Source: Spirochaetaceae bacterium | Lineage (GTDB): Bacteria; Spirochaetota; Spirochaetia; DSM-2461 | Direction: 5' to 3' | Length of the DNA stretch: 64,000 nucleotides | Assembly (NCBI GenBank): GCA_051531975.1 | Contig: JAOPTT010000005.1 | Span: 64,001 to 128,000, forward strand | Part shown: piece after piece, positions 1-64,000 of the stretch | Position numbering within the stretch: the stretch's first letter is position 1 | Layout of the letters: each line of letters begins with the position of its first letter | Notes under the pieces: model-generated | Told to the model about the DNA's origin: nothing | Databases searched by the model: none | What the model saw: the letters and a program-made list of their open reading frames with translations, nothing else | Position numbers and translations under genes: made by a program

Positions 1-762
1 TCCGGATTCATAACATGCGTCGGTATAGGATACACCATTTTGAATGAGGCTCAGGGCTGTTAGACACCGCACTTCATTTATGTAGTGTAGAATAGTCTGA
101 TTTGTGTGATGTTTAAAAACTCTGCATAAGTGGTTTTTGGTAACACTTAATTCTCGGCTCATATCATCTAGGGTAATCTGAGAGTTGGAATCCCGGGATA
201 TATAGAATAAAATCTTTTTAACAAGATTTAATGATTCAGGATATTTTTCAGGAATATTTTTCTGCCCATTACCCCCAAGTCTAAGTAGGCGACCGATTAT
301 CTGATAAATGTATGATCGGATCATATATGCACTCGCTGCATCCTTTTGATGGAATTCTTCTCTTAGAGAAAGAGCAAGTTCAATCAGACTTTTGTCCTGT
401 TTTATATAAGTTGGGAAATTTTTATATTGTCCAAGAATCCGGTCATTCCCGTCGTTGTAGATACTTTTATCTAGAGAGGAGAGATCTATTTGTACAGTAA
501 GAAATCTTGTATTATCCAGAAAACCGGTACCCTTATGAAGATCACACCACCCTATATAACCTGTATCACCGGTATAAAGCCACTGTTTTTTCCCATTACA
601 GAGAACTTCAACCCCACCTTCAAGGACAAAATAGAATTCAATTGCTTCATGCCAATGCAGTTCTGATCCCATACTATTATTCATCCTCTTTTGTTCATTT
701 ATATGGACGGGGACAACAGAGTCTTTGAGTTGGATATATTCAAACACAGGTAAATGTATCAT
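1..762 (-). CDS. AraC-family transcriptional regulator with N-terminal cupin-type domain (3' end runs off the window)
   Basis: Not in the ORF track; read by hand. ATG at 762 with GGAG RBS. Translation MIHLPVFEYIQLKD...ELHWHEAIEF (cupin motif) and ...ITLDDMSRELSVTKNHLCRVFKHHTNQTILHYINEVR...DACYESG (AraC double HTH). Divergent from the sulfatase. Confidence 0.9.
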   Translation of the reverse strand, partial: MIHLPVFEYIQLKDSVVPVHINEQKRMNNSMGSELHWHEAIEFYFVLEGGVEVLCNGKKQWLYTGDTGYIGWCDLHKGTGFLDNTRFLTVQIDLSSLDKSIYNDGNDRILGQYKNFPTYIKQDKSLIELALSLREEFHQKDAASAYMIRSYIYQIIGRLLRLGGNGQKNIPEKYPESLNLVKKILFYISRDSNSQITLDDMSRELSVTKNHLCRVFKHHTNQTILHYINEVRCLTALSLIQNGVSYTDACYESG

Positions 763-878
763 AAGAACTCCTTTGACATATCAATATTGTGCTATTATTG
801 GGGTGTATTATACCTATTATTGATATTATATCAGAATATAATACTAATATAAATAATTAATATAAAGGGGTTAATGAT

Positions 879-2336
879 ATGAGAGTTTTATTTGTTGATA
901 TAGATACACTTCGTCCTGACCATATGGGTTGTTACGGTTATCATAGAAACACTACTCCAAACATGGATAAAATATGTGAAGAGGGGATCAGATTTAACAA
1001 CTATTATACATCTGATGCACCTTGTCTGCCTTCAAGGGCGGCACTTATAAGTGGTATGCACGGATTCAGAAATGGTGCCGTTGGTCATGGTGGGACAGCT
1101 GCAGACCGACGATTAGTTGGTAAGGAGAGAGGTTTCAAAGATTACCGTGATGAAGGGAACTTTCATAATATTTTTAGAAAGGCGGGAATGCATACAGCAT
1201 CCATAAGTACATTCCCTGAACGCCACTCCATGTGGTGGTTTAATGGCGGATTAAATGAAACATACAATGTAGGTAAATGCGGTATGGAATCCGGAGAGGA
1301 AGTAATCCCTGTAGCACTAGACTGGCTTGATAGAAAAGGGTTGGAAGACGACTGGTATCTCCATGTTCATTTATGGGATCCACATACACCATACAGGGCT
1401 CCTGAATCTTTTGGAGAACCATTTGAGGGACAGCCAGTAAAACCATGGCTAACGAAAGAGGTCTTTGAACAGCACAAAAAACATACAGGACCCCATTCTA
1501 TATTGGAGACGGGTATGTATGATGACAATGTTGGGCCGGGAATTATTAGACAACCTGGTATGTGTAGAACTATGGATGAGTATACAAAATTCTTAAACGG
1601 TTATGATACCGGTATATCCTATGCCGACTATTTAATGGGCCAAGTCTTTGATAAGTTAAAATCTCTAGGTATATACGAGGAAACAGCTGTCATAATTACA
1701 TCTGACCATGGTGAGAATATGGGAGAATTGGGAATATATGCGGAACATGGAACTGCAGATAAAGGAACCTGTAACATACCAATGATAATAAAATGGCCAG
1801 GTATTGAAGGTAGCAAAGTTGATAATGGATACCACTATAATCTGGATCTGCTTCCGACTATGGCCGAACTACTATGTGTGGAAAAGTCAGATCATTGGGA
1901 CGGTGAGAGTTATAAATCATGCTTATTCAGTACCGATGAGTTTCCAGGAAGGAACCATCTTATTATTTCCCAGAATGCACATGTCTGTCAGCGGAGTGCT
2001 CTTTTTGACGGATGGCTCTATATTCGAACAATTCACGACGGCTATCATCTTTTTGACAGAGAGATGTTATTCAATCTCAACGAAGATCCATATGAACAAA
2101 ATAATGTTAGGGATGACAACCAAGAGATTTGTGCCAAAGGAGCCAAACTAATCCTTGATTGGCAGGAGGAGCAGATGAAAAAAGATCCATCCAACAGGGA
2201 TCCAATGTGGACAGTAATGAATGAAGGTGGTCCAATGCATACAAAGACAGATCTTAGGTCGTATATTAAACGTTTAAAAGAAACCGGACGGGATGAAGGA
2301 GCCCGGACTCTTGAGCAGAAATATTTGATGTCCTAA
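879..2336 (+). CDS. Cys-type sulfatase (formylglycine-dependent family), cytoplasmic
   Basis: N-terminal DIDTLRPDH, signature CLPSR (CxPxR), DPHTPY, TSDHGE and LFNLNEDPYEQ motifs; no signal peptide. Confidence 0.92.
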   Translation: MRVLFVDIDTLRPDHMGCYGYHRNTTPNMDKICEEGIRFNNYYTSDAPCLPSRAALISGMHGFRNGAVGHGGTAADRRLVGKERGFKDYRDEGNFHNIFRKAGMHTASISTFPERHSMWWFNGGLNETYNVGKCGMESGEEVIPVALDWLDRKGLEDDWYLHVHLWDPHTPYRAPESFGEPFEGQPVKPWLTKEVFEQHKKHTGPHSILETGMYDDNVGPGIIRQPGMCRTMDEYTKFLNGYDTGISYADYLMGQVFDKLKSLGIYEETAVIITSDHGENMGELGIYAEHGTADKGTCNIPMIIKWPGIEGSKVDNGYHYNLDLLPTMAELLCVEKSDHWDGESYKSCLFSTDEFPGRNHLIISQNAHVCQRSALFDGWLYIRTIHDGYHLFDREMLFNLNEDPYEQNNVRDDNQEICAKGAKLILDWQEEQMKKDPSNRDPMWTVMNEGGPMHTKTDLRSYIKRLKETGRDEGARTLEQKYLMS

Positions 2337-2353
2337 TTCAGATACAACATATT

Positions 2354-2382
2354 GGGCTCCCAAAAAGAGGGAGCTCTTTTTT
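2354..2382 (+). terminator. Rho-independent terminator after sulfatase
   Basis: GGGCTCCC/GGGAGCTC stem followed by a T-tract. Confidence 0.75.
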
Positions 2383-2408
2383 ATCTTTTTAATAACCGTT
2401 ATTACACC

Positions 2409-2600
2409 CTAGATCACTTTGTGTATTTTCCTGTATTCCCCGGGAGTAATTCCTTCCCGTTGTCTAAAACGTCTGATATAACTTGGGACATTCAGGTATC
2501 CAATAGATTCTGCAATATTTTTTAATAAACAGTCGGGCTTGATAAGTTCTTTTTTACTCTCCTCAATTCTTATAATGGACAGATATGGAATTCCCCCAGT
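2409..2600 (-). pseudogene. Start-less C-terminal fragment of an AraC-family regulator
   Basis: Hand translation TGGIPYLSIIRIEESKKELIKPDCLLKNIAESIGYLNVPSYIRRFRQREGITPGEYRKIHKVI* matches the second AraC HTH. An in-frame stop at 2601-2603 lies upstream and there is no usable start codon. Confidence 0.75.
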
Positions 2601-2613
2601 TTAATAGACATAT

Positions 2614-2976
2614 TCATGATATTTTATTCACAATAGACTCTCTATCCTTTTTGGATAGTTTATTAAATACAATATCATAGGATTCTGATATAAGTCTTTT
2701 AATCAAATCATCCTCTAAGGTTCCATCTATCATAAGCGACACCCAATGTGTTTTGTTCATATGATACCCAGGAATAATTGCATCAAATAGGTTTCTAAGT
2801 ATTAAGTTATCTTCAGGATCACCTTTAACATTAATTCTAAGGTTTCCATCTGCTTCACCTATAAGGCCAAACATTTTACCACCAACTTTGTAAACTTCAG
2901 TAACATTATCGAAGGGATAGGTTAGTTCTGAACCTTTAAGGGAATCAAAATATTCCATAACTTGGGCTTTAGTCAT
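2614..2976 (-). CDS. MmcQ/YjbR family DNA-binding protein
   Basis: YPF...YKVGGKMF...IIPGYHMNKTHWVS...LISESYDIV motifs. Confidence 0.9.
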   Translation of the reverse strand: MTKAQVMEYFDSLKGSELTYPFDNVTEVYKVGGKMFGLIGEADGNLRINVKGDPEDNLILRNLFDAIIPGYHMNKTHWVSLMIDGTLEDDLIKRLISESYDIVFNKLSKKDRESIVNKIS

Positions 2977-3149
2977 AATTACCTCTTTGTTTTACTATAA
3001 CCCCGTTTGTTACTAATTTACCAGTTAATATAGATATTGGCATCCTAGTTGGTAAGAGTACTGATAACATTCATATATATTAGTGAAGTTTATAATATAA
3101 AGCATCTAAATAATTGGCAAAGATGAAGTGAATCTTTTACAATTAATTT

Positions 3150-6100
3150 ATGACAAAAATTAATTATTTAACAAAGTTAAAATTTTTTTTAATCATATAT
3201 ATATTCTCAGCTAACTCTTTATTCTCTCAACAGATTGTAGATAACTTTACTATATTTGATGAAACTAATGGTTTAGTTCAAGCCATTGTATCAGCAACCC
3301 AGGATAACCAAGGGTTTTTATGGTTTGGTACTGAAGGAAATAATGGTGTTTTTAGGTACGACGGTGTAGAGTTTGTACAGTTTAAACATGAACCAGACAA
3401 TTCTAGCTCTATAGTTTCCGGAAGTATTTATAGTATTATAACTGATAGAAATGGATATATTTGGTTTGCATCAAATGGCGGAGGTCTTAGCCGATTAGAC
3501 CCAATTAATCTAAAATTCCATAACTTCAGCCACTCCCCAACTGATTTAAACAGTATAGCTGATAACTCGATATACTCTCTATTAGAAGATAAAGATGGTA
3601 ACATTTGGATTGCTACAGCAAAAAGTTTAGATCTGTATAATCCCTCTACAAATACTTTTACCCATAACTATCCAAATCGAAATACTAATGGGAAATTAAC
3701 AAACTCTCTTATTTACCATATGTACGAAAGTAGGGATGGAACTATTTGGATTGGGACATATGGCGGAGGATTAAATTATTATAATCCGGATACTCACAAA
3801 TTTAAGTCTTATACTAACGATCCAGGTAATCCTAAAACAATATCAAGTGATACTTGTGGAGCTATAACAGAGGATGTTGATGGTCATATATGGGTTGGAG
3901 GGAAGGCGGGACTTAATAAATTAGATCGAAATACAGGTGAGTTTTTCCATTTTAGGTACGATCATAATAATAACGAATCTATAGCTGATGATTATATATG
4001 GGATATAGAACAGGATTCATCTGGTAATTTGTGGTTAGCAGGTTTTGGAGGTGGTATTGGAAAGTTTGATATACAAACTGGGAAAGTACGTAGGTTTTTA
4101 AATAACTCAATCATCCAAAGTAGTTTAAGTAGTAATTTAGTTTTTTTTAACTTTATCGATACAGGTGGAGTATTATGGAGTGGGACTGTTGATGGTGGTT
4201 TAAATAAATATAACCTTCTTAATGAACAATTTATTAACTATAAAAGCATCGATCGTGATTCTAATAGCTTTTCCGTTTCATCTCTTTTTACTATTTATCA
4301 AACAACAGATAAAAATATTTGGATTGGAGGTCAAGGACATCAATCCGGTTTAAACAAATGGAATAGAAGTGAATCTAAAATTACCCACTATCTACCTAAT
4401 AAGGATATTAAAAATAGCCTACCTGAAGGAGAAGTTTTATCTATATATGAAGATTCTAGTGGTAACTTATATATTGGACAGTATGGATTAACATACTTTG
4501 ATAGAGATAACAGTTCATTTACAAGAATATTTCCGTCTGTGAAAGATGAAGAGATATATTCTGGTATAACTGTACGAAAGATAGTTGAAGATCGGGATAA
4601 AAACCTATGGCTAACGACTGAAAGAGGGTTAATAAAAATATCCCCGGGCAGAGATGACTATGAAATATTTTATGATAAAACTCCATTAACAACTCTATTT
4701 ATTGATAATAAAGATAGTTTATGGGTTGGAACAGCATCTGAGGGTCTTAAAAGAAAGGATTATAACACAGGAGAGTGGGAAAGTTTTATAAATAAAGTTG
4801 ATTCAAAAAACAGACATATATCAGGAATGATTACTTCTATCTATCAGGATAAAAAATCAAGAATATGGGTTGGAACTGATACAGGTCTTAAATTATTTAA
4901 TGAAATAGATAATACATTTTCCACTTTTACAGAATCTGATGGATTTATAAGTAATTCTATTTTGAGTATAGAAGAAGATTCTGGGGGAGCTTTCTGGTTA
5001 GGGACATCCCAGGGATTAGTTAATTTTAATTACGATACAAAAGAGATTAACAACTTTACTGTATCAGATGGAATTCAGGGAAATGAGTTCTCTATTAGAA
5101 ACGATAACTCTATAACTGATGATAATGGTTATATGTATTTTGTTGGAAAAAATGGTTTAACTATTTTTGACCCTTTGAACATAAAGAAAAATGAAAATAA
5201 GCCTAAAGTTGTATTAACTGCTTTCAAAACTTTTAATAAAAAATATGAGATGGATGTTGCTGCCTCTGGTATAAAAAGTCTGGATTTAAGTTGGAAAGAT
5301 AGTATGATAACTTTTGAATTTTCAGCATTAGATTATAATAATCCAGGTCAAAATAGCTATATGTATATGATGAAGGGTTTTGATAAAACTTGGATTGATT
5401 CTAAAAATAACTCTACTGCTACGTATACTAATCTTGATGGAGGAGAGTATACATTTTTGGTTAAAGCATCTAATAATCACGGTGTATGGAATGAAGATGG
5501 TATAAATATTCCAATAAAGATTACCCCACCTTGGTGGAAGAGGTGGTGGGCTAATACTCTGTATATTCTAGTAACTCTACTTCTTATAACACTGTTTATT
5601 AAGTATAGGTTATCAACTTTAGAGAGAGCAAAAAATAGATTAGAGTTAGAGGTTGGAGAGAGAACTAAAGAGCTAAATAACTCTTTAATAAATTTAAAAG
5701 AGACCCAAGAACAGCTGATTGAGTCAGGGAAAATGGCTGCGCTTGGTGGCCTTGTTGCAGGTGTGGCCCACGAAATTAATACTCCTATTGGTATTAGTAT
5801 AACTGCAGCATCGTATTTTAAAGGAATCACCGATGAAGTCTCCCACAAATTTACTGGGGGTGAGTTATCTAAAAAGGATTTTAATAAATATATTTTTGAT
5901 GCAACAGAAAGCTCCGATATAATTTTGACTAATGTTGTACAAGCTGCAAACCTCATTCAGAGTTTTAAAAAGGTTGCTGTAGATCAGACAAGTGAACACC
6001 TTAGAAATTTTAAAATTGGTGCCTATCTAGAAGAAGTTTTAATGAGTTTACATCCAAAAATTAAAAGGACAAAACATAAAATTTTAATAAATATGGAAAA

Positions 6101-6464
6101 AGAGTACACTGTGACAAGCTACCCTGGTGCTTTATCCCAGATAATCACTAACCTAATTATGAACTCTATAATTCATGGTTTTGAAGATATAGATTCAGGT
6201 CAAATTATTATTACTATTAAAAAGGCAGATACTAAAATACATATAGATTATATAGATACAGGTAGGGGTATTCCTTCTAACATAATACCAAATATCTTTG
6301 ATCCTTTTTTTACTACAAAAAGAGGAGTTGGAGGTAGTGGCCTTGGTATGCATATCCTATATAATTTAGTAGTACAAACACTTAAAGGTAGGGTAGAATG
6401 TATAGATACTTCAATGAAGGGTGCACATTTTAAAATTCAATTTCCAATTAATGTAGGAACATAG
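3150..6464 (+). CDS. Sensor histidine kinase with beta-propeller (Reg_prop) and Y_Y_Y periplasmic domains
   Basis: Signal peptide, repeated D..G.IW.GT..GL propeller motifs, YTNLDGGEYTFLVKASN (Y_Y_Y), TM helix, H-box AHEINTP, and DTGRG / FDPFFTTK / GSGLG ATPase boxes. Confidence 0.92.
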   Translation: MTKINYLTKLKFFLIIYIFSANSLFSQQIVDNFTIFDETNGLVQAIVSATQDNQGFLWFGTEGNNGVFRYDGVEFVQFKHEPDNSSSIVSGSIYSIITDRNGYIWFASNGGGLSRLDPINLKFHNFSHSPTDLNSIADNSIYSLLEDKDGNIWIATAKSLDLYNPSTNTFTHNYPNRNTNGKLTNSLIYHMYESRDGTIWIGTYGGGLNYYNPDTHKFKSYTNDPGNPKTISSDTCGAITEDVDGHIWVGGKAGLNKLDRNTGEFFHFRYDHNNNESIADDYIWDIEQDSSGNLWLAGFGGGIGKFDIQTGKVRRFLNNSIIQSSLSSNLVFFNFIDTGGVLWSGTVDGGLNKYNLLNEQFINYKSIDRDSNSFSVSSLFTIYQTTDKNIWIGGQGHQSGLNKWNRSESKITHYLPNKDIKNSLPEGEVLSIYEDSSGNLYIGQYGLTYFDRDNSSFTRIFPSVKDEEIYSGITVRKIVEDRDKNLWLTTERGLIKISPGRDDYEIFYDKTPLTTLFIDNKDSLWVGTASEGLKRKDYNTGEWESFINKVDSKNRHISGMITSIYQDKKSRIWVGTDTGLKLFNEIDNTFSTFTESDGFISNSILSIEEDSGGAFWLGTSQGLVNFNYDTKEINNFTVSDGIQGNEFSIRNDNSITDDNGYMYFVGKNGLTIFDPLNIKKNENKPKVVLTAFKTFNKKYEMDVAASGIKSLDLSWKDSMITFEFSALDYNNPGQNSYMYMMKGFDKTWIDSKNNSTATYTNLDGGEYTFLVKASNNHGVWNEDGINIPIKITPPWWKRWWANTLYILVTLLLITLFIKYRLSTLERAKNRLELEVGERTKELNNSLINLKETQEQLIESGKMAALGGLVAGVAHEINTPIGISITAASYFKGITDEVSHKFTGGELSKKDFNKYIFDATESSDIILTNVVQAANLIQSFKKVAVDQTSEHLRNFKIGAYLEEVLMSLHPKIKRTKHKILINMEKEYTVTSYPGALSQIITNLIMNSIIHGFEDIDSGQIIITIKKADTKIHIDYIDTGRGIPSNIIPNIFDPFFTTKRGVGGSGLGMHILYNLVVQTLKGRVECIDTSMKGAHFKIQFPINVGT

Positions 6465-6474
6465 GAGAAAAACA

Positions 6475-7461
6475 GTGTCAGATAATGACTTAATCACATT
6501 TAGTGACGATGATGAACTTATATCTTTTAAAGAAGACATTACAGAAGAAAAATCTTTACAGGATGATAAACAAGTATGGAATATTCTGATTGTTGATGAT
6601 GAACCTGAGATACATCGAATGACAAAAATGGTTTTAAGAGATTATCGATTTAAAAATCGTTCCTTGTCTATAACAAGTGCATACTCCAGGCGGGAAGCTA
6701 TTGAAATTTTGTCAAAAGAGAATGATATCGCACTAATACTACTTGATGTGGTTATGGAAAGTGATGATGCTGGTCTGTTATGTGTAAAAGATATACGAGA
6801 AAAACTAAAAAACCATAGTGTTAGAATCATCTTAAGAACTGGTCAGCCAGGACAAGCCCCAGAACAGAAAGTTATTGTTGATTATGATATAAATGATTAT
6901 AAACTAAAAACAGAGATTACATCTCAAAAATTATTTACATCAGTAGTTTCGTCTCTACGAACTTATCACCACATAAAAATCTTGAATCGTAGTAGGGTTG
7001 GGTTAGAAAGAATAATTGAGGGAGTAGGAAGTCTATATGATTATAAATCATTCAGTCTTTTTGCTTCAGGAATACTTGAGCAACTAATTTCAATTCTACA
7101 GCTAGAAGATGACTCCTTTTATCTGAAATTTTCAAGTTTATCTGCTTATTTAGATGAATCGGGAGATGATTATCAAATTGTAGCCGCTACAGGTGATTTT
7201 GCAGGAAAAGAAAAGATAAACCTTTGTGAAGCCATTAGTGATCCTTTAAGGTCAAACCTTTTAAAAGCTATAAAAGATAAAAGTAGTTCATTTGATGATA
7301 ACTCATATATCGGTTTTTTTGAAACAGCAACTGGAGGACATACCCTTTTATATCTTTCTTGTCATAGTGAATTATGTGACACAGATAAAAATTTAATTTC
7401 ACTTTTTATTAAAAATGTCTCAACAGTTTTTGAACACATTTCTAATAATAAGAAGCCTTAG
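6475..7461 (+). CDS. Response regulator, REC plus DUF3369-like domain, no enzymatic output domain
   Basis: ILIVDDE, LLDVVME, RIILRTGQPGQAPE and YDINDYK motifs typical of REC-DUF3369 proteins. Confidence 0.8.
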   Translation: MSDNDLITFSDDDELISFKEDITEEKSLQDDKQVWNILIVDDEPEIHRMTKMVLRDYRFKNRSLSITSAYSRREAIEILSKENDIALILLDVVMESDDAGLLCVKDIREKLKNHSVRIILRTGQPGQAPEQKVIVDYDINDYKLKTEITSQKLFTSVVSSLRTYHHIKILNRSRVGLERIIEGVGSLYDYKSFSLFASGILEQLISILQLEDDSFYLKFSSLSAYLDESGDDYQIVAATGDFAGKEKINLCEAISDPLRSNLLKAIKDKSSSFDDNSYIGFFETATGGHTLLYLSCHSELCDTDKNLISLFIKNVSTVFEHISNNKKP

Positions 7462-7524
7462 TAGTAGTTATTATTATGACGTATTTTCTTTACTTTAACA
7501 TAAAATAGACTAAAATTAGTATTA

Positions 7525-9462
7525 ATGAAAGAAATAAAAACTATCTCTATAAAAACTATTCTCATGATTGTTGTAGTATTTCTTGGTGCTGTGCCACTTG
7601 TTTCAATGTATACAATTGTCAGTAGTAGTATTAGAGATAACATTCTAAAAAACACAACTGTTCTAACCCAGGGTATTTTAGATCAGGCTCAAAAATATAT
7701 TAATGAAATTTTAAAAGATGTAGATTCATTATCATACGATTTAAGCAACAATAACGAACTACTAAGTTTATTAGAACAAAAGCAGATTTCTGAAAAAAGC
7801 AGTAAAATAATAAGTGATCTAAGGACTCATACTGATACTATTGGAGATTTAGTTTTAATCGATATTGATGCCAGTAATAAATCTTTAATTTTTAATAATA
7901 AGTATCCTAGGGGATTTTTTATGGAAAAAGGATCTACTAAAGAATTTCTTGAATCTCAAAAAGTTAGACTTTTAGAAGAAAATCATGAAAGAAGCTTGTG
8001 GTTAGGAACCCCGCCTAATAATAGTGGATTAAGTGGGTCTATATGGAACTATAGAATTATAGAATCAGATACAAAAATATACATATTAGGTGTATCTATA
8101 GACATTAATATATTAAAAGATCTTCTACATTCAATCGAAGAGTCTACACACTCTGAAGTTAGACTTATCACATCTGATAATGCTATATATCCTCCGGATG
8201 ATAAATTTTTCAATTATAGCTTTGCTCCTAAAAGTCTTAGCCGAAGTAATAAAGGCCGTTTTATTAGTTTTAGTGATAGTAGGTTAAAAAATGGTGATAT
8301 TGAAAAGTTGTTAATTCAGTTATATTCAGATCCTCTTTATTTTTATAACTTAATTGTACTTACACCTGAAAAAAGCTTATTAAGAGGACTTGCTGCTATA
8401 ACAAGAACCACAAATACTGCTCTAATCATTTTAATTTTTCTATCTGTAGTATTAGGATTAATAAGTATCCTGTTTTTACAATATAGAATTAAACAGCTAA
8501 TTACTGGCGTAAAAAGTATATCTATTGGTAGATATCATATATCTCTACCCTATAAAAGACTTGCTATCAAAGAGGATGTTTATTTAACTAATGCAATAAC
8601 AAAGGTAGCTGTCGAAGTAGCAGATAACCGTGAAAAACTTAAACATATAAATGATAACCTTGAAAAACGAGTAGAAGAGAGAACAATCGAATTAAATGTG
8701 ATGAGGGAAAGTCTTATACATTCAGAACAAATGGCAGTTTTAGGGCGACATGCAACTAAAATTGCTCATGAAATTAATAATCCATTAAGTATCTCAATTA
8801 CAGCGTCTTCCCATCTGTCTATGGTAATAAAAGACATTATTGATAATTTCGAAAATGACACTTTGAAAAAATCACAATTATCAGACTTTTCATCATCTGC
8901 TTTAGAAGTTACCGATATGATAGAAACTAATTTAAAAAGAGCATCTGATCTATCTACTAACTTTAAAAACTTTGCATCAGATCAATTTAGTAACGAAGTT
9001 AGAACTATTAATGTTAAAAGTTATATTACTGAAATAATAAAAGGTTATACTTACAAACTAAAAAACGAATCTTATATTATCAATCTTATATGTAAAGAAG
9101 ATCTTTCCATTGATATATATCCTTCTATCTTATATCAGATAATTACAAATCTCATAAATAATAGTATTCTTCACGGATTTGAAAATAGGACGGAAGGCAT
9201 AATAGATCTAATAATCGCTGAACAGAATAATTACATTGAGATAGTGGTAAAAGATAATGGAGTAGGTATTAGTAAAGAAAATATGTTTCAGTTATATCAA
9301 CCTTTCTTTACAACAAAAAATGGTAGTGGTGGTACAGGTCTTGGTTTAAATATAATTAGAGATCTTATTAAAAATAATTTAGAAGGAAATATAGAATGTC
9401 GTAGTACTCTTGGTAAAGGTACCAGCTTTACTATACATTTTCCAAAGGAGACTTCAAAGTGA
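7525..9462 (+). CDS. Membrane sensor histidine kinase
   Basis: Two TM segments around a periplasmic domain, H-box AHEINNP, and DNGVG, PFFTTK, GTGLGL boxes. Confidence 0.9.
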   Translation: MKEIKTISIKTILMIVVVFLGAVPLVSMYTIVSSSIRDNILKNTTVLTQGILDQAQKYINEILKDVDSLSYDLSNNNELLSLLEQKQISEKSSKIISDLRTHTDTIGDLVLIDIDASNKSLIFNNKYPRGFFMEKGSTKEFLESQKVRLLEENHERSLWLGTPPNNSGLSGSIWNYRIIESDTKIYILGVSIDINILKDLLHSIEESTHSEVRLITSDNAIYPPDDKFFNYSFAPKSLSRSNKGRFISFSDSRLKNGDIEKLLIQLYSDPLYFYNLIVLTPEKSLLRGLAAITRTTNTALIILIFLSVVLGLISILFLQYRIKQLITGVKSISIGRYHISLPYKRLAIKEDVYLTNAITKVAVEVADNREKLKHINDNLEKRVEERTIELNVMRESLIHSEQMAVLGRHATKIAHEINNPLSISITASSHLSMVIKDIIDNFENDTLKKSQLSDFSSSALEVTDMIETNLKRASDLSTNFKNFASDQFSNEVRTINVKSYITEIIKGYTYKLKNESYIINLICKEDLSIDIYPSILYQIITNLINNSILHGFENRTEGIIDLIIAEQNNYIEIVVKDNGVGISKENMFQLYQPFFTTKNGSGGTGLGLNIIRDLIKNNLEGNIECRSTLGKGTSFTIHFPKETSK

Positions 9463-10700
9463 AAAAGATTATAGTTCTATCTATTATATTATCCCTATTT
9501 TCCTGTAAAGAAGTTAATAAAGAGAGACCGTCAATTCAATTTCTGCACTATTTTACTGAAAGTCTCTCTTCAGGAATTGATAAATTAGCTGACACTGTAA
9601 ATTCTAATCAAAAGGAATTTAATCTAATCGCAACACCAATGGATCATGAAGAGTTCAAAATTAGTATTAGAACTCAATTAGAGAGCCAATATCCTCCGGA
9701 TCTTTTTACATATTGGGCTGGGTCTAGAACAAAATATTTAGTAGAACATGGTCAAATATCACCGATATCGGATCTATTTAAAACATTAGTAGATCCGTCT
9801 GTATTTGACAAATCAGTTCTTGATGCATGTTCATATAACAGTGAAATATATATGTTACCGATAACTAGACATTATGTAGGATTTTTTTATAATAAAAATC
9901 TTTTTAATAAGTATAATATCGATCCACCTCAGAACTGGGATGGTTTATTAGAGGTTGCTGATATCTTAAAAAACAAGGGAGTAGCCGCTTTTGCTTTAGG
10001 TGCAAAAAATAGGTGGCCAGCTCAATTTTGGTTTGATTTCATTATGTTAAGAACCGCCGGGTTCACATATAGAGAAAAGTTAATGAATAATGGTGGAAAA
10101 TATAATGATCCTGAAGTTCTAAAAACAATGGAAATTTGGAAAGAACTACTAGGAAAAGGTTTTTTTGGTAACAATATGCTGGAAGACGATTGGGATGATG
10201 CTGTTGTTAAAGTATCAACAGGAGAGGTCGCTATGACATTAATGGGAACATGGACAATTCCTGTGTTAGAGAGAGAGGGACAAGAACCAAATGTTGATTA
10301 TGGATTCTTCCGGTTTCCAGTAATTGATCCTTCCATCGATATAGCTTCATTAGGACCAATTGATGGTGTTTTACTTTCTAGTGGATCAAAAAAACATGGG
10401 TTATCAAAAGAAGTTCTAGTGGCATTTACAAAAGCTGGGGCTCAGGAGTCTTTTAATAGGGATTCAGGGGCAATTGCACCATTAGTTAATGTTAATGATA
10501 ATATATATAATCCAATACAGTTACAGATCAAAGAGTATATTTCCCAGAGTAAAAACTGGGCATTTAATTATGACTTAGCAGCTTCACCAGTAGTCTCAGA
10601 AGCTGGGCTGGATTTTTTTGTAGACTTTCTAGATAATCCAGAACAATATCCTGAACTCTTAGAATCTTTAGAAGTGTTTAGAAGTGAAAATACAAAATAA
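9459..10700 (+). CDS. Extracellular solute-binding lipoprotein (family 1, sugar type)
   Basis: Lipobox LFSC; PPDLF, FFYNKNLF, PPQNWD and AMTLMGTW motifs; GTGA overlap with the kinase. Confidence 0.88.
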   Translation: MKKIIVLSIILSLFSCKEVNKERPSIQFLHYFTESLSSGIDKLADTVNSNQKEFNLIATPMDHEEFKISIRTQLESQYPPDLFTYWAGSRTKYLVEHGQISPISDLFKTLVDPSVFDKSVLDACSYNSEIYMLPITRHYVGFFYNKNLFNKYNIDPPQNWDGLLEVADILKNKGVAAFALGAKNRWPAQFWFDFIMLRTAGFTYREKLMNNGGKYNDPEVLKTMEIWKELLGKGFFGNNMLEDDWDDAVVKVSTGEVAMTLMGTWTIPVLEREGQEPNVDYGFFRFPVIDPSIDIASLGPIDGVLLSSGSKKHGLSKEVLVAFTKAGAQESFNRDSGAIAPLVNVNDNIYNPIQLQIKEYISQSKNWAFNYDLAASPVVSEAGLDFFVDFLDNPEQYPELLESLEVFRSENTK

Positions 10701-10702
10701 TA

Positions 10703-11410
10703 TTATAGATTTAATTTTTTGCAGGAACAGTCAAATGGTGCACATTTCACTTCAACTTTTAGAGGATATAGTTTAGAGAATATTAATAAAGCTGATAACG
10801 CTCCTAATGTTTCTACAATAGTATAAAGTATTGCTGATACTGGGGATATGCCACATATAGCATATGTAAATATTCTAGCAAATGAGACTGCAGGATTTGC
10901 ATACATATTACTTGATGAGACTAGAATCATACCTCCAACTAATAACCCAATAACTAAAGAAGTATATTTAGACTTTCCTCGAACTAAGGATATAATTGCT
11001 CCCATTAATATAAATGTACATATAAATTCCGATAAAAGTTTAGGTGGAGTTATTAGAGTTTCTGATACTGATAATATTATAGGATTCACATCAAAAAATA
11101 TTAAATTAGTAATAATTATACCTATAAATGCTCCTGATAACTGAGCTAAAATATAAAGCCCAGCTTTCTTTTTATTCATTTCACCTGCAACAAACAATGA
11201 TATTGTTACAGCAGGATTAAAATGACTTCCAGAGAGGGGAGCAAACATCTCAATAAGACAAAATAGAACAAACGCAACAGCTATGCCATTAATAAAAACA
11301 GTTATATATATTGGTGCACCAAATACAAAGTCAGCTAAAATTGTAGAACCAATTGCTGTTAATACAAGAAATAGAGTTCCTAAAAATTCTGATATTATAT
11401 TTTTGCTCAT
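10703..11410 (-). CDS. MIP/aquaporin family channel, AqpS-like, with Cys-rich C-terminal tail
   Basis: SEFLGT, SGSHFNPAVT and YANPAVSFAR (two NPA motifs); six TM helices; tail KCAPFDCSCKK. Likely start is MSKNII at 11410, not the track's 11464. Confidence 0.88.
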   Translation of the reverse strand: MSKNIISEFLGTLFLVLTAIGSTILADFVFGAPIYITVFINGIAVAFVLFCLIEMFAPLSGSHFNPAVTISLFVAGEMNKKKAGLYILAQLSGAFIGIIITNLIFFDVNPIILSVSETLITPPKLLSEFICTFILMGAIISLVRGKSKYTSLVIGLLVGGMILVSSSNMYANPAVSFARIFTYAICGISPVSAILYTIVETLGALSALLIFSKLYPLKVEVKCAPFDCSCKKLNL

Positions 11411-11420
11411 TTTCATCATC

Positions 11421-12341
11421 CTATACTGTATGATCTTTCTTAAAATTATCCCAACTACTCTCAAGTTCTTCCATATATGTTGCGATTAAAATAATAGTTA
11501 TTCCAGTATCTTGTTTCTTTTCTTCTGTAATCTCTTCAAGTTCTATTACTCCGTTATTATTACTTATATAATAATGGTCTGTACCAAATGAATAAAAACC
11601 TTTAATTCGAAGAGTTGTGGGAATAATTGAATTTAAATATTTAATAAATTCATCTTTAGGCAGATCTAATTGTGGTAAATTCAGACTAGAAGGTCTGTTT
11701 GATTTTGTATTACATGATGTGGCTGCACCATCTGGCATAAATTCTTTAGAATCCATTGATTTATAGTCAAATTCACAGTAGTTAGTAAATTCTAATCTTG
11801 CGGTCGAGTTCGTTCGTGCCATAACAGTTGTTATTTCATTTCTAATCTCTTCTGTTACTAAGTCACACTTATTTAATAGAATTGTATTAGATGACTCAAT
11901 TTGTCTATCTACAAAGGTCATATGTTTTCGTAATTTAAGTACATTAGTACAATCAGAAACACATAAAACATGTTTAATATTAAAAGCATCCCATAATTTA
12001 TATTCACCTAAAAGTCTTGCCATACTACTAGGATCTGACATTCCTGATGTCTCTATAAAAAGAATATCTGGAGCTTCTTTAATAAAAAATTGAAGCCCCA
12101 TAACAAAATCTGCAGTTAAACATGAACAAAAAATAGATCCATTCCCAATTTCATAAATTTTATTTTTGGGATCGGTACTGTTATTTCTAACAATACTTCC
12201 ATCTATTGGAACTTTACCAAAATCGTTTACTAAGAGACCTATTTTTTGGTCACTATAGGAAGTAACTAATTTATTTAAAAGTGTGGTTTTACCAGCTCCT
12301 AAGAAGCCTGTTATAATAACAATATCAATTTTTTTGTCCAT
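11421..12341 (-). CDS. CobW/COG0523-family G3E GTPase (metallochaperone)
   Basis: GFLGAGKTT, NDFG, GSIFCSC metal motif, ETSG, NKCD, and C-terminal LRIKG. Confidence 0.9.
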   Translation of the reverse strand: MDKKIDIVIITGFLGAGKTTLLNKLVTSYSDQKIGLLVNDFGKVPIDGSIVRNNSTDPKNKIYEIGNGSIFCSCLTADFVMGLQFFIKEAPDILFIETSGMSDPSSMARLLGEYKLWDAFNIKHVLCVSDCTNVLKLRKHMTFVDRQIESSNTILLNKCDLVTEEIRNEITTVMARTNSTARLEFTNYCEFDYKSMDSKEFMPDGAATSCNTKSNRPSSLNLPQLDLPKDEFIKYLNSIIPTTLRIKGFYSFGTDHYYISNNNGVIELEEITEEKKQDTGITIILIATYMEELESSWDNFKKDHTV

Positions 12342-12356
12342 GTTTTTTCTCCAGGG

Positions 12357-13703
12357 TTATAATTTCATGTTAATTGCTTTTGATAATTCATCTCTATTTG
12401 GAATTAAAGAGATAAACTCTACATCCCCGTTAATACAAATTGTAGGTAAGTTAGCAACACCTAGTTTACCTAGACGAATAATATTTTCTTTCTCAGTAAT
12501 TTTTCGTTCTATAATTTCAACTTTATCACCAAAAATAGCTGTCATATCATCTGCTGCTGCTTTCATGTAACCACAAGCTGCACAAGTTGCAGAGTCAATT
12601 GTTAAAACCTCGATCATAATTTTATCTAAGTTTTCATAATCTGGCATTTCGATATCAAAGTTTAAGTCATCTCTTACATAAGATTCTAAGAAAGTTCTAG
12701 TATTTTCAACATCTTGAACAGCCTGACCAATTCCAATAACATTTTCAATTGGAGTATCGTATGGCATGTCACAACCAGGTGCTAATATAAAGTTTGAATC
12801 ACCCATCTGATCAATTTTTTCGATTGCTGCTTTTTGACAATCTTTTTGGTTTCCAAGTAACATACAAACAGTTAACTGGATATTTCCACTTAATACTTTA
12901 CCATATTTGTCAGTAACTTTTTTAGCTGCTACTAAGTCGATATTTTCGTCGATACTAAGACAATCAGCTCCAGTTTCACACATTACTGCTAAGTTTTTAG
13001 TTGCATCACCACAAACAAAGAATGATGATAATGTTTCTTTTTCTCTTAAATGATCAAAGATCTTTTTATATGGAGCAGATATGAACTCTGCAAATGAGTC
13101 AGGTGAAATCTGAGATACTAAAGGATCAACTGCACCAATAACATCCATTCCTGCTTCAATAAAATAGTCTGACATTGCTATAAAAACATCGGCACAGTAG
13201 TCTAAAAGTGCTATTACATAATCAGGATCATCGTACATATCCATAAAAATGTTAGTTGATCTTAAGTGAGAAGCTAATGTAAAAGGTCCACAAGCTAAAC
13301 CATAAAGAGCTGTTGTATCACCAACAGATGCCTTCATTCTTTTCATAACATCTAAAATCATTGGGATTCTTCCCTCTGTTTTAGTTGGAATTTTAGTTGG
13401 AATTACTTTTGAATCTGCTAATGGGTGAGATTTTACTGTTGGTGGAGCATCGTTTGCCCAAAGTAGTTCACAATCTAATATTTCAGCTTCTACTTGTAAA
13501 TCAAATATAACTGGCATTCCATCAGGACTATACTGTTTATGAGACTCCATTAAACATTCATATAGTTTATCTGCATCTTTTAATAACTCTGTTGCAGTGT
13601 AATCTTTGAATTTACCTACCTGTATTCCTGTATATGGAACCCATGGAGTTCTTTCCAGCTTCTCGTTTCTAAATGCACTATAAATTAGTTCTTTTCCGTT
13701 CAT
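12357..13703 (-). CDS. UroD/MtaA-family corrinoid methyltransferase fused to a C-terminal thioredoxin-like CxxC domain
   Basis: DLQVEAEILDC, GPFTLASHLR, GNIQ and ILAPGCDMPYDTP motifs of the UroD-like methyltransferase barrel; C-terminal TIDSATCAACGYM...LPTICINGDV. Confidence 0.85.
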   Translation of the reverse strand: MNGKELIYSAFRNEKLERTPWVPYTGIQVGKFKDYTATELLKDADKLYECLMESHKQYSPDGMPVIFDLQVEAEILDCELLWANDAPPTVKSHPLADSKVIPTKIPTKTEGRIPMILDVMKRMKASVGDTTALYGLACGPFTLASHLRSTNIFMDMYDDPDYVIALLDYCADVFIAMSDYFIEAGMDVIGAVDPLVSQISPDSFAEFISAPYKKIFDHLREKETLSSFFVCGDATKNLAVMCETGADCLSIDENIDLVAAKKVTDKYGKVLSGNIQLTVCMLLGNQKDCQKAAIEKIDQMGDSNFILAPGCDMPYDTPIENVIGIGQAVQDVENTRTFLESYVRDDLNFDIEMPDYENLDKIMIEVLTIDSATCAACGYMKAAADDMTAIFGDKVEIIERKITEKENIIRLGKLGVANLPTICINGDVEFISLIPNRDELSKAINMKL

Positions 13704-13769
13704 TTTTTTCCCCTTGGTTGCATAGGCATGGTAATCATTAGTGTCGACCAGCCTATTCGTTGATGATTA

Positions 13770-13828
13770 AATGTACCCCTAATTTAGTGGGAAATATTGA
13801 ACTAATTTACGACTTTTTGTTATTTTTT
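13770..13828 (-). promoter_or_regulatory. Putative activator box plus -10 (TACATT) for the methyltransferase operon
   Basis: AAAAAATAACAAAAA...TTCAA box starts at 13828 and the -10 at 13775; same layout as three other promoters in the locus. Confidence 0.5.
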
Positions 13829-15116
13829 AATGAATTTCCTGATTTGTACTAAGTATTTTACCTCTTCTGTCTCTAAATTTACCAGGAGAGATCCCTGATA
13901 ATTTTTTAAAAACCTTACTAAAATAACTCTGATCTTCGTATCCTACTAAACCTGCAATATCTATTAACTGTATATCACTACTCTCAAGTAGGCTTTTACT
14001 TTTATCTATTCGTAATGTATTTAAATAATTTTTAAACGATATATTCATCTCTTCTTTAAATATTTTACTAAAATACGCAGGACTTAGGTAAACATGGCTT
14101 GCTACATCTTCTAAAGTTACCTTTTCTGTATAGTGTTCAAAAAGGTATTGTATAGACTTATAAATTGCATCGGCATGTTTTACTTTATCTAAGTCAAATA
14201 CAAAATCTATAAATCTAACCATTATTTTAGTTAACCAGTTGCATAAAGTCTCAATATTTTTAAATTGATTTATCTCTTTTAAATAGTTAAAGTTAAGACC
14301 AAATATCTGTTCTACGTTTGCTCCACCATCCATTGCAGCCCTCGATAGAAGTACTACAAGTTCAAGGATTCTAGACTTCATAATATCAAAATTTTGCCCT
14401 GTATTAAAAAATAGTTCACCTAATATCTCATTTAATAGCTTCTGTGCACCTTTTTTATCACCCTTTGATATTAATCTTAATAACTCTTTCTCTTTTTCTA
14501 TAGAGTATTTAGTTTCTGTAATACCTTGATCTTTAAGATTATGAATGTATTCAGATATTTGTGATTGTTGTGAACTTTCAAACTGTTCAGTAGCATATTT
14601 ATTTATATCTAAGTTAGATAACATAGAGGATGTTGCTAATAGTTGTTCTGATAAGGCTGTAGCTCTTTTAGGACTAAGTAGTGGTATTTTTCCAATAATA
14701 CCTCTCATCTTTGTAATCTGTTCACTATTTAAAGATACATCTTTAAGAATTTCGTCGGCAAAATATTCGTCATGGTTAATTAAAAGAACAGGACCACCAA
14801 CTAAAGCACCTCTAACAATTCCCTTTATAAGGATAGGAGCAGTAAAGTGTGTAAGTGATAAAGGACAAAAATATGTATATTTTCCACCAAAACGAAGGGC
14901 ATTATCACTTCCATATAGGTGGGCTTGTCTGCAATTTATCTCTTTACCTGTATAATGGTTTAATACAGTACAAAAAGTACATGAACTAGGGGCTACTCCC
15001 TGTGCACCTATTGTTTCTCCATTCTCGTTTGTTAGAAAACATTTAATACCTGTGGCAATCTCAAAGTCTTTTGCAGCTTTTAAAGCCTTAGTTATATCAA
15101 TACCATCTTGCCCCAT
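13827..15116 (-). CDS. PocR-sensor-domain AraC-family transcriptional regulator
   Basis: N-terminal CTFC...C...YFCPLSLTHFTAPI...LVGGPV (PocR domain); C-terminal TLEDVASHVYLSPAYFSKIFK...VGYEDQSYFSKVFKK (AraC HTHs). Confidence 0.92.
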   Translation of the reverse strand: MGQDGIDITKALKAAKDFEIATGIKCFLTNENGETIGAQGVAPSSCTFCTVLNHYTGKEINCRQAHLYGSDNALRFGGKYTYFCPLSLTHFTAPILIKGIVRGALVGGPVLLINHDEYFADEILKDVSLNSEQITKMRGIIGKIPLLSPKRATALSEQLLATSSMLSNLDINKYATEQFESSQQSQISEYIHNLKDQGITETKYSIEKEKELLRLISKGDKKGAQKLLNEILGELFFNTGQNFDIMKSRILELVVLLSRAAMDGGANVEQIFGLNFNYLKEINQFKNIETLCNWLTKIMVRFIDFVFDLDKVKHADAIYKSIQYLFEHYTEKVTLEDVASHVYLSPAYFSKIFKEEMNISFKNYLNTLRIDKSKSLLESSDIQLIDIAGLVGYEDQSYFSKVFKKLSGISPGKFRDRRGKILSTNQEIH

Positions 15117-15201
15117 AATTGTAACCTATCTCCCTGTTCTTAATTACTCTATATTAGAGCATAGAATCTATACTAGATATAAATTTATAGAGATTTTTTG
15201 T

Positions 15202-15260
15202 AAAAAAGTACAAAAATTAGTAATATTTTCAAATACCGGAACATTATGAGCTTATATACT
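15202..15260 (+). promoter_or_regulatory. Putative activator box plus -10 (TATACT) for the corrinoid protein gene
   Basis: AAAAAAGTACAAAAA...TTCAA at 15202; TATACT at 15255-15260. Confidence 0.5.
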
Positions 15261-15279
15261 TTAAACATATAACAAACAG

Positions 15280-15452
15280 ATATACTACAAAGGAAATGAG
15301 GTTAGATTCCTCTACGAGCCCGTCACTGTAATGGGGGACAACACTGAGATTACCACTGGTTTACCGGGAAGGCTCAGTAAAGATTGATCCCAAGTCAGGA
15401 AACTTTGGTATATGAAATTAGCAAGATGATTTCGTGGTTCTAGATCATTGCA
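15280..15452 (+). ncRNA. Cobalamin riboswitch (long, AdoCbl-type, with peripheral extension)
   Basis: AGGAA, GAGG-TTAGATT-CCTC, GCCCGTCACTGTAA, CCACTG...GGGAAGG and B12-box AGTCAGGAAAC. P1 is ATATAC/GTATAT. The downstream hairpin loop TCGTGG can pair with CTACGA (kissing loop). Confidence 0.88.
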
Positions 15453-15471
15453 TATTAAAATAGGAGATTAT

Positions 15472-16104
15472 ATGGCTGATTTTGAAAAAATATCATTAGC
15501 ACTACAAAAAGGTAAAGCAAAAGAAGTAACTGAGATGGTAGCAGCAGCGATTGCTGAGGGTATAAGTGCCGAAGTAATTTTAAACAAAGGACTTATGTCA
15601 GGAATGAGTATTATTGGAGAGAAATTCAAAAATAATGAAGTTTATGTACCTGAAGTATTAATTGCAGCAAGGGCTATGAACCAGGGTGCAGCATTATTAA
15701 AACCTCTTTTAATTGAAGATGGAGTTGAAGCTGTTGGTAAAGTTCTTTTAGGTACTGTAAAAGGTGACTTACATGATATTGGTAAAAACCTTGTTAGAAT
15801 GATGATGGAAGGAAAAGGTCTAGAAGTTATCGATCTTGGTACTGACGTTTCTGCACAGCAGTTTTTAGATGCTTCTAAAGAGCACGGTGTTAATGTAATT
15901 GCATGTTCAGCACTTTTAACAACAACAATGAAAGAGATGGAAGCTGTTGTTAAGTTATTTGAAGCAGAAGGAATTAGAGCCAATACTAAAATAATGGTTG
16001 GTGGAGCCCCAGTTACACAAAACTATTGTGAATCTATTGGTGCAGATATCTATACTGCAGATGCAGCATCTGCAGCAACAGCCGCAGTAGAAATATTTCA
16101 ATAA
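15472..16104 (+). CDS. Corrinoid (B12-binding) methyl-carrier protein, MtaC/MtbC/MttC-like
   Basis: Cap domain YVPEVLIAARAM; GDLHDIGKN (DxHxxG), SALLTTT and GGAPVT motifs; AGGAG RBS before ATG 15472. Confidence 0.93.
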   Translation: MADFEKISLALQKGKAKEVTEMVAAAIAEGISAEVILNKGLMSGMSIIGEKFKNNEVYVPEVLIAARAMNQGAALLKPLLIEDGVEAVGKVLLGTVKGDLHDIGKNLVRMMMEGKGLEVIDLGTDVSAQQFLDASKEHGVNVIACSALLTTTMKEMEAVVKLFEAEGIRANTKIMVGGAPVTQNYCESIGADIYTADAASAATAAVEIFQ

Positions 16105-16115
16105 ATATATTTAAA

Positions 16116-16139
16116 TAAGCTCCAGGAAACTGGAGCTTA
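16116..16139. terminator. Hairpin between convergent genes (possible bidirectional terminator)
   Basis: Perfect 10-bp stem TAAGCTCCAG-GAAA-CTGGAGCTTA. Confidence 0.7.
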
Positions 16140-16799
16140 CATTATCGATCCATCGTGGATTATTCTTCTATTTTGACAATCTGTATTAGAACATTCTAGA
16201 CAACTAACAAAATCTTTATCTGATTCAAAAATAATACCTGAGACTGTTTTATTTGGTGACATTAATAAACTTTCTGATAGGGTAACTCCAATATTTTCTG
16301 TTATATTTGGAAACAGATTAAATAACTTCTTTTGGTCAGTAAAATCCCAACCATCACCACAGACATCAGACCCAGGATTCATCGAGTATAGTTTATCTAT
16401 TTTGTATTTGGATTTTATATAATCTCTAAAATAGTCAAAAGCACTATCCATTGCCATCTGTTTTATAGCATCTAACCAATATTCAGCTAACATATCATTT
16501 TTGTAATCTTCTAGGTTTTCTAATCCGGTACCACATGTAACAATATATGGGAAAACAATACTGTTATCCTGAAGTTTTTTTGTTAGAACTTCATCTTTAA
16601 AAATTTGAGACCCAATTGTTATAATATTTTCTTCTGGAGTAATTTTTGATTCTATAAATATAGCTTTTGCAGACACAAGAGGTATCACATTTTTTAACAG
16701 TTCCTCTATTTCATCTTCCATACCTTCATATAGTTCAATTTTTACTCTTCTATTAAATTCCTTAATATTAAATTCAAATGGTATTTCTAGTATCTTCAT
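16137..16799 (-). CDS. Methionine synthase activation-domain-like protein with C-terminal Cys cluster
   Basis: FPYIVTCG, SMNPG...W...Q, IGVTLSESLLMSPNKTVSG and CLECSNTDCQNR motifs. Confidence 0.75.
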   Translation of the reverse strand: MKILEIPFEFNIKEFNRRVKIELYEGMEDEIEELLKNVIPLVSAKAIFIESKITPEENIITIGSQIFKDEVLTKKLQDNSIVFPYIVTCGTGLENLEDYKNDMLAEYWLDAIKQMAMDSAFDYFRDYIKSKYKIDKLYSMNPGSDVCGDGWDFTDQKKLFNLFPNITENIGVTLSESLLMSPNKTVSGIIFESDKDFVSCLECSNTDCQNRRIIHDGSIM

Positions 16800-18571
16800 T
16801 AAAACATCATTCCTTCTATATATTTATCTTGGAAATAAGGACTACTTGATAGTTCAATATATGTAGTTTTACCGACAATTTTATTACAAACTTCAATATT
16901 CTTAGAATGTAGAGAACAATGTATTGCACCAAGACCTGAGCTATTCCCTACCGATGTGGATATATCTACTAAATCTTTTGGTATTAAACCCATATTTGAT
17001 GCACTATTTATATTTATATAATTTCCAAATCCCCCGGCTATATAAAGATTTTTTATATCAGATCTTTCTATCCCAGCTCTGTTAATAAGTGTCTCAATTC
17101 CAGCTGATATAGACGCTTTTGCTAGTTGAACTTCTCTTATATCCTTCTGGGTAAAAAGTATCTGCTCTCCTGTTCCAGAATCTTGGGCGGAAACTATTAT
17201 ATATGCTCCTTCACCATCTGCTATGTAATTTTTGTCATCTACTAGATTATCTTCATCAAATCTACCTGTCTCATCTATTATTTTATGGGTGATAAATTCA
17301 GAAACAATATCTACTATTGCAGATCCACATATACCGATTGGTTTACCGTTATTTATTGTTGTGAATCTCTGGTTTTCTGATATCGAAAATCTATTGATAG
17401 CCCCTGTTATAGCTCCTATTCCATTAGATATATGAGCCCCCTCAAAAGCAGGTCCTGCAGCAGTTGAACAACTAAAATAAGATTGACTGTTTCCAAGAAT
17501 AATTTCACCGTTTGTTCCAAGGTCAACCAATAAGGATATATTCAGTGACTCATCCATAGAAGTAGCTAAAACTCCAGAAACAATATCAGCACCAACATAT
17601 GCAGATATTGAAGGTAATATAAATACTTCTAGGTCATTTTGCATATTCATAATCTCATTTATATTAAAGCTAAAACTATCTAAGAAAACTGGTGTAAATG
17701 GAGCAGTTGCAATTGTTGCAGGATCGGTACCTGTAAGTAGGTGTAACATTGTAGTATTTCCAGCAATTACTAAGCTAGTAATATCAGATTCATTAATATT
17801 GTTTTTAAACATTAACTCTCTAATCATCCCATCTAATTGTGTAGTTATTTTCTCCCCAAGAGTTTTAAGACCATTACTATTTTTAATACAGTAATCTATC
17901 CGAGATATAACATCTGCACCAAATGACTTTTGACTATTTAATTGACTAACAGATTCAACAATTGCACCTGTTGTACTGTTTAACAGATATAAAACCACCG
18001 TTGTAGTTCCTATATCTATAGCGACCGAATAATGGGCATACTTATTTGTAATTGCAGTTACAGAGATTATTTTATTATCTGTATAAGTTACCGCCAGTGA
18101 ATAATTGTTTTTGGACAAAACACCAGAAATATTCTGTCGAACTTTTAAAGGTATAAAAGGCTGGTTCAGATTTAATTCTTGGATAAGCCTAGTAATATCA
18201 TCTCTCTGGTCTTCTAAACTAGGTCTGGATAGTTTTATATCTTTTCTTTTTACTAATGTATCTATCTTTCCTGTATAACCTAAGTGACTTTCTAGGATCA
18301 AACTACTGTTTACATTATATTCAACTTCTAATTCAATATCTGTTATTGGCATAACATTACATGCAAGTCTAATTCCAGAATCTAGCTCATAATCTGTTAA
18401 TAATGACTTTTCTAAAGATTCAGGTTCTATGGCATTTCCATTTAATATTTTAACCTTACATTTTCCACAAGTCCCATTTCCACTACAAGATGCATCAAGT
18501 GGTATATTAAAGTCCTCTCTTAAAGAGTCTAATAAGTTTTTATCTCTATTTGTAATTATAATTTTATCCAT
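16799..18571 (-). CDS. ATP-dependent reductive activator of corrinoid proteins (RACE/RACo, ASKHA, DUF4445) with N-terminal [2Fe-2S] domain
   Basis: CSGNGTCGKC...RLAC, DIGTTT, FGADVISRI, DLGTNGEI, TAAGPAFEG, GICGS, QLAKA and AGGFG motifs. The start may be 18571 or the track's 18598. Confidence 0.92.
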   Translation of the reverse strand: MDKIIITNRDKNLLDSLREDFNIPLDASCSGNGTCGKCKVKILNGNAIEPESLEKSLLTDYELDSGIRLACNVMPITDIELEVEYNVNSSLILESHLGYTGKIDTLVKRKDIKLSRPSLEDQRDDITRLIQELNLNQPFIPLKVRQNISGVLSKNNYSLAVTYTDNKIISVTAITNKYAHYSVAIDIGTTTVVLYLLNSTTGAIVESVSQLNSQKSFGADVISRIDYCIKNSNGLKTLGEKITTQLDGMIRELMFKNNINESDITSLVIAGNTTMLHLLTGTDPATIATAPFTPVFLDSFSFNINEIMNMQNDLEVFILPSISAYVGADIVSGVLATSMDESLNISLLVDLGTNGEIILGNSQSYFSCSTAAGPAFEGAHISNGIGAITGAINRFSISENQRFTTINNGKPIGICGSAIVDIVSEFITHKIIDETGRFDEDNLVDDKNYIADGEGAYIIVSAQDSGTGEQILFTQKDIREVQLAKASISAGIETLINRAGIERSDIKNLYIAGGFGNYININSASNMGLIPKDLVDISTSVGNSSGLGAIHCSLHSKNIEVCNKIVGKTTYIELSSSPYFQDKYIEGMMF

Positions 18572-18577
18572 GTAGAC

Positions 18578-18698
18578 ATTATTCCACGGAATATACAAAA
18601 ATGTTTGTAATTTATATTATATTTTTGTATTTTTTTGTTATAGATTACAAAAATTAAAAATATATTTATATACTGGTCATACTAACATTGTCTAAAAT
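18578..18698. promoter_or_regulatory. Back-to-back promoters for the RACE operon and the cob operon, each with the shared TACAAAAAT box
   Basis: Minus strand: AAAAAAATACAAAAAT from 18636, AATAAT at 18583-18578. Plus strand: TATAGATTACAAAAAT from 18639, TAAAAT at 18693-18698. Confidence 0.5.
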
Positions 18699-18729
18699 GA
18701 ATTAACCTTTTAATTCCAGGAGATAAAAA

Positions 18730-19287
18730 TTGGGAAAGATAACATTAGTACTTGGTGGAATCAAATGTGGTAAAACCAGTTATGCTGAAAAATTGGCATC
18801 GGATAGAGAGTCTCGTGGTGGTGAAATACTATATTTAGCAACTGCAGAAGCATTAGATGATGAAATGAAACACAGAATAGACCGACATAGAGCTGATAGA
18901 CCTAAAAACTGGGATACTGCAGAAGAACCTCTAGATGTAAAATCTATATTCGAAAAAAAAGGGAATGTATATGACTTAATACTATTTGACTGTTTAACTT
19001 TATGGATAACAAATAAAATTGGACAAGCAGGTGAGAACTATATAAGAGAAGAACTAATGGACAATATAATTTCTTCCTGTAAAGAATTTATAAGTCAAAT
19101 TAAAGATATTGAAGCAGAAGTCGTTATAGTTTCTAATCAAGTTGAAGTTGGACTTATTTCTCCATATCCGTTAGGACGAGTTTTTCAAGATATTGCAGGT
19201 TTGTTACATCAGGAAATTGCTAGGTCTGCCAATAAAGTTGTTGTGATGCAAGCAGGTATACCAACGATTTTAAAAGAGGATGTATAA
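18730..19287 (+). CDS. cobU: Adenosylcobinamide kinase / cobinamide-phosphate guanylyltransferase
   Basis: GGIKCGKT, YLATA..DDEM..RI..H, DCLTLW and VSNQV motifs. Confidence 0.93.
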   Translation: MGKITLVLGGIKCGKTSYAEKLASDRESRGGEILYLATAEALDDEMKHRIDRHRADRPKNWDTAEEPLDVKSIFEKKGNVYDLILFDCLTLWITNKIGQAGENYIREELMDNIISSCKEFISQIKDIEAEVVIVSNQVEVGLISPYPLGRVFQDIAGLLHQEIARSANKVVVMQAGIPTILKEDV

Positions 19288-20365
19288 AATGGATCTATTA
19301 AGTAGTACAATAGCTAATATAAAACCCATATCTAGTAGTCTATTATCTGAAGCTCAAGATAAACAGGATAACTTAACAAAACCAAGAGGTGCTTTTGGGC
19401 GTTTAGAAGATCTTTCTATTAAAATAGCTGGAATTCAGAATACTCTAACTCCAAAAATTAAGGATAAAGCTGTTCTTCTTTTTGGTGGAGATCATCTGAC
19501 TGTCCACGAAGAGGGCATCGCATCTGCTCCTATAGAAGTTACAGCACAGATGATGCAGAATTTTGTAGAATCTAAGGGTGCAGGGGTAAATGTTATAGCT
19601 GACTCTATTGGTGCAAGAGTAGTTGTCACCGATGTTGGTGTTGCAACAGAGTATCCAGTAGATCTGCCAATATATAAAAAATCTATCCAAAAAGGTGCTA
19701 ATAATATTTGTAAAGGGCCAGCAATGACTTTAGAGCAGGCAACTAGGTCTGTTGAAGTTGGAATAGAGGTACTATTAGATCAAAAAAAGAGAGGTTTAGA
19801 TATTATTGCAGTAGGTGAGATGGGTATAGGAAATACAACACCCTCTAGTGCAATCTTTTCTTTTATTACAGGACAGGATGTTGATCTTGTAACAGGACCT
19901 GGGGCTGGAATAATAGACCAGAAAATAATGAAAAAAAGAGAAGTTATTAAAAAGGCTCTACTGATAAATAAAATAGACCCGAATAATGGATTAGATATAT
20001 TGGCAAAAATTGGTGGGTTTGAAATCGGAGCTATGGCCGGTGCCATGATAGGAGCCGCTTCTGTACAGATACCAGTTATGGTAGATGGCTTTATTGCTAC
20101 AGCTGCCGCATTAATTGCAATTAAAATAACCCCAAGCATAGAACCATATCTGATTTCAGCTCATCACTCTGCAGAAACAGGATATAATAAAGTAATAGAT
20201 TTTCTACAGCAAAAACCTCTATTAGATCTTGGTATGAGGTTAGGGGAAGGTACAGGTGCCCTTTTAGGGATCTCTTTAGCTGAAGTTGCTGTAAATATAT
20301 TCAATAATATGACTACATTTACAGACGCAGAAGTAATAAAGGCAGAGGAGAGGAATACTCTATAA
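19280..20365 (+). CDS. cobT: Nicotinate-nucleotide:dimethylbenzimidazole phosphoribosyltransferase
   Basis: LTKP.G..GRLE, GEMGIGNTT, VDGFI and LGMRLGEGTGA motifs. Confidence 0.95.
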   Translation: MYKMDLLSSTIANIKPISSSLLSEAQDKQDNLTKPRGAFGRLEDLSIKIAGIQNTLTPKIKDKAVLLFGGDHLTVHEEGIASAPIEVTAQMMQNFVESKGAGVNVIADSIGARVVVTDVGVATEYPVDLPIYKKSIQKGANNICKGPAMTLEQATRSVEVGIEVLLDQKKRGLDIIAVGEMGIGNTTPSSAIFSFITGQDVDLVTGPGAGIIDQKIMKKREVIKKALLINKIDPNNGLDILAKIGGFEIGAMAGAMIGAASVQIPVMVDGFIATAAALIAIKITPSIEPYLISAHHSAETGYNKVIDFLQQKPLLDLGMRLGEGTGALLGISLAEVAVNIFNNMTTFTDAEVIKAEERNTL

Positions 20366-21120
20366 TGAAAAGATTATTATATGCATTTAGATTTTTAACC
20401 ATATTACCAATACCTTGGAAACAGGATGAAGATCTAAATAAAGTAGCAGGTAGTATTATATATTTTCCATTTGTAGGACTATCAATCGGGATTATTTTAT
20501 CTTCTATTATTTATATACTAAATCCACTAATTAGTCCTTTAGCTACAGCTTCAATTTCAGTTCTACTGTGGATATTATTTACTGGAGGATTACATTTAGA
20601 TGGTCTATCAGATCTTTTTGATGGCTTTGGTGGAGGAAACAGAGAAGATAGACTTAGAATAATGAAGGATAGTAACATTGGTGCATTTGGTGCCCTCTCA
20701 TTAATACTTCTAATAATTTTAAAAATAATATTTGTAAGAGAATTAATTATTACCGATAGTTCTAAATTATTATTCCCATTAATTTTAGCACCAACGTGGG
20801 GAAGACTAATGCAGCTTATAGTTATACGTTTCTTTAAATCTGCTAGACCTGATGGTATGGGAAACTTCTTTAAAAAGAGTATTAAAGAGTGGTATTGGAT
20901 AACACCATTGGTATTAACTTTAGGTTTAACAATTTATCTGTTATCGCCTTTATCTATACTTTTTATATTACCACTAATATTAATATTAATTCTCTTTTCT
21001 ATCTCAGTATCAAAAAAACTAGAGGGTTTAACAGGTGATTGTTACGGTGCAATTTGTGAAATTACAGAGCTACTATTTATAGTTCTATATTTTATAATTT
21101 ACAGGAGTCATCTTGGATAA
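20365..21120 (+). CDS. cobS: Adenosylcobinamide-GDP ribazoletransferase (cobalamin synthase)
   Basis: FLTILP, TGGLHLDGLSD..DG, IMKDS.IGAFG and GLTGDCYGA motifs. Confidence 0.95.
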   Translation: MKRLLYAFRFLTILPIPWKQDEDLNKVAGSIIYFPFVGLSIGIILSSIIYILNPLISPLATASISVLLWILFTGGLHLDGLSDLFDGFGGGNREDRLRIMKDSNIGAFGALSLILLIILKIIFVRELIITDSSKLLFPLILAPTWGRLMQLIVIRFFKSARPDGMGNFFKKSIKEWYWITPLVLTLGLTIYLLSPLSILFILPLILILILFSISVSKKLEGLTGDCYGAICEITELLFIVLYFIIYRSHLG

Positions 21121-21187
21121 AACTCGTCTAATAAAATCTCAACTAATGAATTTGTCTTTATTCTTATCTCCAAGAAAATGCCTATGA
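21113..21187 (+). other. 24-codon mini-ORF bridging cobS and cbiA (possible deletion scar)
   Basis: AGGAG at 21103-21107, TTG at 21113, MDKTRLIKSQLMNLSLFLSPRKCL*. Its TGA overlaps the cbiA ATG (ATGA). Confidence 0.4.
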
Positions 21188-22542
21188 AAAGGATTTTAAT
21201 AGCAGGTACAAAAAGTGGGGTAGGTAAAACCACTGTTTCCATGGGAATTATGGCTGCATTATCCAAAAAAATGAATGTTCAACCATACAAAGTTGGTCCC
21301 GATTATATAGATTCCGCATATCATTCTTATATAACTGGTAATATTTGTAGTAATTTAGATTCATATCTTCTAGATAAGCAGATGATCGAGTATTTATTTG
21401 TCAAAAACAGTAGAAATAAAGATATAGCTATTATAGAAGGAGTAATGGGACTTTTTGATGGAGCTGAGATAAAAAGTGATATTGGAACCAGTGCATCTAT
21501 TGCAAAGATCCTAAATACTCCAATTATTTTAGTAGTGGATGGTAGTGGTGTTGCATCATCTATTGCGGCCACAATAAAAGGTTTTGAAGTTTTTGATCCA
21601 GATACTAAAATTACTGGAGTTATTATTAATAACGTAGGTAGTAGACAACATTATGAACTCTTAAAAAGTGCAATAGAGTATCATACCACTGTTATACCTT
21701 GTGGTTACCTAATAAGGGATAGTGTTATTAGTCTACCAGAAAGACATTTAGGTCTGGTACCTGCCTGTGAGCAGATAGAACTTGAAACTACATTTAAAAC
21801 TTTAGCCAATCAGGTTGAGTCTACTATCGACTTAGATAAAATAATTAAACTCTCGGAATCTACAGTCCTTACAGATTTCCCACTGTTTGAATTAAAAAAA
21901 GAGAACCCAATATCACTTAGAGTAGCAATTGCAAAGGATAGTGCGTTCAACTTTTATTACCAAGATAGTTTAGATATATTATCTGAAATGTATAATATTA
22001 TGTGGATACCTTATAGTCCTATTAGTGACAGAGAACTACCTAAAAATATTCATGGTTTATATCTTGGTGGTGGATTCCCTGAAGTTTTTGCCAAAGAGAT
22101 TTCAGAAAACAGAGAGATGAAATCTTCACTATTAAAAAATCTTAATAATGGCCTACCCTATATTGCAGAATGTGGAGGTCTAATGTATTTAGGTGAAACA
22201 TTAATAGATTTGCATGGATTAGAGTACTCAATGGTAGGGTGGTTTAAAGGTTATAGTAAAATGACACAAAAACTACAACGTTTTGGTTATGCGTCATTAA
22301 CTCAAAATAATAACACAATTAAAATACATGAATTCCATAGGTCAGAATCTTTTTTTAATGAAAAAACAGTATATAAATTAGAAAAAAGAAGAGAGAATAA
22401 AGTAATACAAAGTTGGAATTGTGGCTATACTAAAGGCGCTGGCATTGCTGGTTATGCCCACTTTCACTTTGGAAGTAATCTGACATTTGCCAATGACTTT
22501 GTTAATAAGTGTTTAGAGTATAAAAAAGTGAATAAGAGCTAA
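21184..22542 (+). CDS. cbiA: Cobyrinate a,c-diamide synthase
   Basis: SGVGKTT, KVGPDYID, IEGVMGLFDG, LPERHLGL, AFNFYY and AECGGLMYL motifs. Confidence 0.95.
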   Translation: MKRILIAGTKSGVGKTTVSMGIMAALSKKMNVQPYKVGPDYIDSAYHSYITGNICSNLDSYLLDKQMIEYLFVKNSRNKDIAIIEGVMGLFDGAEIKSDIGTSASIAKILNTPIILVVDGSGVASSIAATIKGFEVFDPDTKITGVIINNVGSRQHYELLKSAIEYHTTVIPCGYLIRDSVISLPERHLGLVPACEQIELETTFKTLANQVESTIDLDKIIKLSESTVLTDFPLFELKKENPISLRVAIAKDSAFNFYYQDSLDILSEMYNIMWIPYSPISDRELPKNIHGLYLGGGFPEVFAKEISENREMKSSLLKNLNNGLPYIAECGGLMYLGETLIDLHGLEYSMVGWFKGYSKMTQKLQRFGYASLTQNNNTIKIHEFHRSESFFNEKTVYKLEKRRENKVIQSWNCGYTKGAGIAGYAHFHFGSNLTFANDFVNKCLEYKKVNKS

Positions 22543-22573
22543 AGAACAGTTAATTGATATATAGGAGAATTAA

Positions 22574-23107
22574 ATGGAAATAGATAGAGGTATAATTTTA
22601 GTAAATACAGGAAATGGTAAAGGTAAAAGTACAGCAGCATTTGGAACTGCCTTTAGAGCTTTAGGCCAAGGTTTTACTGTTGCCATTATTCAATTCATTA
22701 AAGGTAAATGGAAAACAGGAGAGATGGAAACATTTAAACTCTTTGATAATTTAACCCATATAATTTCAGGTGAAGGATTTACTTGGAACTCAGAAGATTT
22801 ACAAAAGGATAAAGATGCAGCTATAAAAGGTTGGAACATAGCAAAGGATATAATATTAGGTAAAGCAGATAAAGATTATCAGCTCATAGTATTAGATGAG
22901 CTTAATATTGCCCTTGATTTGAAGTTTGTGGATATAGATGACGTTTTAGAAGTACTAAAAAATAAACCAGACACTCTTAATATAATTATAACAGGTAGAA
23001 ATGCTCCTAAAGAGATAATTGAAATTGCAGACACTGTTACAAATATGACTCCAATAAAACATGCTTATGAACGTGGAATTAAAGCACAAAAAGGAATTGA
23101 GTTTTAA
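22574..23107 (+). CDS. cobO: Cob(I)yrinic acid a,c-diamide adenosyltransferase
   Basis: TGNGKGKSTAAFG, QFIKG, LDE, TGR, and KH...G..AQKGIEF motifs. Confidence 0.95.
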   Translation: MEIDRGIILVNTGNGKGKSTAAFGTAFRALGQGFTVAIIQFIKGKWKTGEMETFKLFDNLTHIISGEGFTWNSEDLQKDKDAAIKGWNIAKDIILGKADKDYQLIVLDELNIALDLKFVDIDDVLEVLKNKPDTLNIIITGRNAPKEIIEIADTVTNMTPIKHAYERGIKAQKGIEF

Positions 23108-24594
23108 TGGGAAAATCCTTAATGATTATGGGGACAGCATCCTCAGTTGGTAAATCTGTTGTAACAACAGGACTGTGTAGACTCTTTTACAGAGAAGGGT
23201 ACAATGTTAATCCATTTAAATCTCAAAACATGGCTCTTAACTCTTTTATTACAGTTGATGGACACGAAATGGGTCGGGCACAGGTTGTACAGGCAGAAGC
23301 AGCTTGTAAAATACCAAATGTTAAAATGAATCCTATATTAATAAAACCATCTTCGGATGTAGATTCTCAAGTGATTGTAAATGGTAAAATTTTAGAGAAC
23401 ATGAATGCAGCCCAGTATCATAAACATAAACCAGAACTAAAAGAGCTGGTAAGAAAGTGTTACAAAGAATTAGAAGATGAATCCGACTTAGTCATTTTAG
23501 AGGGTGCTGGAAGTCCAGCAGAGATCAACCTAAGAGAAGGGGACTTGGTAAATATGGGAATGGCGGAAATATCAGATTCCCCAGTGCTCCTTGTTGGAGA
23601 TATTGATAAGGGTGGTGTTTTTGCATCTTTGTATGGAACGATAATGTTATTACAACCGGAAGAAAGAGCTAGAATTAAGGGTGTTATTATTAATAAGTTC
23701 CGGGGGGATGTTAAACTTTTAGAACCTGGACTAAAAATGTTAGAGGATTTAATACACATTCCTGTATTAGGGGTTATCCCTTGGAATAACATCGATATTG
23801 AAGATGAAGATAGTTTAACTGAACGTTTTAATATTAGCCAACAAAATGGATGTATCGACATTGCTATTTTACAGTACCCACATATGTCCAATTATACTGA
23901 CTTTACAATTTTAGAAGCTGTTTCAGATATTAATGTTAGGTATATATCAGGTGGCGAATCTATAGGTAATACTGATATCATAATCATCCCTGGTTCAAAA
24001 AGTGTAATATCAGACTTTCAGTTTTTAAAAAACTGTGGGTGGGATCAGGAAATATATAGACATAACAGAGAGCATAAACCGGTTATTGGTATTTGTGGTG
24101 GATATCAGATGTTAGGTAACAGAATAGAGGACCCAGACAACGTTGAAGGTAGTGTAAAAGGTATTAATGGTTTAGGTCTACTAAATATGACTACAACCTT
24201 TTTAAATAATAAATGTACAACTCAATCCAAAGGTGTAATTAATAAACTTGAAGGTGAATGGAATTGTATCTCTGGTTTTGAGGTAGAAGGATACGAGATA
24301 CATATGGGGGTAACGGAAAGTAAAGAGATTCCATTAATAACTAATGTGGATAAAAGCTCTGACGGTTCAATAAAAGATAATGTTATTGGTTCATACTTTC
24401 ATGGAATTTTTGATAATAGAGAATTTTTATCCTCTTTAGTTAATAAGATTAAAACAGATAAAGGAATAGAACATAATAACGATCAGGTTATGGATTTTAA
24501 AGTATATAAAGACAATGAGTTTAATAAACTTGCAGATCTATATAACAAATGTCTAGATATGAAAGCTATAAAAGGGATTATATCTAAGTGGTAA
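23107..24594 (+). CDS. cobQ: Cobyric acid synthase
   Basis: GTASSVGKS, PFKSQNMALNS, EGAGSPAEINL, GICGGYQMLG and GYEIH motifs. Confidence 0.95.
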   Translation: MGKSLMIMGTASSVGKSVVTTGLCRLFYREGYNVNPFKSQNMALNSFITVDGHEMGRAQVVQAEAACKIPNVKMNPILIKPSSDVDSQVIVNGKILENMNAAQYHKHKPELKELVRKCYKELEDESDLVILEGAGSPAEINLREGDLVNMGMAEISDSPVLLVGDIDKGGVFASLYGTIMLLQPEERARIKGVIINKFRGDVKLLEPGLKMLEDLIHIPVLGVIPWNNIDIEDEDSLTERFNISQQNGCIDIAILQYPHMSNYTDFTILEAVSDINVRYISGGESIGNTDIIIIPGSKSVISDFQFLKNCGWDQEIYRHNREHKPVIGICGGYQMLGNRIEDPDNVEGSVKGINGLGLLNMTTTFLNNKCTTQSKGVINKLEGEWNCISGFEVEGYEIHMGVTESKEIPLITNVDKSSDGSIKDNVIGSYFHGIFDNREFLSSLVNKIKTDKGIEHNNDQVMDFKVYKDNEFNKLADLYNKCLDMKAIKGIISKW

Positions 24595-25529
24595 TTCCAT
24601 TAACAATTGGTTATATTCTAGATCTTTTAATAGGTGACCCACACTGGTTACCCCATCCAATTAGGTTTATAGGTACTTTAATTAACAAATTAGAATCTTT
24701 GCTCAGAAAAAAAGAGAGATATCTGAAATTTAAAGGCCTAATTCTTTTAATTTTAACCTCTGGAATAAGCTTTTTAACTGTCTTTATAATTTTATATCTT
24801 TTAGAGAAAGTAAACATTTATATAGCAGACATAGTATGTGCTTTTATCATATTCCAGATACTGGCTACCAAAAGTCTATTTACCGAAACTAATAAAGTTT
24901 ATAAAGCTCTACTAGCCAATGACTTGGATCTTGCCAAAAAACAGTTGTCGTATTTAGTATCAAGAGATTGTGAAAGTATGAATAAGACTGATGTAATTCG
25001 TTCAACCATAGAGACCATTTCAGAAAATATTGTAGATGGTATTACATCACCTCTGTTTTATATCTTAATAGGTGGTGCACCATTAGGGATGTTTTACAAA
25101 GCAGTGAATACATTAGATTCAATGGTTGGCTATAAAAATGACAAATATATGGACTTTGGTTATTTCTCAGCTAAGTTTGACGATTTTGTTAACTATGTTC
25201 CTGCTAGAATCAGTTCAATCATAATAATATTCTCATCATTTTTATTAGGATTGGATTTTAAATTAGCTTTTAAAACATTAATAAAAGATAGAAGAAACCA
25301 TAGTAGTCCCAACAGTGGTTACGCTGAAGCTCCAGTAGCTGGAGCATTAGGAATACAATTAGGTGGAAAAGTCTCATATTTTGGTGTAATACATAATAAA
25401 CCAACTATGGGTCTAGATGTTAATGAACCAGAAAACATAGATATTAGAAAAACACACAAGATTATGTTTTTAACATCTCTTATATTTTTTAGTCTCTGTA
25501 TTGGAGTTTCACTTTTATGGAAAAATTAA
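24588..25529 (+). CDS. cbiB: Adenosylcobinamide-phosphate synthase
   Basis: GDP..LPHP, VSRD, ENIVDG, YKAVNTLDSMVGYK and HSSPNSGYAEA motifs. Confidence 0.95.
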   Translation: MVIPLTIGYILDLLIGDPHWLPHPIRFIGTLINKLESLLRKKERYLKFKGLILLILTSGISFLTVFIILYLLEKVNIYIADIVCAFIIFQILATKSLFTETNKVYKALLANDLDLAKKQLSYLVSRDCESMNKTDVIRSTIETISENIVDGITSPLFYILIGGAPLGMFYKAVNTLDSMVGYKNDKYMDFGYFSAKFDDFVNYVPARISSIIIIFSSFLLGLDFKLAFKTLIKDRRNHSSPNSGYAEAPVAGALGIQLGGKVSYFGVIHNKPTMGLDVNEPENIDIRKTHKIMFLTSLIFFSLCIGVSLLWKN

Positions 25530-26563
25530 AAGATTTTACCCATGGTGGTAATGTACATAAAGCATCTATAAATAATAAAATTTCAAAACATAAAATTCTG
25601 GACTTTAGTGCAAACATAAACCCATTAGGATTAAGCCCAAAAGGCTTAAGTAGCATAAAAAATGGAGTTAGAAATATTCTTAACTATCCAGATCCAGAGT
25701 ATATTGAACTAAGACAATCTTTAGCTGGTTATTACAATGTAGATATAGATCATTTAATCCCAGGTAATGGTGCTATAGAACTGATCTATAGCTATGTAAA
25801 AAACAGAGAGGTTGGTACCGCTTTAATTCCAGCTCCTGGATTTGTAGAGTACGAAAAGGCCCTTTTAAGTTATGGTTGGGAGGTTCTATATTATACAAAT
25901 AAAGATGAAATAAATACTACCAACGTAGATGTTATATTTATATGTAATCCTAATAACCCAACGGGATCTTCTTATTCTGAAAGCTACTTAACAGAATTAT
26001 TAAATAGATGTAGTAATAATAATACAGACCTGTTTTTAGATGAAGCATTTATAGAGTTTTCAAGTTATAAATCAATGTCATCCTATTTACACAAGTTTAA
26101 TAACCTATTTATTCTTAAATCTTTAACTAAGTTTTTTGCTATACCTGGCTTACGTTTAGGTGCACTATTAACATCGAATAAAACCTTCAAAGATAGTTTT
26201 AATAAAATTATAATTCCTTGGAGTATCAACTCTGTTGCACAGGATTATATAACAAGTGCAATTAAAGATAACAGATATATTAATAAATCTAAGTACTATA
26301 TAAAAAGAGAGCGTATATGGTTATTTAAACAATTAACTAACATTCCTAATCTTAAAGTATTTAGAACTCAAGGCAATTTTATGGTATTTAAAATTGATCT
26401 AGACATAGACCTTTGTTCAGTATTAATTAGTAAAGGAATATTAATAAGAAGTTGTTTTAATTATAATAGTTTAGATTCCTCCTACTATCGTATTGCAATA
26501 AAGAGACATGGTCAAAATAAAGTTCTACTTAGAAGTCTAAAAAAGGTTTTTACTAGTGGTTGA
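25517..26563 (+). CDS. cobD: Threonine-phosphate decarboxylase
   Basis: HGGN, DFSANINPLG, CNPNNPTG, DEAF and SLTKFFAIPGLRLG (PLP lysine) motifs. Confidence 0.92.
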   Translation: MEKLKDFTHGGNVHKASINNKISKHKILDFSANINPLGLSPKGLSSIKNGVRNILNYPDPEYIELRQSLAGYYNVDIDHLIPGNGAIELIYSYVKNREVGTALIPAPGFVEYEKALLSYGWEVLYYTNKDEINTTNVDVIFICNPNNPTGSSYSESYLTELLNRCSNNNTDLFLDEAFIEFSSYKSMSSYLHKFNNLFILKSLTKFFAIPGLRLGALLTSNKTFKDSFNKIIIPWSINSVAQDYITSAIKDNRYINKSKYYIKRERIWLFKQLTNIPNLKVFRTQGNFMVFKIDLDIDLCSVLISKGILIRSCFNYNSLDSSYYRIAIKRHGQNKVLLRSLKKVFTSG

Positions 26564-26694
26564 ATTATGTAGTTATATTGTTATTACACATGGTGCTATA
26601 ATTACCCTATTACTTTCTATCGTAAATAATTGGGAATATTTCCCAAGGAAATGATACTTTAGCGAATTGCTCTATTAATAGAATAAATCTTTAG
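26556..26694 (+). pseudogene. Frameshifted, internally deleted histidine-phosphatase (cobC-like) remnant
   Basis: GTG overlaps the cobD end and reads MVELCSYIVITHGAIITLLLSIVN. After a +1 frameshift it reads GNISQGNDTLANCSINRINL*. Both pieces resemble the C-terminal VxTHG..I and NxSI motifs of histidine phosphatases. Confidence 0.55.
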
Positions 26695-26831
26695 TATTTA
26701 TATTATTATTGTTGTTGCAAAACAGCTAACTAGACAATATAATTCGTATATACAATAATATTAAATATTATTTCATAAAGTTCTAAAATTAATTAACATA
26801 AATGTTTGAATAATGACTATGGGGAGCTTAT

Positions 26832-28661
26832 ATGAAAATAAAATCTAAACTTTTAATTTTAATACTTAGTATGGTAACAGCAATCATCGTATCATTAGGT
26901 GTTAATGTTTTTTCTCAGAATTTTGTGAGAACAATGCAAGCTGAAAATAATGAATTAATTATTCTTAAAGACTTAATGACAGAGCAAAATATCCAACTTT
27001 CAAAACTATTAAATAATAAAACTCCATTTTTAGTTCAGTCTGAAGTTTTTAATGATCTTGTTGCACAGTCAACAGTACAGTTAGAAATAGTCCGAAACTT
27101 AAAAATTCTGCCTTCATTAAATAGTAAAACTTCAGATGCCTTTGATTCTATTGGGCGTTTAGATGCACTTCTTCATACAGCATATCAAAAGTTTGCTGAG
27201 GAATCCGATGAATACAAAGTCCTATTTGATAAGGGAGACGGCTCATTTTCAGTTAGTAATTTAGACGTTTATAAGAGACGAGAAAACTATACAAAGTTAT
27301 TATTATCTTCATTTAATGTTACAAAAGCTGGTTTTGGTGTAGAACTTGGGTTAGATGCTGCAAGAGATATTTTAGCATCCCAAGATGCTGTTGTAGACGC
27401 AGTAATTAAAAGTTATGAATTTTTAGCATTAATTATATCTATGGGTGTCGCAGCCATATTTATAATAATATCAGTCACATTTGCTCTTATTATTACAAAG
27501 CAGATTACTTCTTCTATTAACAATGTAGGAGACGGTCTTTCTATAATGTGTACAGGAGATTTTACTAGTAAGATCCTTGTTAACTCTAAAGATGAACTTG
27601 GAGTCCTAAGCAGCCAAATAAATGAATTCCAGAATGATATGAATAACGCTTTAAATAAAATTAAACAATCATCAACAGAGAATGAAGACGCTAATATTGG
27701 ATTAATAGAGACTACTTCAGACGCATCAACTGTTACTGTACAAATAGCAGCTAATATTGATTCTATTAACGATCAAATGGAAAAATTAGATGAAACAATA
27801 ACTGTTTCTAATAAAGAGACTCAGGATATATCAGATTTTACTCAGGAATTAAATAGCTATACATCGGATCAGATGGCAATGGTTGAGGAATCAACAGCTT
27901 CTATAACAGAAATGATTGCATCAATAGGTAACATTGCTAATTTAACTCATAGAAATGAAGATACTATTAAAATTTTAGAAGCTACTGCAAAAGAGGGTGA
28001 TAATAAACTTTCAATAACTACTGATTTAATAGAAGAGATTAACTCTAGTGTTAACGAGATAAATAGTATGACTGAAATTATACAAAGTATATCTGATCAG
28101 ACGAACTTATTAGCAATGAATGCAGCTATAGAAGCCGCTCATGCAGGGGATGCAGGTAAGGGCTTTGCTGTTGTTGCAGATGAGATTCGTAAGCTAGCAG
28201 AAGCTTCAGCTATGAATAGCCAAGATATAACTAAAAACTTAAAAGAGATCACAACAAAATTTGAATCTGCACAAAAATCTGGTGAGAGTACCAGAGATGC
28301 TTTTTCAGATATAAACGAGAAGATTATCAATGTATCTAGGGCTTTAATGGTTATCACTTCTAGTACTTCAGAGTTAAATATTGGAGGTTCCCAAATCCTT
28401 GAAGCGATGGAGAGTTTAAAGGATATTTCTATCCAAGTTCAAGACAAAGCTCAGGATATGACAACTAAAGCAAATAATGTTACATCGTTATCTGGTAATG
28501 TTTCAGATATATCAAGAAGTGTAACAGAAGCAATATCAGAAGCTAATGTAGGTTTTGCAGGGGTAACTAACTCTATGAGTGGTTTAAAGGATGTATCAGA
28601 TAAAGTTGGAGTTGTGAGTAATCAGATTAATGATGAAATAAATAAGTTTAATACTATTTAA
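26832..28661 (+). CDS. Methyl-accepting chemotaxis protein
   Basis: Two TM helices, HAMP (SKDELG), and signalling hairpin [35 protein letters not shown]. Confidence 0.95.
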
Positions 28662-28680
28662 TTTTTTTAATATCTATATA

Positions 28681-28958
28681 AAGAAAAACCCGAACTACAA
28701 GTTCGGTTTTTTTATGCTTAAGACTTAATGGATGTTATACATCCCTTAATCTATATTACACGGTTTCCCCTAATATCTTATAGAAGTCCCATCATCTTTT
28801 AACATATACTGATATACTTTAACAATTATAAAAAGAAAAACCCGAACTATAAATTCGGGTTTTTTTATGCTAAAGAATTAAAGGATGTTAAACATCCCTT
28901 AATCTATATTACATGATTTCTCCCATTTTCTTATAGAAGTCCCATCGTCTTTTAGCAT
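28681..28958. repeat. Imperfect tandem duplication (~125 bp unit, offset 152 bp) of the PFOR 3' end and its terminator
   Basis: 28681-28805 aligns with 28833-28958 over AAGAAAAACCCGAACTA...TTCGG..TTTTTTATGCT...GGATGTTA.ACATCCCTTAATCTATATTACA...TTATAGAAGTCCCATC. Confidence 0.9.
28836..28866. terminator. Bidirectional Rho-independent terminator (duplicated copy at 28684-28713)
   Basis: AAAAACCCGAA-CTATAAA-TTCGGGTTTTTTT. Confidence 0.8.
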
Positions 28959-31900
28959 TAACTTCTGCCTGAGCGAATAGCTCTTCAGCTTGATCCGGTG
29001 CAGTTTTCTCTAATGCAGTATAACGTCTTTCACTTCTAATAAAGTCCTGGTAAGACTCTTTAGGTTCTTTAGACTCCCAAATAAATCTTTCACCTTCTGC
29101 TAGTGCAGGGTTGTATCTAAATAGAGGCCAGTAACCTGAATCAACAGCACGCTTCATCTCAGTAGAAGATTTAGACATGTCTATACCGTGGGCAATACAT
29201 GGAGAGTATGCGAAGATGATTGATGGACCATCCCATGCTTCAGCTTCTTCAAATACTTTCTGAGTTTGAGCTCTGTTAGCACCCATAGATATGGAACCAA
29301 CATAAACGTGACCATAACTCATACACATAAGAGCCATGTTCTTTTTATCGTTTCTCATACCTGCGTTTGCAAACTTCGCAACAGCTCCAACTGGAGTAGC
29401 TTTAGAAGCCTGTCCACCAGTATTTGAGTAAACTTCAGTATCAACAACAAGAATATTAACATTCTTAGTGTTTGAAACTACATGGTCAACACCAGAATAT
29501 CCGATATCGTATGCCCAACCGTCTCCACCGATAATCCATACAGATTTATCAATAAAGTAGTCAACTGATTGTAAAATAATTTCAAGATCCTCTTTTACTT
29601 GACCTTTTGCAGCAGCAATTGCAGCAGGAAGTTGTTTTTCAACTTCTTGTTGGTTAAAGAATTGTGCATCTTCTTTAGATGTCCAGTTCTCCATTGCAGT
29701 ATTTAATGCAGCAGTTAATTCAGTAGTAGTTCCCGCTTTTAATACAGCTTCAGTCTTCTTTTTAAGTAAAGATCTGTTTGAATCAACAGCTAATCTCATA
29801 CCAAAACCATACTCTGCATTGTCTTCGAAAAGTGAGTTACCCCATGTTGGACCACGACCATTTTCATCTTTAGTATAAGGAATAGATGGGAATGTTCCAC
29901 CGTAGATAGAAGAACAACCTGTTGCATTTGCAGCAACAATTCTTTTACCAAACAGTTGAGTCATTAACTTAACATATGGTGTTTCACCACAACCTGAACA
30001 AGCTCCTGAGAACTCAAATAGAGGTTTAATAAACTGAGCACCTTTGAATGTTTTTAAGTTAACACCTTCAAAGTTTTCAGGTAGAGCATTGAAATAAGTA
30101 GTTCTTGCAACTTCACCAGTAGCATTAACTTCTGCAATTGGTTTTAATTCAAGAGCCTTAACTTTCTTTTTACCAGGACATACATCAACACAAACACCAC
30201 AACCTGTACAATCTTCAGTATAAACTTGGATTCTGTACTGTAAGTCATTTTCGTTTTTAGAAGTTGATTTAAGTGTTGTAAATCCCTCTGGTGCTTTAGC
30301 AACATCAGCTGGTGTAACTTGAGCAGCTCTAATTACTGAGTGAGGACAAGCCATAACACACTGGTTACATTGGATACAATTCTCGTGTAACCATGTTGGA
30401 ACAGCTGGAGCAACAGCACGTTTCTCATATTGAGCTGTACCTGTTGGAACTGTACCATCATAAGACATTTTAGATACCGGAATATCATCACCTTTCATCA
30501 AAGAAACAGGTTTTAAAATATCTCTGATAAAATCTGGAGTATCTGCTTTAATAGGAATAAACACAGGAGGAGTAAATGATTCAACAATAGATGTAGGAAC
30601 TTTTACTTCTTCTAAACCAGCAGATGCATCATCGATACATTTCCAGTTCATGTCTACAATGTCCTGTCCTTTTCTGATAAACGATTTTTTAACAGCATCT
30701 TTCATTAACTGAATAGCTTCCTGCTCAGGAATAAGTCCAGTCAATTTAAAGAATATTGCTTGCATAACCGTATTGATCTTGTTTCCAAGTCCTGCAGCTT
30801 CAGCAATTTTTAATGCATCGATATTGTAGAACTTAATTTCATTTTCGATAATAAATTCCTGCATCTCTTTAGTTAACATATTAAATGCTTTTTCTGCACC
30901 AAAATCAGAGTTTAATACAAATGTACCACCTTTTTTAAGAGGAGTTAACATATCGTATTTACCGATATATGATGGTTGGTTACAAGATACAAAGTCTGCA
31001 CTGTTAATTAACCAAGGCATGTTACATGAATCTTCACCAAATCTTAGGTGAGAACAAGTAACACCACCTGATTTTTTAGAGTCATATACAAAGTATGATT
31101 GTGCATTAAGACCAGCGTTGTGACCAATAATTTTTGTAGAGTTTTTAGTAGCACCAATAGTACCATCTGAACCAAGACCCCAGAACATACATGATCTGAT
31201 TTTCTCAGGAGATACATCGAAGTGCTCATTAACTGGAATAGATAAGTTTGTAACGTCATCGTTGATACCAACAGTGAAGTTATGTGTACATTTACCATCC
31301 ATGTGATCAAACACTGCTTTAACATCTGATGGAGTAAACTCTTTAGATGAAAGACCGTATCGTCCACCAATAATAATTGGCATTTTACCAGACTGAGCAT
31401 AAGCTGTAATAACATCTTGGTATAATGGCTCACCTAATGAACCACACTCTTTAGTTCTATCAAGACAAGCAATTTTAGTAACAGTTGATGGAATAGCATC
31501 AATAAATGCTTTAACACTGAAAGGTTTAAAAAGTCTTACTTTAAGAACTCCAACTTTTTCGCCTCTAGCCTGTAAAAATTGTACAGCAAGATCAGCAGTA
31601 TCACATGCAGAACCCATTAAGATAACAATTTTTTCAGCATCTGGAGCACCAACATAGTCAAAAAGATTGTACTTTCTACCAGTTAATTCTCCAACTTGAT
31701 CCATATATTTTTGAACAATTCCAGGAATTGCTTCGTAGTGTCTGTTTGTAGTCTCTCTACCTTGGAAATAAACATCCTGGTTTTGAGCTGCAACTTTAAC
31801 AATTGGGTGTTCAGGTCTCATCGCTCGTTTTTTGAAACGTTCAATGTGCTCTGGAACTATTAAAGATTTAATATCTTTGTAATCAATCTCTTCAACTGTT

Positions 31901-32445
31901 TGGAATTCGTGAGAAGTTCTAAACCCATCAAAGAAACTCATAAATGGAACATCTGATTCTAATGTTGCTAAGTGAGCAACTAAAGCCATATCCATAGTTT
32001 CCTGAATAGAAGATGCAGCAGTCATAGCAAAACCAGTTTGTCTAGCTCCCATTACATCTGCATGATCACCAAAAATTGATAGTGATTGTGCTGCTAAAGA
32101 TCTAGCTGATACATGGAATACTGTAGGTATCATCTCTCCAGCAATTTTATACATGTTAGGGATCATTAATAAAAGACCCTGGGATGCTGTAAATGTTGTA
32201 GTTAATGCACCAGCACTTAAAGAACCGTGAACGGCTCCAGCAGCTCCCGCTTCTGACTGCATTTCCATGATTTCAACTGAATCACCGAAAATGTTCTCTC
32301 TACCTATTGCAGACCATGCGTCTGAATACTCTCCCATAGGGGATGAAGGAGTAATTGGATAGATAGCAGCAACTTCACTAAATGCATAAGCAACGTGTGC
32401 AGCAGCCTGGTTTCCATCCATAACAACCATTTTTTTTCCTGACAT
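28909..32445 (-). CDS. nifJ: Pyruvate:ferredoxin (flavodoxin) oxidoreductase, single-chain
   Basis: YPITPSS, EMQSEAGAAG, CIQCNQC..CP / CTGCGVC..CP, GACSGCGE, GGDGWAYDIG and YSNTGGQ motifs. Confidence 0.97.
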   Translation of the reverse strand: MSGKKMVVMDGNQAAAHVAYAFSEVAAIYPITPSSPMGEYSDAWSAIGRENIFGDSVEIMEMQSEAGAAGAVHGSLSAGALTTTFTASQGLLLMIPNMYKIAGEMIPTVFHVSARSLAAQSLSIFGDHADVMGARQTGFAMTAASSIQETMDMALVAHLATLESDVPFMSFFDGFRTSHEFQTVEEIDYKDIKSLIVPEHIERFKKRAMRPEHPIVKVAAQNQDVYFQGRETTNRHYEAIPGIVQKYMDQVGELTGRKYNLFDYVGAPDAEKIVILMGSACDTADLAVQFLQARGEKVGVLKVRLFKPFSVKAFIDAIPSTVTKIACLDRTKECGSLGEPLYQDVITAYAQSGKMPIIIGGRYGLSSKEFTPSDVKAVFDHMDGKCTHNFTVGINDDVTNLSIPVNEHFDVSPEKIRSCMFWGLGSDGTIGATKNSTKIIGHNAGLNAQSYFVYDSKKSGGVTCSHLRFGEDSCNMPWLINSADFVSCNQPSYIGKYDMLTPLKKGGTFVLNSDFGAEKAFNMLTKEMQEFIIENEIKFYNIDALKIAEAAGLGNKINTVMQAIFFKLTGLIPEQEAIQLMKDAVKKSFIRKGQDIVDMNWKCIDDASAGLEEVKVPTSIVESFTPPVFIPIKADTPDFIRDILKPVSLMKGDDIPVSKMSYDGTVPTGTAQYEKRAVAPAVPTWLHENCIQCNQCVMACPHSVIRAAQVTPADVAKAPEGFTTLKSTSKNENDLQYRIQVYTEDCTGCGVCVDVCPGKKKVKALELKPIAEVNATGEVARTTYFNALPENFEGVNLKTFKGAQFIKPLFEFSGACSGCGETPYVKLMTQLFGKRIVAANATGCSSIYGGTFPSIPYTKDENGRGPTWGNSLFEDNAEYGFGMRLAVDSNRSLLKKKTEAVLKAGTTTELTAALNTAMENWTSKEDAQFFNQQEVEKQLPAAIAAAKGQVKEDLEIILQSVDYFIDKSVWIIGGDGWAYDIGYSGVDHVVSNTKNVNILVVDTEVYSNTGGQASKATPVGAVAKFANAGMRNDKKNMALMCMSYGHVYVGSISMGANRAQTQKVFEEAEAWDGPSIIFAYSPCIAHGIDMSKSSTEMKRAVDSGYWPLFRYNPALAEGERFIWESKEPKESYQDFIRSERRYTALEKTAPDQAEELFAQAEVNAKRRWDFYKKMGEIM

Positions 32446-32462
32446 AATTTTTCCTTTATATA

Positions 32463-32480
32463 CTGTGTTTATATTAACAA
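32463..32480. promoter_or_regulatory. Possible Rex operator upstream of PFOR
   Basis: Minus strand TTGTTAA-TATA-AACACAG versus the TTGT(G/T)AA-N4-TT(C/A)ACAA consensus; one perfect half-site. Confidence 0.3.
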
Positions 32481-32635
32481 AAATATCCTGTCGTAAATAA
32501 TACTACTATAATAAATGAACTGCAAGTGTCTTAGAGTAATTAATTAAATATTTATCTATTAAAATTAATTGATTTTTTATAGTTGTTCTAACTCACTATA
32601 ATTACATATAATAATGGATATAAGAGGTTTTAATA

Positions 32636-33754
32636 ATGAAGTTTTTAAGCATAGTAAAAGATGTTTTAACATCGCAAATTCAGATAGGGGAATATTTGTT
32701 ACCATTTAACCCTCTAGATTTTATATTGAAGATATTATTACCTATTACGGCATCACTTATTTTATATAAAGTGATCAAAAATACTATTTTAAAATCGGTT
32801 TCTAAATCAGGAATATCAGATTTAAAAAAAGATTCAGTAAAAAGATGGGTTACATTATCTCTTCGATTTATCCTGTTTACTTTGGCTGTGCTTTTTGTAA
32901 TCAATTTACTAGGGGCCCGAATAACTGAATATCTATTAGCATTTGGAAATATTTTAACCCACCCTATAGTTGAAGATATCTCTATAACTACAATTATATT
33001 AATTCTTCCTATATTGTATTTAGCTAGACTATCAGGGAAGCTTGCAGCGAAATTTGCTAGTACTACAATTTTCCCATATTTAAAAATAAACTCGAGTACT
33101 ACAAATATGAACTTAACTATACTTAAAAATATAATTGTTGTACTTGTATTACTTTTTGGTCTCACTTTAATAGGTTTTAATTTATCCTTGTTATATGGTC
33201 TTTTTGGTATAATTGGTATTGGTATCGGTTTTGGTCTACAAGGTGCTGTTGCCAATCTATTTGCTGGACTTATTTTGTTAGCCACAAAACCTGTAAAAGT
33301 AGGGGATCATATTATTGTTGATGGAAAAGAGGGGGAATTAATTGAAATTAGATTTGTTAACTCTATTATTAGTACCATTGAACATGAGACTATTATAATT
33401 CCCAATACAAAATTAATTGATAACCCAGTTCATAACTACTCTTTTGATGATAGGTATATAAAAATTAAAAATAGTGTACAAGTATCTTATAATTCAGATG
33501 TAGAAGCCGCTTTGGAAATCTTAAAAAATATTAGTTTAAGTTGTCCCTATTTATTAGAAGAAAAACCTGTAGAGACTAGAGTTGTCTCATTTGATGATTC
33601 TGGTATTACTTTATTGGTAATAAGTTGGATAAATAACTCAGCGGAAAAATACAGTGCAATGTCATGGGTGAACTTGGAAATCTGGAAGGCCTTTAGAGAG
33701 AATGGAATCGAAATCCCATTCCCTCAATTAGATATTAGTTTAAAAAAGAACTAG
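32636..33754 (+). CDS. Small-conductance mechanosensitive channel (MscS family)
   Basis: GIGFGLQ..NLFAG, PVKVGD.I, IIPN, VSY..D and GIEIPFPQ motifs. Confidence 0.93.
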   Translation: MKFLSIVKDVLTSQIQIGEYLLPFNPLDFILKILLPITASLILYKVIKNTILKSVSKSGISDLKKDSVKRWVTLSLRFILFTLAVLFVINLLGARITEYLLAFGNILTHPIVEDISITTIILILPILYLARLSGKLAAKFASTTIFPYLKINSSTTNMNLTILKNIIVVLVLLFGLTLIGFNLSLLYGLFGIIGIGIGFGLQGAVANLFAGLILLATKPVKVGDHIIVDGKEGELIEIRFVNSIISTIEHETIIIPNTKLIDNPVHNYSFDDRYIKIKNSVQVSYNSDVEAALEILKNISLSCPYLLEEKPVETRVVSFDDSGITLLVISWINNSAEKYSAMSWVNLEIWKAFRENGIEIPFPQLDISLKKN

Positions 33755-33758
33755 TTTC

Positions 33759-34955
33759 CTAATAGCTTGTTTTTTTTAATAACACAGCTCTGAAGCCACG
33801 ATATTTTTTGTCTTCGACTGAGGTGAAACCTTTTGTCTCTTTTAATAAAATATGCATAGGAGAACTTTTTCCACATATAAAAAGTAACCCATCTTTTTTT
33901 AATAATTTTTTTGCTGTCTGTTTTATTTCACTATACCAATTAGCACCTGGTACAGGAGTAATCTCTACTCCTAGAAAGTCTAAGTCATCTTCTTCTTCAG
34001 TTTCTAACAGACAATCTATATAAGGGACATTTAATTGATTTGTATCCAAAATTTCTCTGTTTTTATTTAAGTTGTGCACTGTAATTTTATTTTGAAGAGT
34101 ATCTCTTCCAGCAACTGTTATTTTTCCAATCCCGTTTCCATCTTTTGTTGAAAGATATACAGGAATATGTCCCTGTCCTGGATTCAGATATAGAGCATTA
34201 CCTCTTATTTTATAAGATGATAACATCGCCAAACTTAATGTTGTAGAAAAGCTCAGTGAATCAAAGTCTGGTATATTATATACAGTATCCATTTTATATT
34301 TGCTTTCATCAAAATCAAATGTCTCTGAGTTTCTTACATAGACATTAAAGTTTTCTGTGTAATCTTTTGAAAACCCCGTGTAATGAAGAACTGTATACTG
34401 TTTGTTATACTCTTTATGTAGAATTTCACAACCAGCATTTTTTAGAGTAGATTCTGCAAACTTAGCTAAGGAAGCTACAATTACAACACAGCACTTTCCA
34501 TTTTCTGTTAAAAATGAACCAGACCGGGATAAAAAGTCGATTAATACTTTCTCTCCAGCTTTTGCAGGAATATTAGATAATAGAAGATCAAACTTTTTAT
34601 CTTCAACATCTTTTAGTGCTAAATCTACACTAAATGTAATATCTTCAATATTATTGAGTTCTGCATTTACTTTTGTGAATTCTACAGCCAATGAATCTCT
34701 ATCTTGAACAACAACTTCAGTAATATTAGGACACGATTTTTTTAAAGCAAGTCCAATTACACCAACACCACAGCCAACATCATATAGGCTCTTAATACCC
34801 TTCAGATCAGTCTCTTTTATAACTGTTTTTAATAACATGTTTGTCCCAGCATCTATACTAAAGCTACTAAACAATGCCTGTGATAAGTTAAAATTCAACT
34901 GCTGCTTATTGTAGTTTAAAACTACCTGTTTATTGATGTAATCTTTATGTTTCAT
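33759..34955 (-). CDS. Class I SAM-dependent methyltransferase, RsmC/MTS-like, two-domain
   Basis: LFSS..IDAGT.MLL, DVGCGVGVIG and SNIP motifs; second degenerate MTase domain. Confidence 0.75.
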   Translation of the reverse strand: MKHKDYINKQVVLNYNKQQLNFNLSQALFSSFSIDAGTNMLLKTVIKETDLKGIKSLYDVGCGVGVIGLALKKSCPNITEVVVQDRDSLAVEFTKVNAELNNIEDITFSVDLALKDVEDKKFDLLLSNIPAKAGEKVLIDFLSRSGSFLTENGKCCVVIVASLAKFAESTLKNAGCEILHKEYNKQYTVLHYTGFSKDYTENFNVYVRNSETFDFDESKYKMDTVYNIPDFDSLSFSTTLSLAMLSSYKIRGNALYLNPGQGHIPVYLSTKDGNGIGKITVAGRDTLQNKITVHNLNKNREILDTNQLNVPYIDCLLETEEEDDLDFLGVEITPVPGANWYSEIKQTAKKLLKKDGLLFICGKSSPMHILLKETKGFTSVEDKKYRGFRAVLLKKTSY

Positions 34956-35524
34956 TATTTATTTATTCTTTCCTGGTACTCTTTAGTTTCTGTATTAATT
35001 CTAATTGTTTCACCCTGTTTAATAAATATAGGTACTTTAACAGTTAAACCTGTAACAACTTTTACAAATTTAGATGCTCCTTGAACAGTATCACCTTTAA
35101 CACCTTCTTCGGCTTCTGTAACTTCCATATCCATTTTAGGTGGTAGTTTAACTCCAAGTGTCTCTTCTTCCCATCTTACGACTTTGTAAGTATCACCTTC
35201 AATTAAAAACCATTTTTCTGTTTCTAGAGAATCACATGCAACATCAAATTGGTCAAAAGTTTCGTTATTCATAAATACATAGTTTTCACCATCAGTATAC
35301 AAATATTGGCAGCTTTGCTCTTCTACATCAATTTCCTCAAGATTATCTTGGGATTTATGAGTTATTTTAAGTGAAGCTCCGCTTCTTTGATCTTTTAATT
35401 TTATACGTACAAATGATGATCCTTTACCAGGATTAACAAATTCTCTCTCAACAACTAAATATGGAGTGTTTTTTTCTAATATAAACATTCCTTTTTCCAT
35501 AGTTCCAGCTTTTATCTGACCCAT
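34955..35524 (-). CDS. efp: Translation elongation factor P
   Basis: VNPGKG loop, YLY.DG, GVKGDT and VPIFI..GE.I.INT motifs; start MGQIK at 35524. Confidence 0.96.
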   Translation of the reverse strand: MGQIKAGTMEKGMFILEKNTPYLVVEREFVNPGKGSSFVRIKLKDQRSGASLKITHKSQDNLEEIDVEEQSCQYLYTDGENYVFMNNETFDQFDVACDSLETEKWFLIEGDTYKVVRWEEETLGVKLPPKMDMEVTEAEEGVKGDTVQGASKFVKVVTGLTVKVPIFIKQGETIRINTETKEYQERINK

Positions 35525-35549
35525 AATAATTCCTTTAAACAAAATTTCA

Positions 35550-36509
35550 TTAGATATTATCATGGTAGGGAAATAAAATCACCCCCTGAATATCCCCAGT
35601 ACCTAGTATTCCCATTATTAATCGATCTATTCCTATCGCTCCACCAGAACACTCAGGGAAGTGATTAAACAGTTCTGGATAATCCATATCAATCTTATGA
35701 TTTGATATACATTTTTTCCCAGCGTTGGCTTCTTCTAGAAAGAATCTTCTAATTTTAGAGGTATCGGTCTCTTCAGTATAACAGTTACCACACTCCATAC
35801 CACCTATATAAAGTTCCCATCTTTGTGACCAGGGCGTTCCACTAATTTCTTTAGCCAGTGTTTTTATATTGCTAGGGAAGTCTGTTAAAAAAAGGTTAAC
35901 ATCTGTTGGTAGATTTGGTTCTACAATATCTAGAAATATTCTGTTAAAAGCAGTTTCCCAGTCGTCGTTAATATCAGTGAAAATATTAAGTTCCTGTGCT
36001 TTAATATGTAATAATTTAATAGTGTGATTCTCTTTAAGGCTAAAACCCGCATATTTACTAAAAGCTTCTTCCATTGTTATTGTTTTATTAGTTTTAGATA
36101 GTTTTGAATCTTCAATATTTGAGTTTAAGTAGTTTAATAACTCTTTTGTTAACTCTAATGTATCTAGATGGTTATATCCCATTGTGTAATATTCGATCAT
36201 TGTAAATTCTGGATTATGCTGTTTCCCTGTCTGCTCAGAATTTCTAAAACACTTAGAAAATTCATATATATTGGTTTTGTATTCTGCTATAAATCTTTTT
36301 AACCAAATTTCTGGGGATGGTATAAGGTAACTGCTTTTATGTTTTTTAAAAGGATGAATATGTGTCGTTTCGAATATCTCAATAGTTGATTCTGGGATTA
36401 AACTAGGACTTAAAATTGGGGTTTCTACTTCCAAATAAAGTTTAGAATTAAAGAAGTTTCTAATACAACCAATAATCTGATTACGTTTTTTTATATTATC
36501 TATTGTCAT
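35550..36509 (-). CDS. epmA: EF-P lysine aminoacylase (LysRS-like catalytic domain only)
   Basis: EVETP, YL.PSPE, CFRNSE...HNPEFTMIEYY, RWELYIGG.E.GN and GIDRL motifs; adjacent to efp. Confidence 0.9.
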   Translation of the reverse strand: MTIDNIKKRNQIIGCIRNFFNSKLYLEVETPILSPSLIPESTIEIFETTHIHPFKKHKSSYLIPSPEIWLKRFIAEYKTNIYEFSKCFRNSEQTGKQHNPEFTMIEYYTMGYNHLDTLELTKELLNYLNSNIEDSKLSKTNKTITMEEAFSKYAGFSLKENHTIKLLHIKAQELNIFTDINDDWETAFNRIFLDIVEPNLPTDVNLFLTDFPSNIKTLAKEISGTPWSQRWELYIGGMECGNCYTEETDTSKIRRFFLEEANAGKKCISNHKIDMDYPELFNHFPECSGGAIGIDRLIMGILGTGDIQGVILFPYHDNI

Positions 36510-36532
36510 TATTATCCCCACACTGTTTGGGT

Positions 36533-36562
36533 AAAAAAAATCCGCCTATTAATAAGACGGAT
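36533..36562 (-). terminator. Terminator after the downstream ferredoxin
   Basis: Minus strand ATCCGTCT...AGGCGGAT followed by a T-tract. Confidence 0.75.
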
Positions 36563-36567
36563 ATTAA

Positions 36568-36741
36568 TTATGCTTGTACGATACAGTCAGTAGGACAAAC
36601 ATCACAACATGCACCACAATCAATACAGTCATCTGCAGCAATTGTTCTAGCATTGTTAGCTTCTGTTATACATTCTACTGGACATTCGCTGTCACAAGCA
36701 CCACAGTTGATACAATCAGCTGTATTTACTTTATAAGCCAC
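36568..36741 (-). CDS. 2[4Fe-4S] ferredoxin (57 aa)
   Basis: Missed by the ORF track. GGAGG RBS, GTG start, MAYKVNTADCINCGACDSECPVECITEANNARTIAADDCIDCGACCDVCPTDCIVQA. Confidence 0.95.
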   Translation of the reverse strand: MAYKVNTADCINCGACDSECPVECITEANNARTIAADDCIDCGACCDVCPTDCIVQA

Positions 36742-36807
36742 TTCGAGCCTCCCAGTTTTTTATTTACAATAAAGTAATACAGTGTTTAATTTTAATCAAT
36801 AGGGTAT

Positions 36808-36836
36808 AAAAAAACCGCCTTAAAAAAAGACGGTTT
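36808..36836 (-). terminator. Terminator after the upstream ferredoxin
   Basis: Minus strand AAACCGTCT...AGGCGGTTTTTTT. Confidence 0.75.
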
Positions 36837-36841
36837 AATAA

Positions 36842-37015
36842 TTATGCAGGATTGATACAGTCTGTAGGACAAACATCCGCGCATGCACCACAATCGATAC
36901 ACTCGTCTGCTGTTACAAAACTAACACCTTCAACTTCTGAAATACACTCTACAGGGCATTCGCCTCTACAAGCAGCACAGTTGATACAATCATCTGTAGT
37001 TACAAAATAAGCCAT
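36842..37015 (-). CDS. 2[4Fe-4S] ferredoxin (57 aa)
   Basis: Missed by the ORF track. AGGAGG RBS, MAYFVTTDDCINCAACRGECPVECISEVEGVSFVTADECIDCGACADVCPTDCINPA. Confidence 0.95.
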   Translation of the reverse strand: MAYFVTTDDCINCAACRGECPVECISEVEGVSFVTADECIDCGACADVCPTDCINPA

Positions 37016-37170
37016 TTTGGCCTCCTATTCTATTAAAAATAATTACTAATAAGAATAGACTTACTATATGAGAAAATCAATGTCATTTAGAATATAAATA
37101 GTTTTTTTCTAATATTTTAGGTAATTGTAAAAAGTAGAAACTAATGATATCTTTTTAACAACTATATTTT

Positions 37171-38187
37171 ATGGAGAAACAGGTGGAAAAAAAAGTATTA
37201 TTAACAGGTATTAAACCTACAGGTGTCCCCCATTTAGGGAACTATTTTGGAGCTATAAAGCCCGCATTATCTAGATTGTCTGGAGATGATTACGATGCAA
37301 GATTATTTATTGCAGATTATCACTCTATAAATACAATTCGTGACCCTGAAGTATTAAGACAGTATGTCTATGAAGTTGCTGCTACCTGGCTCTCCTGTGG
37401 ATTAGACCCAAATAAAGCTCTTTTATATAAACAGTCTTCTGTTCCTGAAACATTAGAATTAAATACAATTCTTAATGCATTTACTGCAAAGGGATTAATG
37501 AATAGAGCTCATGCATATAAAGCCTCAGTTGATAAAAACAGAGCTAAAGATAAGCCAGATGACCATGCTATTAATATGGGATTATATACATATCCAATTT
37601 TAATGGCAGCGGATATTCTTCTTTTTGATACAAATGTTGTCCCTGTTGGAAAAGATCAGATCCAACACGTGGAGATGGCAGCTGATATTGCTCAGACTAT
37701 TAATCATAACTACAAAAAGCCTTTATTGACAATTCCAGAATATATAATAGATGAAGATACAAAAACTATTGTTGGTTTAGATGGAAGAAAAATGAGTAAA
37801 AGTTATGGGAATGCTATTGAACTGTTTTTACAGGAGAAAAAGCTTAAAAAGACTCTAAACAAGGTAGTAACCAATTCCCAGGAGATGGAAGAGGTTAAAG
37901 ACCCAGATGATTGTAATGTTTTTTCTTTATACAAAATCTTTGCCACTAAAGAGCAGCAAGAAACTTTAGCTGCTACTTATAGAGCTGGTGGGATGGGTTG
38001 GGGTCATGCAAAATCTGAACTTTTTGAAGTTGTAAATGCAGAGCTAAAACCAATTAGAGAAAAGTATTACGATTTAATGGAAAACAAAGATTACATAGAT
38101 GAAGTACTTAAAAAAGGTGCAACTAGTGCACGGGAGATTGCTTCTAAAAAAATATCTTTACTTAGAAGTGCAATCGGTATAGATTAA
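37171..38187 (+). CDS. trpS: Tryptophanyl-tRNA synthetase
   Basis: TGIKPTG.PHLGNY, YPILMAADIL, VPVGKDQ.QH.E and KMSKS motifs. Confidence 0.97.
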   Translation: MEKQVEKKVLLTGIKPTGVPHLGNYFGAIKPALSRLSGDDYDARLFIADYHSINTIRDPEVLRQYVYEVAATWLSCGLDPNKALLYKQSSVPETLELNTILNAFTAKGLMNRAHAYKASVDKNRAKDKPDDHAINMGLYTYPILMAADILLFDTNVVPVGKDQIQHVEMAADIAQTINHNYKKPLLTIPEYIIDEDTKTIVGLDGRKMSKSYGNAIELFLQEKKLKKTLNKVVTNSQEMEEVKDPDDCNVFSLYKIFATKEQQETLAATYRAGGMGWGHAKSELFEVVNAELKPIREKYYDLMENKDYIDEVLKKGATSAREIASKKISLLRSAIGID

Positions 38188-38196
38188 TTTAATATT

Positions 38197-38221
38197 GCTG
38201 GGATGTTTATTCCCAGCTTTT
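38197..38221 (+). terminator. Terminator after trpS
   Basis: GCTGGGA...TCCCAGC stem followed by TTTT. Confidence 0.7.
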
Positions 38222-38513
38222 AAATAAGGGATTCAATATCTCTAAATCCATTCAATATTCTAACTATTTCTACTGCATCATGAGTTATCAAGTAAAATAT
38301 AATATATTTTTTATACGTTATACTTCTAACATTTAATCTAAGATAATCTCTGGTTCTTCCCTGTTTGGGAAAACTGCAAAGTTTTTCACACTGTGAGTGC
38401 AATTGATCTATAAAGTTATCTGCTATATTTGTGTTATCAGCTGATATATACTCCCAAATATCATATAAATCTAAAATAGCCTTATCAGAAATTATTAGCT
38501 TTAGTTTTTGCAT
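38220..38513 (-). CDS. parE: ParE/RelE-family toxin
   Basis: A..DL.DIWEYI...N..AD.F, FP.QGR.R, YIIFY and VEIVRILNG.RD motifs. Confidence 0.9.
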   Translation of the reverse strand: MQKLKLIISDKAILDLYDIWEYISADNTNIADNFIDQLHSQCEKLCSFPKQGRTRDYLRLNVRSITYKKYIIFYLITHDAVEIVRILNGFRDIESLI

Positions 38514-38768
38514 CTATCGTTTTCTTGCATTTGTTTTTATATATTTTAATAAATTTTTATCGAACTGCCTAGATTTTCCTTCCTTTAGTTGATTTAAACC
38601 TATGTCTAATTCTACTCTAAGATCTTGTAGTACAGCATTTCTTTGTTCTTCTTTCTGTTTTAAGAGCCTTAAGCCTTCTCTGATTACTTCACTAGATGAA
38701 GAATATAATCCACTCTTTACTTTCTCAGATATCCACATATCAAATTCTGGTGTTAAAGAAACATTCAT
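38514..38768 (-). CDS. parD: ParD-family antitoxin (RHH)
   Basis: MNVSLTPE...V.SG.Y.S.SEVIREGLRLL; AGGAG RBS before ATG 38768. Confidence 0.92.
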   Translation of the reverse strand: MNVSLTPEFDMWISEKVKSGLYSSSSEVIREGLRLLKQKEEQRNAVLQDLRVELDIGLNQLKEGKSRQFDKNLLKYIKTNARKR

Positions 38769-38812
38769 GATATTACTCCTACTAATAAGAATAGAATCGA
38801 TAACAGTTATTG

Positions 38813-40174
38813 TCAATTATTGTTATTGGTGAATTCTTTCTTTCCTATAATTTCTGCAACTATTCCTATTATTATTTGACCAATAGCTAAACCTACTATC
38901 ATTCCTCTAAAACCACCAATATTAGCTCCTAAATATAAAAACGGTATTAAAATTAATAGTGTTCCTATACTGTTTAATATAAGAGATATCTTAGGTTTTC
39001 CAATGGCAACTAAACCTTCTGATAACCAGTTATATAAATTTAGCCCTACAGAACCAACCATTATTATAACCAAATAGTTTCCTATATATGTTATAACCTG
39101 TTCATCTGTAGAAAAGATACCACCTAATTGTCTCCAAAAAAGAGCAGCAAGTGCTGTTAATATTACACCATATACTATAGCAATCTTTATTATTAGTTTT
39201 CTAGATTCTTCGACTCTTTCTAGCTTTCCAGCACCATAATTTTGTCCCATTATTGGTATTAAACTAACACCAACAGCCATACTAATTATAGCAGAAAAAC
39301 TCTCAATTCTACTTGCGGCTGCAATAGCTGCAACTGCAGTTGTTCCTCCTACAGTCGCTGCAAGTTTTGTTAAAAACCCTCTTACTAATTGGGGCAATAA
39401 CCGTACTAAAGCACCAGGAATTCCAATGGAGAGAATATTTTTCCATGAATCTAGTAGTTCCTTAAATGAGTTATACTTAAAATCGATTAGTTTATATTTA
39501 AAGTGCACAAAAGATAGAGAGACTATCATACCACTAGCTCTAGCAATTAACGTTGCAAAAGCTGCTCCTTTTATCCCCAAGTTTAGACCGTTAATGTTAA
39601 TATTAAAAATAGTGAAGTTATCGAAGATAAAAATTGGATCTAATATAAAGTTAACACCGGCACAAACTAACATAACATAAAATGGTCTCTTCATGTCTCC
39701 TATGGCTCTCATACAGGAGTCACTAACTGGTGGCATTACTATAAAAATAACACCAGAATACCACACAACCATATATTGTTTTATTAATGGAATTATATTC
39801 TCTTCAGCACCTAATACTCTAAATAAAGGAGTTATAGTTGTTAATCCAAAGATTGAGATTATTGCAACAGCCATTATGGATAATAAAATCCCATCGGTTG
39901 CAATTCTATTCATTAAATGATGGTCTTTTTTACCCACTGCTCTAGCTAAAATAGAACCTGCACCCATACTTATTCCAGATGAAATAGCGCCAATTACCAT
40001 CACTATGGGAAAGGTAAAACCCATAGCAGCTAAGGAGTTTACACCTAGTTTAGAAACAAAAAAGGTATCTGTTATATTAAAGAGGATTATAGCCAACATT
40101 CCACCCATATTAGGCAGTGCTAACCTGATCATATGTTTTTTAATATCACCTTGTAGTAGATCTGTTTTACTCAT
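38813..40174 (-). CDS. MATE family efflux transporter
   Basis: LALP, DTFFVSKLG..SLAA, N.ILDPIFI, GI.GAA.AT and GQNYGAG motifs; about 12 TM helices; start MSKTD at 40174. Confidence 0.93.
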   Translation of the reverse strand: MSKTDLLQGDIKKHMIRLALPNMGGMLAIILFNITDTFFVSKLGVNSLAAMGFTFPIVMVIGAISSGISMGAGSILARAVGKKDHHLMNRIATDGILLSIMAVAIISIFGLTTITPLFRVLGAEENIIPLIKQYMVVWYSGVIFIVMPPVSDSCMRAIGDMKRPFYVMLVCAGVNFILDPIFIFDNFTIFNININGLNLGIKGAAFATLIARASGMIVSLSFVHFKYKLIDFKYNSFKELLDSWKNILSIGIPGALVRLLPQLVRGFLTKLAATVGGTTAVAAIAAASRIESFSAIISMAVGVSLIPIMGQNYGAGKLERVEESRKLIIKIAIVYGVILTALAALFWRQLGGIFSTDEQVITYIGNYLVIIMVGSVGLNLYNWLSEGLVAIGKPKISLILNSIGTLLILIPFLYLGANIGGFRGMIVGLAIGQIIIGIVAEIIGKKEFTNNNN

Positions 40175-40242
40175 AAATAAACTCCCCGTAGTAGGGAGTT
40201 TATAGAAAGGTACAGTTATATACAATTACAATCTTTAGTAAA

Positions 40243-40932
40243 TTAAAGGTTAAATCGATATCCAATTCCCCATAGTGTTTCAATATATATGGGATTTGAA
40301 GGATCAGATTCAATTTTCTCTCTTATTTTTCTTATGTGTACTGTAATTGTAGAAATGTCTCCATAAGAATCTCCCCATATTTTGTCAAATATATCCTGTT
40401 TAGAGTGTACAATGTTTGGGTTTGACATTAATAAATAGAGTATCTCAAATTCTTTAGAAGTTAATATTATGTTATCACCATTATGAATAACACTTTTGTA
40501 TGCATTATTTAATATTAAACCTCTAATTGAAATTGAGTCTAATGTAGATTTAGTATCTTTCCCTATTAACTTATCATGCCGGTTTATATGGGCTTTAACT
40601 CTAGCAACTAATTCACTTGGGCTGAAAGGTTTAGTCATGTAATCATCTGCACCTAGACCTAAGCCCCTTATTTTATCAAATTCCTCTTTTTTGGCACTAA
40701 CCATTAATACCGGGGTTTCTTTTGTTTTTCTAAAATCCCTAAGGATTGAAAAACCATCTTGATTTGGTAACATTACATCTAGAATTATTAAAACATAATC
40801 GTTTTTTTGTGCAAGAGCTAGTCCTATTTTACCGTCAGATTCAATTTCAACATCAAATCCATCAGCTTCAAGGTAGTCCCTTTGTAGTTCAGCTATGCTT
40901 ATATCATCTTCGATTATTAAAATCTTGTTCAT
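40243..40932 (-). CDS. OmpR-family response regulator
   Basis: IIEDD, LDVMLP, GADDY.TKPF and winged helix VHIRKIREKIE...ETLWGIGY. Confidence 0.95.
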   Translation of the reverse strand: MNKILIIEDDISIAELQRDYLEADGFDVEIESDGKIGLALAQKNDYVLIILDVMLPNQDGFSILRDFRKTKETPVLMVSAKKEEFDKIRGLGLGADDYMTKPFSPSELVARVKAHINRHDKLIGKDTKSTLDSISIRGLILNNAYKSVIHNGDNIILTSKEFEILYLLMSNPNIVHSKQDIFDKIWGDSYGDISTITVHIRKIREKIESDPSNPIYIETLWGIGYRFNL

Positions 40933-40943
40933 AGTATTGTCTC

Positions 40944-42290
40944 CTAAATTAAAGGTAGTTTAAAGGTAACTGTTATTCCACTATTTGGGTTATTACGTAC
41001 AAATATAGCACCCTTGTGTTCAGTAATTATCTGTCTAGATATTGCTAATCCTAAACCACTACCCTCGGTAGAGGAGGATCTTGCTGGGTCAGCTCTATAA
41101 AACCGTGTAAAGATTTGATCTATTGTTTTAGGATTTACCCCAATTCCATTGTCTTTAATCGAAATCATGGCCATATCTTGGTTTTGCGATAGTGTTATAT
41201 CAATAAGACAGATTTCTTTATCACAATATTTAACAGAATTTCTAATTATATTATGAATTACTCTTTGTAATTGAATTGGGTCAGCAAGTATTAATAAGAT
41301 ATCAATATTTTTTGTATAATTTATTTTAAGATTAGGGGAGTCATATAGAATCTCATCTATAATATCAGTGATGAAAAGGTTCAGATCTAACTTCTGAAAA
41401 TTAAAATGTACGGTTTTTAAATCTAGTTTAGATGATAAAAATAGGTTTTCTATTAATTTATCAAGAATATTAACTTTTTTAGAAATTGTTTCGTGGTATT
41501 TGTTTATTTTTTCCGGTGTATTTGCGACACCATCAACAATACCTTCTATATATCCTTTAATTGCAGTTATTGGAGTTTTTAAATCGTGGGAAATATTTGC
41601 TATTAATTCAGTTCGATTGTTTTCGTACATAAGTTGTTTTTGAGCACTGTTTTTAAGCCTTAGTCTCATATCATCAAAAGCAGCAAAAACTTCATTTATC
41701 TCATCCTTGGCATTATATGTTAGGTCAATATCAAACTCTTCTTCTTTTATACTAATAGCGGCATCTTTTAATTTTTGTAGAGGTCTAGTTATAGTTCTTG
41801 CTGTGAAATAAGTTAATATACTAATTAGAATTGAGTAAAAAATGAATGGTATCAAAAATGATAAGAAATAACGTTCTACCTTGAAATCTTTAATCATAAA
41901 ATGTATCTCTGCAGATCTACCATCTTTAAGATTAAATAACCAATAATTAACAAATTTTTGTTCATGAAAATCTTTAGATATATTGTTGGAATCAAATCCT
42001 TCTTTGGTATGAACGGTACCTTCTACACTAACAACTGCAGTTACCACACTAGGGTTCTGAGTTTTTTGTATTAATTTTTGTAATACACTATTTTCCAATA
42101 ATGAGTCTGGATCATTTCCTAAGATATTATATAACTCATTATTAAAATCTTTAGACTGAATTGACAATCTTAGTTGTTTAAATTGTTCTGTGTAACCACT
42201 GCTTACAGTAATTGACAGAGTTATAAAAATAATTAGTGGGATGAGTACTAACAAAATATATGAAATACGAAGTCGTTTACCAATTGTCAT
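40944..42290 (-). CDS. HAMP-domain sensor histidine kinase
   Basis: ISHDLKTPIT, DNGIG, FYRAD and GSGLGLAI motifs. Confidence 0.93.
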   Translation of the reverse strand: MTIGKRLRISYILLVLIPLIIFITLSITVSSGYTEQFKQLRLSIQSKDFNNELYNILGNDPDSLLENSVLQKLIQKTQNPSVVTAVVSVEGTVHTKEGFDSNNISKDFHEQKFVNYWLFNLKDGRSAEIHFMIKDFKVERYFLSFLIPFIFYSILISILTYFTARTITRPLQKLKDAAISIKEEEFDIDLTYNAKDEINEVFAAFDDMRLRLKNSAQKQLMYENNRTELIANISHDLKTPITAIKGYIEGIVDGVANTPEKINKYHETISKKVNILDKLIENLFLSSKLDLKTVHFNFQKLDLNLFITDIIDEILYDSPNLKINYTKNIDILLILADPIQLQRVIHNIIRNSVKYCDKEICLIDITLSQNQDMAMISIKDNGIGVNPKTIDQIFTRFYRADPARSSSTEGSGLGLAISRQIITEHKGAIFVRNNPNSGITVTFKLPLI

Positions 42291-42335
42291 TTTTAAATTA
42301 TATACCTTAGTTTGTTTTTATATATTAAGAAAATA

Positions 42336-43043
42336 TTAATTTATTGTTATTTTTCCAGAAATTATAGCTTCTTTGATATGGGTAAATGATAGGTCTTCAA
42401 TTTCTAGAGTAAAACTTCTGTCCCCTATGTTATCTATGTAGTGGGCATCTGAATTGGTTATATATGGTATATTATTTAATTTCATGATTGGTGGAAGTTT
42501 TGTTAAACCAACAGCGGTGTAATTTTCATCTGGTAGAAATCCTAACTGACTTTTAATACTGAATTGAGGTTTGTCTATATGGGCAGGAATAAATATGCCA
42601 TCTCTCTCTAGAGTCATTTCTAGAAGTTCACTAATAGAGTACATACTAGCACCACCAGTTAAATACTTTTCAACCTCTCCTAATATATTTTCTTCATCAT
42701 CTACATATATCTGGTCACCCCATTTTTCAGGATCATTTGGAACAGATAATAGGCTTTTATATATTAATTCTCCCATTTCTAATGCAGTTTCAGGGTTTTT
42801 AAATAGGGCTAAAACATGTGCTTCTTCACTACTTGTTATCTCTAGTCCATAAATACCAAATATACCAGCAGAGTTACAAGCTGCTCTAAAGGCAGGGGTG
42901 TTTAGAGCAGAATTATGGTCTGTCAAAGCTATTACATCCAGTCCCCTTTTTTTAGCCGCTATAGCGATATCAATTGGGGACATTTCCAAATCCCCACAGG
43001 GGCTTAAACAGGAGTGGATGTGAAGATCACACCTTACTTCCAT
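42336..43043 (-). CDS. PHP-domain phosphoesterase
   Basis: DLHIHSCLSPC, LTDHN, PAHID and SDAH motifs. Confidence 0.9.
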   Translation of the reverse strand: MEVRCDLHIHSCLSPCGDLEMSPIDIAIAAKKRGLDVIALTDHNSALNTPAFRAACNSAGIFGIYGLEITSSEEAHVLALFKNPETALEMGELIYKSLLSVPNDPEKWGDQIYVDDEENILGEVEKYLTGGASMYSISELLEMTLERDGIFIPAHIDKPQFSIKSQLGFLPDENYTAVGLTKLPPIMKLNNIPYITNSDAHYIDNIGDRSFTLEIEDLSFTHIKEAIISGKITIN

Positions 43044-43369
43044 TATAGAGCCTGATGCACCTTAAATGATGTTTCAAACTGATTTTCTTTTGTTGTGAAG
43101 ATTGCAATTCCTTCTTCTTTTGCTGCATTCATCATATCATCAGGAACTTTTCGTCCACTGCAAATTATAACAGCCGTAATTCCAGCTAAAGAGCAACATG
43201 CAATTGTATTTTTATGAGCTTGGATAGTTATTAAAACAGAATCCTCGTCTGCATTACCCATAACATCACTTAAAAGGTCGGAAGTAAACCCAGTGGTAAT
43301 ATCCTCAATTTCGTAGTCCTGATATGTTGCTACATAACCTAATTTCAGTTCTAAATCATTTGTTTTCAT
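43043..43369 (-). CDS. DRTGG-domain protein
   Basis: GFTSDLLSDVMG...LITIQAH motif; family commonly found beside hydrogenase operons. Confidence 0.8.
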   Translation of the reverse strand: MKTNDLELKLGYVATYQDYEIEDITTGFTSDLLSDVMGNADEDSVLITIQAHKNTIACCSLAGITAVIICSGRKVPDDMMNAAKEEGIAIFTTKENQFETSFKVHQAL

Positions 43370-44283
43370 TTGTCATTATCCTTAATTATATTAAAATGTA
43401 CTTTTACTATGGTTCCTGCTGGGCTAGATTCTATCTCAAAATCATCTGCAACCCTTTTTGAATTTGGTAGGCCCATTCCTGCACCAAAACCTAAACTTCT
43501 AATCCAGTCGTTAGCTGTAGAAAACCCCTCTGTTAATGCTTTTTCTAGATCTGGGATACCAGGACCTCTATCTTTAGCTATAATGGTTATTTTATCTTTA
43601 TCAAATATTGCTTTAATCGTCCCACCCTCAGAGTGAACTACTTGGTTTATCTCTAATTCATATGATGCTACAGCAACTCTTCTAATAAATTTTCTATCTA
43701 ATGCCAGTTTTTTAAGAGTCTTTTTTATCTCTGTAGATGCTTTACCTGCAATCTCAAAATTAAATTTAATTGTTTGAAACTCTTTTTCATTATCCTGTAT
43801 ATCTTCTGGTGTATCTTTCTGGATTGAGTTTTCCAAGGCTTGCATTGCTTCGTTTAAGTGGGCTAATAATCTTGTATTTATATCCCGCATGGAAATTATT
43901 CCAACTAGCTCCTTTCCTTTATTTAGAACTGGGAATCGTCCAAAGCTATATTTATTAAAATAAGAAATTGCAAAACTTAAAGGCATATCATCTTCTAAAA
44001 CAATTAGCTTTCTAGTCATGTGTTTTTCTATTTTATCATCTATATAGCCACCGTCTAAGGCTTTAATAATATCTTCGATACTAACTAAACCTAGAATTCT
44101 CATAGAATTTGTTATTGGGATTGAAGATAATTTATTTTTAGCCATAGTTAATTGTACATTACGCATTGTTCCAGATTTTCTAAGTGTAATTAAATCTGTA
44201 CTCATAACATCTTTTATTTTTAACTGGTATATTATCTCTTGTATTACAGAGGGTGAGTCTGTATTTATGGGTATGTTTTCCAT
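43366..44283 (-). CDS. CBS-pair protein fused to an RsbT/anti-sigma-type Ser/Thr kinase (HATPase)
   Basis: IKDVMS...FGRFPVL (CBS pair); AVASYELEINQVVHS.GG, DRGPGIPD, EGFSTA and GFGAGMGLPN. Confidence 0.88.
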   Translation of the reverse strand: MENIPINTDSPSVIQEIIYQLKIKDVMSTDLITLRKSGTMRNVQLTMAKNKLSSIPITNSMRILGLVSIEDIIKALDGGYIDDKIEKHMTRKLIVLEDDMPLSFAISYFNKYSFGRFPVLNKGKELVGIISMRDINTRLLAHLNEAMQALENSIQKDTPEDIQDNEKEFQTIKFNFEIAGKASTEIKKTLKKLALDRKFIRRVAVASYELEINQVVHSEGGTIKAIFDKDKITIIAKDRGPGIPDLEKALTEGFSTANDWIRSLGFGAGMGLPNSKRVADDFEIESSPAGTIVKVHFNIIKDNDK

Positions 44284-44900
44284 TATTTCTCCGTTGCAGT
44301 TTTAACTAAATATGTTAACTTCTTGATTTCAAGTCCAATGTTTACGTTATTTACGATGCAATCATCTGAAGATTTTAGTTCAACTGGTGTAAAGTTTAAT
44401 ACTCCTTTAATACCTAGGGCAAGAAGTTTCTCAAACATACTTGCAGCGGCATCTTCTGGAACGGTTAAAATAGCTGTTCTAATTTTGTGTTCTTTTATAT
44501 ATGTAGGTAAGATCTCAGTTTTATATATAGGTATATTTCTAAATTTATCATCCTGTGGATATATGTCAAAACCAGCGACAATTTTACCACCGTCTTTTGT
44601 AAAATCAACATGGTTTATTAAAGCCTTTGCTATGTGACCACAACCAACAATAACCATGTTCTCAACTTCTTTACCGCCTAATAGAATATCTAGTTTTTCA
44701 ATTAGAACATCGATCTCATAACCACCCCGTTTATTACCAGTTAAATCAAACCTTGAAAAATCTTTTCTAACTAGGGCAGGAGTTATTCCAAGAGCATCTC
44801 CCAGGTTATTTGAGAAGACTCTGGCCATCCCTAGACTTTTTAATTGTGAAAGTATCCTGTTATATTTTATAAAGCGCGTAACCGTTTCATCGTTTATCAT
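44283..44900 (-). CDS. rex: Redox-sensing transcriptional repressor Rex
   Basis: TVTRF..Y.R, VRKDFS.F...G.KRGGY, VGCG.I..AL, AILTVP and GVLNF.P motifs. Confidence 0.92.
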   Translation of the reverse strand: MINDETVTRFIKYNRILSQLKSLGMARVFSNNLGDALGITPALVRKDFSRFDLTGNKRGGYEIDVLIEKLDILLGGKEVENMVIVGCGHIAKALINHVDFTKDGGKIVAGFDIYPQDDKFRNIPIYKTEILPTYIKEHKIRTAILTVPEDAAASMFEKLLALGIKGVLNFTPVELKSSDDCIVNNVNIGLEIKKLTYLVKTATEK

Positions 44901-45066
44901 CCCTTTAATGTACCTCAGTTCACAATATTTGTAAACATTGTTTTCCAAATCGATATTCTAGGCGCAATAAAAACAATCTTTCGATGAATTACTATTGAAT
45001 TCCGAATATAACTACCATATAATAGCCTCAGGATATAATTTTTGTAGAATATTGTTAGGAGGTATT

Positions 45067-45546
45067 ATGCCTACAGAAGAGAAGATTGAGCTTCCACAGA
45101 GTTTATTAGATTTCATTAATTTATGGAGAGATAAACCAGGAAACCTAATTATGATTCTTCACAAAACTCAGGAGCACTTTGGGTTCATCCCAAGAGGTGC
45201 AGCAATTGAGTTAGCGAAGAACTTAGAAGTACCGTTGGCTAAAGTTTACGGTGTTATTACTTTTTATCATTTTTTCAAGTTAGTAAAACCTGGTAAAAAC
45301 ATCATTTCGGTTTGTATGGGTACAGCATGTTATATAAAAGGTGCTGGAGACTTAATGGCTGAGTGTGAAACACTTTTAGGTTGTGGTGTTAACTGTACAA
45401 CAGACGATGAGGAATTCTCATTACAAGCTGTACGATGTGTTGGTTGTTGTGGTCTTGCTCCACTTGTTACTGTTGGTGACGAGGTTTTTGGAAAGATTTC
45501 AGCAGATGATCTACCTGAGATTATTGCAAAATATAGAAGCAAGTAG
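45067..45546 (+). CDS. hydC: Bifurcating hydrogenase [2Fe-2S] subunit (NuoE-like, HydC)
   Basis: VCMGTACYIKG and CVGCCGLAP motifs; GGAGG RBS before ATG 45067. Confidence 0.9.
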   Translation: MPTEEKIELPQSLLDFINLWRDKPGNLIMILHKTQEHFGFIPRGAAIELAKNLEVPLAKVYGVITFYHFFKLVKPGKNIISVCMGTACYIKGAGDLMAECETLLGCGVNCTTDDEEFSLQAVRCVGCCGLAPLVTVGDEVFGKISADDLPEIIAKYRSK

Positions 45547-46088
45547 TGCATTATAATCTTTGTGACTGCATTCTGGATTTGTTTCAGAACTCAGTGGAAG
45601 CTAATTCAAAGACTATTGTTTTAGACTTTATTCAATCTAAGGCATCATTGGAAATTAACATTATCGATGATGGTAAAGGAATGGATCAAAATACGTTAAG
45701 TCGTGTTAAAGACCCTTTTTTTACAGATGGTATAAAACATAAAAGTCGTAAAGTTGGATTAGGAATACCTTTTTTAATACAGACTACAGAGATGACTGAC
45801 GGAGTCTTTCATTTAAAGTCTGATCTTGGAAAGGGAACAGTATTAAACATTACGTTTAATCTAAGCCACTGGGATACTCCTCCAATCGGGGATGTTGTAG
45901 GATTACTAGTTTCAGCAATGGCCTTTGAAGGCGATTATGATCTTGTAGTTAACAGAGAAGATAAAGAACGAAACCTAAAATATAGTGTTGCGAGATCTGA
46001 ATTACTTGAAATATTAGGTGATTTGAGTCAAGTGACAAATATGATTCTCCTTAAGGAGTTCATAGAATCCCAGGAAGAAAATAATTAG
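45546..46088 (+). CDS. Stand-alone HATPase_c (histidine-kinase-like ATP-binding) protein
   Basis: QNSVEA, DDGKGM, DPFFT and VGLGIP motifs; no H-box domain. Confidence 0.85.
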   Translation: MHYNLCDCILDLFQNSVEANSKTIVLDFIQSKASLEINIIDDGKGMDQNTLSRVKDPFFTDGIKHKSRKVGLGIPFLIQTTEMTDGVFHLKSDLGKGTVLNITFNLSHWDTPPIGDVVGLLVSAMAFEGDYDLVVNREDKERNLKYSVARSELLEILGDLSQVTNMILLKEFIESQEENN

Positions 46089-46099
46089 GAGTTTTACTT

Positions 46100-46498
46100 A
46101 TGGCTAAAATGACTTTAGCACAATTAAAAGCATTGAGAAATGATAAGAAAAAAGAAATTGATAGACGTGATTCAGAAGGTAAAGATATAACTATTGTAGT
46201 TGGTATGGGAACTTGTGGAATTGCTGCAGGTGGAAAAGAGACTATTTCTGCACTTATCGATGAAATGAAAGAACACGATTTAGTTAATGTAACAATTAAG
46301 CAAACAGGTTGTATGGGTCTATGTCACTCAGAACCAACTATAGATGTAAAAGTACCTGGTATGCCAGATACTATTTATGGAAATGTTAATGCTGAAGTTG
46401 CAAAAGAGGTTGTTGTTAAACATATTATTGGAAAAGAGTTACTTTCTAAGAATGTTTTAGACCGACCAGCAACTGATATAATGAAGGAGCAGAAGTAA
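46100..46498 (+). CDS. Thioredoxin-like [2Fe-2S] ferredoxin subunit (HydD/HndB-like)
   Basis: GMGTCGIAAG and TGCMGLCHSEP motifs. Confidence 0.88.
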   Translation: MAKMTLAQLKALRNDKKKEIDRRDSEGKDITIVVGMGTCGIAAGGKETISALIDEMKEHDLVNVTIKQTGCMGLCHSEPTIDVKVPGMPDTIYGNVNAEVAKEVVVKHIIGKELLSKNVLDRPATDIMKEQK

Positions 46499-46500
46499 CC

Positions 46501-48291
46501 ATGGCTGTAAAAAACTTTATATTGGTTTGTGGGGGAACTGCCTGCGAATCATCCAAGGGTGATGAAATATTCAAAGCTCTATTAAAATCTGCCGAAAAAC
46601 ATGGACTAAAAGATGATGTTCAGATAATTAAAACAGGTTGTTTTGGTTTCTGTGAAAAAGGACCTATTGTTAAGGTTCTTCCAGAAGAGGCATTTTATGT
46701 TGAAGTAGTACCTGCTGATGCAGAAGAAATTATTGCTGAAACAATATTAAAAGGTAGAATAGTTGACCGATTAATCTATAAGGATCCAAATGCAGATGCA
46801 GATGCACCTGCAGATCAGATTAAATTCTATCAAAAACAGTACCGAGTAGTACTAAGAAACTGTGGTTTAATTAACCCAGAAGATATCGAAGAGTATATTG
46901 CCAGAGATGGTTATTTAGCACTTGAAAAATGTCTAACAGGTGAATTAACTCCAGACGATGTTATTAACGAGCTTAAAACAGCGGCAATTAGAGGTCGTGG
47001 TGGTGCTGGTTTCCCAACATGGTTAAAGTGGAACTTTTCTAAGAATGTTGATGCAGATCAAAAATTTGTTATCTGTAATGCCGATGAAGGTGATCCAGGT
47101 GCATATATGGATAGATCAGTATGTGAGGGTGACCCACATTCAATAATCGAAGCTATGACTATTGCAGGTTATACTTGTGGTGCAAACCAAGGTTATATCT
47201 ATATTAGAGCTGAATATCCATTAGCAATTGAACGATTAAACATAGCTATAGAGCAATCTAGAGAAGCTGGACTTCTTGGAGATAGCATTTTAGGTTCAGA
47301 TTTTTCATTTGATTTAGAACTTAGATTAGGTGCTGGAGCATTTGTTTGTGGTGAAGAGACTGCACTTATCGCTTCTATTGAAGGGAAACGGGGTATGCCT
47401 GTTCCAAAACCACCATTTCCAGCTGTAAAAGGTCTATGGGGTAAACCATCAGTTATCAACAATGTTGAAACTTTTGCTAATATACCTGTAATCTTAACAA
47501 AAGGTGGAGCGTGGTATAAATCTTTAGGTACAGAAGGTTCTTCTGGTACGAAAGTATTTGCTTTAACTGGTCAGATAGAAAACTCTGGTCTTGTTGAAGT
47601 TCCTATGGGAACAACTTTAAGAGACATTGTATTTGATATCGGTGGTGGTATTAGAAACAATAGAAAATTCAAAGCTGTACAAACTGGTGGACCATCAGGT
47701 GGTGTTATTACTGAGCAGTTCCTAGATACTCCAATTGACTTTGATACTTTAACTTCTATCGGATCAATGATGGGTTCTGGTGGTATGATCGTAATGTCAG
47801 AAGACGATTGTATTGTTGATGTTACTAAGTTCTACCTAGAATTCTGTGTTGAAGAGTCTTGTGGTAAATGTTCTCCTTGTAGAATAGGTACTAAAAAGAT
47901 GCATGAAATCCTTGAGAAGATTACTTCTGGAAAAGGTGAAATGTCAGACATTCAGCAGATGAAAGATATTGGTAAAGCTCTTAAGACTGCATCACTTTGT
48001 GGTTTAGGTCAAACAGCAGCTAACCCTGTTCTTTCAACACTTAAATATTTCGAAGATGAGTACTTAGAGCACATTAACGAAAACAAGTGTAGAGCTGGAA
48101 AATGTAAAGATCTTATGCAGTATAAAGTAGTTGAAGATAAATGTATCGGATGTACAGTATGTGCAAGAAAGTGTCCAGTTAACTGTATTGAAGGTGAGAG
48201 AAAAACTCCTCACTTCATCGTTCAGGAAAATTGTGTTAAATGTGGTGCTTGTTATGAAGCATGTAAATTTGATGCGATTACTATCAGTTAA
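46501..48291 (+). CDS. hydB: Bifurcating hydrogenase FMN/NADH subunit (NuoF-like, HydB)
   Basis: RGRGGAGFP, CNADEGDPGA, CGEETAL, ESCGKC.PCR and two C-terminal 4Fe-4S motifs. Confidence 0.95.
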   Translation: MAVKNFILVCGGTACESSKGDEIFKALLKSAEKHGLKDDVQIIKTGCFGFCEKGPIVKVLPEEAFYVEVVPADAEEIIAETILKGRIVDRLIYKDPNADADAPADQIKFYQKQYRVVLRNCGLINPEDIEEYIARDGYLALEKCLTGELTPDDVINELKTAAIRGRGGAGFPTWLKWNFSKNVDADQKFVICNADEGDPGAYMDRSVCEGDPHSIIEAMTIAGYTCGANQGYIYIRAEYPLAIERLNIAIEQSREAGLLGDSILGSDFSFDLELRLGAGAFVCGEETALIASIEGKRGMPVPKPPFPAVKGLWGKPSVINNVETFANIPVILTKGGAWYKSLGTEGSSGTKVFALTGQIENSGLVEVPMGTTLRDIVFDIGGGIRNNRKFKAVQTGGPSGGVITEQFLDTPIDFDTLTSIGSMMGSGGMIVMSEDDCIVDVTKFYLEFCVEESCGKCSPCRIGTKKMHEILEKITSGKGEMSDIQQMKDIGKALKTASLCGLGQTAANPVLSTLKYFEDEYLEHINENKCRAGKCKDLMQYKVVEDKCIGCTVCARKCPVNCIEGERKTPHFIVQENCVKCGACYEACKFDAITIS

Positions 48292-48308
48292 AGAAAGGGA
48301 GATTTTAA

Positions 48309-50054
48309 GTGGCTACTATAAATATAAAAATTAATGGTACTCCTGTAGAAGTAGAACAAGGAACAAGAATTCTTGGTGCTGCTAAGTTAGCAGGGGTAAA
48401 CATACCTACACTATGTGATCATTCGGACTTAGAGCCGTGGGCATCATGTGGTATATGTATTGTAAAAGTGGAGGGTTCTCCAAAATTAGTTAGAGCTTGT
48501 GCTACGGAAGTAGTTGAAGGTCAAAACTATATTACTCACGATCCTGAACTTCAGGAAGTAAGAAGAACTGTATTAGAGCTAATTATCTCTAATCACCCTC
48601 TTGAATGTCTTACATGTGCTAGAAATGGTGTTTGTGAGCTACAGGATCTTGCAGAGGATTTCTCAATAAGAGAAGTTCCTTATACTAATGGTGTTAAAGA
48701 CCTTCCAAGAGATGAGTCTACAAACGCTTTAGTTTTTGATCCTAGAAAATGTGTAAACTGTGGTAGATGTGTAAATGTATGTCAGCAATTACAGGACGTT
48801 TGGGCTCTTGAGTTCATAGGTCGTGGTGACGATACATTAATGACTGCTGCTGGTGGTGCATTAATAGCTGAATCACCATGTATAAAGTGTGGGCAATGTT
48901 CTGCTCACTGTCCTGTTGGAGCAATCTACGAAAAAGATGAAACTCAGGAATTTATGCAGATGATAGGTTCTGATAAACATGTTGCTGTACAAATGGCACC
49001 TTCTGTAAGAGTTGCAATTGGTGAAATGTTTGGTATGGCTCCTGGAACTGTAACTACTGGTAAAATATATGCATCACTTAGAAGACTAGGTGTAGATGCT
49101 GTATTTGATACAAACTTTGGTGCTGACCTTACAATTATGGAAGAGGGATCAGAGCTAGTTGAAAGAATAACTACTGGTGGACTATTACCACAAATTACTT
49201 CTTGTTGTCCAGCGTGGACTGATTATATGGAGAAATATTATCCCGATATGATTCCTCACTTTTCAACTGCAAAATCACCTATGATGATGCAGGGAGCAGT
49301 TACTAAAACTTATTATGCTGAGTCAAAAGGTTTAACTGCGAAAGATATTTATTCTGTAGCAATAATGCCTTGTACTGCTAAGAAATACGAAATCTCAAGA
49401 GATGACAATATGTCAGCTTCTGGTGAGAAAGATGTAGATCTTGTAATTACTACTAGAGAGCTTGGAAGACTTATTAAGTCTGCCGGAATCGACTTTGTTA
49501 ACTTAGAAGACGAGAAAGCTGATAGCTCTATTGGTATGTATGCTGGTGCAGGTACAATCTTTGGTGTAACTGGTGGAGTTATGGAAGCAGCTGTAAGAAC
49601 TGCTCACGTACTTGTAACAGGTAAAGAGATTGAAGATGTTAATGTAACTGCTGTTCGTGGTGCTGAAAATGTTAAAACTGGTGAAGTAGCACTTGGTGAT
49701 ACTAAACTTAGAGTTGCTGTTGCACACGGTATGGCTAATGTAAGAGATTTAATGGACGAAGTACGGGCTGCGAAAGAAGCTGGTGGTGAACCTCCATATC
49801 ACTTTATTGAAGTTATGGCATGTAACGGTGGTTGTATTGCTGGAGGTGGTCAACCTTACGGAACTAACGATGAAGTTAGAGCCCAAAGAACTGCTGGAAT
49901 TTATAGTGATGATGAGAGATCAACAGTTAGATGTTCACATCAGAACCCTGAAATCCAAAAAATATACAAAGATTACTTTGGAAAACCATGTAGCCATAAA
50001 GCTCATGAATTATTACATACAAAATATCAAGAAAGACCTTTATATACTAAATAA
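48309..50054 (+). CDS. hydA: [FeFe]-hydrogenase catalytic subunit, group A (A3 context)
   Basis: H-cluster motifs TSCCPAW, MPCTAKKYE and EVMACNGGCIAGGGQP; N-terminal 2Fe-2S, His-ligated and 2x4Fe-4S motifs. Confidence 0.96.
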   Translation: MATINIKINGTPVEVEQGTRILGAAKLAGVNIPTLCDHSDLEPWASCGICIVKVEGSPKLVRACATEVVEGQNYITHDPELQEVRRTVLELIISNHPLECLTCARNGVCELQDLAEDFSIREVPYTNGVKDLPRDESTNALVFDPRKCVNCGRCVNVCQQLQDVWALEFIGRGDDTLMTAAGGALIAESPCIKCGQCSAHCPVGAIYEKDETQEFMQMIGSDKHVAVQMAPSVRVAIGEMFGMAPGTVTTGKIYASLRRLGVDAVFDTNFGADLTIMEEGSELVERITTGGLLPQITSCCPAWTDYMEKYYPDMIPHFSTAKSPMMMQGAVTKTYYAESKGLTAKDIYSVAIMPCTAKKYEISRDDNMSASGEKDVDLVITTRELGRLIKSAGIDFVNLEDEKADSSIGMYAGAGTIFGVTGGVMEAAVRTAHVLVTGKEIEDVNVTAVRGAENVKTGEVALGDTKLRVAVAHGMANVRDLMDEVRAAKEAGGEPPYHFIEVMACNGGCIAGGGQPYGTNDEVRAQRTAGIYSDDERSTVRCSHQNPEIQKIYKDYFGKPCSHKAHELLHTKYQERPLYTK

Positions 50055-50074
50055 TAAAACTTTCTGATTTTAAT

Positions 50075-50100
50075 AAAGGCTCCCACTTGGGAGCCTTTTT
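50075..50100 (+). terminator. Terminator after the hyd operon
   Basis: AAAGGCTCCCA-CT-TGGGAGCCTTTTT. Confidence 0.85.
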
Positions 50101-50162
50101 CTTTACCTAATCTTTACTATATAATTATTGACTCATTATATATTTAAACTAACAATGTAAGT

Positions 50163-50843
50163 ATGAAGATTTTAGTTGTAGAAGATAATGAGAATATACG
50201 AGAAGCTGTAACATCATTTCTTATCTTAGAAAATTTTATAGTGGATTCTACCCATAATATTTCGATTGCAAAAAAACTATTAAACAATAATCCTGATCTA
50301 ATTATATTGGATATAATGTTACCTGATGGTAATGGGTATCATTTTGCAAAATATATAAGAGAATTGTCCAACGTTCCAATTATTTTTTTAACAGCAAAAG
50401 ATAGTGAATCTGAGCGAATTAAAGGTTTTGAAGTTGGAGCTGATGATTATGTAACAAAACCATTTTCAGTTAAAGAACTAGTACTAAGAGTTAATGCGGT
50501 TTTAAGAAGAGCAGTTCCTAAAAATGATATTGAGCACGAAATTATGCAGTTTAAAAAAAATGGCCAAAGTTTAAGTTTAAATTTAAAATTACATACAATA
50601 TCTTTAACTGGTAAAATATTAAACTTGACCCCAACTGAGTGGTCTCTTTTAAAATATCTAATAGATAACAGAGATATTATCTTGGATAAAGAGCGTATTT
50701 TAGAGAGTTGTCTAGGTTACAGTTCCGATAGTTCGGATAGAGTTATTATTACACATATCAAAAATATAAGAGAGAAACTAGGAGATAAAGAGTGGATAGA
50801 GACCATAAGAGGTTTTGGATATCGATTTTGCGGGGAAGAATAA
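50163..50843 (+). CDS. OmpR-family response regulator
   Basis: VVEDN, LDIMLPDG, GADDYVTKPF and HIKNIREKL...ETIRGFGY motifs. Confidence 0.95.
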   Translation: MKILVVEDNENIREAVTSFLILENFIVDSTHNISIAKKLLNNNPDLIILDIMLPDGNGYHFAKYIRELSNVPIIFLTAKDSESERIKGFEVGADDYVTKPFSVKELVLRVNAVLRRAVPKNDIEHEIMQFKKNGQSLSLNLKLHTISLTGKILNLTPTEWSLLKYLIDNRDIILDKERILESCLGYSSDSSDRVIITHIKNIREKLGDKEWIETIRGFGYRFCGEE

Positions 50844-52114
50844 GCTTCTTTCTTCTTATTTTTACTGTCCTATTTAGTATCACTCTGTTAACTTCTATTA
50901 GCCAAATAGTTCTATTTAATTTAAATATAAACAGATCAGTAGAGAACTGGAAAATAGATAGAGTTGATAGGATCAAAGTTGAAGCTAAAAACTATTTATT
51001 AAGTGGAAATATTACTGACTTTAATGAACCTTTAGAAATAATTGATGTTGAGTATAATACTATTTATAGTAACGTTGATATAAATACTCATCCAGGTTGG
51101 AATTTGAGAAAAAGCAGAAAAGGTAATATAGGTTTAATCGAATTATATGATCAGAAACTTCTTATTGGGTACATACGTATTGAAAACATGCAGTTTAAAA
51201 ATAAAACAGAAAACCTTAATTTATTAAATTCTCTAATTACAAATATACTGTATTCAACTATGGGTTCCATTATTTTATCATTTGTCATTTCACTAATTGT
51301 TTCAAGAGCTTTATCAAAGTCTACGATAGATATAAACCGTGCATTAAAGGATATTGAAGCAGGTCAAGAGTTGAATTTCAGAGCACATGGGGCAAAAGAG
51401 ATAAGAGAGATTGGTATAAGCGTAATTAAACTTTCAAAAAAGTTAAATAAAGAGAAAGATTTAAGGAATCAGTGGTTACATGACATCTCCCACGATTTAA
51501 AAACACCACTATCAGCGTTAAAATTGCAATTTGAAGGTATGTTAGATGGTTATTTGTCGTTAGATATAGAGAGAATAAAAAAGAATAATAGAGAGGTAAC
51601 AAGGTTGGAGCATCTTATTATGGGAATCGATGAATTAATGAAAGTAGAATCTCCAGGACTTATTTTAAATAATTCTACTTTTCCAACTAAAGAGTTAATT
51701 TATAGTTTAGATGAACGTTTTAAAGATATAGCTAATGCAAAAAAGCGTAATTTAAATTTTCAAAATAATACAAAAATGTTAACTGCAGACTTTGAACTTA
51801 TGTTTAAAGCTATATCGAATTTAATTGAAAATGCTATAAATTATTCCCATGAAGAAAGTACTATTACAATTGAGTTTTCTGAGATCGAAAATACTAATTA
51901 TAGAGTTAAAATTGAAAATATAGGGAAGACAATTCCGGGGGAAGATATACCATACCTATTTGACCGATTATATCGTGGAGATTTTTCTAGGGAGAGTAGT
52001 GGCACAGGACTTGGCCTATCAATAGTTGATGTTATAATAAAAAAGCATGGTGGTTATACAGAAGTTGAATCTGAAAATGGAATAAATTGCTTTAGTATTA
52101 ATTGGAAATTATAA
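50792..52114 (+). CDS. Sensor histidine kinase
   Basis: ISHDLKTPLS, NLIENA, LFDRLYRGD and GTGLGLSI motifs; the true start may be TTG at 50828. Confidence 0.9.
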   Translation: MDRDHKRFWISILRGRISFFLLIFTVLFSITLLTSISQIVLFNLNINRSVENWKIDRVDRIKVEAKNYLLSGNITDFNEPLEIIDVEYNTIYSNVDINTHPGWNLRKSRKGNIGLIELYDQKLLIGYIRIENMQFKNKTENLNLLNSLITNILYSTMGSIILSFVISLIVSRALSKSTIDINRALKDIEAGQELNFRAHGAKEIREIGISVIKLSKKLNKEKDLRNQWLHDISHDLKTPLSALKLQFEGMLDGYLSLDIERIKKNNREVTRLEHLIMGIDELMKVESPGLILNNSTFPTKELIYSLDERFKDIANAKKRNLNFQNNTKMLTADFELMFKAISNLIENAINYSHEESTITIEFSEIENTNYRVKIENIGKTIPGEDIPYLFDRLYRGDFSRESSGTGLGLSIVDVIIKKHGGYTEVESENGINCFSINWKL

Positions 52115-52149
52115 CTTTAATGTTTAATAATTAATATAGGGAGAACCAA

Positions 52150-53268
52150 ATGAAATTTTTAAAAATAATAATTCCATCTGCTGTATTATTAATAATTGGT
52201 ATGTTGTTTCTATTTACTTATGAAGCCCCACCTATAAAAGTTGGTTTTATTACAGATCTTTCAGGAAAAAACTCTAATCTAGGACAATCAGTCCGAAATG
52301 GTCTTCTTTTAGCGATTAATGAAATAAATGAAAGTGGTGGTATAAAAGGTCATAAAATTGAACTTTTAGTGCAAGATCACGCTGGTTCAAAGGACAATTG
52401 TTTAACAGGGACTAAGTTTTTAGTAGATTCTGGGGTAAATGTAATAATTGGGCCTATATTAAGTGGAATGGCATCTACAGTAATCGCAGGTGTAGAAGGT
52501 AGTGACGTTTTAATAATAGCTCCCACAGTTAGTTCAAATGAGGTTTCTGGAATTGATGATAACTTTCTAAGAATCTTTGCGACATCTTCTCAGCAGGGTC
52601 AATATTTGGCAGAAATCTCAATGGCTAGAAACGAAAAAAATGTAGTTATTGTTTTAGATGAAAAAAACAGCTCTTATGGGCTAAGTGTTGCTAAGGGGTA
52701 TAATGATACTACAGAAGGAAGTGATACAAAAGTATCAAAAGTTATATCCTTTAATGGGAAATCAGAATATTTAGATATAATCGCAACATTAAAAGAGATA
52801 GAACCGGATTCAATTGTTTTTATTGCAAATGGACTTGATAGTGCCAATATAATACAACTTTACGCAAAAGAGCATACTATTCCTAATCTTTATGGAGCAG
52901 CATGGGTAAGGGTTAGTGGTGTCGAGAGGTTTGGTGGAAGTAGAGTTGAAGGTATGATTATTTCTGATAGTTTTGTTAATCCTGAACCAACAGAGTCAGA
53001 ACTTATCTACATGGAGAATTATAGAAAAATGTTCAACCAGGTTGGTACAACTATAGGTATTTATTCATATGAATCAATGTATTTATATAAAACAGGAGTT
53101 GATGAGTCTAACAGTTTTAAAACAAAAAATATTAAAGACACAATTATTAATTTAGATGTTATACCGGGAGTTATTGAAAATTATAGTGTAGATAAATTTG
53201 GGGATGGAGTTAGAAGTTTATCTCTATATATTATAAAAAATAATGAGTATGAATTATATGAAAAATAA
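52150..53268 (+). CDS. Branched-chain amino acid type (LivJ-like) periplasmic binding protein
   Basis: PIKVGFI.DLSG, LAINEINESGGIKG..IEL and VIIGP motifs. Confidence 0.88.
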   Translation: MKFLKIIIPSAVLLIIGMLFLFTYEAPPIKVGFITDLSGKNSNLGQSVRNGLLLAINEINESGGIKGHKIELLVQDHAGSKDNCLTGTKFLVDSGVNVIIGPILSGMASTVIAGVEGSDVLIIAPTVSSNEVSGIDDNFLRIFATSSQQGQYLAEISMARNEKNVVIVLDEKNSSYGLSVAKGYNDTTEGSDTKVSKVISFNGKSEYLDIIATLKEIEPDSIVFIANGLDSANIIQLYAKEHTIPNLYGAAWVRVSGVERFGGSRVEGMIISDSFVNPEPTESELIYMENYRKMFNQVGTTIGIYSYESMYLYKTGVDESNSFKTKNIKDTIINLDVIPGVIENYSVDKFGDGVRSLSLYIIKNNEYELYEK

Positions 53269-54385
53269 ATCTAGAGTTATCCTAATTATTGGAATTTTAA
53301 TATCACTAATTTTAGCTTTTCATTTAGTTAAATTCACACGTACTTCAATTCCTATCAAAATTGGATTTGTAGCTGATTTTTCATTAGATAGCAATAATGT
53401 AGGAGTCTCTGGTCGAAATGGTATAATGACAGCTATAGATGAAATAAATACTAAAGGGGGAATAAAGGGTCGGCATCTTGAACTAATAACAGCTGATAAT
53501 AAAAATAATGTTGATAGTTGTGATACCGCAGTTAAAAGTTTAATAGATTCAGGTGTTTCAGTTATAATAGGACCTTTGTTGAGTCAAATGATAAATTCCG
53601 TTGTTGATACAACAAAAAATTCTGATCTTTTAGTTATTAGCCCTGTAGTAAAATCTAATCAGTTAACAGGAATTGATGACCATCTAATTAAAGTTAACTC
53701 TACTGCGAAAGAAGAAGGTTATCTACTTGCCGATGCAATATTTAAAAGGAAAGATAAAAAAGTTGCTCTTTTATGGTCTGCATATAATCGCTTATATACA
53801 TATGGTGTTATTAGTGGGTTAAAAGAGAAACTAATAGAAAATAATATTAATATAGAATTGGAATATCAGATAGAAGATGATCATGATCAGACTAGTATCG
53901 TTGAAAAATTAAAGGAATTAAATTTAGATGCTATCGTTTTTGTTGCAAAAGGGGATATTGTTGCTGGAATAACTCAAAAGTTTTCGATACTAGGAGATAT
54001 TCCCAATCTTTATGCTAGTGAATGGACCAAGATTACTCAAGTTTCTGAATTTGGTGGAAAATCAATAAATGGTATGGTTTTTTCTGATTCAGCCGGAAGA
54101 TATACAGAAAGCTTATCTTCATTAGCTTTTTATAATCATTATACAGAGCACTTTTTTATTGAACCTTCAACACCTTCATATTTATCATATGAATCTATGA
54201 TGATTTTTTATTACGCAGCTTTACAAAACGGTGGTAATATAGATAGAGACTCTTTAAAAAAGACGATTTTATCATCTGAGTATGATATTCTCTCTGATGT
54301 TTTTCATTTTGATAGATATGGTGATGTTATCCGTAATGATAAAATCCTATATATAATAAAAGATAGCGAATATTATATTTATTGA
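53258..54385 (+). CDS. Second LivJ-like periplasmic binding protein
   Basis: PIKIGFV, AIDEINTKGGIKGR.LEL, VIIGP and FDRYGD motifs; paralog of the upstream gene. Confidence 0.85.
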   Translation: MKNKSRVILIIGILISLILAFHLVKFTRTSIPIKIGFVADFSLDSNNVGVSGRNGIMTAIDEINTKGGIKGRHLELITADNKNNVDSCDTAVKSLIDSGVSVIIGPLLSQMINSVVDTTKNSDLLVISPVVKSNQLTGIDDHLIKVNSTAKEEGYLLADAIFKRKDKKVALLWSAYNRLYTYGVISGLKEKLIENNINIELEYQIEDDHDQTSIVEKLKELNLDAIVFVAKGDIVAGITQKFSILGDIPNLYASEWTKITQVSEFGGKSINGMVFSDSAGRYTESLSSLAFYNHYTEHFFIEPSTPSYLSYESMMIFYYAALQNGGNIDRDSLKKTILSSEYDILSDVFHFDRYGDVIRNDKILYIIKDSEYYIY

Positions 54386-54429
54386 TATTAAGGTTTGCTA
54401 CTCTTTAAGATACATATTAATATAGTTAG

Positions 54430-54645
54430 ATGAATAACCCTAATTGTACTAAATGTATACATTATTATATAACTTTAGACGAAAGATTTCCTAAAGGTTG
54501 CAAGGTTTTTGAGATTAAAGGAAAGATTTTACCATGTATCGATGTACTTAGATTTACTGGTTTTAGTTGTCCAGTATTCGAAGAGAGAAATAATACAGCT
54601 CAGAAAAGCTTTAAAAATGATCATAAGTTTGATACATTAGCATAA
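54430..54645 (+). CDS. Small Cys-rich conserved hypothetical protein
   Basis: CxxCxHYYIT...FP.GC..F..K...P......G..C..F pattern; probably binds metal. Confidence 0.7.
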   Translation: MNNPNCTKCIHYYITLDERFPKGCKVFEIKGKILPCIDVLRFTGFSCPVFEERNNTAQKSFKNDHKFDTLA

Positions 54646-54680
54646 TAGTAAACATAAACAGATAGCAAGAGGAGTCTGCA

Positions 54681-55517
54681 GTGCAGTTTAGGCCCTATGG
54701 GGATACAGGAAGAGTTTTATCCTGTCTCGGAGTAGATATTTCTAGTAATATAAAAAATCAGTATCAGTACGATACAATATTAAATCAGGCTTTTAACCGA
54801 GGTATTAACTATATACAATACGACTACCGAATGTTTAGAAGATTTATAAACTTAAAAGCAGGTTTAGATAAAGCTCATCAGGGTACTCCTGTTGATATTG
54901 GTATTGTTGTTCCTTCTAATATTCTTAAAATTAAGAATGTTTTAAATAAAGCTATAAAACAACTAGATATTACATCCATTGACTTTTTAATAATTCAAGG
55001 AAGAATTTCAGAATCTATTCTTGTTACTAACTTTTTAACACTTTTGAAAAAAGATAATAGAGTTAGGCACGTTATATTTACTGTTGCCGATGCTGATAAA
55101 CAGATCGATAAGTTAGAGAATACTGAGGGATTAGATGGAGTTAATTTTACTGGGGATGCTGTTCTAAACGCACTTAACCGTGATTATTCCTATAATCAGC
55201 ACAAAGGAACAACTGTTCATAATATATTTTCTGGTGATAAATACAAAGCTGAAAACTCAATAATATTTTTAGCAAAGGCACTATCCATTAGTGACATAAA
55301 TATAGTGACTCACAGATTTATTAACTTTAAGGAAGTTGATTTTGTTATCGATTTCATAGAAAAGGAAGAGGCATATAATGATTCAGTCTTAACCGATGAA
55401 CAGATTTTAGAACATGTGCAGGAAGTACATTATTACGATGTTCTTAAGGGTCAAAAGTCTTTATATAAAAAAATTAAGTCATTATTTAGAAAAGAGAGGC
55501 ATCTTCTAAATGTTTAA
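54681..55517 (+). CDS. Degenerate aldo/keto reductase-fold protein
   Basis: N-terminus MQFRPYGDTGRVLSCLG and A..RGINY resemble AKR, but the DTA..Y catalytic motif is missing; AGGAG RBS with GTG start. Confidence 0.5.
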   Translation: MQFRPYGDTGRVLSCLGVDISSNIKNQYQYDTILNQAFNRGINYIQYDYRMFRRFINLKAGLDKAHQGTPVDIGIVVPSNILKIKNVLNKAIKQLDITSIDFLIIQGRISESILVTNFLTLLKKDNRVRHVIFTVADADKQIDKLENTEGLDGVNFTGDAVLNALNRDYSYNQHKGTTVHNIFSGDKYKAENSIIFLAKALSISDINIVTHRFINFKEVDFVIDFIEKEEAYNDSVLTDEQILEHVQEVHYYDVLKGQKSLYKKIKSLFRKERHLLNV

Positions 55518-56325
55518 AATAAAAAGTTTATATCTATTTTTATTATCTGCAACTATTTGTTCTCTATTTTTACATGGTCTGTTCTTTTATGTATTAGGAT
55601 TTTCTGTCTTAACTATCATAATAGTAAATAGAGGTATCTTTTACACACTTAGAGCTAATAAATACCTGGTTAATAAAGAACATGAGAGAGGGTATAATCT
55701 CCTGCAAAAGGCATATAAAACTGGTACAATACCATTTGTTGTAGCTAATGGTTACATTTATCTCTCTTTAAAATATGGTTACTTAGCAGAAGCTGGTGAA
55801 GCCATTGAGAAGTTTTTGTCTGGTAAGATACTATATAAGATTAAAGAGAGTCAAAAAAATCAAATATTAACACAAAAAGCACTTTTTTTATGGAAATCAG
55901 ATAAGATTGAAGATGGTATTACAATATTAAATGATCTTTATGAGTCAGGATATAAAACTACTATATTTTATGGTAATTGGGGTTGTCTGTTATTATTAAA
56001 TAATCAAATAGAAAAAGCTGAAAAAGTATGTATAGAAGCATATGATTATGGTGCAGAGGATAAAGTTAATTTAGATAACTTAATAACACTGTATGTTGAG
56101 CTAGAAAAATGGGATGTAGCTGAAAAATATTATAATGAATTAGTTAAGTTAAGTCCTACTTTCCCAGAAGCTTATTACCATGGTGCTATAATAGCTTTAA
56201 ATAATAATAAATTAGAAGAGGCTACAGAGCTTGCTAATAAATGTCTAGAGTTCGAGTTAAACAACCTTTCATCAATCAGTGAAAATGATATTACCGATTT
56301 AATTCAAAAATTAAAAGTTAATTAA
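55510..56325 (+). CDS. Membrane-anchored TPR-repeat protein
   Basis: N-terminal TM segments followed by helical repeats (AEKYY..LV.L.PTFPEAYY). Confidence 0.75.
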   Translation: MFKIKSLYLFLLSATICSLFLHGLFFYVLGFSVLTIIIVNRGIFYTLRANKYLVNKEHERGYNLLQKAYKTGTIPFVVANGYIYLSLKYGYLAEAGEAIEKFLSGKILYKIKESQKNQILTQKALFLWKSDKIEDGITILNDLYESGYKTTIFYGNWGCLLLLNNQIEKAEKVCIEAYDYGAEDKVNLDNLITLYVELEKWDVAEKYYNELVKLSPTFPEAYYHGAIIALNNNKLEEATELANKCLEFELNNLSSISENDITDLIQKLKVN

Positions 56326-56370
56326 TATATTTAATTATAATCTGGTAAAGTTCAAAGTTGAGTATTATAA

Positions 56371-57588
56371 TTGTCTAAAAGGGGTATTATATTGCATACT
56401 TTATCTGTATTAACAATAGATGATAATGACTCTATTCGATTCTCAATTGCAAGTTACCTAGAGGATGTAGGGTATGACGTTTTTGAAGCTGAAGATGGTG
56501 AATCAGGAATAGAGATAATTAAAAATAGTTCTCCTGATGTTATTTTAACAGATACACATATGCCTGGTTTAAGTGGAATTGACGTTCTGAAATTTGTCAA
56601 AGAGAATGCTCCAGAAACTCCTGTTATTGTAATCTCTGGAGCAGGTGAAATTGAATTCGTTGTTGAAGCCTTAAGGGCTGGTGCATGGGATTATATTACA
56701 AAACCAATAGAAGATCTTAATTTTTTATCTCACTCAATTGATAAAGTTGTAAAACGAGTTAATCTTATTAAAGAGAACAAAGAGAAGAGTTTAGAGTTAG
56801 AGATTGCTAATAAAGAGTTAATTGATACTGTTAGAGAATTAAAAACGACTCAAACTAAACTTATCGAATCTGAAAAAATGGCTTCGCTAGGTTATATGGT
56901 TAACGGTGTTGCCCATGAGATAAATACCCCATTAGGTGTTTGTATGACATCTATCAGCTATTTAAAAGATGAAACTACAAATATAATTAATCTAAATAAA
57001 TCTAGTCAGATGAAGTTAAGTGACTTTACTAGTTTTACAAAAAACATGAATGAATTAACTGGAATAATTGATAACTCTTTGAATTCAATTTGTAGGCTTG
57101 TTACTAACTTTAAGCAGCTGTCATCTGATCCAGATTCTGAAAACAAGAAAAACTTTAAATTAAATGATGCGATCTCAAGTATGATACTTATAGTTAGTTC
57201 ATCTTTTCCAAATATTGAACTAGAGTTAGACATTAATGGTGATGATATAAATATAGATAGCTATCCTGAAGTTATAAATCGTATATTTACAAAACTGACT
57301 GAAAACAGTTTTCTACATGGTTTCAGCTTAATGGATAAAGGACGAATAGAGGTTAATATTCAAAAGAAAGATGAATCTGTTAATATTGAATTTAAAAACA
57401 GTGGTAGGGAGATAGAAAAAAGTATAATCGATAAAGTTTTTGAGCCCTTTGTTACAGATAATAGACAAGATGGAACAGGGTTAGGTCTTTGTATCGTATA
57501 TAATTTAGTTGAGTTTACACTAAAGGGTGATATCTCATGTAAAAACCTATCTGATGGTGTAAGCTTTTATATCTCTATTCCTCTTTAA
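56371..57588 (+). CDS. Hybrid REC-histidine kinase (cytoplasmic)
   Basis: N-terminal REC (IDDN, TD.HMPG, GAWDYITKP), AHEINTP, FEPFVT and GTGLGL motifs. Confidence 0.9.
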   Translation: MSKRGIILHTLSVLTIDDNDSIRFSIASYLEDVGYDVFEAEDGESGIEIIKNSSPDVILTDTHMPGLSGIDVLKFVKENAPETPVIVISGAGEIEFVVEALRAGAWDYITKPIEDLNFLSHSIDKVVKRVNLIKENKEKSLELEIANKELIDTVRELKTTQTKLIESEKMASLGYMVNGVAHEINTPLGVCMTSISYLKDETTNIINLNKSSQMKLSDFTSFTKNMNELTGIIDNSLNSICRLVTNFKQLSSDPDSENKKNFKLNDAISSMILIVSSSFPNIELELDINGDDINIDSYPEVINRIFTKLTENSFLHGFSLMDKGRIEVNIQKKDESVNIEFKNSGREIEKSIIDKVFEPFVTDNRQDGTGLGLCIVYNLVEFTLKGDISCKNLSDGVSFYISIPL

Positions 57589-60478
57589 AAAAAACTACTC
57601 TATCTTTACCTCTACTCTTAGCTTTATATAAAGCTTTATCAGCATTTTCAATTATACTATTTGCTGTAATAATAGAATCAGGAGTTTGAATACTTACACC
57701 TATACTAACTGAAGGATTTATTTTTGTTCTTTCAATTTGAACATTATGTACACTTCTAATTATATTATTTGTAACAGCTTCTATTCCATTTTTATCAACA
57801 TTATATAAAAAGGCAATAAATTCATCACCACCATATCTAGAAATGAAGTCCGAATCTCTCTTTATTGCATTTGTTAATACATCAGAAATTGATCTAATAA
57901 CAGTATCTCCAATTGCATGACCATATTTATCATTTACTTCTTTAAAATCATCAATATCTATAAATATCACAGCTATGGGAATACTTTGTCTATGTGCTCT
58001 ATTAAATTCCTTTAAATAAGTTTTATCAAAGTAAAACCTATTGTATGTACCAGTTAACGAATCCTTTATAGATAACATTTCAAGACGTTTATTAAGAATT
58101 TTAAGTTCTCTATTTTTTTCTCCTAGAATCATAGAGTACTTTAATCTAATCAGAAGATAGATAACTCCTATTATTAGTACAATATAAATTATGTAAGCTA
58201 TCCAAGTTTTAAACCAAGGTTTATTTATTATTATGCTTATATCAATTGTTTCTAAACTCTCAATACCATTTGAATTTATAGATTTGACAGAAAATTGATA
58301 TTTCCCAGGTTTCAAGGATGTATACTCTGCAAAATTTCTGGTCCCTGAATCAATCCAACTGTTATTTAATCCTTCCAGCTTATATTTATATGTTATTTTT
58401 GTTGGAGACTCGTAATCTATTCCAATAAAACCAAAACTAATATAATTTTCATTGTAGTTTAAAGAAATAGTATCTTTATCTTTAATATCCTTTATTTCAT
58501 GTAATACACTAAATTCTGTTAATAATATTCTTGGAGGGCTTTTATTGGGAAATCTTTTGAAATTACTGATTTTTGTTACACCATTAGCTCCACCAAATAA
58601 CAGATCTCCATTTTTCTCTTTAAAAAAACCACTATTAAAAAATATACTAAAAAGACCATCTTCTTCTGTTAGTGATTTTATTTTACCATTCTTAGGTGTT
58701 AAAACATTTAATCCCGAACGTGTAGATACCCATATGTTTTTATCGTTATCTTCTGAGATTGTTAATACGTTATTACTGCTTAGACCATCTTTAGTTGAAT
58801 AACTTTTAAATGTACCTGTTTTATCATTATATACATTTAGACCACTGCTATAGGTTCCTATCCAAAGATTACCAGAACTATCCTCAAACAGAGTCCTTGT
58901 TATATTTCCACTTAATGACTCACGGTTGCCTGGAATCTTTCTGAATCTTGTGAAGTTTTCTTTATCTTTGTCATATCTACTTAATCCACTATTTGTACTT
59001 AACCATTTTGTACCATCTTTCATTTCAAGAATATGATAAACTATATTATCGGATATTGTTTTATTATCAGTTTCTGAATACTTCATATTCAAAATTGTAT
59101 TATTTTGTAAATCAACAATATTTATACCTTCACCATAAGTTGATATCCAGAATTTACCTTCAGAATCCTCAAGCACATGGGTAATTATATTGTGAGACAG
59201 TTTTAAATCTGGGTATAAATCATCCCAACTTGTATAAGATCTATTTTGCATATCTAAAGTCGCAAGACCAGTATCAGTTGATACCCATATTCGTCCTTGG
59301 CTATCAGTAGTCATGTGGTTTATATTTGATCCAATCATTGGATAACTTTGGGCTACTTTATCAACTTCATTATATAAAAACAGACCAGTACCATAGACCG
59401 CTATCCATAAATTATTATTTGAATCTCTATATATCTCTGAAATCTTACCTTTAGGTAGCCAGCCTTCATTTTTATTACTTGAAGTTATATAGCTATAATT
59501 TCTTTTCCGTGGAGATATTATGTGGGCACCACCACCATTAGTCCCAATCCATAATAGTCCACTTCGATCTTCGAATAAAGAATAAATTACCCCATTAGCC
59601 AGCTCGTCTTTTATTACTCTTTCATCACCATTTTTACTTTTACTCCAAATTCCACCACCCCAAGAACCAGCCCAAATGGTATCATCAGATGTCTTTGCAA
59701 GGCTATAAACATTATTGTCAGGTAAAGTATAATTATTAATAATCCCGGTCGTTATTGAATATTCTACAACACCTCCATCCCACATTCCTATTAGGACACT
59801 ATCTTTACCACTACCAATAATTTTCATTACTAAGTTTGATGGTAATTTTACATCAAGGGTTGTAGATAAAAGAGTTTTTGTATTATAAATATCTATACCA
59901 TCATATCCTCCAACCCACATTCTATTTTCACTATCTAAGTAAAGAGTACGAATTGTATGATGAATAGTTGGTAGTTTAGTTATTTTAGTTAAATCTTTAT
60001 TAATTAGGTTTAAACCATCCATAGTACCAACCCAAATATTATCTTGATTATCTACCTGCACAGCTATAACAATATTGTTACTTAAACTTATTTCTTTGTC
60101 TTTATCAGCACTAAAATTTGTGAATGTTTTTGATTCTATATCAAATATACTTATACCATTATAAGTACCTATTATTAGCCGATGCCTTTTTTTATCGTAA
60201 CTTAGGGTCTGAACTAAATCATTAGGCAGTGTATTTTCATCAAATGGGTCACTGGAATAAACAGTCATGTTAAGGCCGTCAAAACGATGTAACGCACCTT
60301 GACTACCCATCCATATTATTCCATCTTTGTCCTGAACGATTCCTGATATTGAAAGACTTTGAATACCATTTAATCTATCAATATTTAAAATTCTTGGATC
60401 ATTTTCTTGAAAAAAATCCTGACTGTATATAGTTAAACATCTAAGTATATATATTATTATTAAAATTCTTTTTAACAT
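57575..60478 (-). CDS. Diguanylate cyclase with beta-propeller and Y_Y_Y sensor domains
   Basis: Propeller repeats, YTSLKPGKYQFSVK, TM helix, DSLTG.YNR, DIDDFK.VND.YGH and RDSD...RYGGDEF (I-site RxxD plus active GGDEF). Confidence 0.93.
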   Translation of the reverse strand: MLKRILIIIYILRCLTIYSQDFFQENDPRILNIDRLNGIQSLSISGIVQDKDGIIWMGSQGALHRFDGLNMTVYSSDPFDENTLPNDLVQTLSYDKKRHRLIIGTYNGISIFDIESKTFTNFSADKDKEISLSNNIVIAVQVDNQDNIWVGTMDGLNLINKDLTKITKLPTIHHTIRTLYLDSENRMWVGGYDGIDIYNTKTLLSTTLDVKLPSNLVMKIIGSGKDSVLIGMWDGGVVEYSITTGIINNYTLPDNNVYSLAKTSDDTIWAGSWGGGIWSKSKNGDERVIKDELANGVIYSLFEDRSGLLWIGTNGGGAHIISPRKRNYSYITSSNKNEGWLPKGKISEIYRDSNNNLWIAVYGTGLFLYNEVDKVAQSYPMIGSNINHMTTDSQGRIWVSTDTGLATLDMQNRSYTSWDDLYPDLKLSHNIITHVLEDSEGKFWISTYGEGINIVDLQNNTILNMKYSETDNKTISDNIVYHILEMKDGTKWLSTNSGLSRYDKDKENFTRFRKIPGNRESLSGNITRTLFEDSSGNLWIGTYSSGLNVYNDKTGTFKSYSTKDGLSSNNVLTISEDNDKNIWVSTRSGLNVLTPKNGKIKSLTEEDGLFSIFFNSGFFKEKNGDLLFGGANGVTKISNFKRFPNKSPPRILLTEFSVLHEIKDIKDKDTISLNYNENYISFGFIGIDYESPTKITYKYKLEGLNNSWIDSGTRNFAEYTSLKPGKYQFSVKSINSNGIESLETIDISIIINKPWFKTWIAYIIYIVLIIGVIYLLIRLKYSMILGEKNRELKILNKRLEMLSIKDSLTGTYNRFYFDKTYLKEFNRAHRQSIPIAVIFIDIDDFKEVNDKYGHAIGDTVIRSISDVLTNAIKRDSDFISRYGGDEFIAFLYNVDKNGIEAVTNNIIRSVHNVQIERTKINPSVSIGVSIQTPDSIITANSIIENADKALYKAKSRGKDRVVFFKEE

Positions 60479-60520
60479 ACTTAAATATTAGGTTACGAAA
60501 AGAAAAAAATAAAGACAAAT

Positions 60521-62053
60521 CTACAGTTTATACTGTTTTTGGACTGAAATTATGTGTTTTTTCCAAATATTTCGTCTATTTTGTCTATCTAATACAGTCA
60601 TTGATGGCATGAACTTTTTATGGGGAATCTTCATCTGGGATATTTCTTCTCTACTTGCCCATACACCAATTGCTAATCCTGCAAAATATGCTGCTCCAAT
60701 AGATGCTAAATCACTTTCATCTGAACGGTAGATCTCTTTACCAGAAAAGTCTGCTAGACACTGCATTAAAACATCGGAATTTGTTACACCACCATCAACT
60801 CTTATGGAAGTTATTGCTATTTTTGTCTCTGTTTCCATTCCATCAATAATATCTACGACTCGATGGGCTATTCCTTCTATTATGCCTCTTGCAATATGTT
60901 TTTTTTCAGTTAGCAAAGATAACCCAGAAAATGAAGCTTTAAGTTCTGGTTTAAAATACGGAAACCTAATTCCAGTTAAAGTTGGTACTACAAACAGTCC
61001 TTTTGAATCAGTACATTCTGTCGCAAACTTATCTAATTCCTGAGGCGATTTAAATAGTTTGACCTTATCTACAACCCAGTCAATAAATGTTCCAACAGTT
61101 GCGACCTGACCTTCTAATTCATATTGTGGTATGCCTTTAAAGGTCCATGCAATTAATGGGAATAGTCCTTTTGTAGAAAACTTTGGTTTATATCCTACAT
61201 TCATCGATACAAATGCTCCTGAACCAAGGCTAATTTTAACATCCCCTTTATTAAAACATCTATGACCAAATAGTGATGCTTGCTGATCTCCAACTACACA
61301 AGTTACTGGTATTGTTTTACCAAAAATTGTGTGGTCTGTATTACTTAGATAGTCATTTGTATTACATACTTTAGGTAGAATATTCATAGGAATTTTAAAA
61401 ATTTTACAAAAAAGAGTATTCCATTTCATCATAAAAGGATTTAGTAGGGTAGTTGCTGCTGCGTTTGTATAATCTGTAATATGATCTTTTTTTCCACTTA
61501 ATCGGTATACTAACCAACTATCAATTGTACCAAACATTACTTCATTTTTTTTACATTTTTCTTTGATATTAGGATTATTATCTAATACCCATTTTAGTTT
61601 ACATAATGTATGGTCAGTATTTAACTTTAACATCGAAGTAACTATTAAAAGAGGGTTCCGTATTAATCGACCAATGAAAAATGCTACAGTCCTTAATGTT
61701 CTCCATATTGGATTTCTATTCATTTTTCTAACTGTATCCATAGCCCGAATATCTTGCCAGTTAATAAAATTAATTAATGGTTCTCCATCCCTACTATCCC
61801 AAAGAGTAAAAGTAGACCTTTGATTAGTTATAGCTATAGCATCTATTTTAATTAGAGGAAGGTTTATACCTTTTTTTACAATATCTCTAAAGGATTCCCA
61901 TATATGTTCTGGATTGTTTTCGGTACCACCAGGTTCAGGATGTAGTATTTCTATTTTTTTATATGTTCTATGAACTATTTTACCATTTTGATCAATAATT
62001 AGAGAACGTATACCTGTACTTCCACAATCAACAACTAAGATATGTTTATTCAT
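60521..62053 (-). CDS. FGGY-family carbohydrate kinase, glycerol kinase 5-like
   Basis: DCGSTG, ITNQRST, WQD.R, FGTIDSW, TDYTNA, GDQQA and RVDGG motifs. Confidence 0.85.
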   Translation of the reverse strand: MNKHILVVDCGSTGIRSLIIDQNGKIVHRTYKKIEILHPEPGGTENNPEHIWESFRDIVKKGINLPLIKIDAIAITNQRSTFTLWDSRDGEPLINFINWQDIRAMDTVRKMNRNPIWRTLRTVAFFIGRLIRNPLLIVTSMLKLNTDHTLCKLKWVLDNNPNIKEKCKKNEVMFGTIDSWLVYRLSGKKDHITDYTNAAATTLLNPFMMKWNTLFCKIFKIPMNILPKVCNTNDYLSNTDHTIFGKTIPVTCVVGDQQASLFGHRCFNKGDVKISLGSGAFVSMNVGYKPKFSTKGLFPLIAWTFKGIPQYELEGQVATVGTFIDWVVDKVKLFKSPQELDKFATECTDSKGLFVVPTLTGIRFPYFKPELKASFSGLSLLTEKKHIARGIIEGIAHRVVDIIDGMETETKIAITSIRVDGGVTNSDVLMQCLADFSGKEIYRSDESDLASIGAAYFAGLAIGVWASREEISQMKIPHKKFMPSMTVLDRQNRRNIWKKHIISVQKQYKL

Positions 62054-63132
62054 GGCGTTAAACTAAATGTAAGAGATTGTCTCTCGTTATATCGTTCCAT
62101 TCCATATTTATATATCCTGTCTAATAGATCTGGATATTTTAAGCCATCTTGGGCACATAACATAGAAAACATACTAACATTGGTGAAGCCTGGTATAGTA
62201 TTAATTTCATTTAGCATGAAATTACCACTTTTTTTATCTAGGAAAAAATCAACACGACTAAATCCTTTTAAATTAAGAGCTAAGTATGCCTTTTTAGCAA
62301 CTTCTTTCATCTCTTTTGATAACTTGTCATCTATTTTTGCTGGAATAATGAGCTTTGCTCCATTAGGATCTATATATTTTGCATCATAATCATAGAACTC
62401 ATGGGATGGTGCAATTTCTCCAAGACTAAAGGTTTCAGGTCTACTGTTTCCAATAATTGAGCACTCTATCTCTCTTGCATCAACTGCTGGTTCAATTAGA
62501 ACCTTTGAATCAAACTTAAATGCATTATCCATAGCTTTAAAAAACTGTTTGCTATCTTCAACTTTAGAGACACCTACAGATGAACCAGTTTGTACTGGTT
62601 TAATAAACATTGGATATAGAAACTTATCTTCAGATATTTTTTTTATTTGGTCTGGGTTATTTAAGTAGTCATATTTTTTTACACCTAAAAATGGAACTAT
62701 AGGAAGACCTTCTTTGTCCCAAACTATTTTTGCATACTCTTTATCCATAGCCATAAAACTACCATCTAGACCAGAACCGGAGTAGGGAATGTCTATAATC
62801 TCTAATAGACCTTGCATTGTTCCATCTTCCCCAAATGTTCCATGTAGAATTGGAAATATAAAATTTAGATCTAATAAATTATTATTAACCATTAAACCTC
62901 TTCCAGGCACTAGAGATACTATATTGTGCTCATCTTGTTTTATTTCTAAGGATTTACCACTATTGTCATAGTTTTCTTGTAAATACCATATACCGGATTT
63001 AGTTATACCAATTAGGTTTATATTGTATTTGGTTTTATTTAGATTTTTTTCAACTGAGGAGGCGGACATTAAAGATACATCATGCTCTCCACTTCTCCCA
63101 CCATATAATATTGCGACATTAACTCTTTTCAT
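62050..63132 (-). CDS. ddl: D-alanine--D-alanine ligase
   Basis: GGRSGEHDVS, LHGTFGEDG..QG, GSSVG, FYDYDAKY and NEINTIPG motifs. Confidence 0.97.
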   Translation of the reverse strand: MKRVNVAILYGGRSGEHDVSLMSASSVEKNLNKTKYNINLIGITKSGIWYLQENYDNSGKSLEIKQDEHNIVSLVPGRGLMVNNNLLDLNFIFPILHGTFGEDGTMQGLLEIIDIPYSGSGLDGSFMAMDKEYAKIVWDKEGLPIVPFLGVKKYDYLNNPDQIKKISEDKFLYPMFIKPVQTGSSVGVSKVEDSKQFFKAMDNAFKFDSKVLIEPAVDAREIECSIIGNSRPETFSLGEIAPSHEFYDYDAKYIDPNGAKLIIPAKIDDKLSKEMKEVAKKAYLALNLKGFSRVDFFLDKKSGNFMLNEINTIPGFTNVSMFSMLCAQDGLKYPDLLDRIYKYGMERYNERQSLTFSLTP

Positions 63133-63205
63133 ACATATATAGTATTATAAAGCTTGCAAATGAGCAATGTTTGTTGTTATCATATCTGAACCACTGGAGG
63201 TTCCT

Positions 63206-63652
63206 TTGAATTTTAATATCTCAATTGTTATAGGTTTAAGTTCTACTTTATTAGCTCAATTAATTAAGGTTATTGTTATTTTAGTAACTGATAAGAAATT
63301 TGCTGGAGACAGGATGTTCTCAACCGGTGGTATGCCATCATCTCACTCGGCAGGATTAGTATCTGTTGCTACTTCTATTGGGATTATTGATGGTTGGAAT
63401 TCAACAACATTTGGAATTGCAACAGCATTAGCATTAGTTGTAATGTACGATGCTACAGGTGTTAGACGTGCGGCTGGAGTACACGCCGAATATTTAAATG
63501 TTATAGTAGAAGAGTTATCTCATATATTCAAAAAAGATGGCGAAGAGCAAAAAGCACTAAAAACCCTTTTAGGCCATACTTATATTCAAGTTATAGCAGG
63601 TTTTCTATTAGGAATAATTTGTGCCTATTTTACTCATTATGTAATCTTATAG
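63206..63652 (+). CDS. Divergent PAP2-family membrane protein (DUF212)
   Basis: AQLIK, GGMPSSHS, VMYDA.GVRR.AG and LGHT motifs; GGAGG RBS before TTG 63206. Confidence 0.9.
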   Translation: MNFNISIVIGLSSTLLAQLIKVIVILVTDKKFAGDRMFSTGGMPSSHSAGLVSVATSIGIIDGWNSTTFGIATALALVVMYDATGVRRAAGVHAEYLNVIVEELSHIFKKDGEEQKALKTLLGHTYIQVIAGFLLGIICAYFTHYVIL

Positions 63653-64000
63653 TAGACCTTTAGATTTCAAAATATTTTTAACTACCTCTATCTCATTCCA
63701 AGGTTTACTACCATCGGCATATTCTATTGATGTTTCATGACCTTTCCCTAAAGTTAAAATCATATCATTTTTCCGGGCTATCTCTATTGCCTTAGTAATT
63801 GCTTTTGTTCTATCGGATATGATATATAGTTCTTCCTCTGATCTATTAGATATTCCAGATTTTATATCATTTATAATTTTTAGAGAGTCCTCTAGTCTTG
63901 GGTCTTCGTCGGTTAATATAATTATATCTGAAAACTCATCTGCAATTTCTCCTTGAACAGACCTTTTTTGGGTATCTCTTTCACCAGCTGAACCAAAAAC
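63647..64000 (-). CDS. murE: UDP-MurNAc-tripeptide synthetase, 3' part only
   Basis: Hand translation VFGSAGERDTQKR...IILTDEDPRLED...DRTKAI...LGKGHE...KSKGLL*. Confidence 0.9.
   Translation of the reverse strand, partial: VFGSAGERDTQKRSVQGEIADEFSDIIILTDEDPRLEDSLKIINDIKSGISNRSEEELYIISDRTKAITKAIEIARKNDMILTLGKGHETSIEYADGSKPWNEIEVVKNILKSKGLL

Follow-up and report, generated by a model that had tools for sequence, protein, structure and literature searches.

How does a methyl group leave a corrinoid carrier in a locus that encodes a single methyltransferase and no recognizable second one? The question is raised by a 64,000-nucleotide stretch of a Spirochaetaceae genome (hereafter the window), which an earlier reading (the original prediction) had taken to hold a self-contained module, built around an AqpS-like channel, that methylates or demethylates arsenicals or another small solute. 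Our best reading is instead that the locus is a shared B12 methyl-carrier hub of a sugar-fermenting anaerobe, in which a fusion of a UroD-type barrel and a thioredoxin-like domain (UT) would act as a new methyltransferase II (MT2).

A corrinoid locus with a single methyltransferase

ORF calls, Pfam and NCBIfam agreed on the gene content of the locus, and all genes named in the original prediction are present. They do not form a single unit: four or more transcription units, on both strands, make up the stretch. A promoter and terminator scan did no better than chance. On the reverse strand lie UT (12357..13703), a COG0523/CobW-type G3E GTPase with an invariant G-S-x-x-C-x-C motif (11421..12341; PF02492) and a MIP channel of 235 amino acids (10703..11419; PF00230). 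The channel gene, which starts at ATG 11410 or at one of two ATGs just upstream, begins directly after the CobW stop codon and is the last of the UT–CobW unit. A PocR-sensor AraC regulator with both domains (13827..15116) is encoded on the same strand. The stand-alone corrinoid methyl-carrier protein, with a B12-binding domain (15472..16104, forward strand), probably starts at ATG 15472. The predicted cobalamin riboswitch 5′ of its gene was confirmed (15251..15421, forward strand; Rfam RF00174, 66.4 bits; gathering score, 31.5) and is also conserved in the related locus L017. A stand-alone MetH-activation-domain protein (16137..16799; PF02965, E = 1.7e-6) and the ATP-dependent corrinoid activator RACE/RACo, with Fer2 and RACo domains (16799..18598), follow on the reverse strand. 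A forward-strand operon for late cobamide synthesis and salvage, cobU-cobT-cobS-cbiA-btuR-cobQ-cbiB-cobD (18730..26563), would supply the cofactor; NCBIfam and Pfam also name its cbiA product CbiA/CobB. Reductive activation of the corrinoid carrier is established for the RACE family. Here RACE would keep the carrier reduced, perhaps together with the MetH-activation-domain protein, which was found in 1 of 64 related loci and would be a second reactivation route.

As predicted, the locus holds one methyltransferase and lacks a pterin-binding MT2, MtaB, MttB and MtmB. The source genome is 98.5% complete, and genome-wide absences were judged at that level. It gave no match to MttB, MtmB or MtbB (tblastn, 1e-8), nor were MtaB, MeTr or ACS found in it; its pterin-binding matches were confined to a FolP-sized ORF and a 1207-aa MetH. 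One stand-alone corrinoid carrier and one RACE are encoded in the whole genome. The locus is, as had been thought, a genuine corrinoid methyl-transfer system; its sole methyltransferase is unusual, and known families provide it with no partner of the folate or CoM type.

The module is not self-contained, however. Candidate substrate-specific UroD-fold enzymes are encoded elsewhere in the genome. Beyond UT there are 17 further URO-D matches, with 16 intact satellite genes. Carbohydrate genes (rhaA/B/D, GH31, GH88, sulfatases and sugar ABC genes) lie near 15 of the 16, and 12 of the 16 carry an H-x-C-G motif. A PocR–AraC paralogue, 65% identical to the regulator of the locus, adjoins a satellite UroD gene and a sugar ABC operon. 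We found no convincing upstream motif common to hub and satellites. Many UroD-fold genes are also present in other UT carriers, with at least 10 URO-D matches in 21 of 51 genomes. From family, motif and context, we infer that the satellite enzymes could take O-methyl groups from sugars that the cell imports and load them on the one Co(I) corrinoid protein. UroD-fold proteins include substrate-specific (MT1) O-demethylases, according to available sections of PMC13222342; these and the 17 further matches had been overlooked in the original prediction.

UT keeps the MtaA fold and alters its zinc site

The predicted model of UT (pLDDT 93) comprises a UroD-type TIM barrel (residues 1–335), matching the URO-D domain, and, at the C terminus, a thioredoxin-like domain (TIGR00411, E = 1.3e-8) whose CAAC motif spans 374–377. 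Among solved structures the barrel is closest to the thiol methyltransferase MtaA (PDB 4ay7; Z 41.7, r.m.s.d. 1.9 Å over 326 residues, 25% identity). UT shares this fold with the methylcobamide:CoM methyltransferases MtaA/MtbA/MtsA of Methanosarcina and, as judged by alignment, keeps the two Cys positions and the acidic ligand position of MtaA (C231, C311 and D252). It differs from them in scoring below every NCBIfam MtaA-type cut-off (TIGR01463, 162/235 bits; NF004889, 151/244; NF040654, 138/400; NF041608, 129/600). Nor is it HemE (TIGR01464, 85.9 bits against a cut-off of 303). The His-x-Cys...Cys zinc site of MtaA/MtbA is not found in UT: the zinc histidine of MtaA aligns with F229, which was Phe in 65 of 65 and later in 120 of 120 top homologues. 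Because of this replacement, UT lacks the His-Cys-Cys signature of S-methyltransferases described in available sections of PMC10418091. F229, C231, D252, C311, C374 and C377 were unchanged in 120 of 120 homologues, giving the family a signature of an invariant Phe-x-Cys plus CAAC. Further invariant residues beyond the MtaA site (C78, H93, C138 and H146) and the CAAC domain also set UT apart from the Methanosarcina enzymes, and its bacterial host shows no sign of being a methanogen.

The family spans no fewer than 4,927 clusters at 90% identity, and thousands of UT-type proteins carry the database names uroporphyrinogen decarboxylase or thioredoxin. We found no description of the fusion in the literature searched, a set with little coverage of subscription journals. 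A search for longer UT fusions (840–2395 aa) found none, which is weak evidence. In a quick tree of the barrel part only, built from 44 of the 65 first-set proteins together with 13 additional copies and 20 distant representatives and without reference Mlp sequences, UT-like rows formed one clade (67 rows, SH-aLRT 100) separate from HxC MtaA-like rows. Within it, branching mirrored the host group more closely than the type of MT1.

The channel is a local addition

We compared 64 related loci, 33 of them with full flanks; many of the genomes are MAGs of unstated completeness. The conserved core was UT plus the CobW GTPase, the latter present in 57 of 64. CobU, CobT, CobS and BtuR were found in 0/64 and CbiA in 1/64, so the cobamide operon is adjacent to UT here but not conserved with it. 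The channel, labelled AqpS-like in the original prediction, is not what the system is built around: the window's MIP type occurred in 0/64 loci (1e-8), the sole MIP among them (L057) is of another type and 29% identical, and 37 of 51 carrier genomes had no MIP match. It is the sole MIP of the source genome, and its best named relatives are Methanomassiliicoccales aquaporins (about 50% identity). A metagenome scan with the channel returned only two distant loci (28–30% identity) of uninformative context. We regard the channel as a lineage-specific passenger, a local add-on that may pass a small product or substrate.

That the locus handles arsenicals or another metalloid entering through this channel now seems barely credible. 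Such a module would be favoured by the co-transcription of the channel with UT in this locus and by the pair of C-terminal cysteines conserved in the channel's clade; the thioredoxin domain of UT also gives a weak match, below the cut-off, to the MTH895/ArsE model (E = 3.7e-4), and methanogen MtaA can methylate metalloids as a side reaction. Against it, acr3 was found in 0/64 loci and lies on another contig of the source genome, ars genes are neither beside the channel nor conserved with the locus, and no arsenic family appeared among the 95 + 42 scanned neighbours. The single LMWPc neighbour, in L047, carries CHGNICRS, a motif that we take to be of the phosphatase type. Context thus largely refutes the arsenical substrate, and the absence of the channel type and acr3 from all 64 loci and of any MIP from most carrier genomes led us to reject the channel-centred reading with it. 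The neighbourhood survey that had been proposed went against the prediction on the first of its own refuting points, as homologous clusters usually lack the channel. A pterin-binding MT2 is not usual in them either (1/64), so the puzzle of the missing second methyltransferase stands; what they carry instead are amine methyltransferases or UroD-type MT1 candidates.

UT takes the operon position of MeTr in Desulfoluna

The MT1 genes beside UT belong to unrelated families (MttB in 15 of the 64 loci, MtmB in 4, MtbB in 1, plus UroD types), which argues that UT is a common MT2, as MtaA/MtbA/MtsA are for several MT1s. A Bilophila operon (L036) reads UT-CobW-corrinoid-DUF1638-RACE-MttB, its MttB having an in-frame TAG (pyrrolysine-MttB). 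Carrier genomes had a stand-alone corrinoid protein (49 clear and 1 partial of 51), RACE (48/51), ACS (9/51) and a stand-alone MeTr-like ORF (11/50). MeTr itself was found in 1/64 loci; in L072, MeTr and a homocysteine methyltransferase adjoin UT, which tells against the hub reading.

In two Desulfoluna genomes (G278 and G281, which hold L052 and L055), the gene after MttB-BCCT-corrinoid is MeTr in L153/L154 and UT in the paralogous operons L137/L138. This occupation of the MeTr slot supports UT as an MT2. A further 13 UT loci lacked MeTr, and 4 MeTr loci (6 genes) lacked UT. In five genomes (G267, G268, G275, G276 and G297) UT was the only URO-D match and MttB lay in the UT locus, with no MeTr or ACS; G297 has 6 MttB matches for one UT. 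In a Desulfovibrionaceae sample of 151 genomes, UT occurred in 8 and MttB in 7, all 7 among the 8, and stand-alone MeTr in none of the 8. On gene position and distribution, UT is probably the MT2 that removes the methyl group from the carrier.

A clean split between UT and MeTr was tested at the genome level and not found. In the spirochaete-phylum sample, UT occurred in just 2 of 251 genomes, and stand-alone MeTr in 21 (plus 1 unclear) of 70 RACE-positive, UT-negative genomes. Many RACE-positive genomes hold only an 800–860 aa MetH, which RACE may serve there. The MeTr-less, RACE-positive genomes of this phylum indicate that UT and MeTr are not the sole options, which counts against the hub.

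UT could alternatively be an MT1 for a small solute (methanol, methanethiol/DMS or a halomethane) that enters by the channel and is sensed by PocR. The superfamily includes MT1s such as CdmB, metal-free and with an aromatic cavity (available sections of PMC13222342), and the His-to-Phe change would fit; PocR-type regulators adjoin UT in about 10 loci, and L057 has recruited a second MIP. This role is nevertheless improbable: it leaves genomes with MttB and UT without an MT2 of any known fold, and the operons in which UT sits already come with an MT1 and a transporter of their own.

Possible methyl acceptors and a possible role for CobW

If UT is an MT2, its acceptor is reasonably likely to be a metal-activated sulfur nucleophile: sulfide, persulfide or a small thiol such as homocysteine. 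A related Mlp methylates selenide, and more slowly sulfide, from methylcobalamin (available sections of PMC10418091). Methanethiol or another S-methyl compound would result, to be excreted or fed back into methionine. To an organism that lives on TMA, however, the methyl group is the useful product, which counts against a sulfur acceptor.

The main rival acceptor is folate. UT would then stand in for MeTr as a non-orthologous enzyme of the UroD fold and feed MetF/FolD/Fhs oxidation or MetH, which would account for the gain to an amine demethylator. The UT position in the exact operon slot of MeTr and the loss of the zinc histidine fit this proposal. A folate sink is favoured by Fhs and MetF in 5 of 5 tested Desulfovibrionaceae carriers and by Fhs in 6 of 8 UT carriers against 37 of 143 non-carriers, kin that are not independent; both genes are also present in the window's genome. 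MeTr is not known to require a metal, yet UT has kept a CxxC domain next to its invariant Cys and His residues and is paired with CobW. Fhs was not seen in 2 of the 8 carriers, the fold matches include no single-barrel UroD folate methylase, and Desulfoluna retains both UT and MeTr operons. A folate acceptor has also been raised for Mlps by Kountz and Balskus (available sections of PMC10418091), but for UT we consider it unlikely.

The tight linkage of UT to a G3E GTPase (57/64 loci) suggests another role, in which UT and CobW load, repair or de-alkylate the carrier cobamide by thiol chemistry and MetH/YitJ-type domains in trans form the sink. Three homocysteine-methyltransferase domains are encoded in the window's genome, 9 ACS-positive genomes with a folate sink also carry UT, and many RACE genomes have neither UT nor MeTr. 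Such an accessory should accompany MeTr operons, whereas UT was in 0 of 4 MeTr loci examined, and several UT copies (L137, L138 and L147) adjoin a corrinoid gene without CobW. We hold this role to be quite unlikely. The linkage has a precedent in COG0523 subfamily 13, G3E GTPases that likewise co-localize with corrinoid methyltransferase genes (Haas et al. 2009; available sections of PMC2770081). That subfamily is described beside mtaABC/ramM or MeTr, whereas the GTPase described here, likened to it by gene context, stands beside the UroD–thioredoxin fusion.

Taken as a whole, the three-component corrinoid system in which UT takes the methyl group off the carrier and passes it to a sulfur acceptor is a tentative proposal, which we judge to fall slightly short of probable. 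The CobW GTPase would be the probable metal chaperone of UT; speculatively, it would supply metal to the rebuilt site, with the CAAC domain keeping that site reduced or releasing the product. The satellite C17, which is MtaA-like with an intact H-x-C...C, and the three homocysteine-methyltransferase domains might also drain the carrier. In Bilophila, Mailhella, Desulfovibrio and Desulfoluna, UT would serve amine and betaine methyltransferases.

Relation to known methyl-transfer systems

The closest described relatives are the type 1 mlp clusters (Kountz and Balskus, bioRxiv 2023; available sections of PMC10418091), which likewise group a corrinoid protein and RACE with MtaA-like proteins in anaerobes that are not methanogens, lack a folate methylase, and are proposed to transfer methyl groups to sulfide or thiols, one member being active on selenide and sulfide in vitro. 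Their definition asks for two or more Mlps, a corrinoid protein and RACE that share one direction and lie no more than 2 kb apart, with no THF methylase within 20 kb. The window shares the last feature but has a single Mlp, and its corrinoid gene lies on the opposite strand. Type 1 clusters contain at least two co-directional His-Cys-Cys Mlps and have links to selenium or methionine salvage, whereas here a single Phe-Cys-Cys Mlp with a fused thioredoxin domain and a CobW partner is paired with amine or sugar MT1 candidates. The accessible main text mentions neither CobW nor Bilophila, and thioredoxin once, in a reference title; a term search of the three supplements found none of these words.

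Bacterial three-component demethylases (Odm/Vdm/Mtv, Mtg/Mtq and Cdm) consist of an MT1, a corrinoid protein, a pterin-binding MT2 and an activator. The system described here shares with them the corrinoid carrier and RACE, and its candidate MT1s come from the UroD or MttB families. Unlike them, it has no pterin-binding MT2 and no acetyl-CoA synthase, and many dispersed MT1 candidates share one carrier.

Implications

UT looks like the missing second step, the removal of the methyl group from the carrier, in many anaerobes, including TMA-using gut Bilophila. Use of TMA by Bilophila has been discussed as a TMAO-lowering route (available sections of PMC7593587 and PMC10653893), and our analysis names UT as a candidate gene within its TMA operon. 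A broader role, in which UT is a widespread methylcobamide:sulfide methyltransferase and non-acetogenic anaerobes release the methyl groups of TMA, betaine and O-methyl sugars as methanethiol, is doubtful. If the sulfide reading is true, bacterial TMA demethylation, as carried out by Bilophila, would have UT as its uncharacterized second methyltransferase, and UT would also be a candidate enzyme for anaerobic sulfide methylation in sediments and guts. A sulfide or thiol acceptor would be new enzymology linking methyl removal to volatile sulfur; a folate acceptor would be new too, making UT a folate methyltransferase whose fold is not known for such activity. For fermenters with many UroD paralogues in sugar loci, UT offers a possible methyl exit.

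A corrinoid methyl-transfer locus with a conserved core

Searches of open reading frames, Rfam, Pfam and NCBIfam found every gene named in the original prediction for this 16-kb stretch, and its riboswitch. On the minus strand, pocR (13827-15116) is followed by UT (12357-13703), cobW (11421-12341) and the MIP channel gene, whose start lies at most 11 bases from the cobW stop. Divergent from pocR, the corrinoid protein gene is led by a cobalamin riboswitch; the genes for RACE (an ATP-dependent corrinoid activator) and a MetH-activation-domain protein converge on the corrinoid protein gene, and the operon for late cobamide synthesis is transcribed away from RACE. The window occupies positions 64001-128000 of contig C5 in a genome of 5.46 Mb, and the nearest named homologues come from Spirochaetales. 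Similar A-rich stretches, roughly AAAAA-TACAAAAA, precede UT (at 13812-13826), the corrinoid gene (at 15199-15216) and RACE (at 18621-18636) and are retained in the related locus L017; they are possible regulator sites, weak in AT-rich DNA.

We compared 64 related loci, 33 of them with full 10-kb flanks. By tblastn, 57 of the 64 contain a CobW-type GTPase, 24 contain RACE and 22 the corrinoid protein; the MetH-activation gene occurs in one and CobU/T/S/BtuR in none. MIP occurred once (L057; 29% identity, different type). A wider query set found MttB in 15 loci, MtmB in four, MtbB in one, DUF1638 in 15, a BioB/PylB-like radical SAM gene in 13 and Acr3 in none. The folate methyltransferase MeTr appeared in one, which bears out the view that a pterin-binding second methyltransferase (MT2) is not the usual partner of UT. 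The channel and cob operon are thus local and arsenic genes absent. The survey of UT neighbourhoods therefore contradicts the proposal of a module built around the channel and acting on (methyl)arsenicals, and we regard a metalloid mechanism as highly improbable.

Genome-level counts covered 51 carriers (the source genomes of 50 of the 64 loci, plus G203). A stand-alone corrinoid protein was present in 49, with one further partial copy, and RACE in 48, compared with 72 of 251 genomes in the phylum sample. ACS was found in nine; MIP exceeded the cut-off in 13 and had no match in 37. A MeTr-like stand-alone frame (268-376 aa; E 1e-12 to 1e-25; two unclear matches, G279 and G264, excluded) occurred in 11 of 50, nine of them with ACS. 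The steady partners of UT are the methyl carrier and its activator.

Several neighbours recur more locally. The BioB/PylB/HydE-like gene adjoins UT in L045 (8941-9951) and 12 further loci from Lachnospiraceae, Desulfovibrionaceae and one Desulfobacteraceae MAG; it scores under all curated cut-offs, was not found in the window's genome, and may have a role in synthesising or altering the acceptor. In 11 loci (L057:14617-15720, L129 and within L020-L035) the UT-associated CobW is followed by another, longer GTPase related to CobW, which matches NF041053 weakly. In G283 this longer GTPase lies twice directly 3' of a MIP channel, in one case preceded by a Cys-bearing PadR regulator. Upstream of UT are a ThiC-family radical SAM gene (L047:6283-7587) and, in five loci (L047, L053, L061, L062 and L073), a nitroreductase-family gene, which we presume by analogy may serve cobamide lower-ligand synthesis. 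Spirochaete MtmB-like operons (L143:6188-14060; L144) run RACE-MtmB-corrinoid-DUF1638 and continue with a molybdopterin-dehydrogenase FAD subunit and a further UT. The channel's own clade (~50% identity, many members from Methanomassiliicoccales) keeps a C-terminal Cys-x-Pro-x-Asp/Glu-Cys tail (10703-10740 in the window) and has Val or Met following its second NPA/NP motif, features that suggest an archaeal type in a spirochaete.

UT is a candidate common methyltransferase II

Domain searches and fold matching identified UT as an MtaA-like barrel joined to a thioredoxin-like domain. Its predicted structure (mean pLDDT 93) best matched MtaA (4ay7; Z 41.7, rmsd 1.9 Å over 326 residues), and UT scores under every NCBIfam cut-off for MtaA, MtbA, CmuA and HemE. 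F229 aligns with the His of the MtaA H-x-C zinc motif and, with C231, D252, C311, C78, H93, C138, H146 and the CAAC motif, is invariant in the 120 best-scoring homologues. In a more diverse 65-protein set, F229, C231, C78, H93 and H146 stayed invariant, 63 proteins had C138, and 62 had each of the CAAC cysteines, gaps in truncated rows accounting for the remaining three; remoter members carry Thr at position 138. The family is large: of 7,999 clusters scored, at least 4,927 reached E 1e-100 or better, and its members come from Spirochaetota, Bacillota, Thermodesulfobacteriota, Lentisphaerota and Thermotogota. Some members have a second thioredoxin domain; relatives that lack the thioredoxin domain altogether occur in Chloroflexota. 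One UT gene (L059:10001-11370), in a complete Lachnospiraceae genome, is broken into two reading frames by a frameshift or sequencing error.

UT occurs with four unrelated types of substrate-specific methyltransferase (MT1), and is therefore unlikely to be substrate-specific itself. In G278 and G281, MttB-BCCT-corrinoid is completed by MeTr in L153 and L154 and by UT in L137 and L138; MeTr was absent from 13 additional UT loci, and UT from four MeTr loci. In five genomes that encode MttB, the carrier and RACE, UT is the sole URO-D match, and both MeTr and ACS are absent. Among 151 genomes of Bilophila's family (a sample of non-independent kin centred on G265, with G268 and G297 known carriers beforehand), UT was found in eight and MttB in seven, all within those eight, none of which had stand-alone MeTr. 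The Bilophila wadsworthia operon reads UT-CobW-corrinoid-DUF1638-RACE-MttB, amber codon present, and a second UT lies inside an MtmB operon (L146). The accessible text of Kivenson et al. 2021 terms the second methyltransferase uncharacterised and proposes a MetH-family protein for one genome. From these gene contexts, we propose that UT probably acts as a common MT2, as do MtbA and MeTr, although it belongs to neither family by the tests made. Against this scheme, of 70 genomes in the phylum sample that have RACE but no UT, 48 or 49 also lack MeTr, so methyl groups have further sinks or RACE has further uses. UT and MeTr occur together in L072.

If UT is an MT2, sulfur is a fairly probable acceptor, because the structure nearest to UT is a thiol methyltransferase, because UT has kept Cys ligands and a CxxC domain together with a probable metal chaperone as its partner, and because a related MtaA-like protein methylates selenide and sulfide, according to the accessible part of PMC10418091. 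Sulfide methylation coupled to O-demethylation, a known process in sediments in the portions available of PMC7374477 and PMC8359953, also counts for sulfur. Folate, given the same role, is possible but rather unlikely. In its favour, UT occupies MeTr's operon slot and has lost the zinc-site His, and an amine demethylator would be expected to retain the methyl group. Also in favour of folate, Fhs and MetF were present in all five UT carriers tested, and Fhs in 6/8 carriers versus 37/143 non-carriers of the family sample, whose kin are not independent. The window's genome encodes selD (contig C7, 116757-117683), which matters only if selenide is the acceptor.

UT in the window's genome

The window's genome contains a single carrier, a single RACE and a single CobW of the UT-partner type; MeTr, ACS, MtaB and amine methyltransferases were not found in this 98.5% complete assembly. 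Its 18 URO-D matches are UT, one broken gene and 16 intact satellites, of which 15 lie close to sugar ABC transporters, glycosidases, sulfatases, sugar-acid enzymes or rhamnose genes and 12 carry H-x-C-G. A PocR paralogue (65% identical) adjoins one satellite operon, convergent on its UroD and sugar ABC genes (L088:6976-13115; contig C5 near 375-381 kb). In the closest relatives, L017 and L018, a similar UroD gene lies close to the hub. Elsewhere on C5 (L086:11515-14630, near 34.5-37.6 kb), several overlapping short frames that follow two ABC permease genes look like binding-protein and hydrolase genes disrupted by frameshifts.

It counts against the scheme that this genome offers other candidate routes for draining the carrier: one of the satellites resembles MtaA, and three homocysteine-methyltransferase domains are encoded. 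The MtaA-like satellite (L081:7468-8502, contig C17), within a sugar ABC operon and with H-x-C...C intact, might serve as another MT2 or as an S-methyltransferase. Two YitJ-like fusions of homocysteine methyltransferase and MTHFR (L134 and L135; 605 and 614 aa) accompany an intact MetH.

Of the systems described so far, the type 1 mlp cluster comes closest; the window locus differs from it in gene count and zinc site. The UT fusion is not described in the accessible part of the type 1 mlp paper (PMC10418091), nor did we find it in a literature search that covered subscription journals poorly and, among supplements, those of that paper. We regard the UT system as a real, testable and, within the literature covered, new variant. 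UroD-fold MT1 O-demethylases are established, as the available text of PMC13222342 reports, and the satellites of this spirochaete would demethylate O-methyl sugars via the shared carrier.
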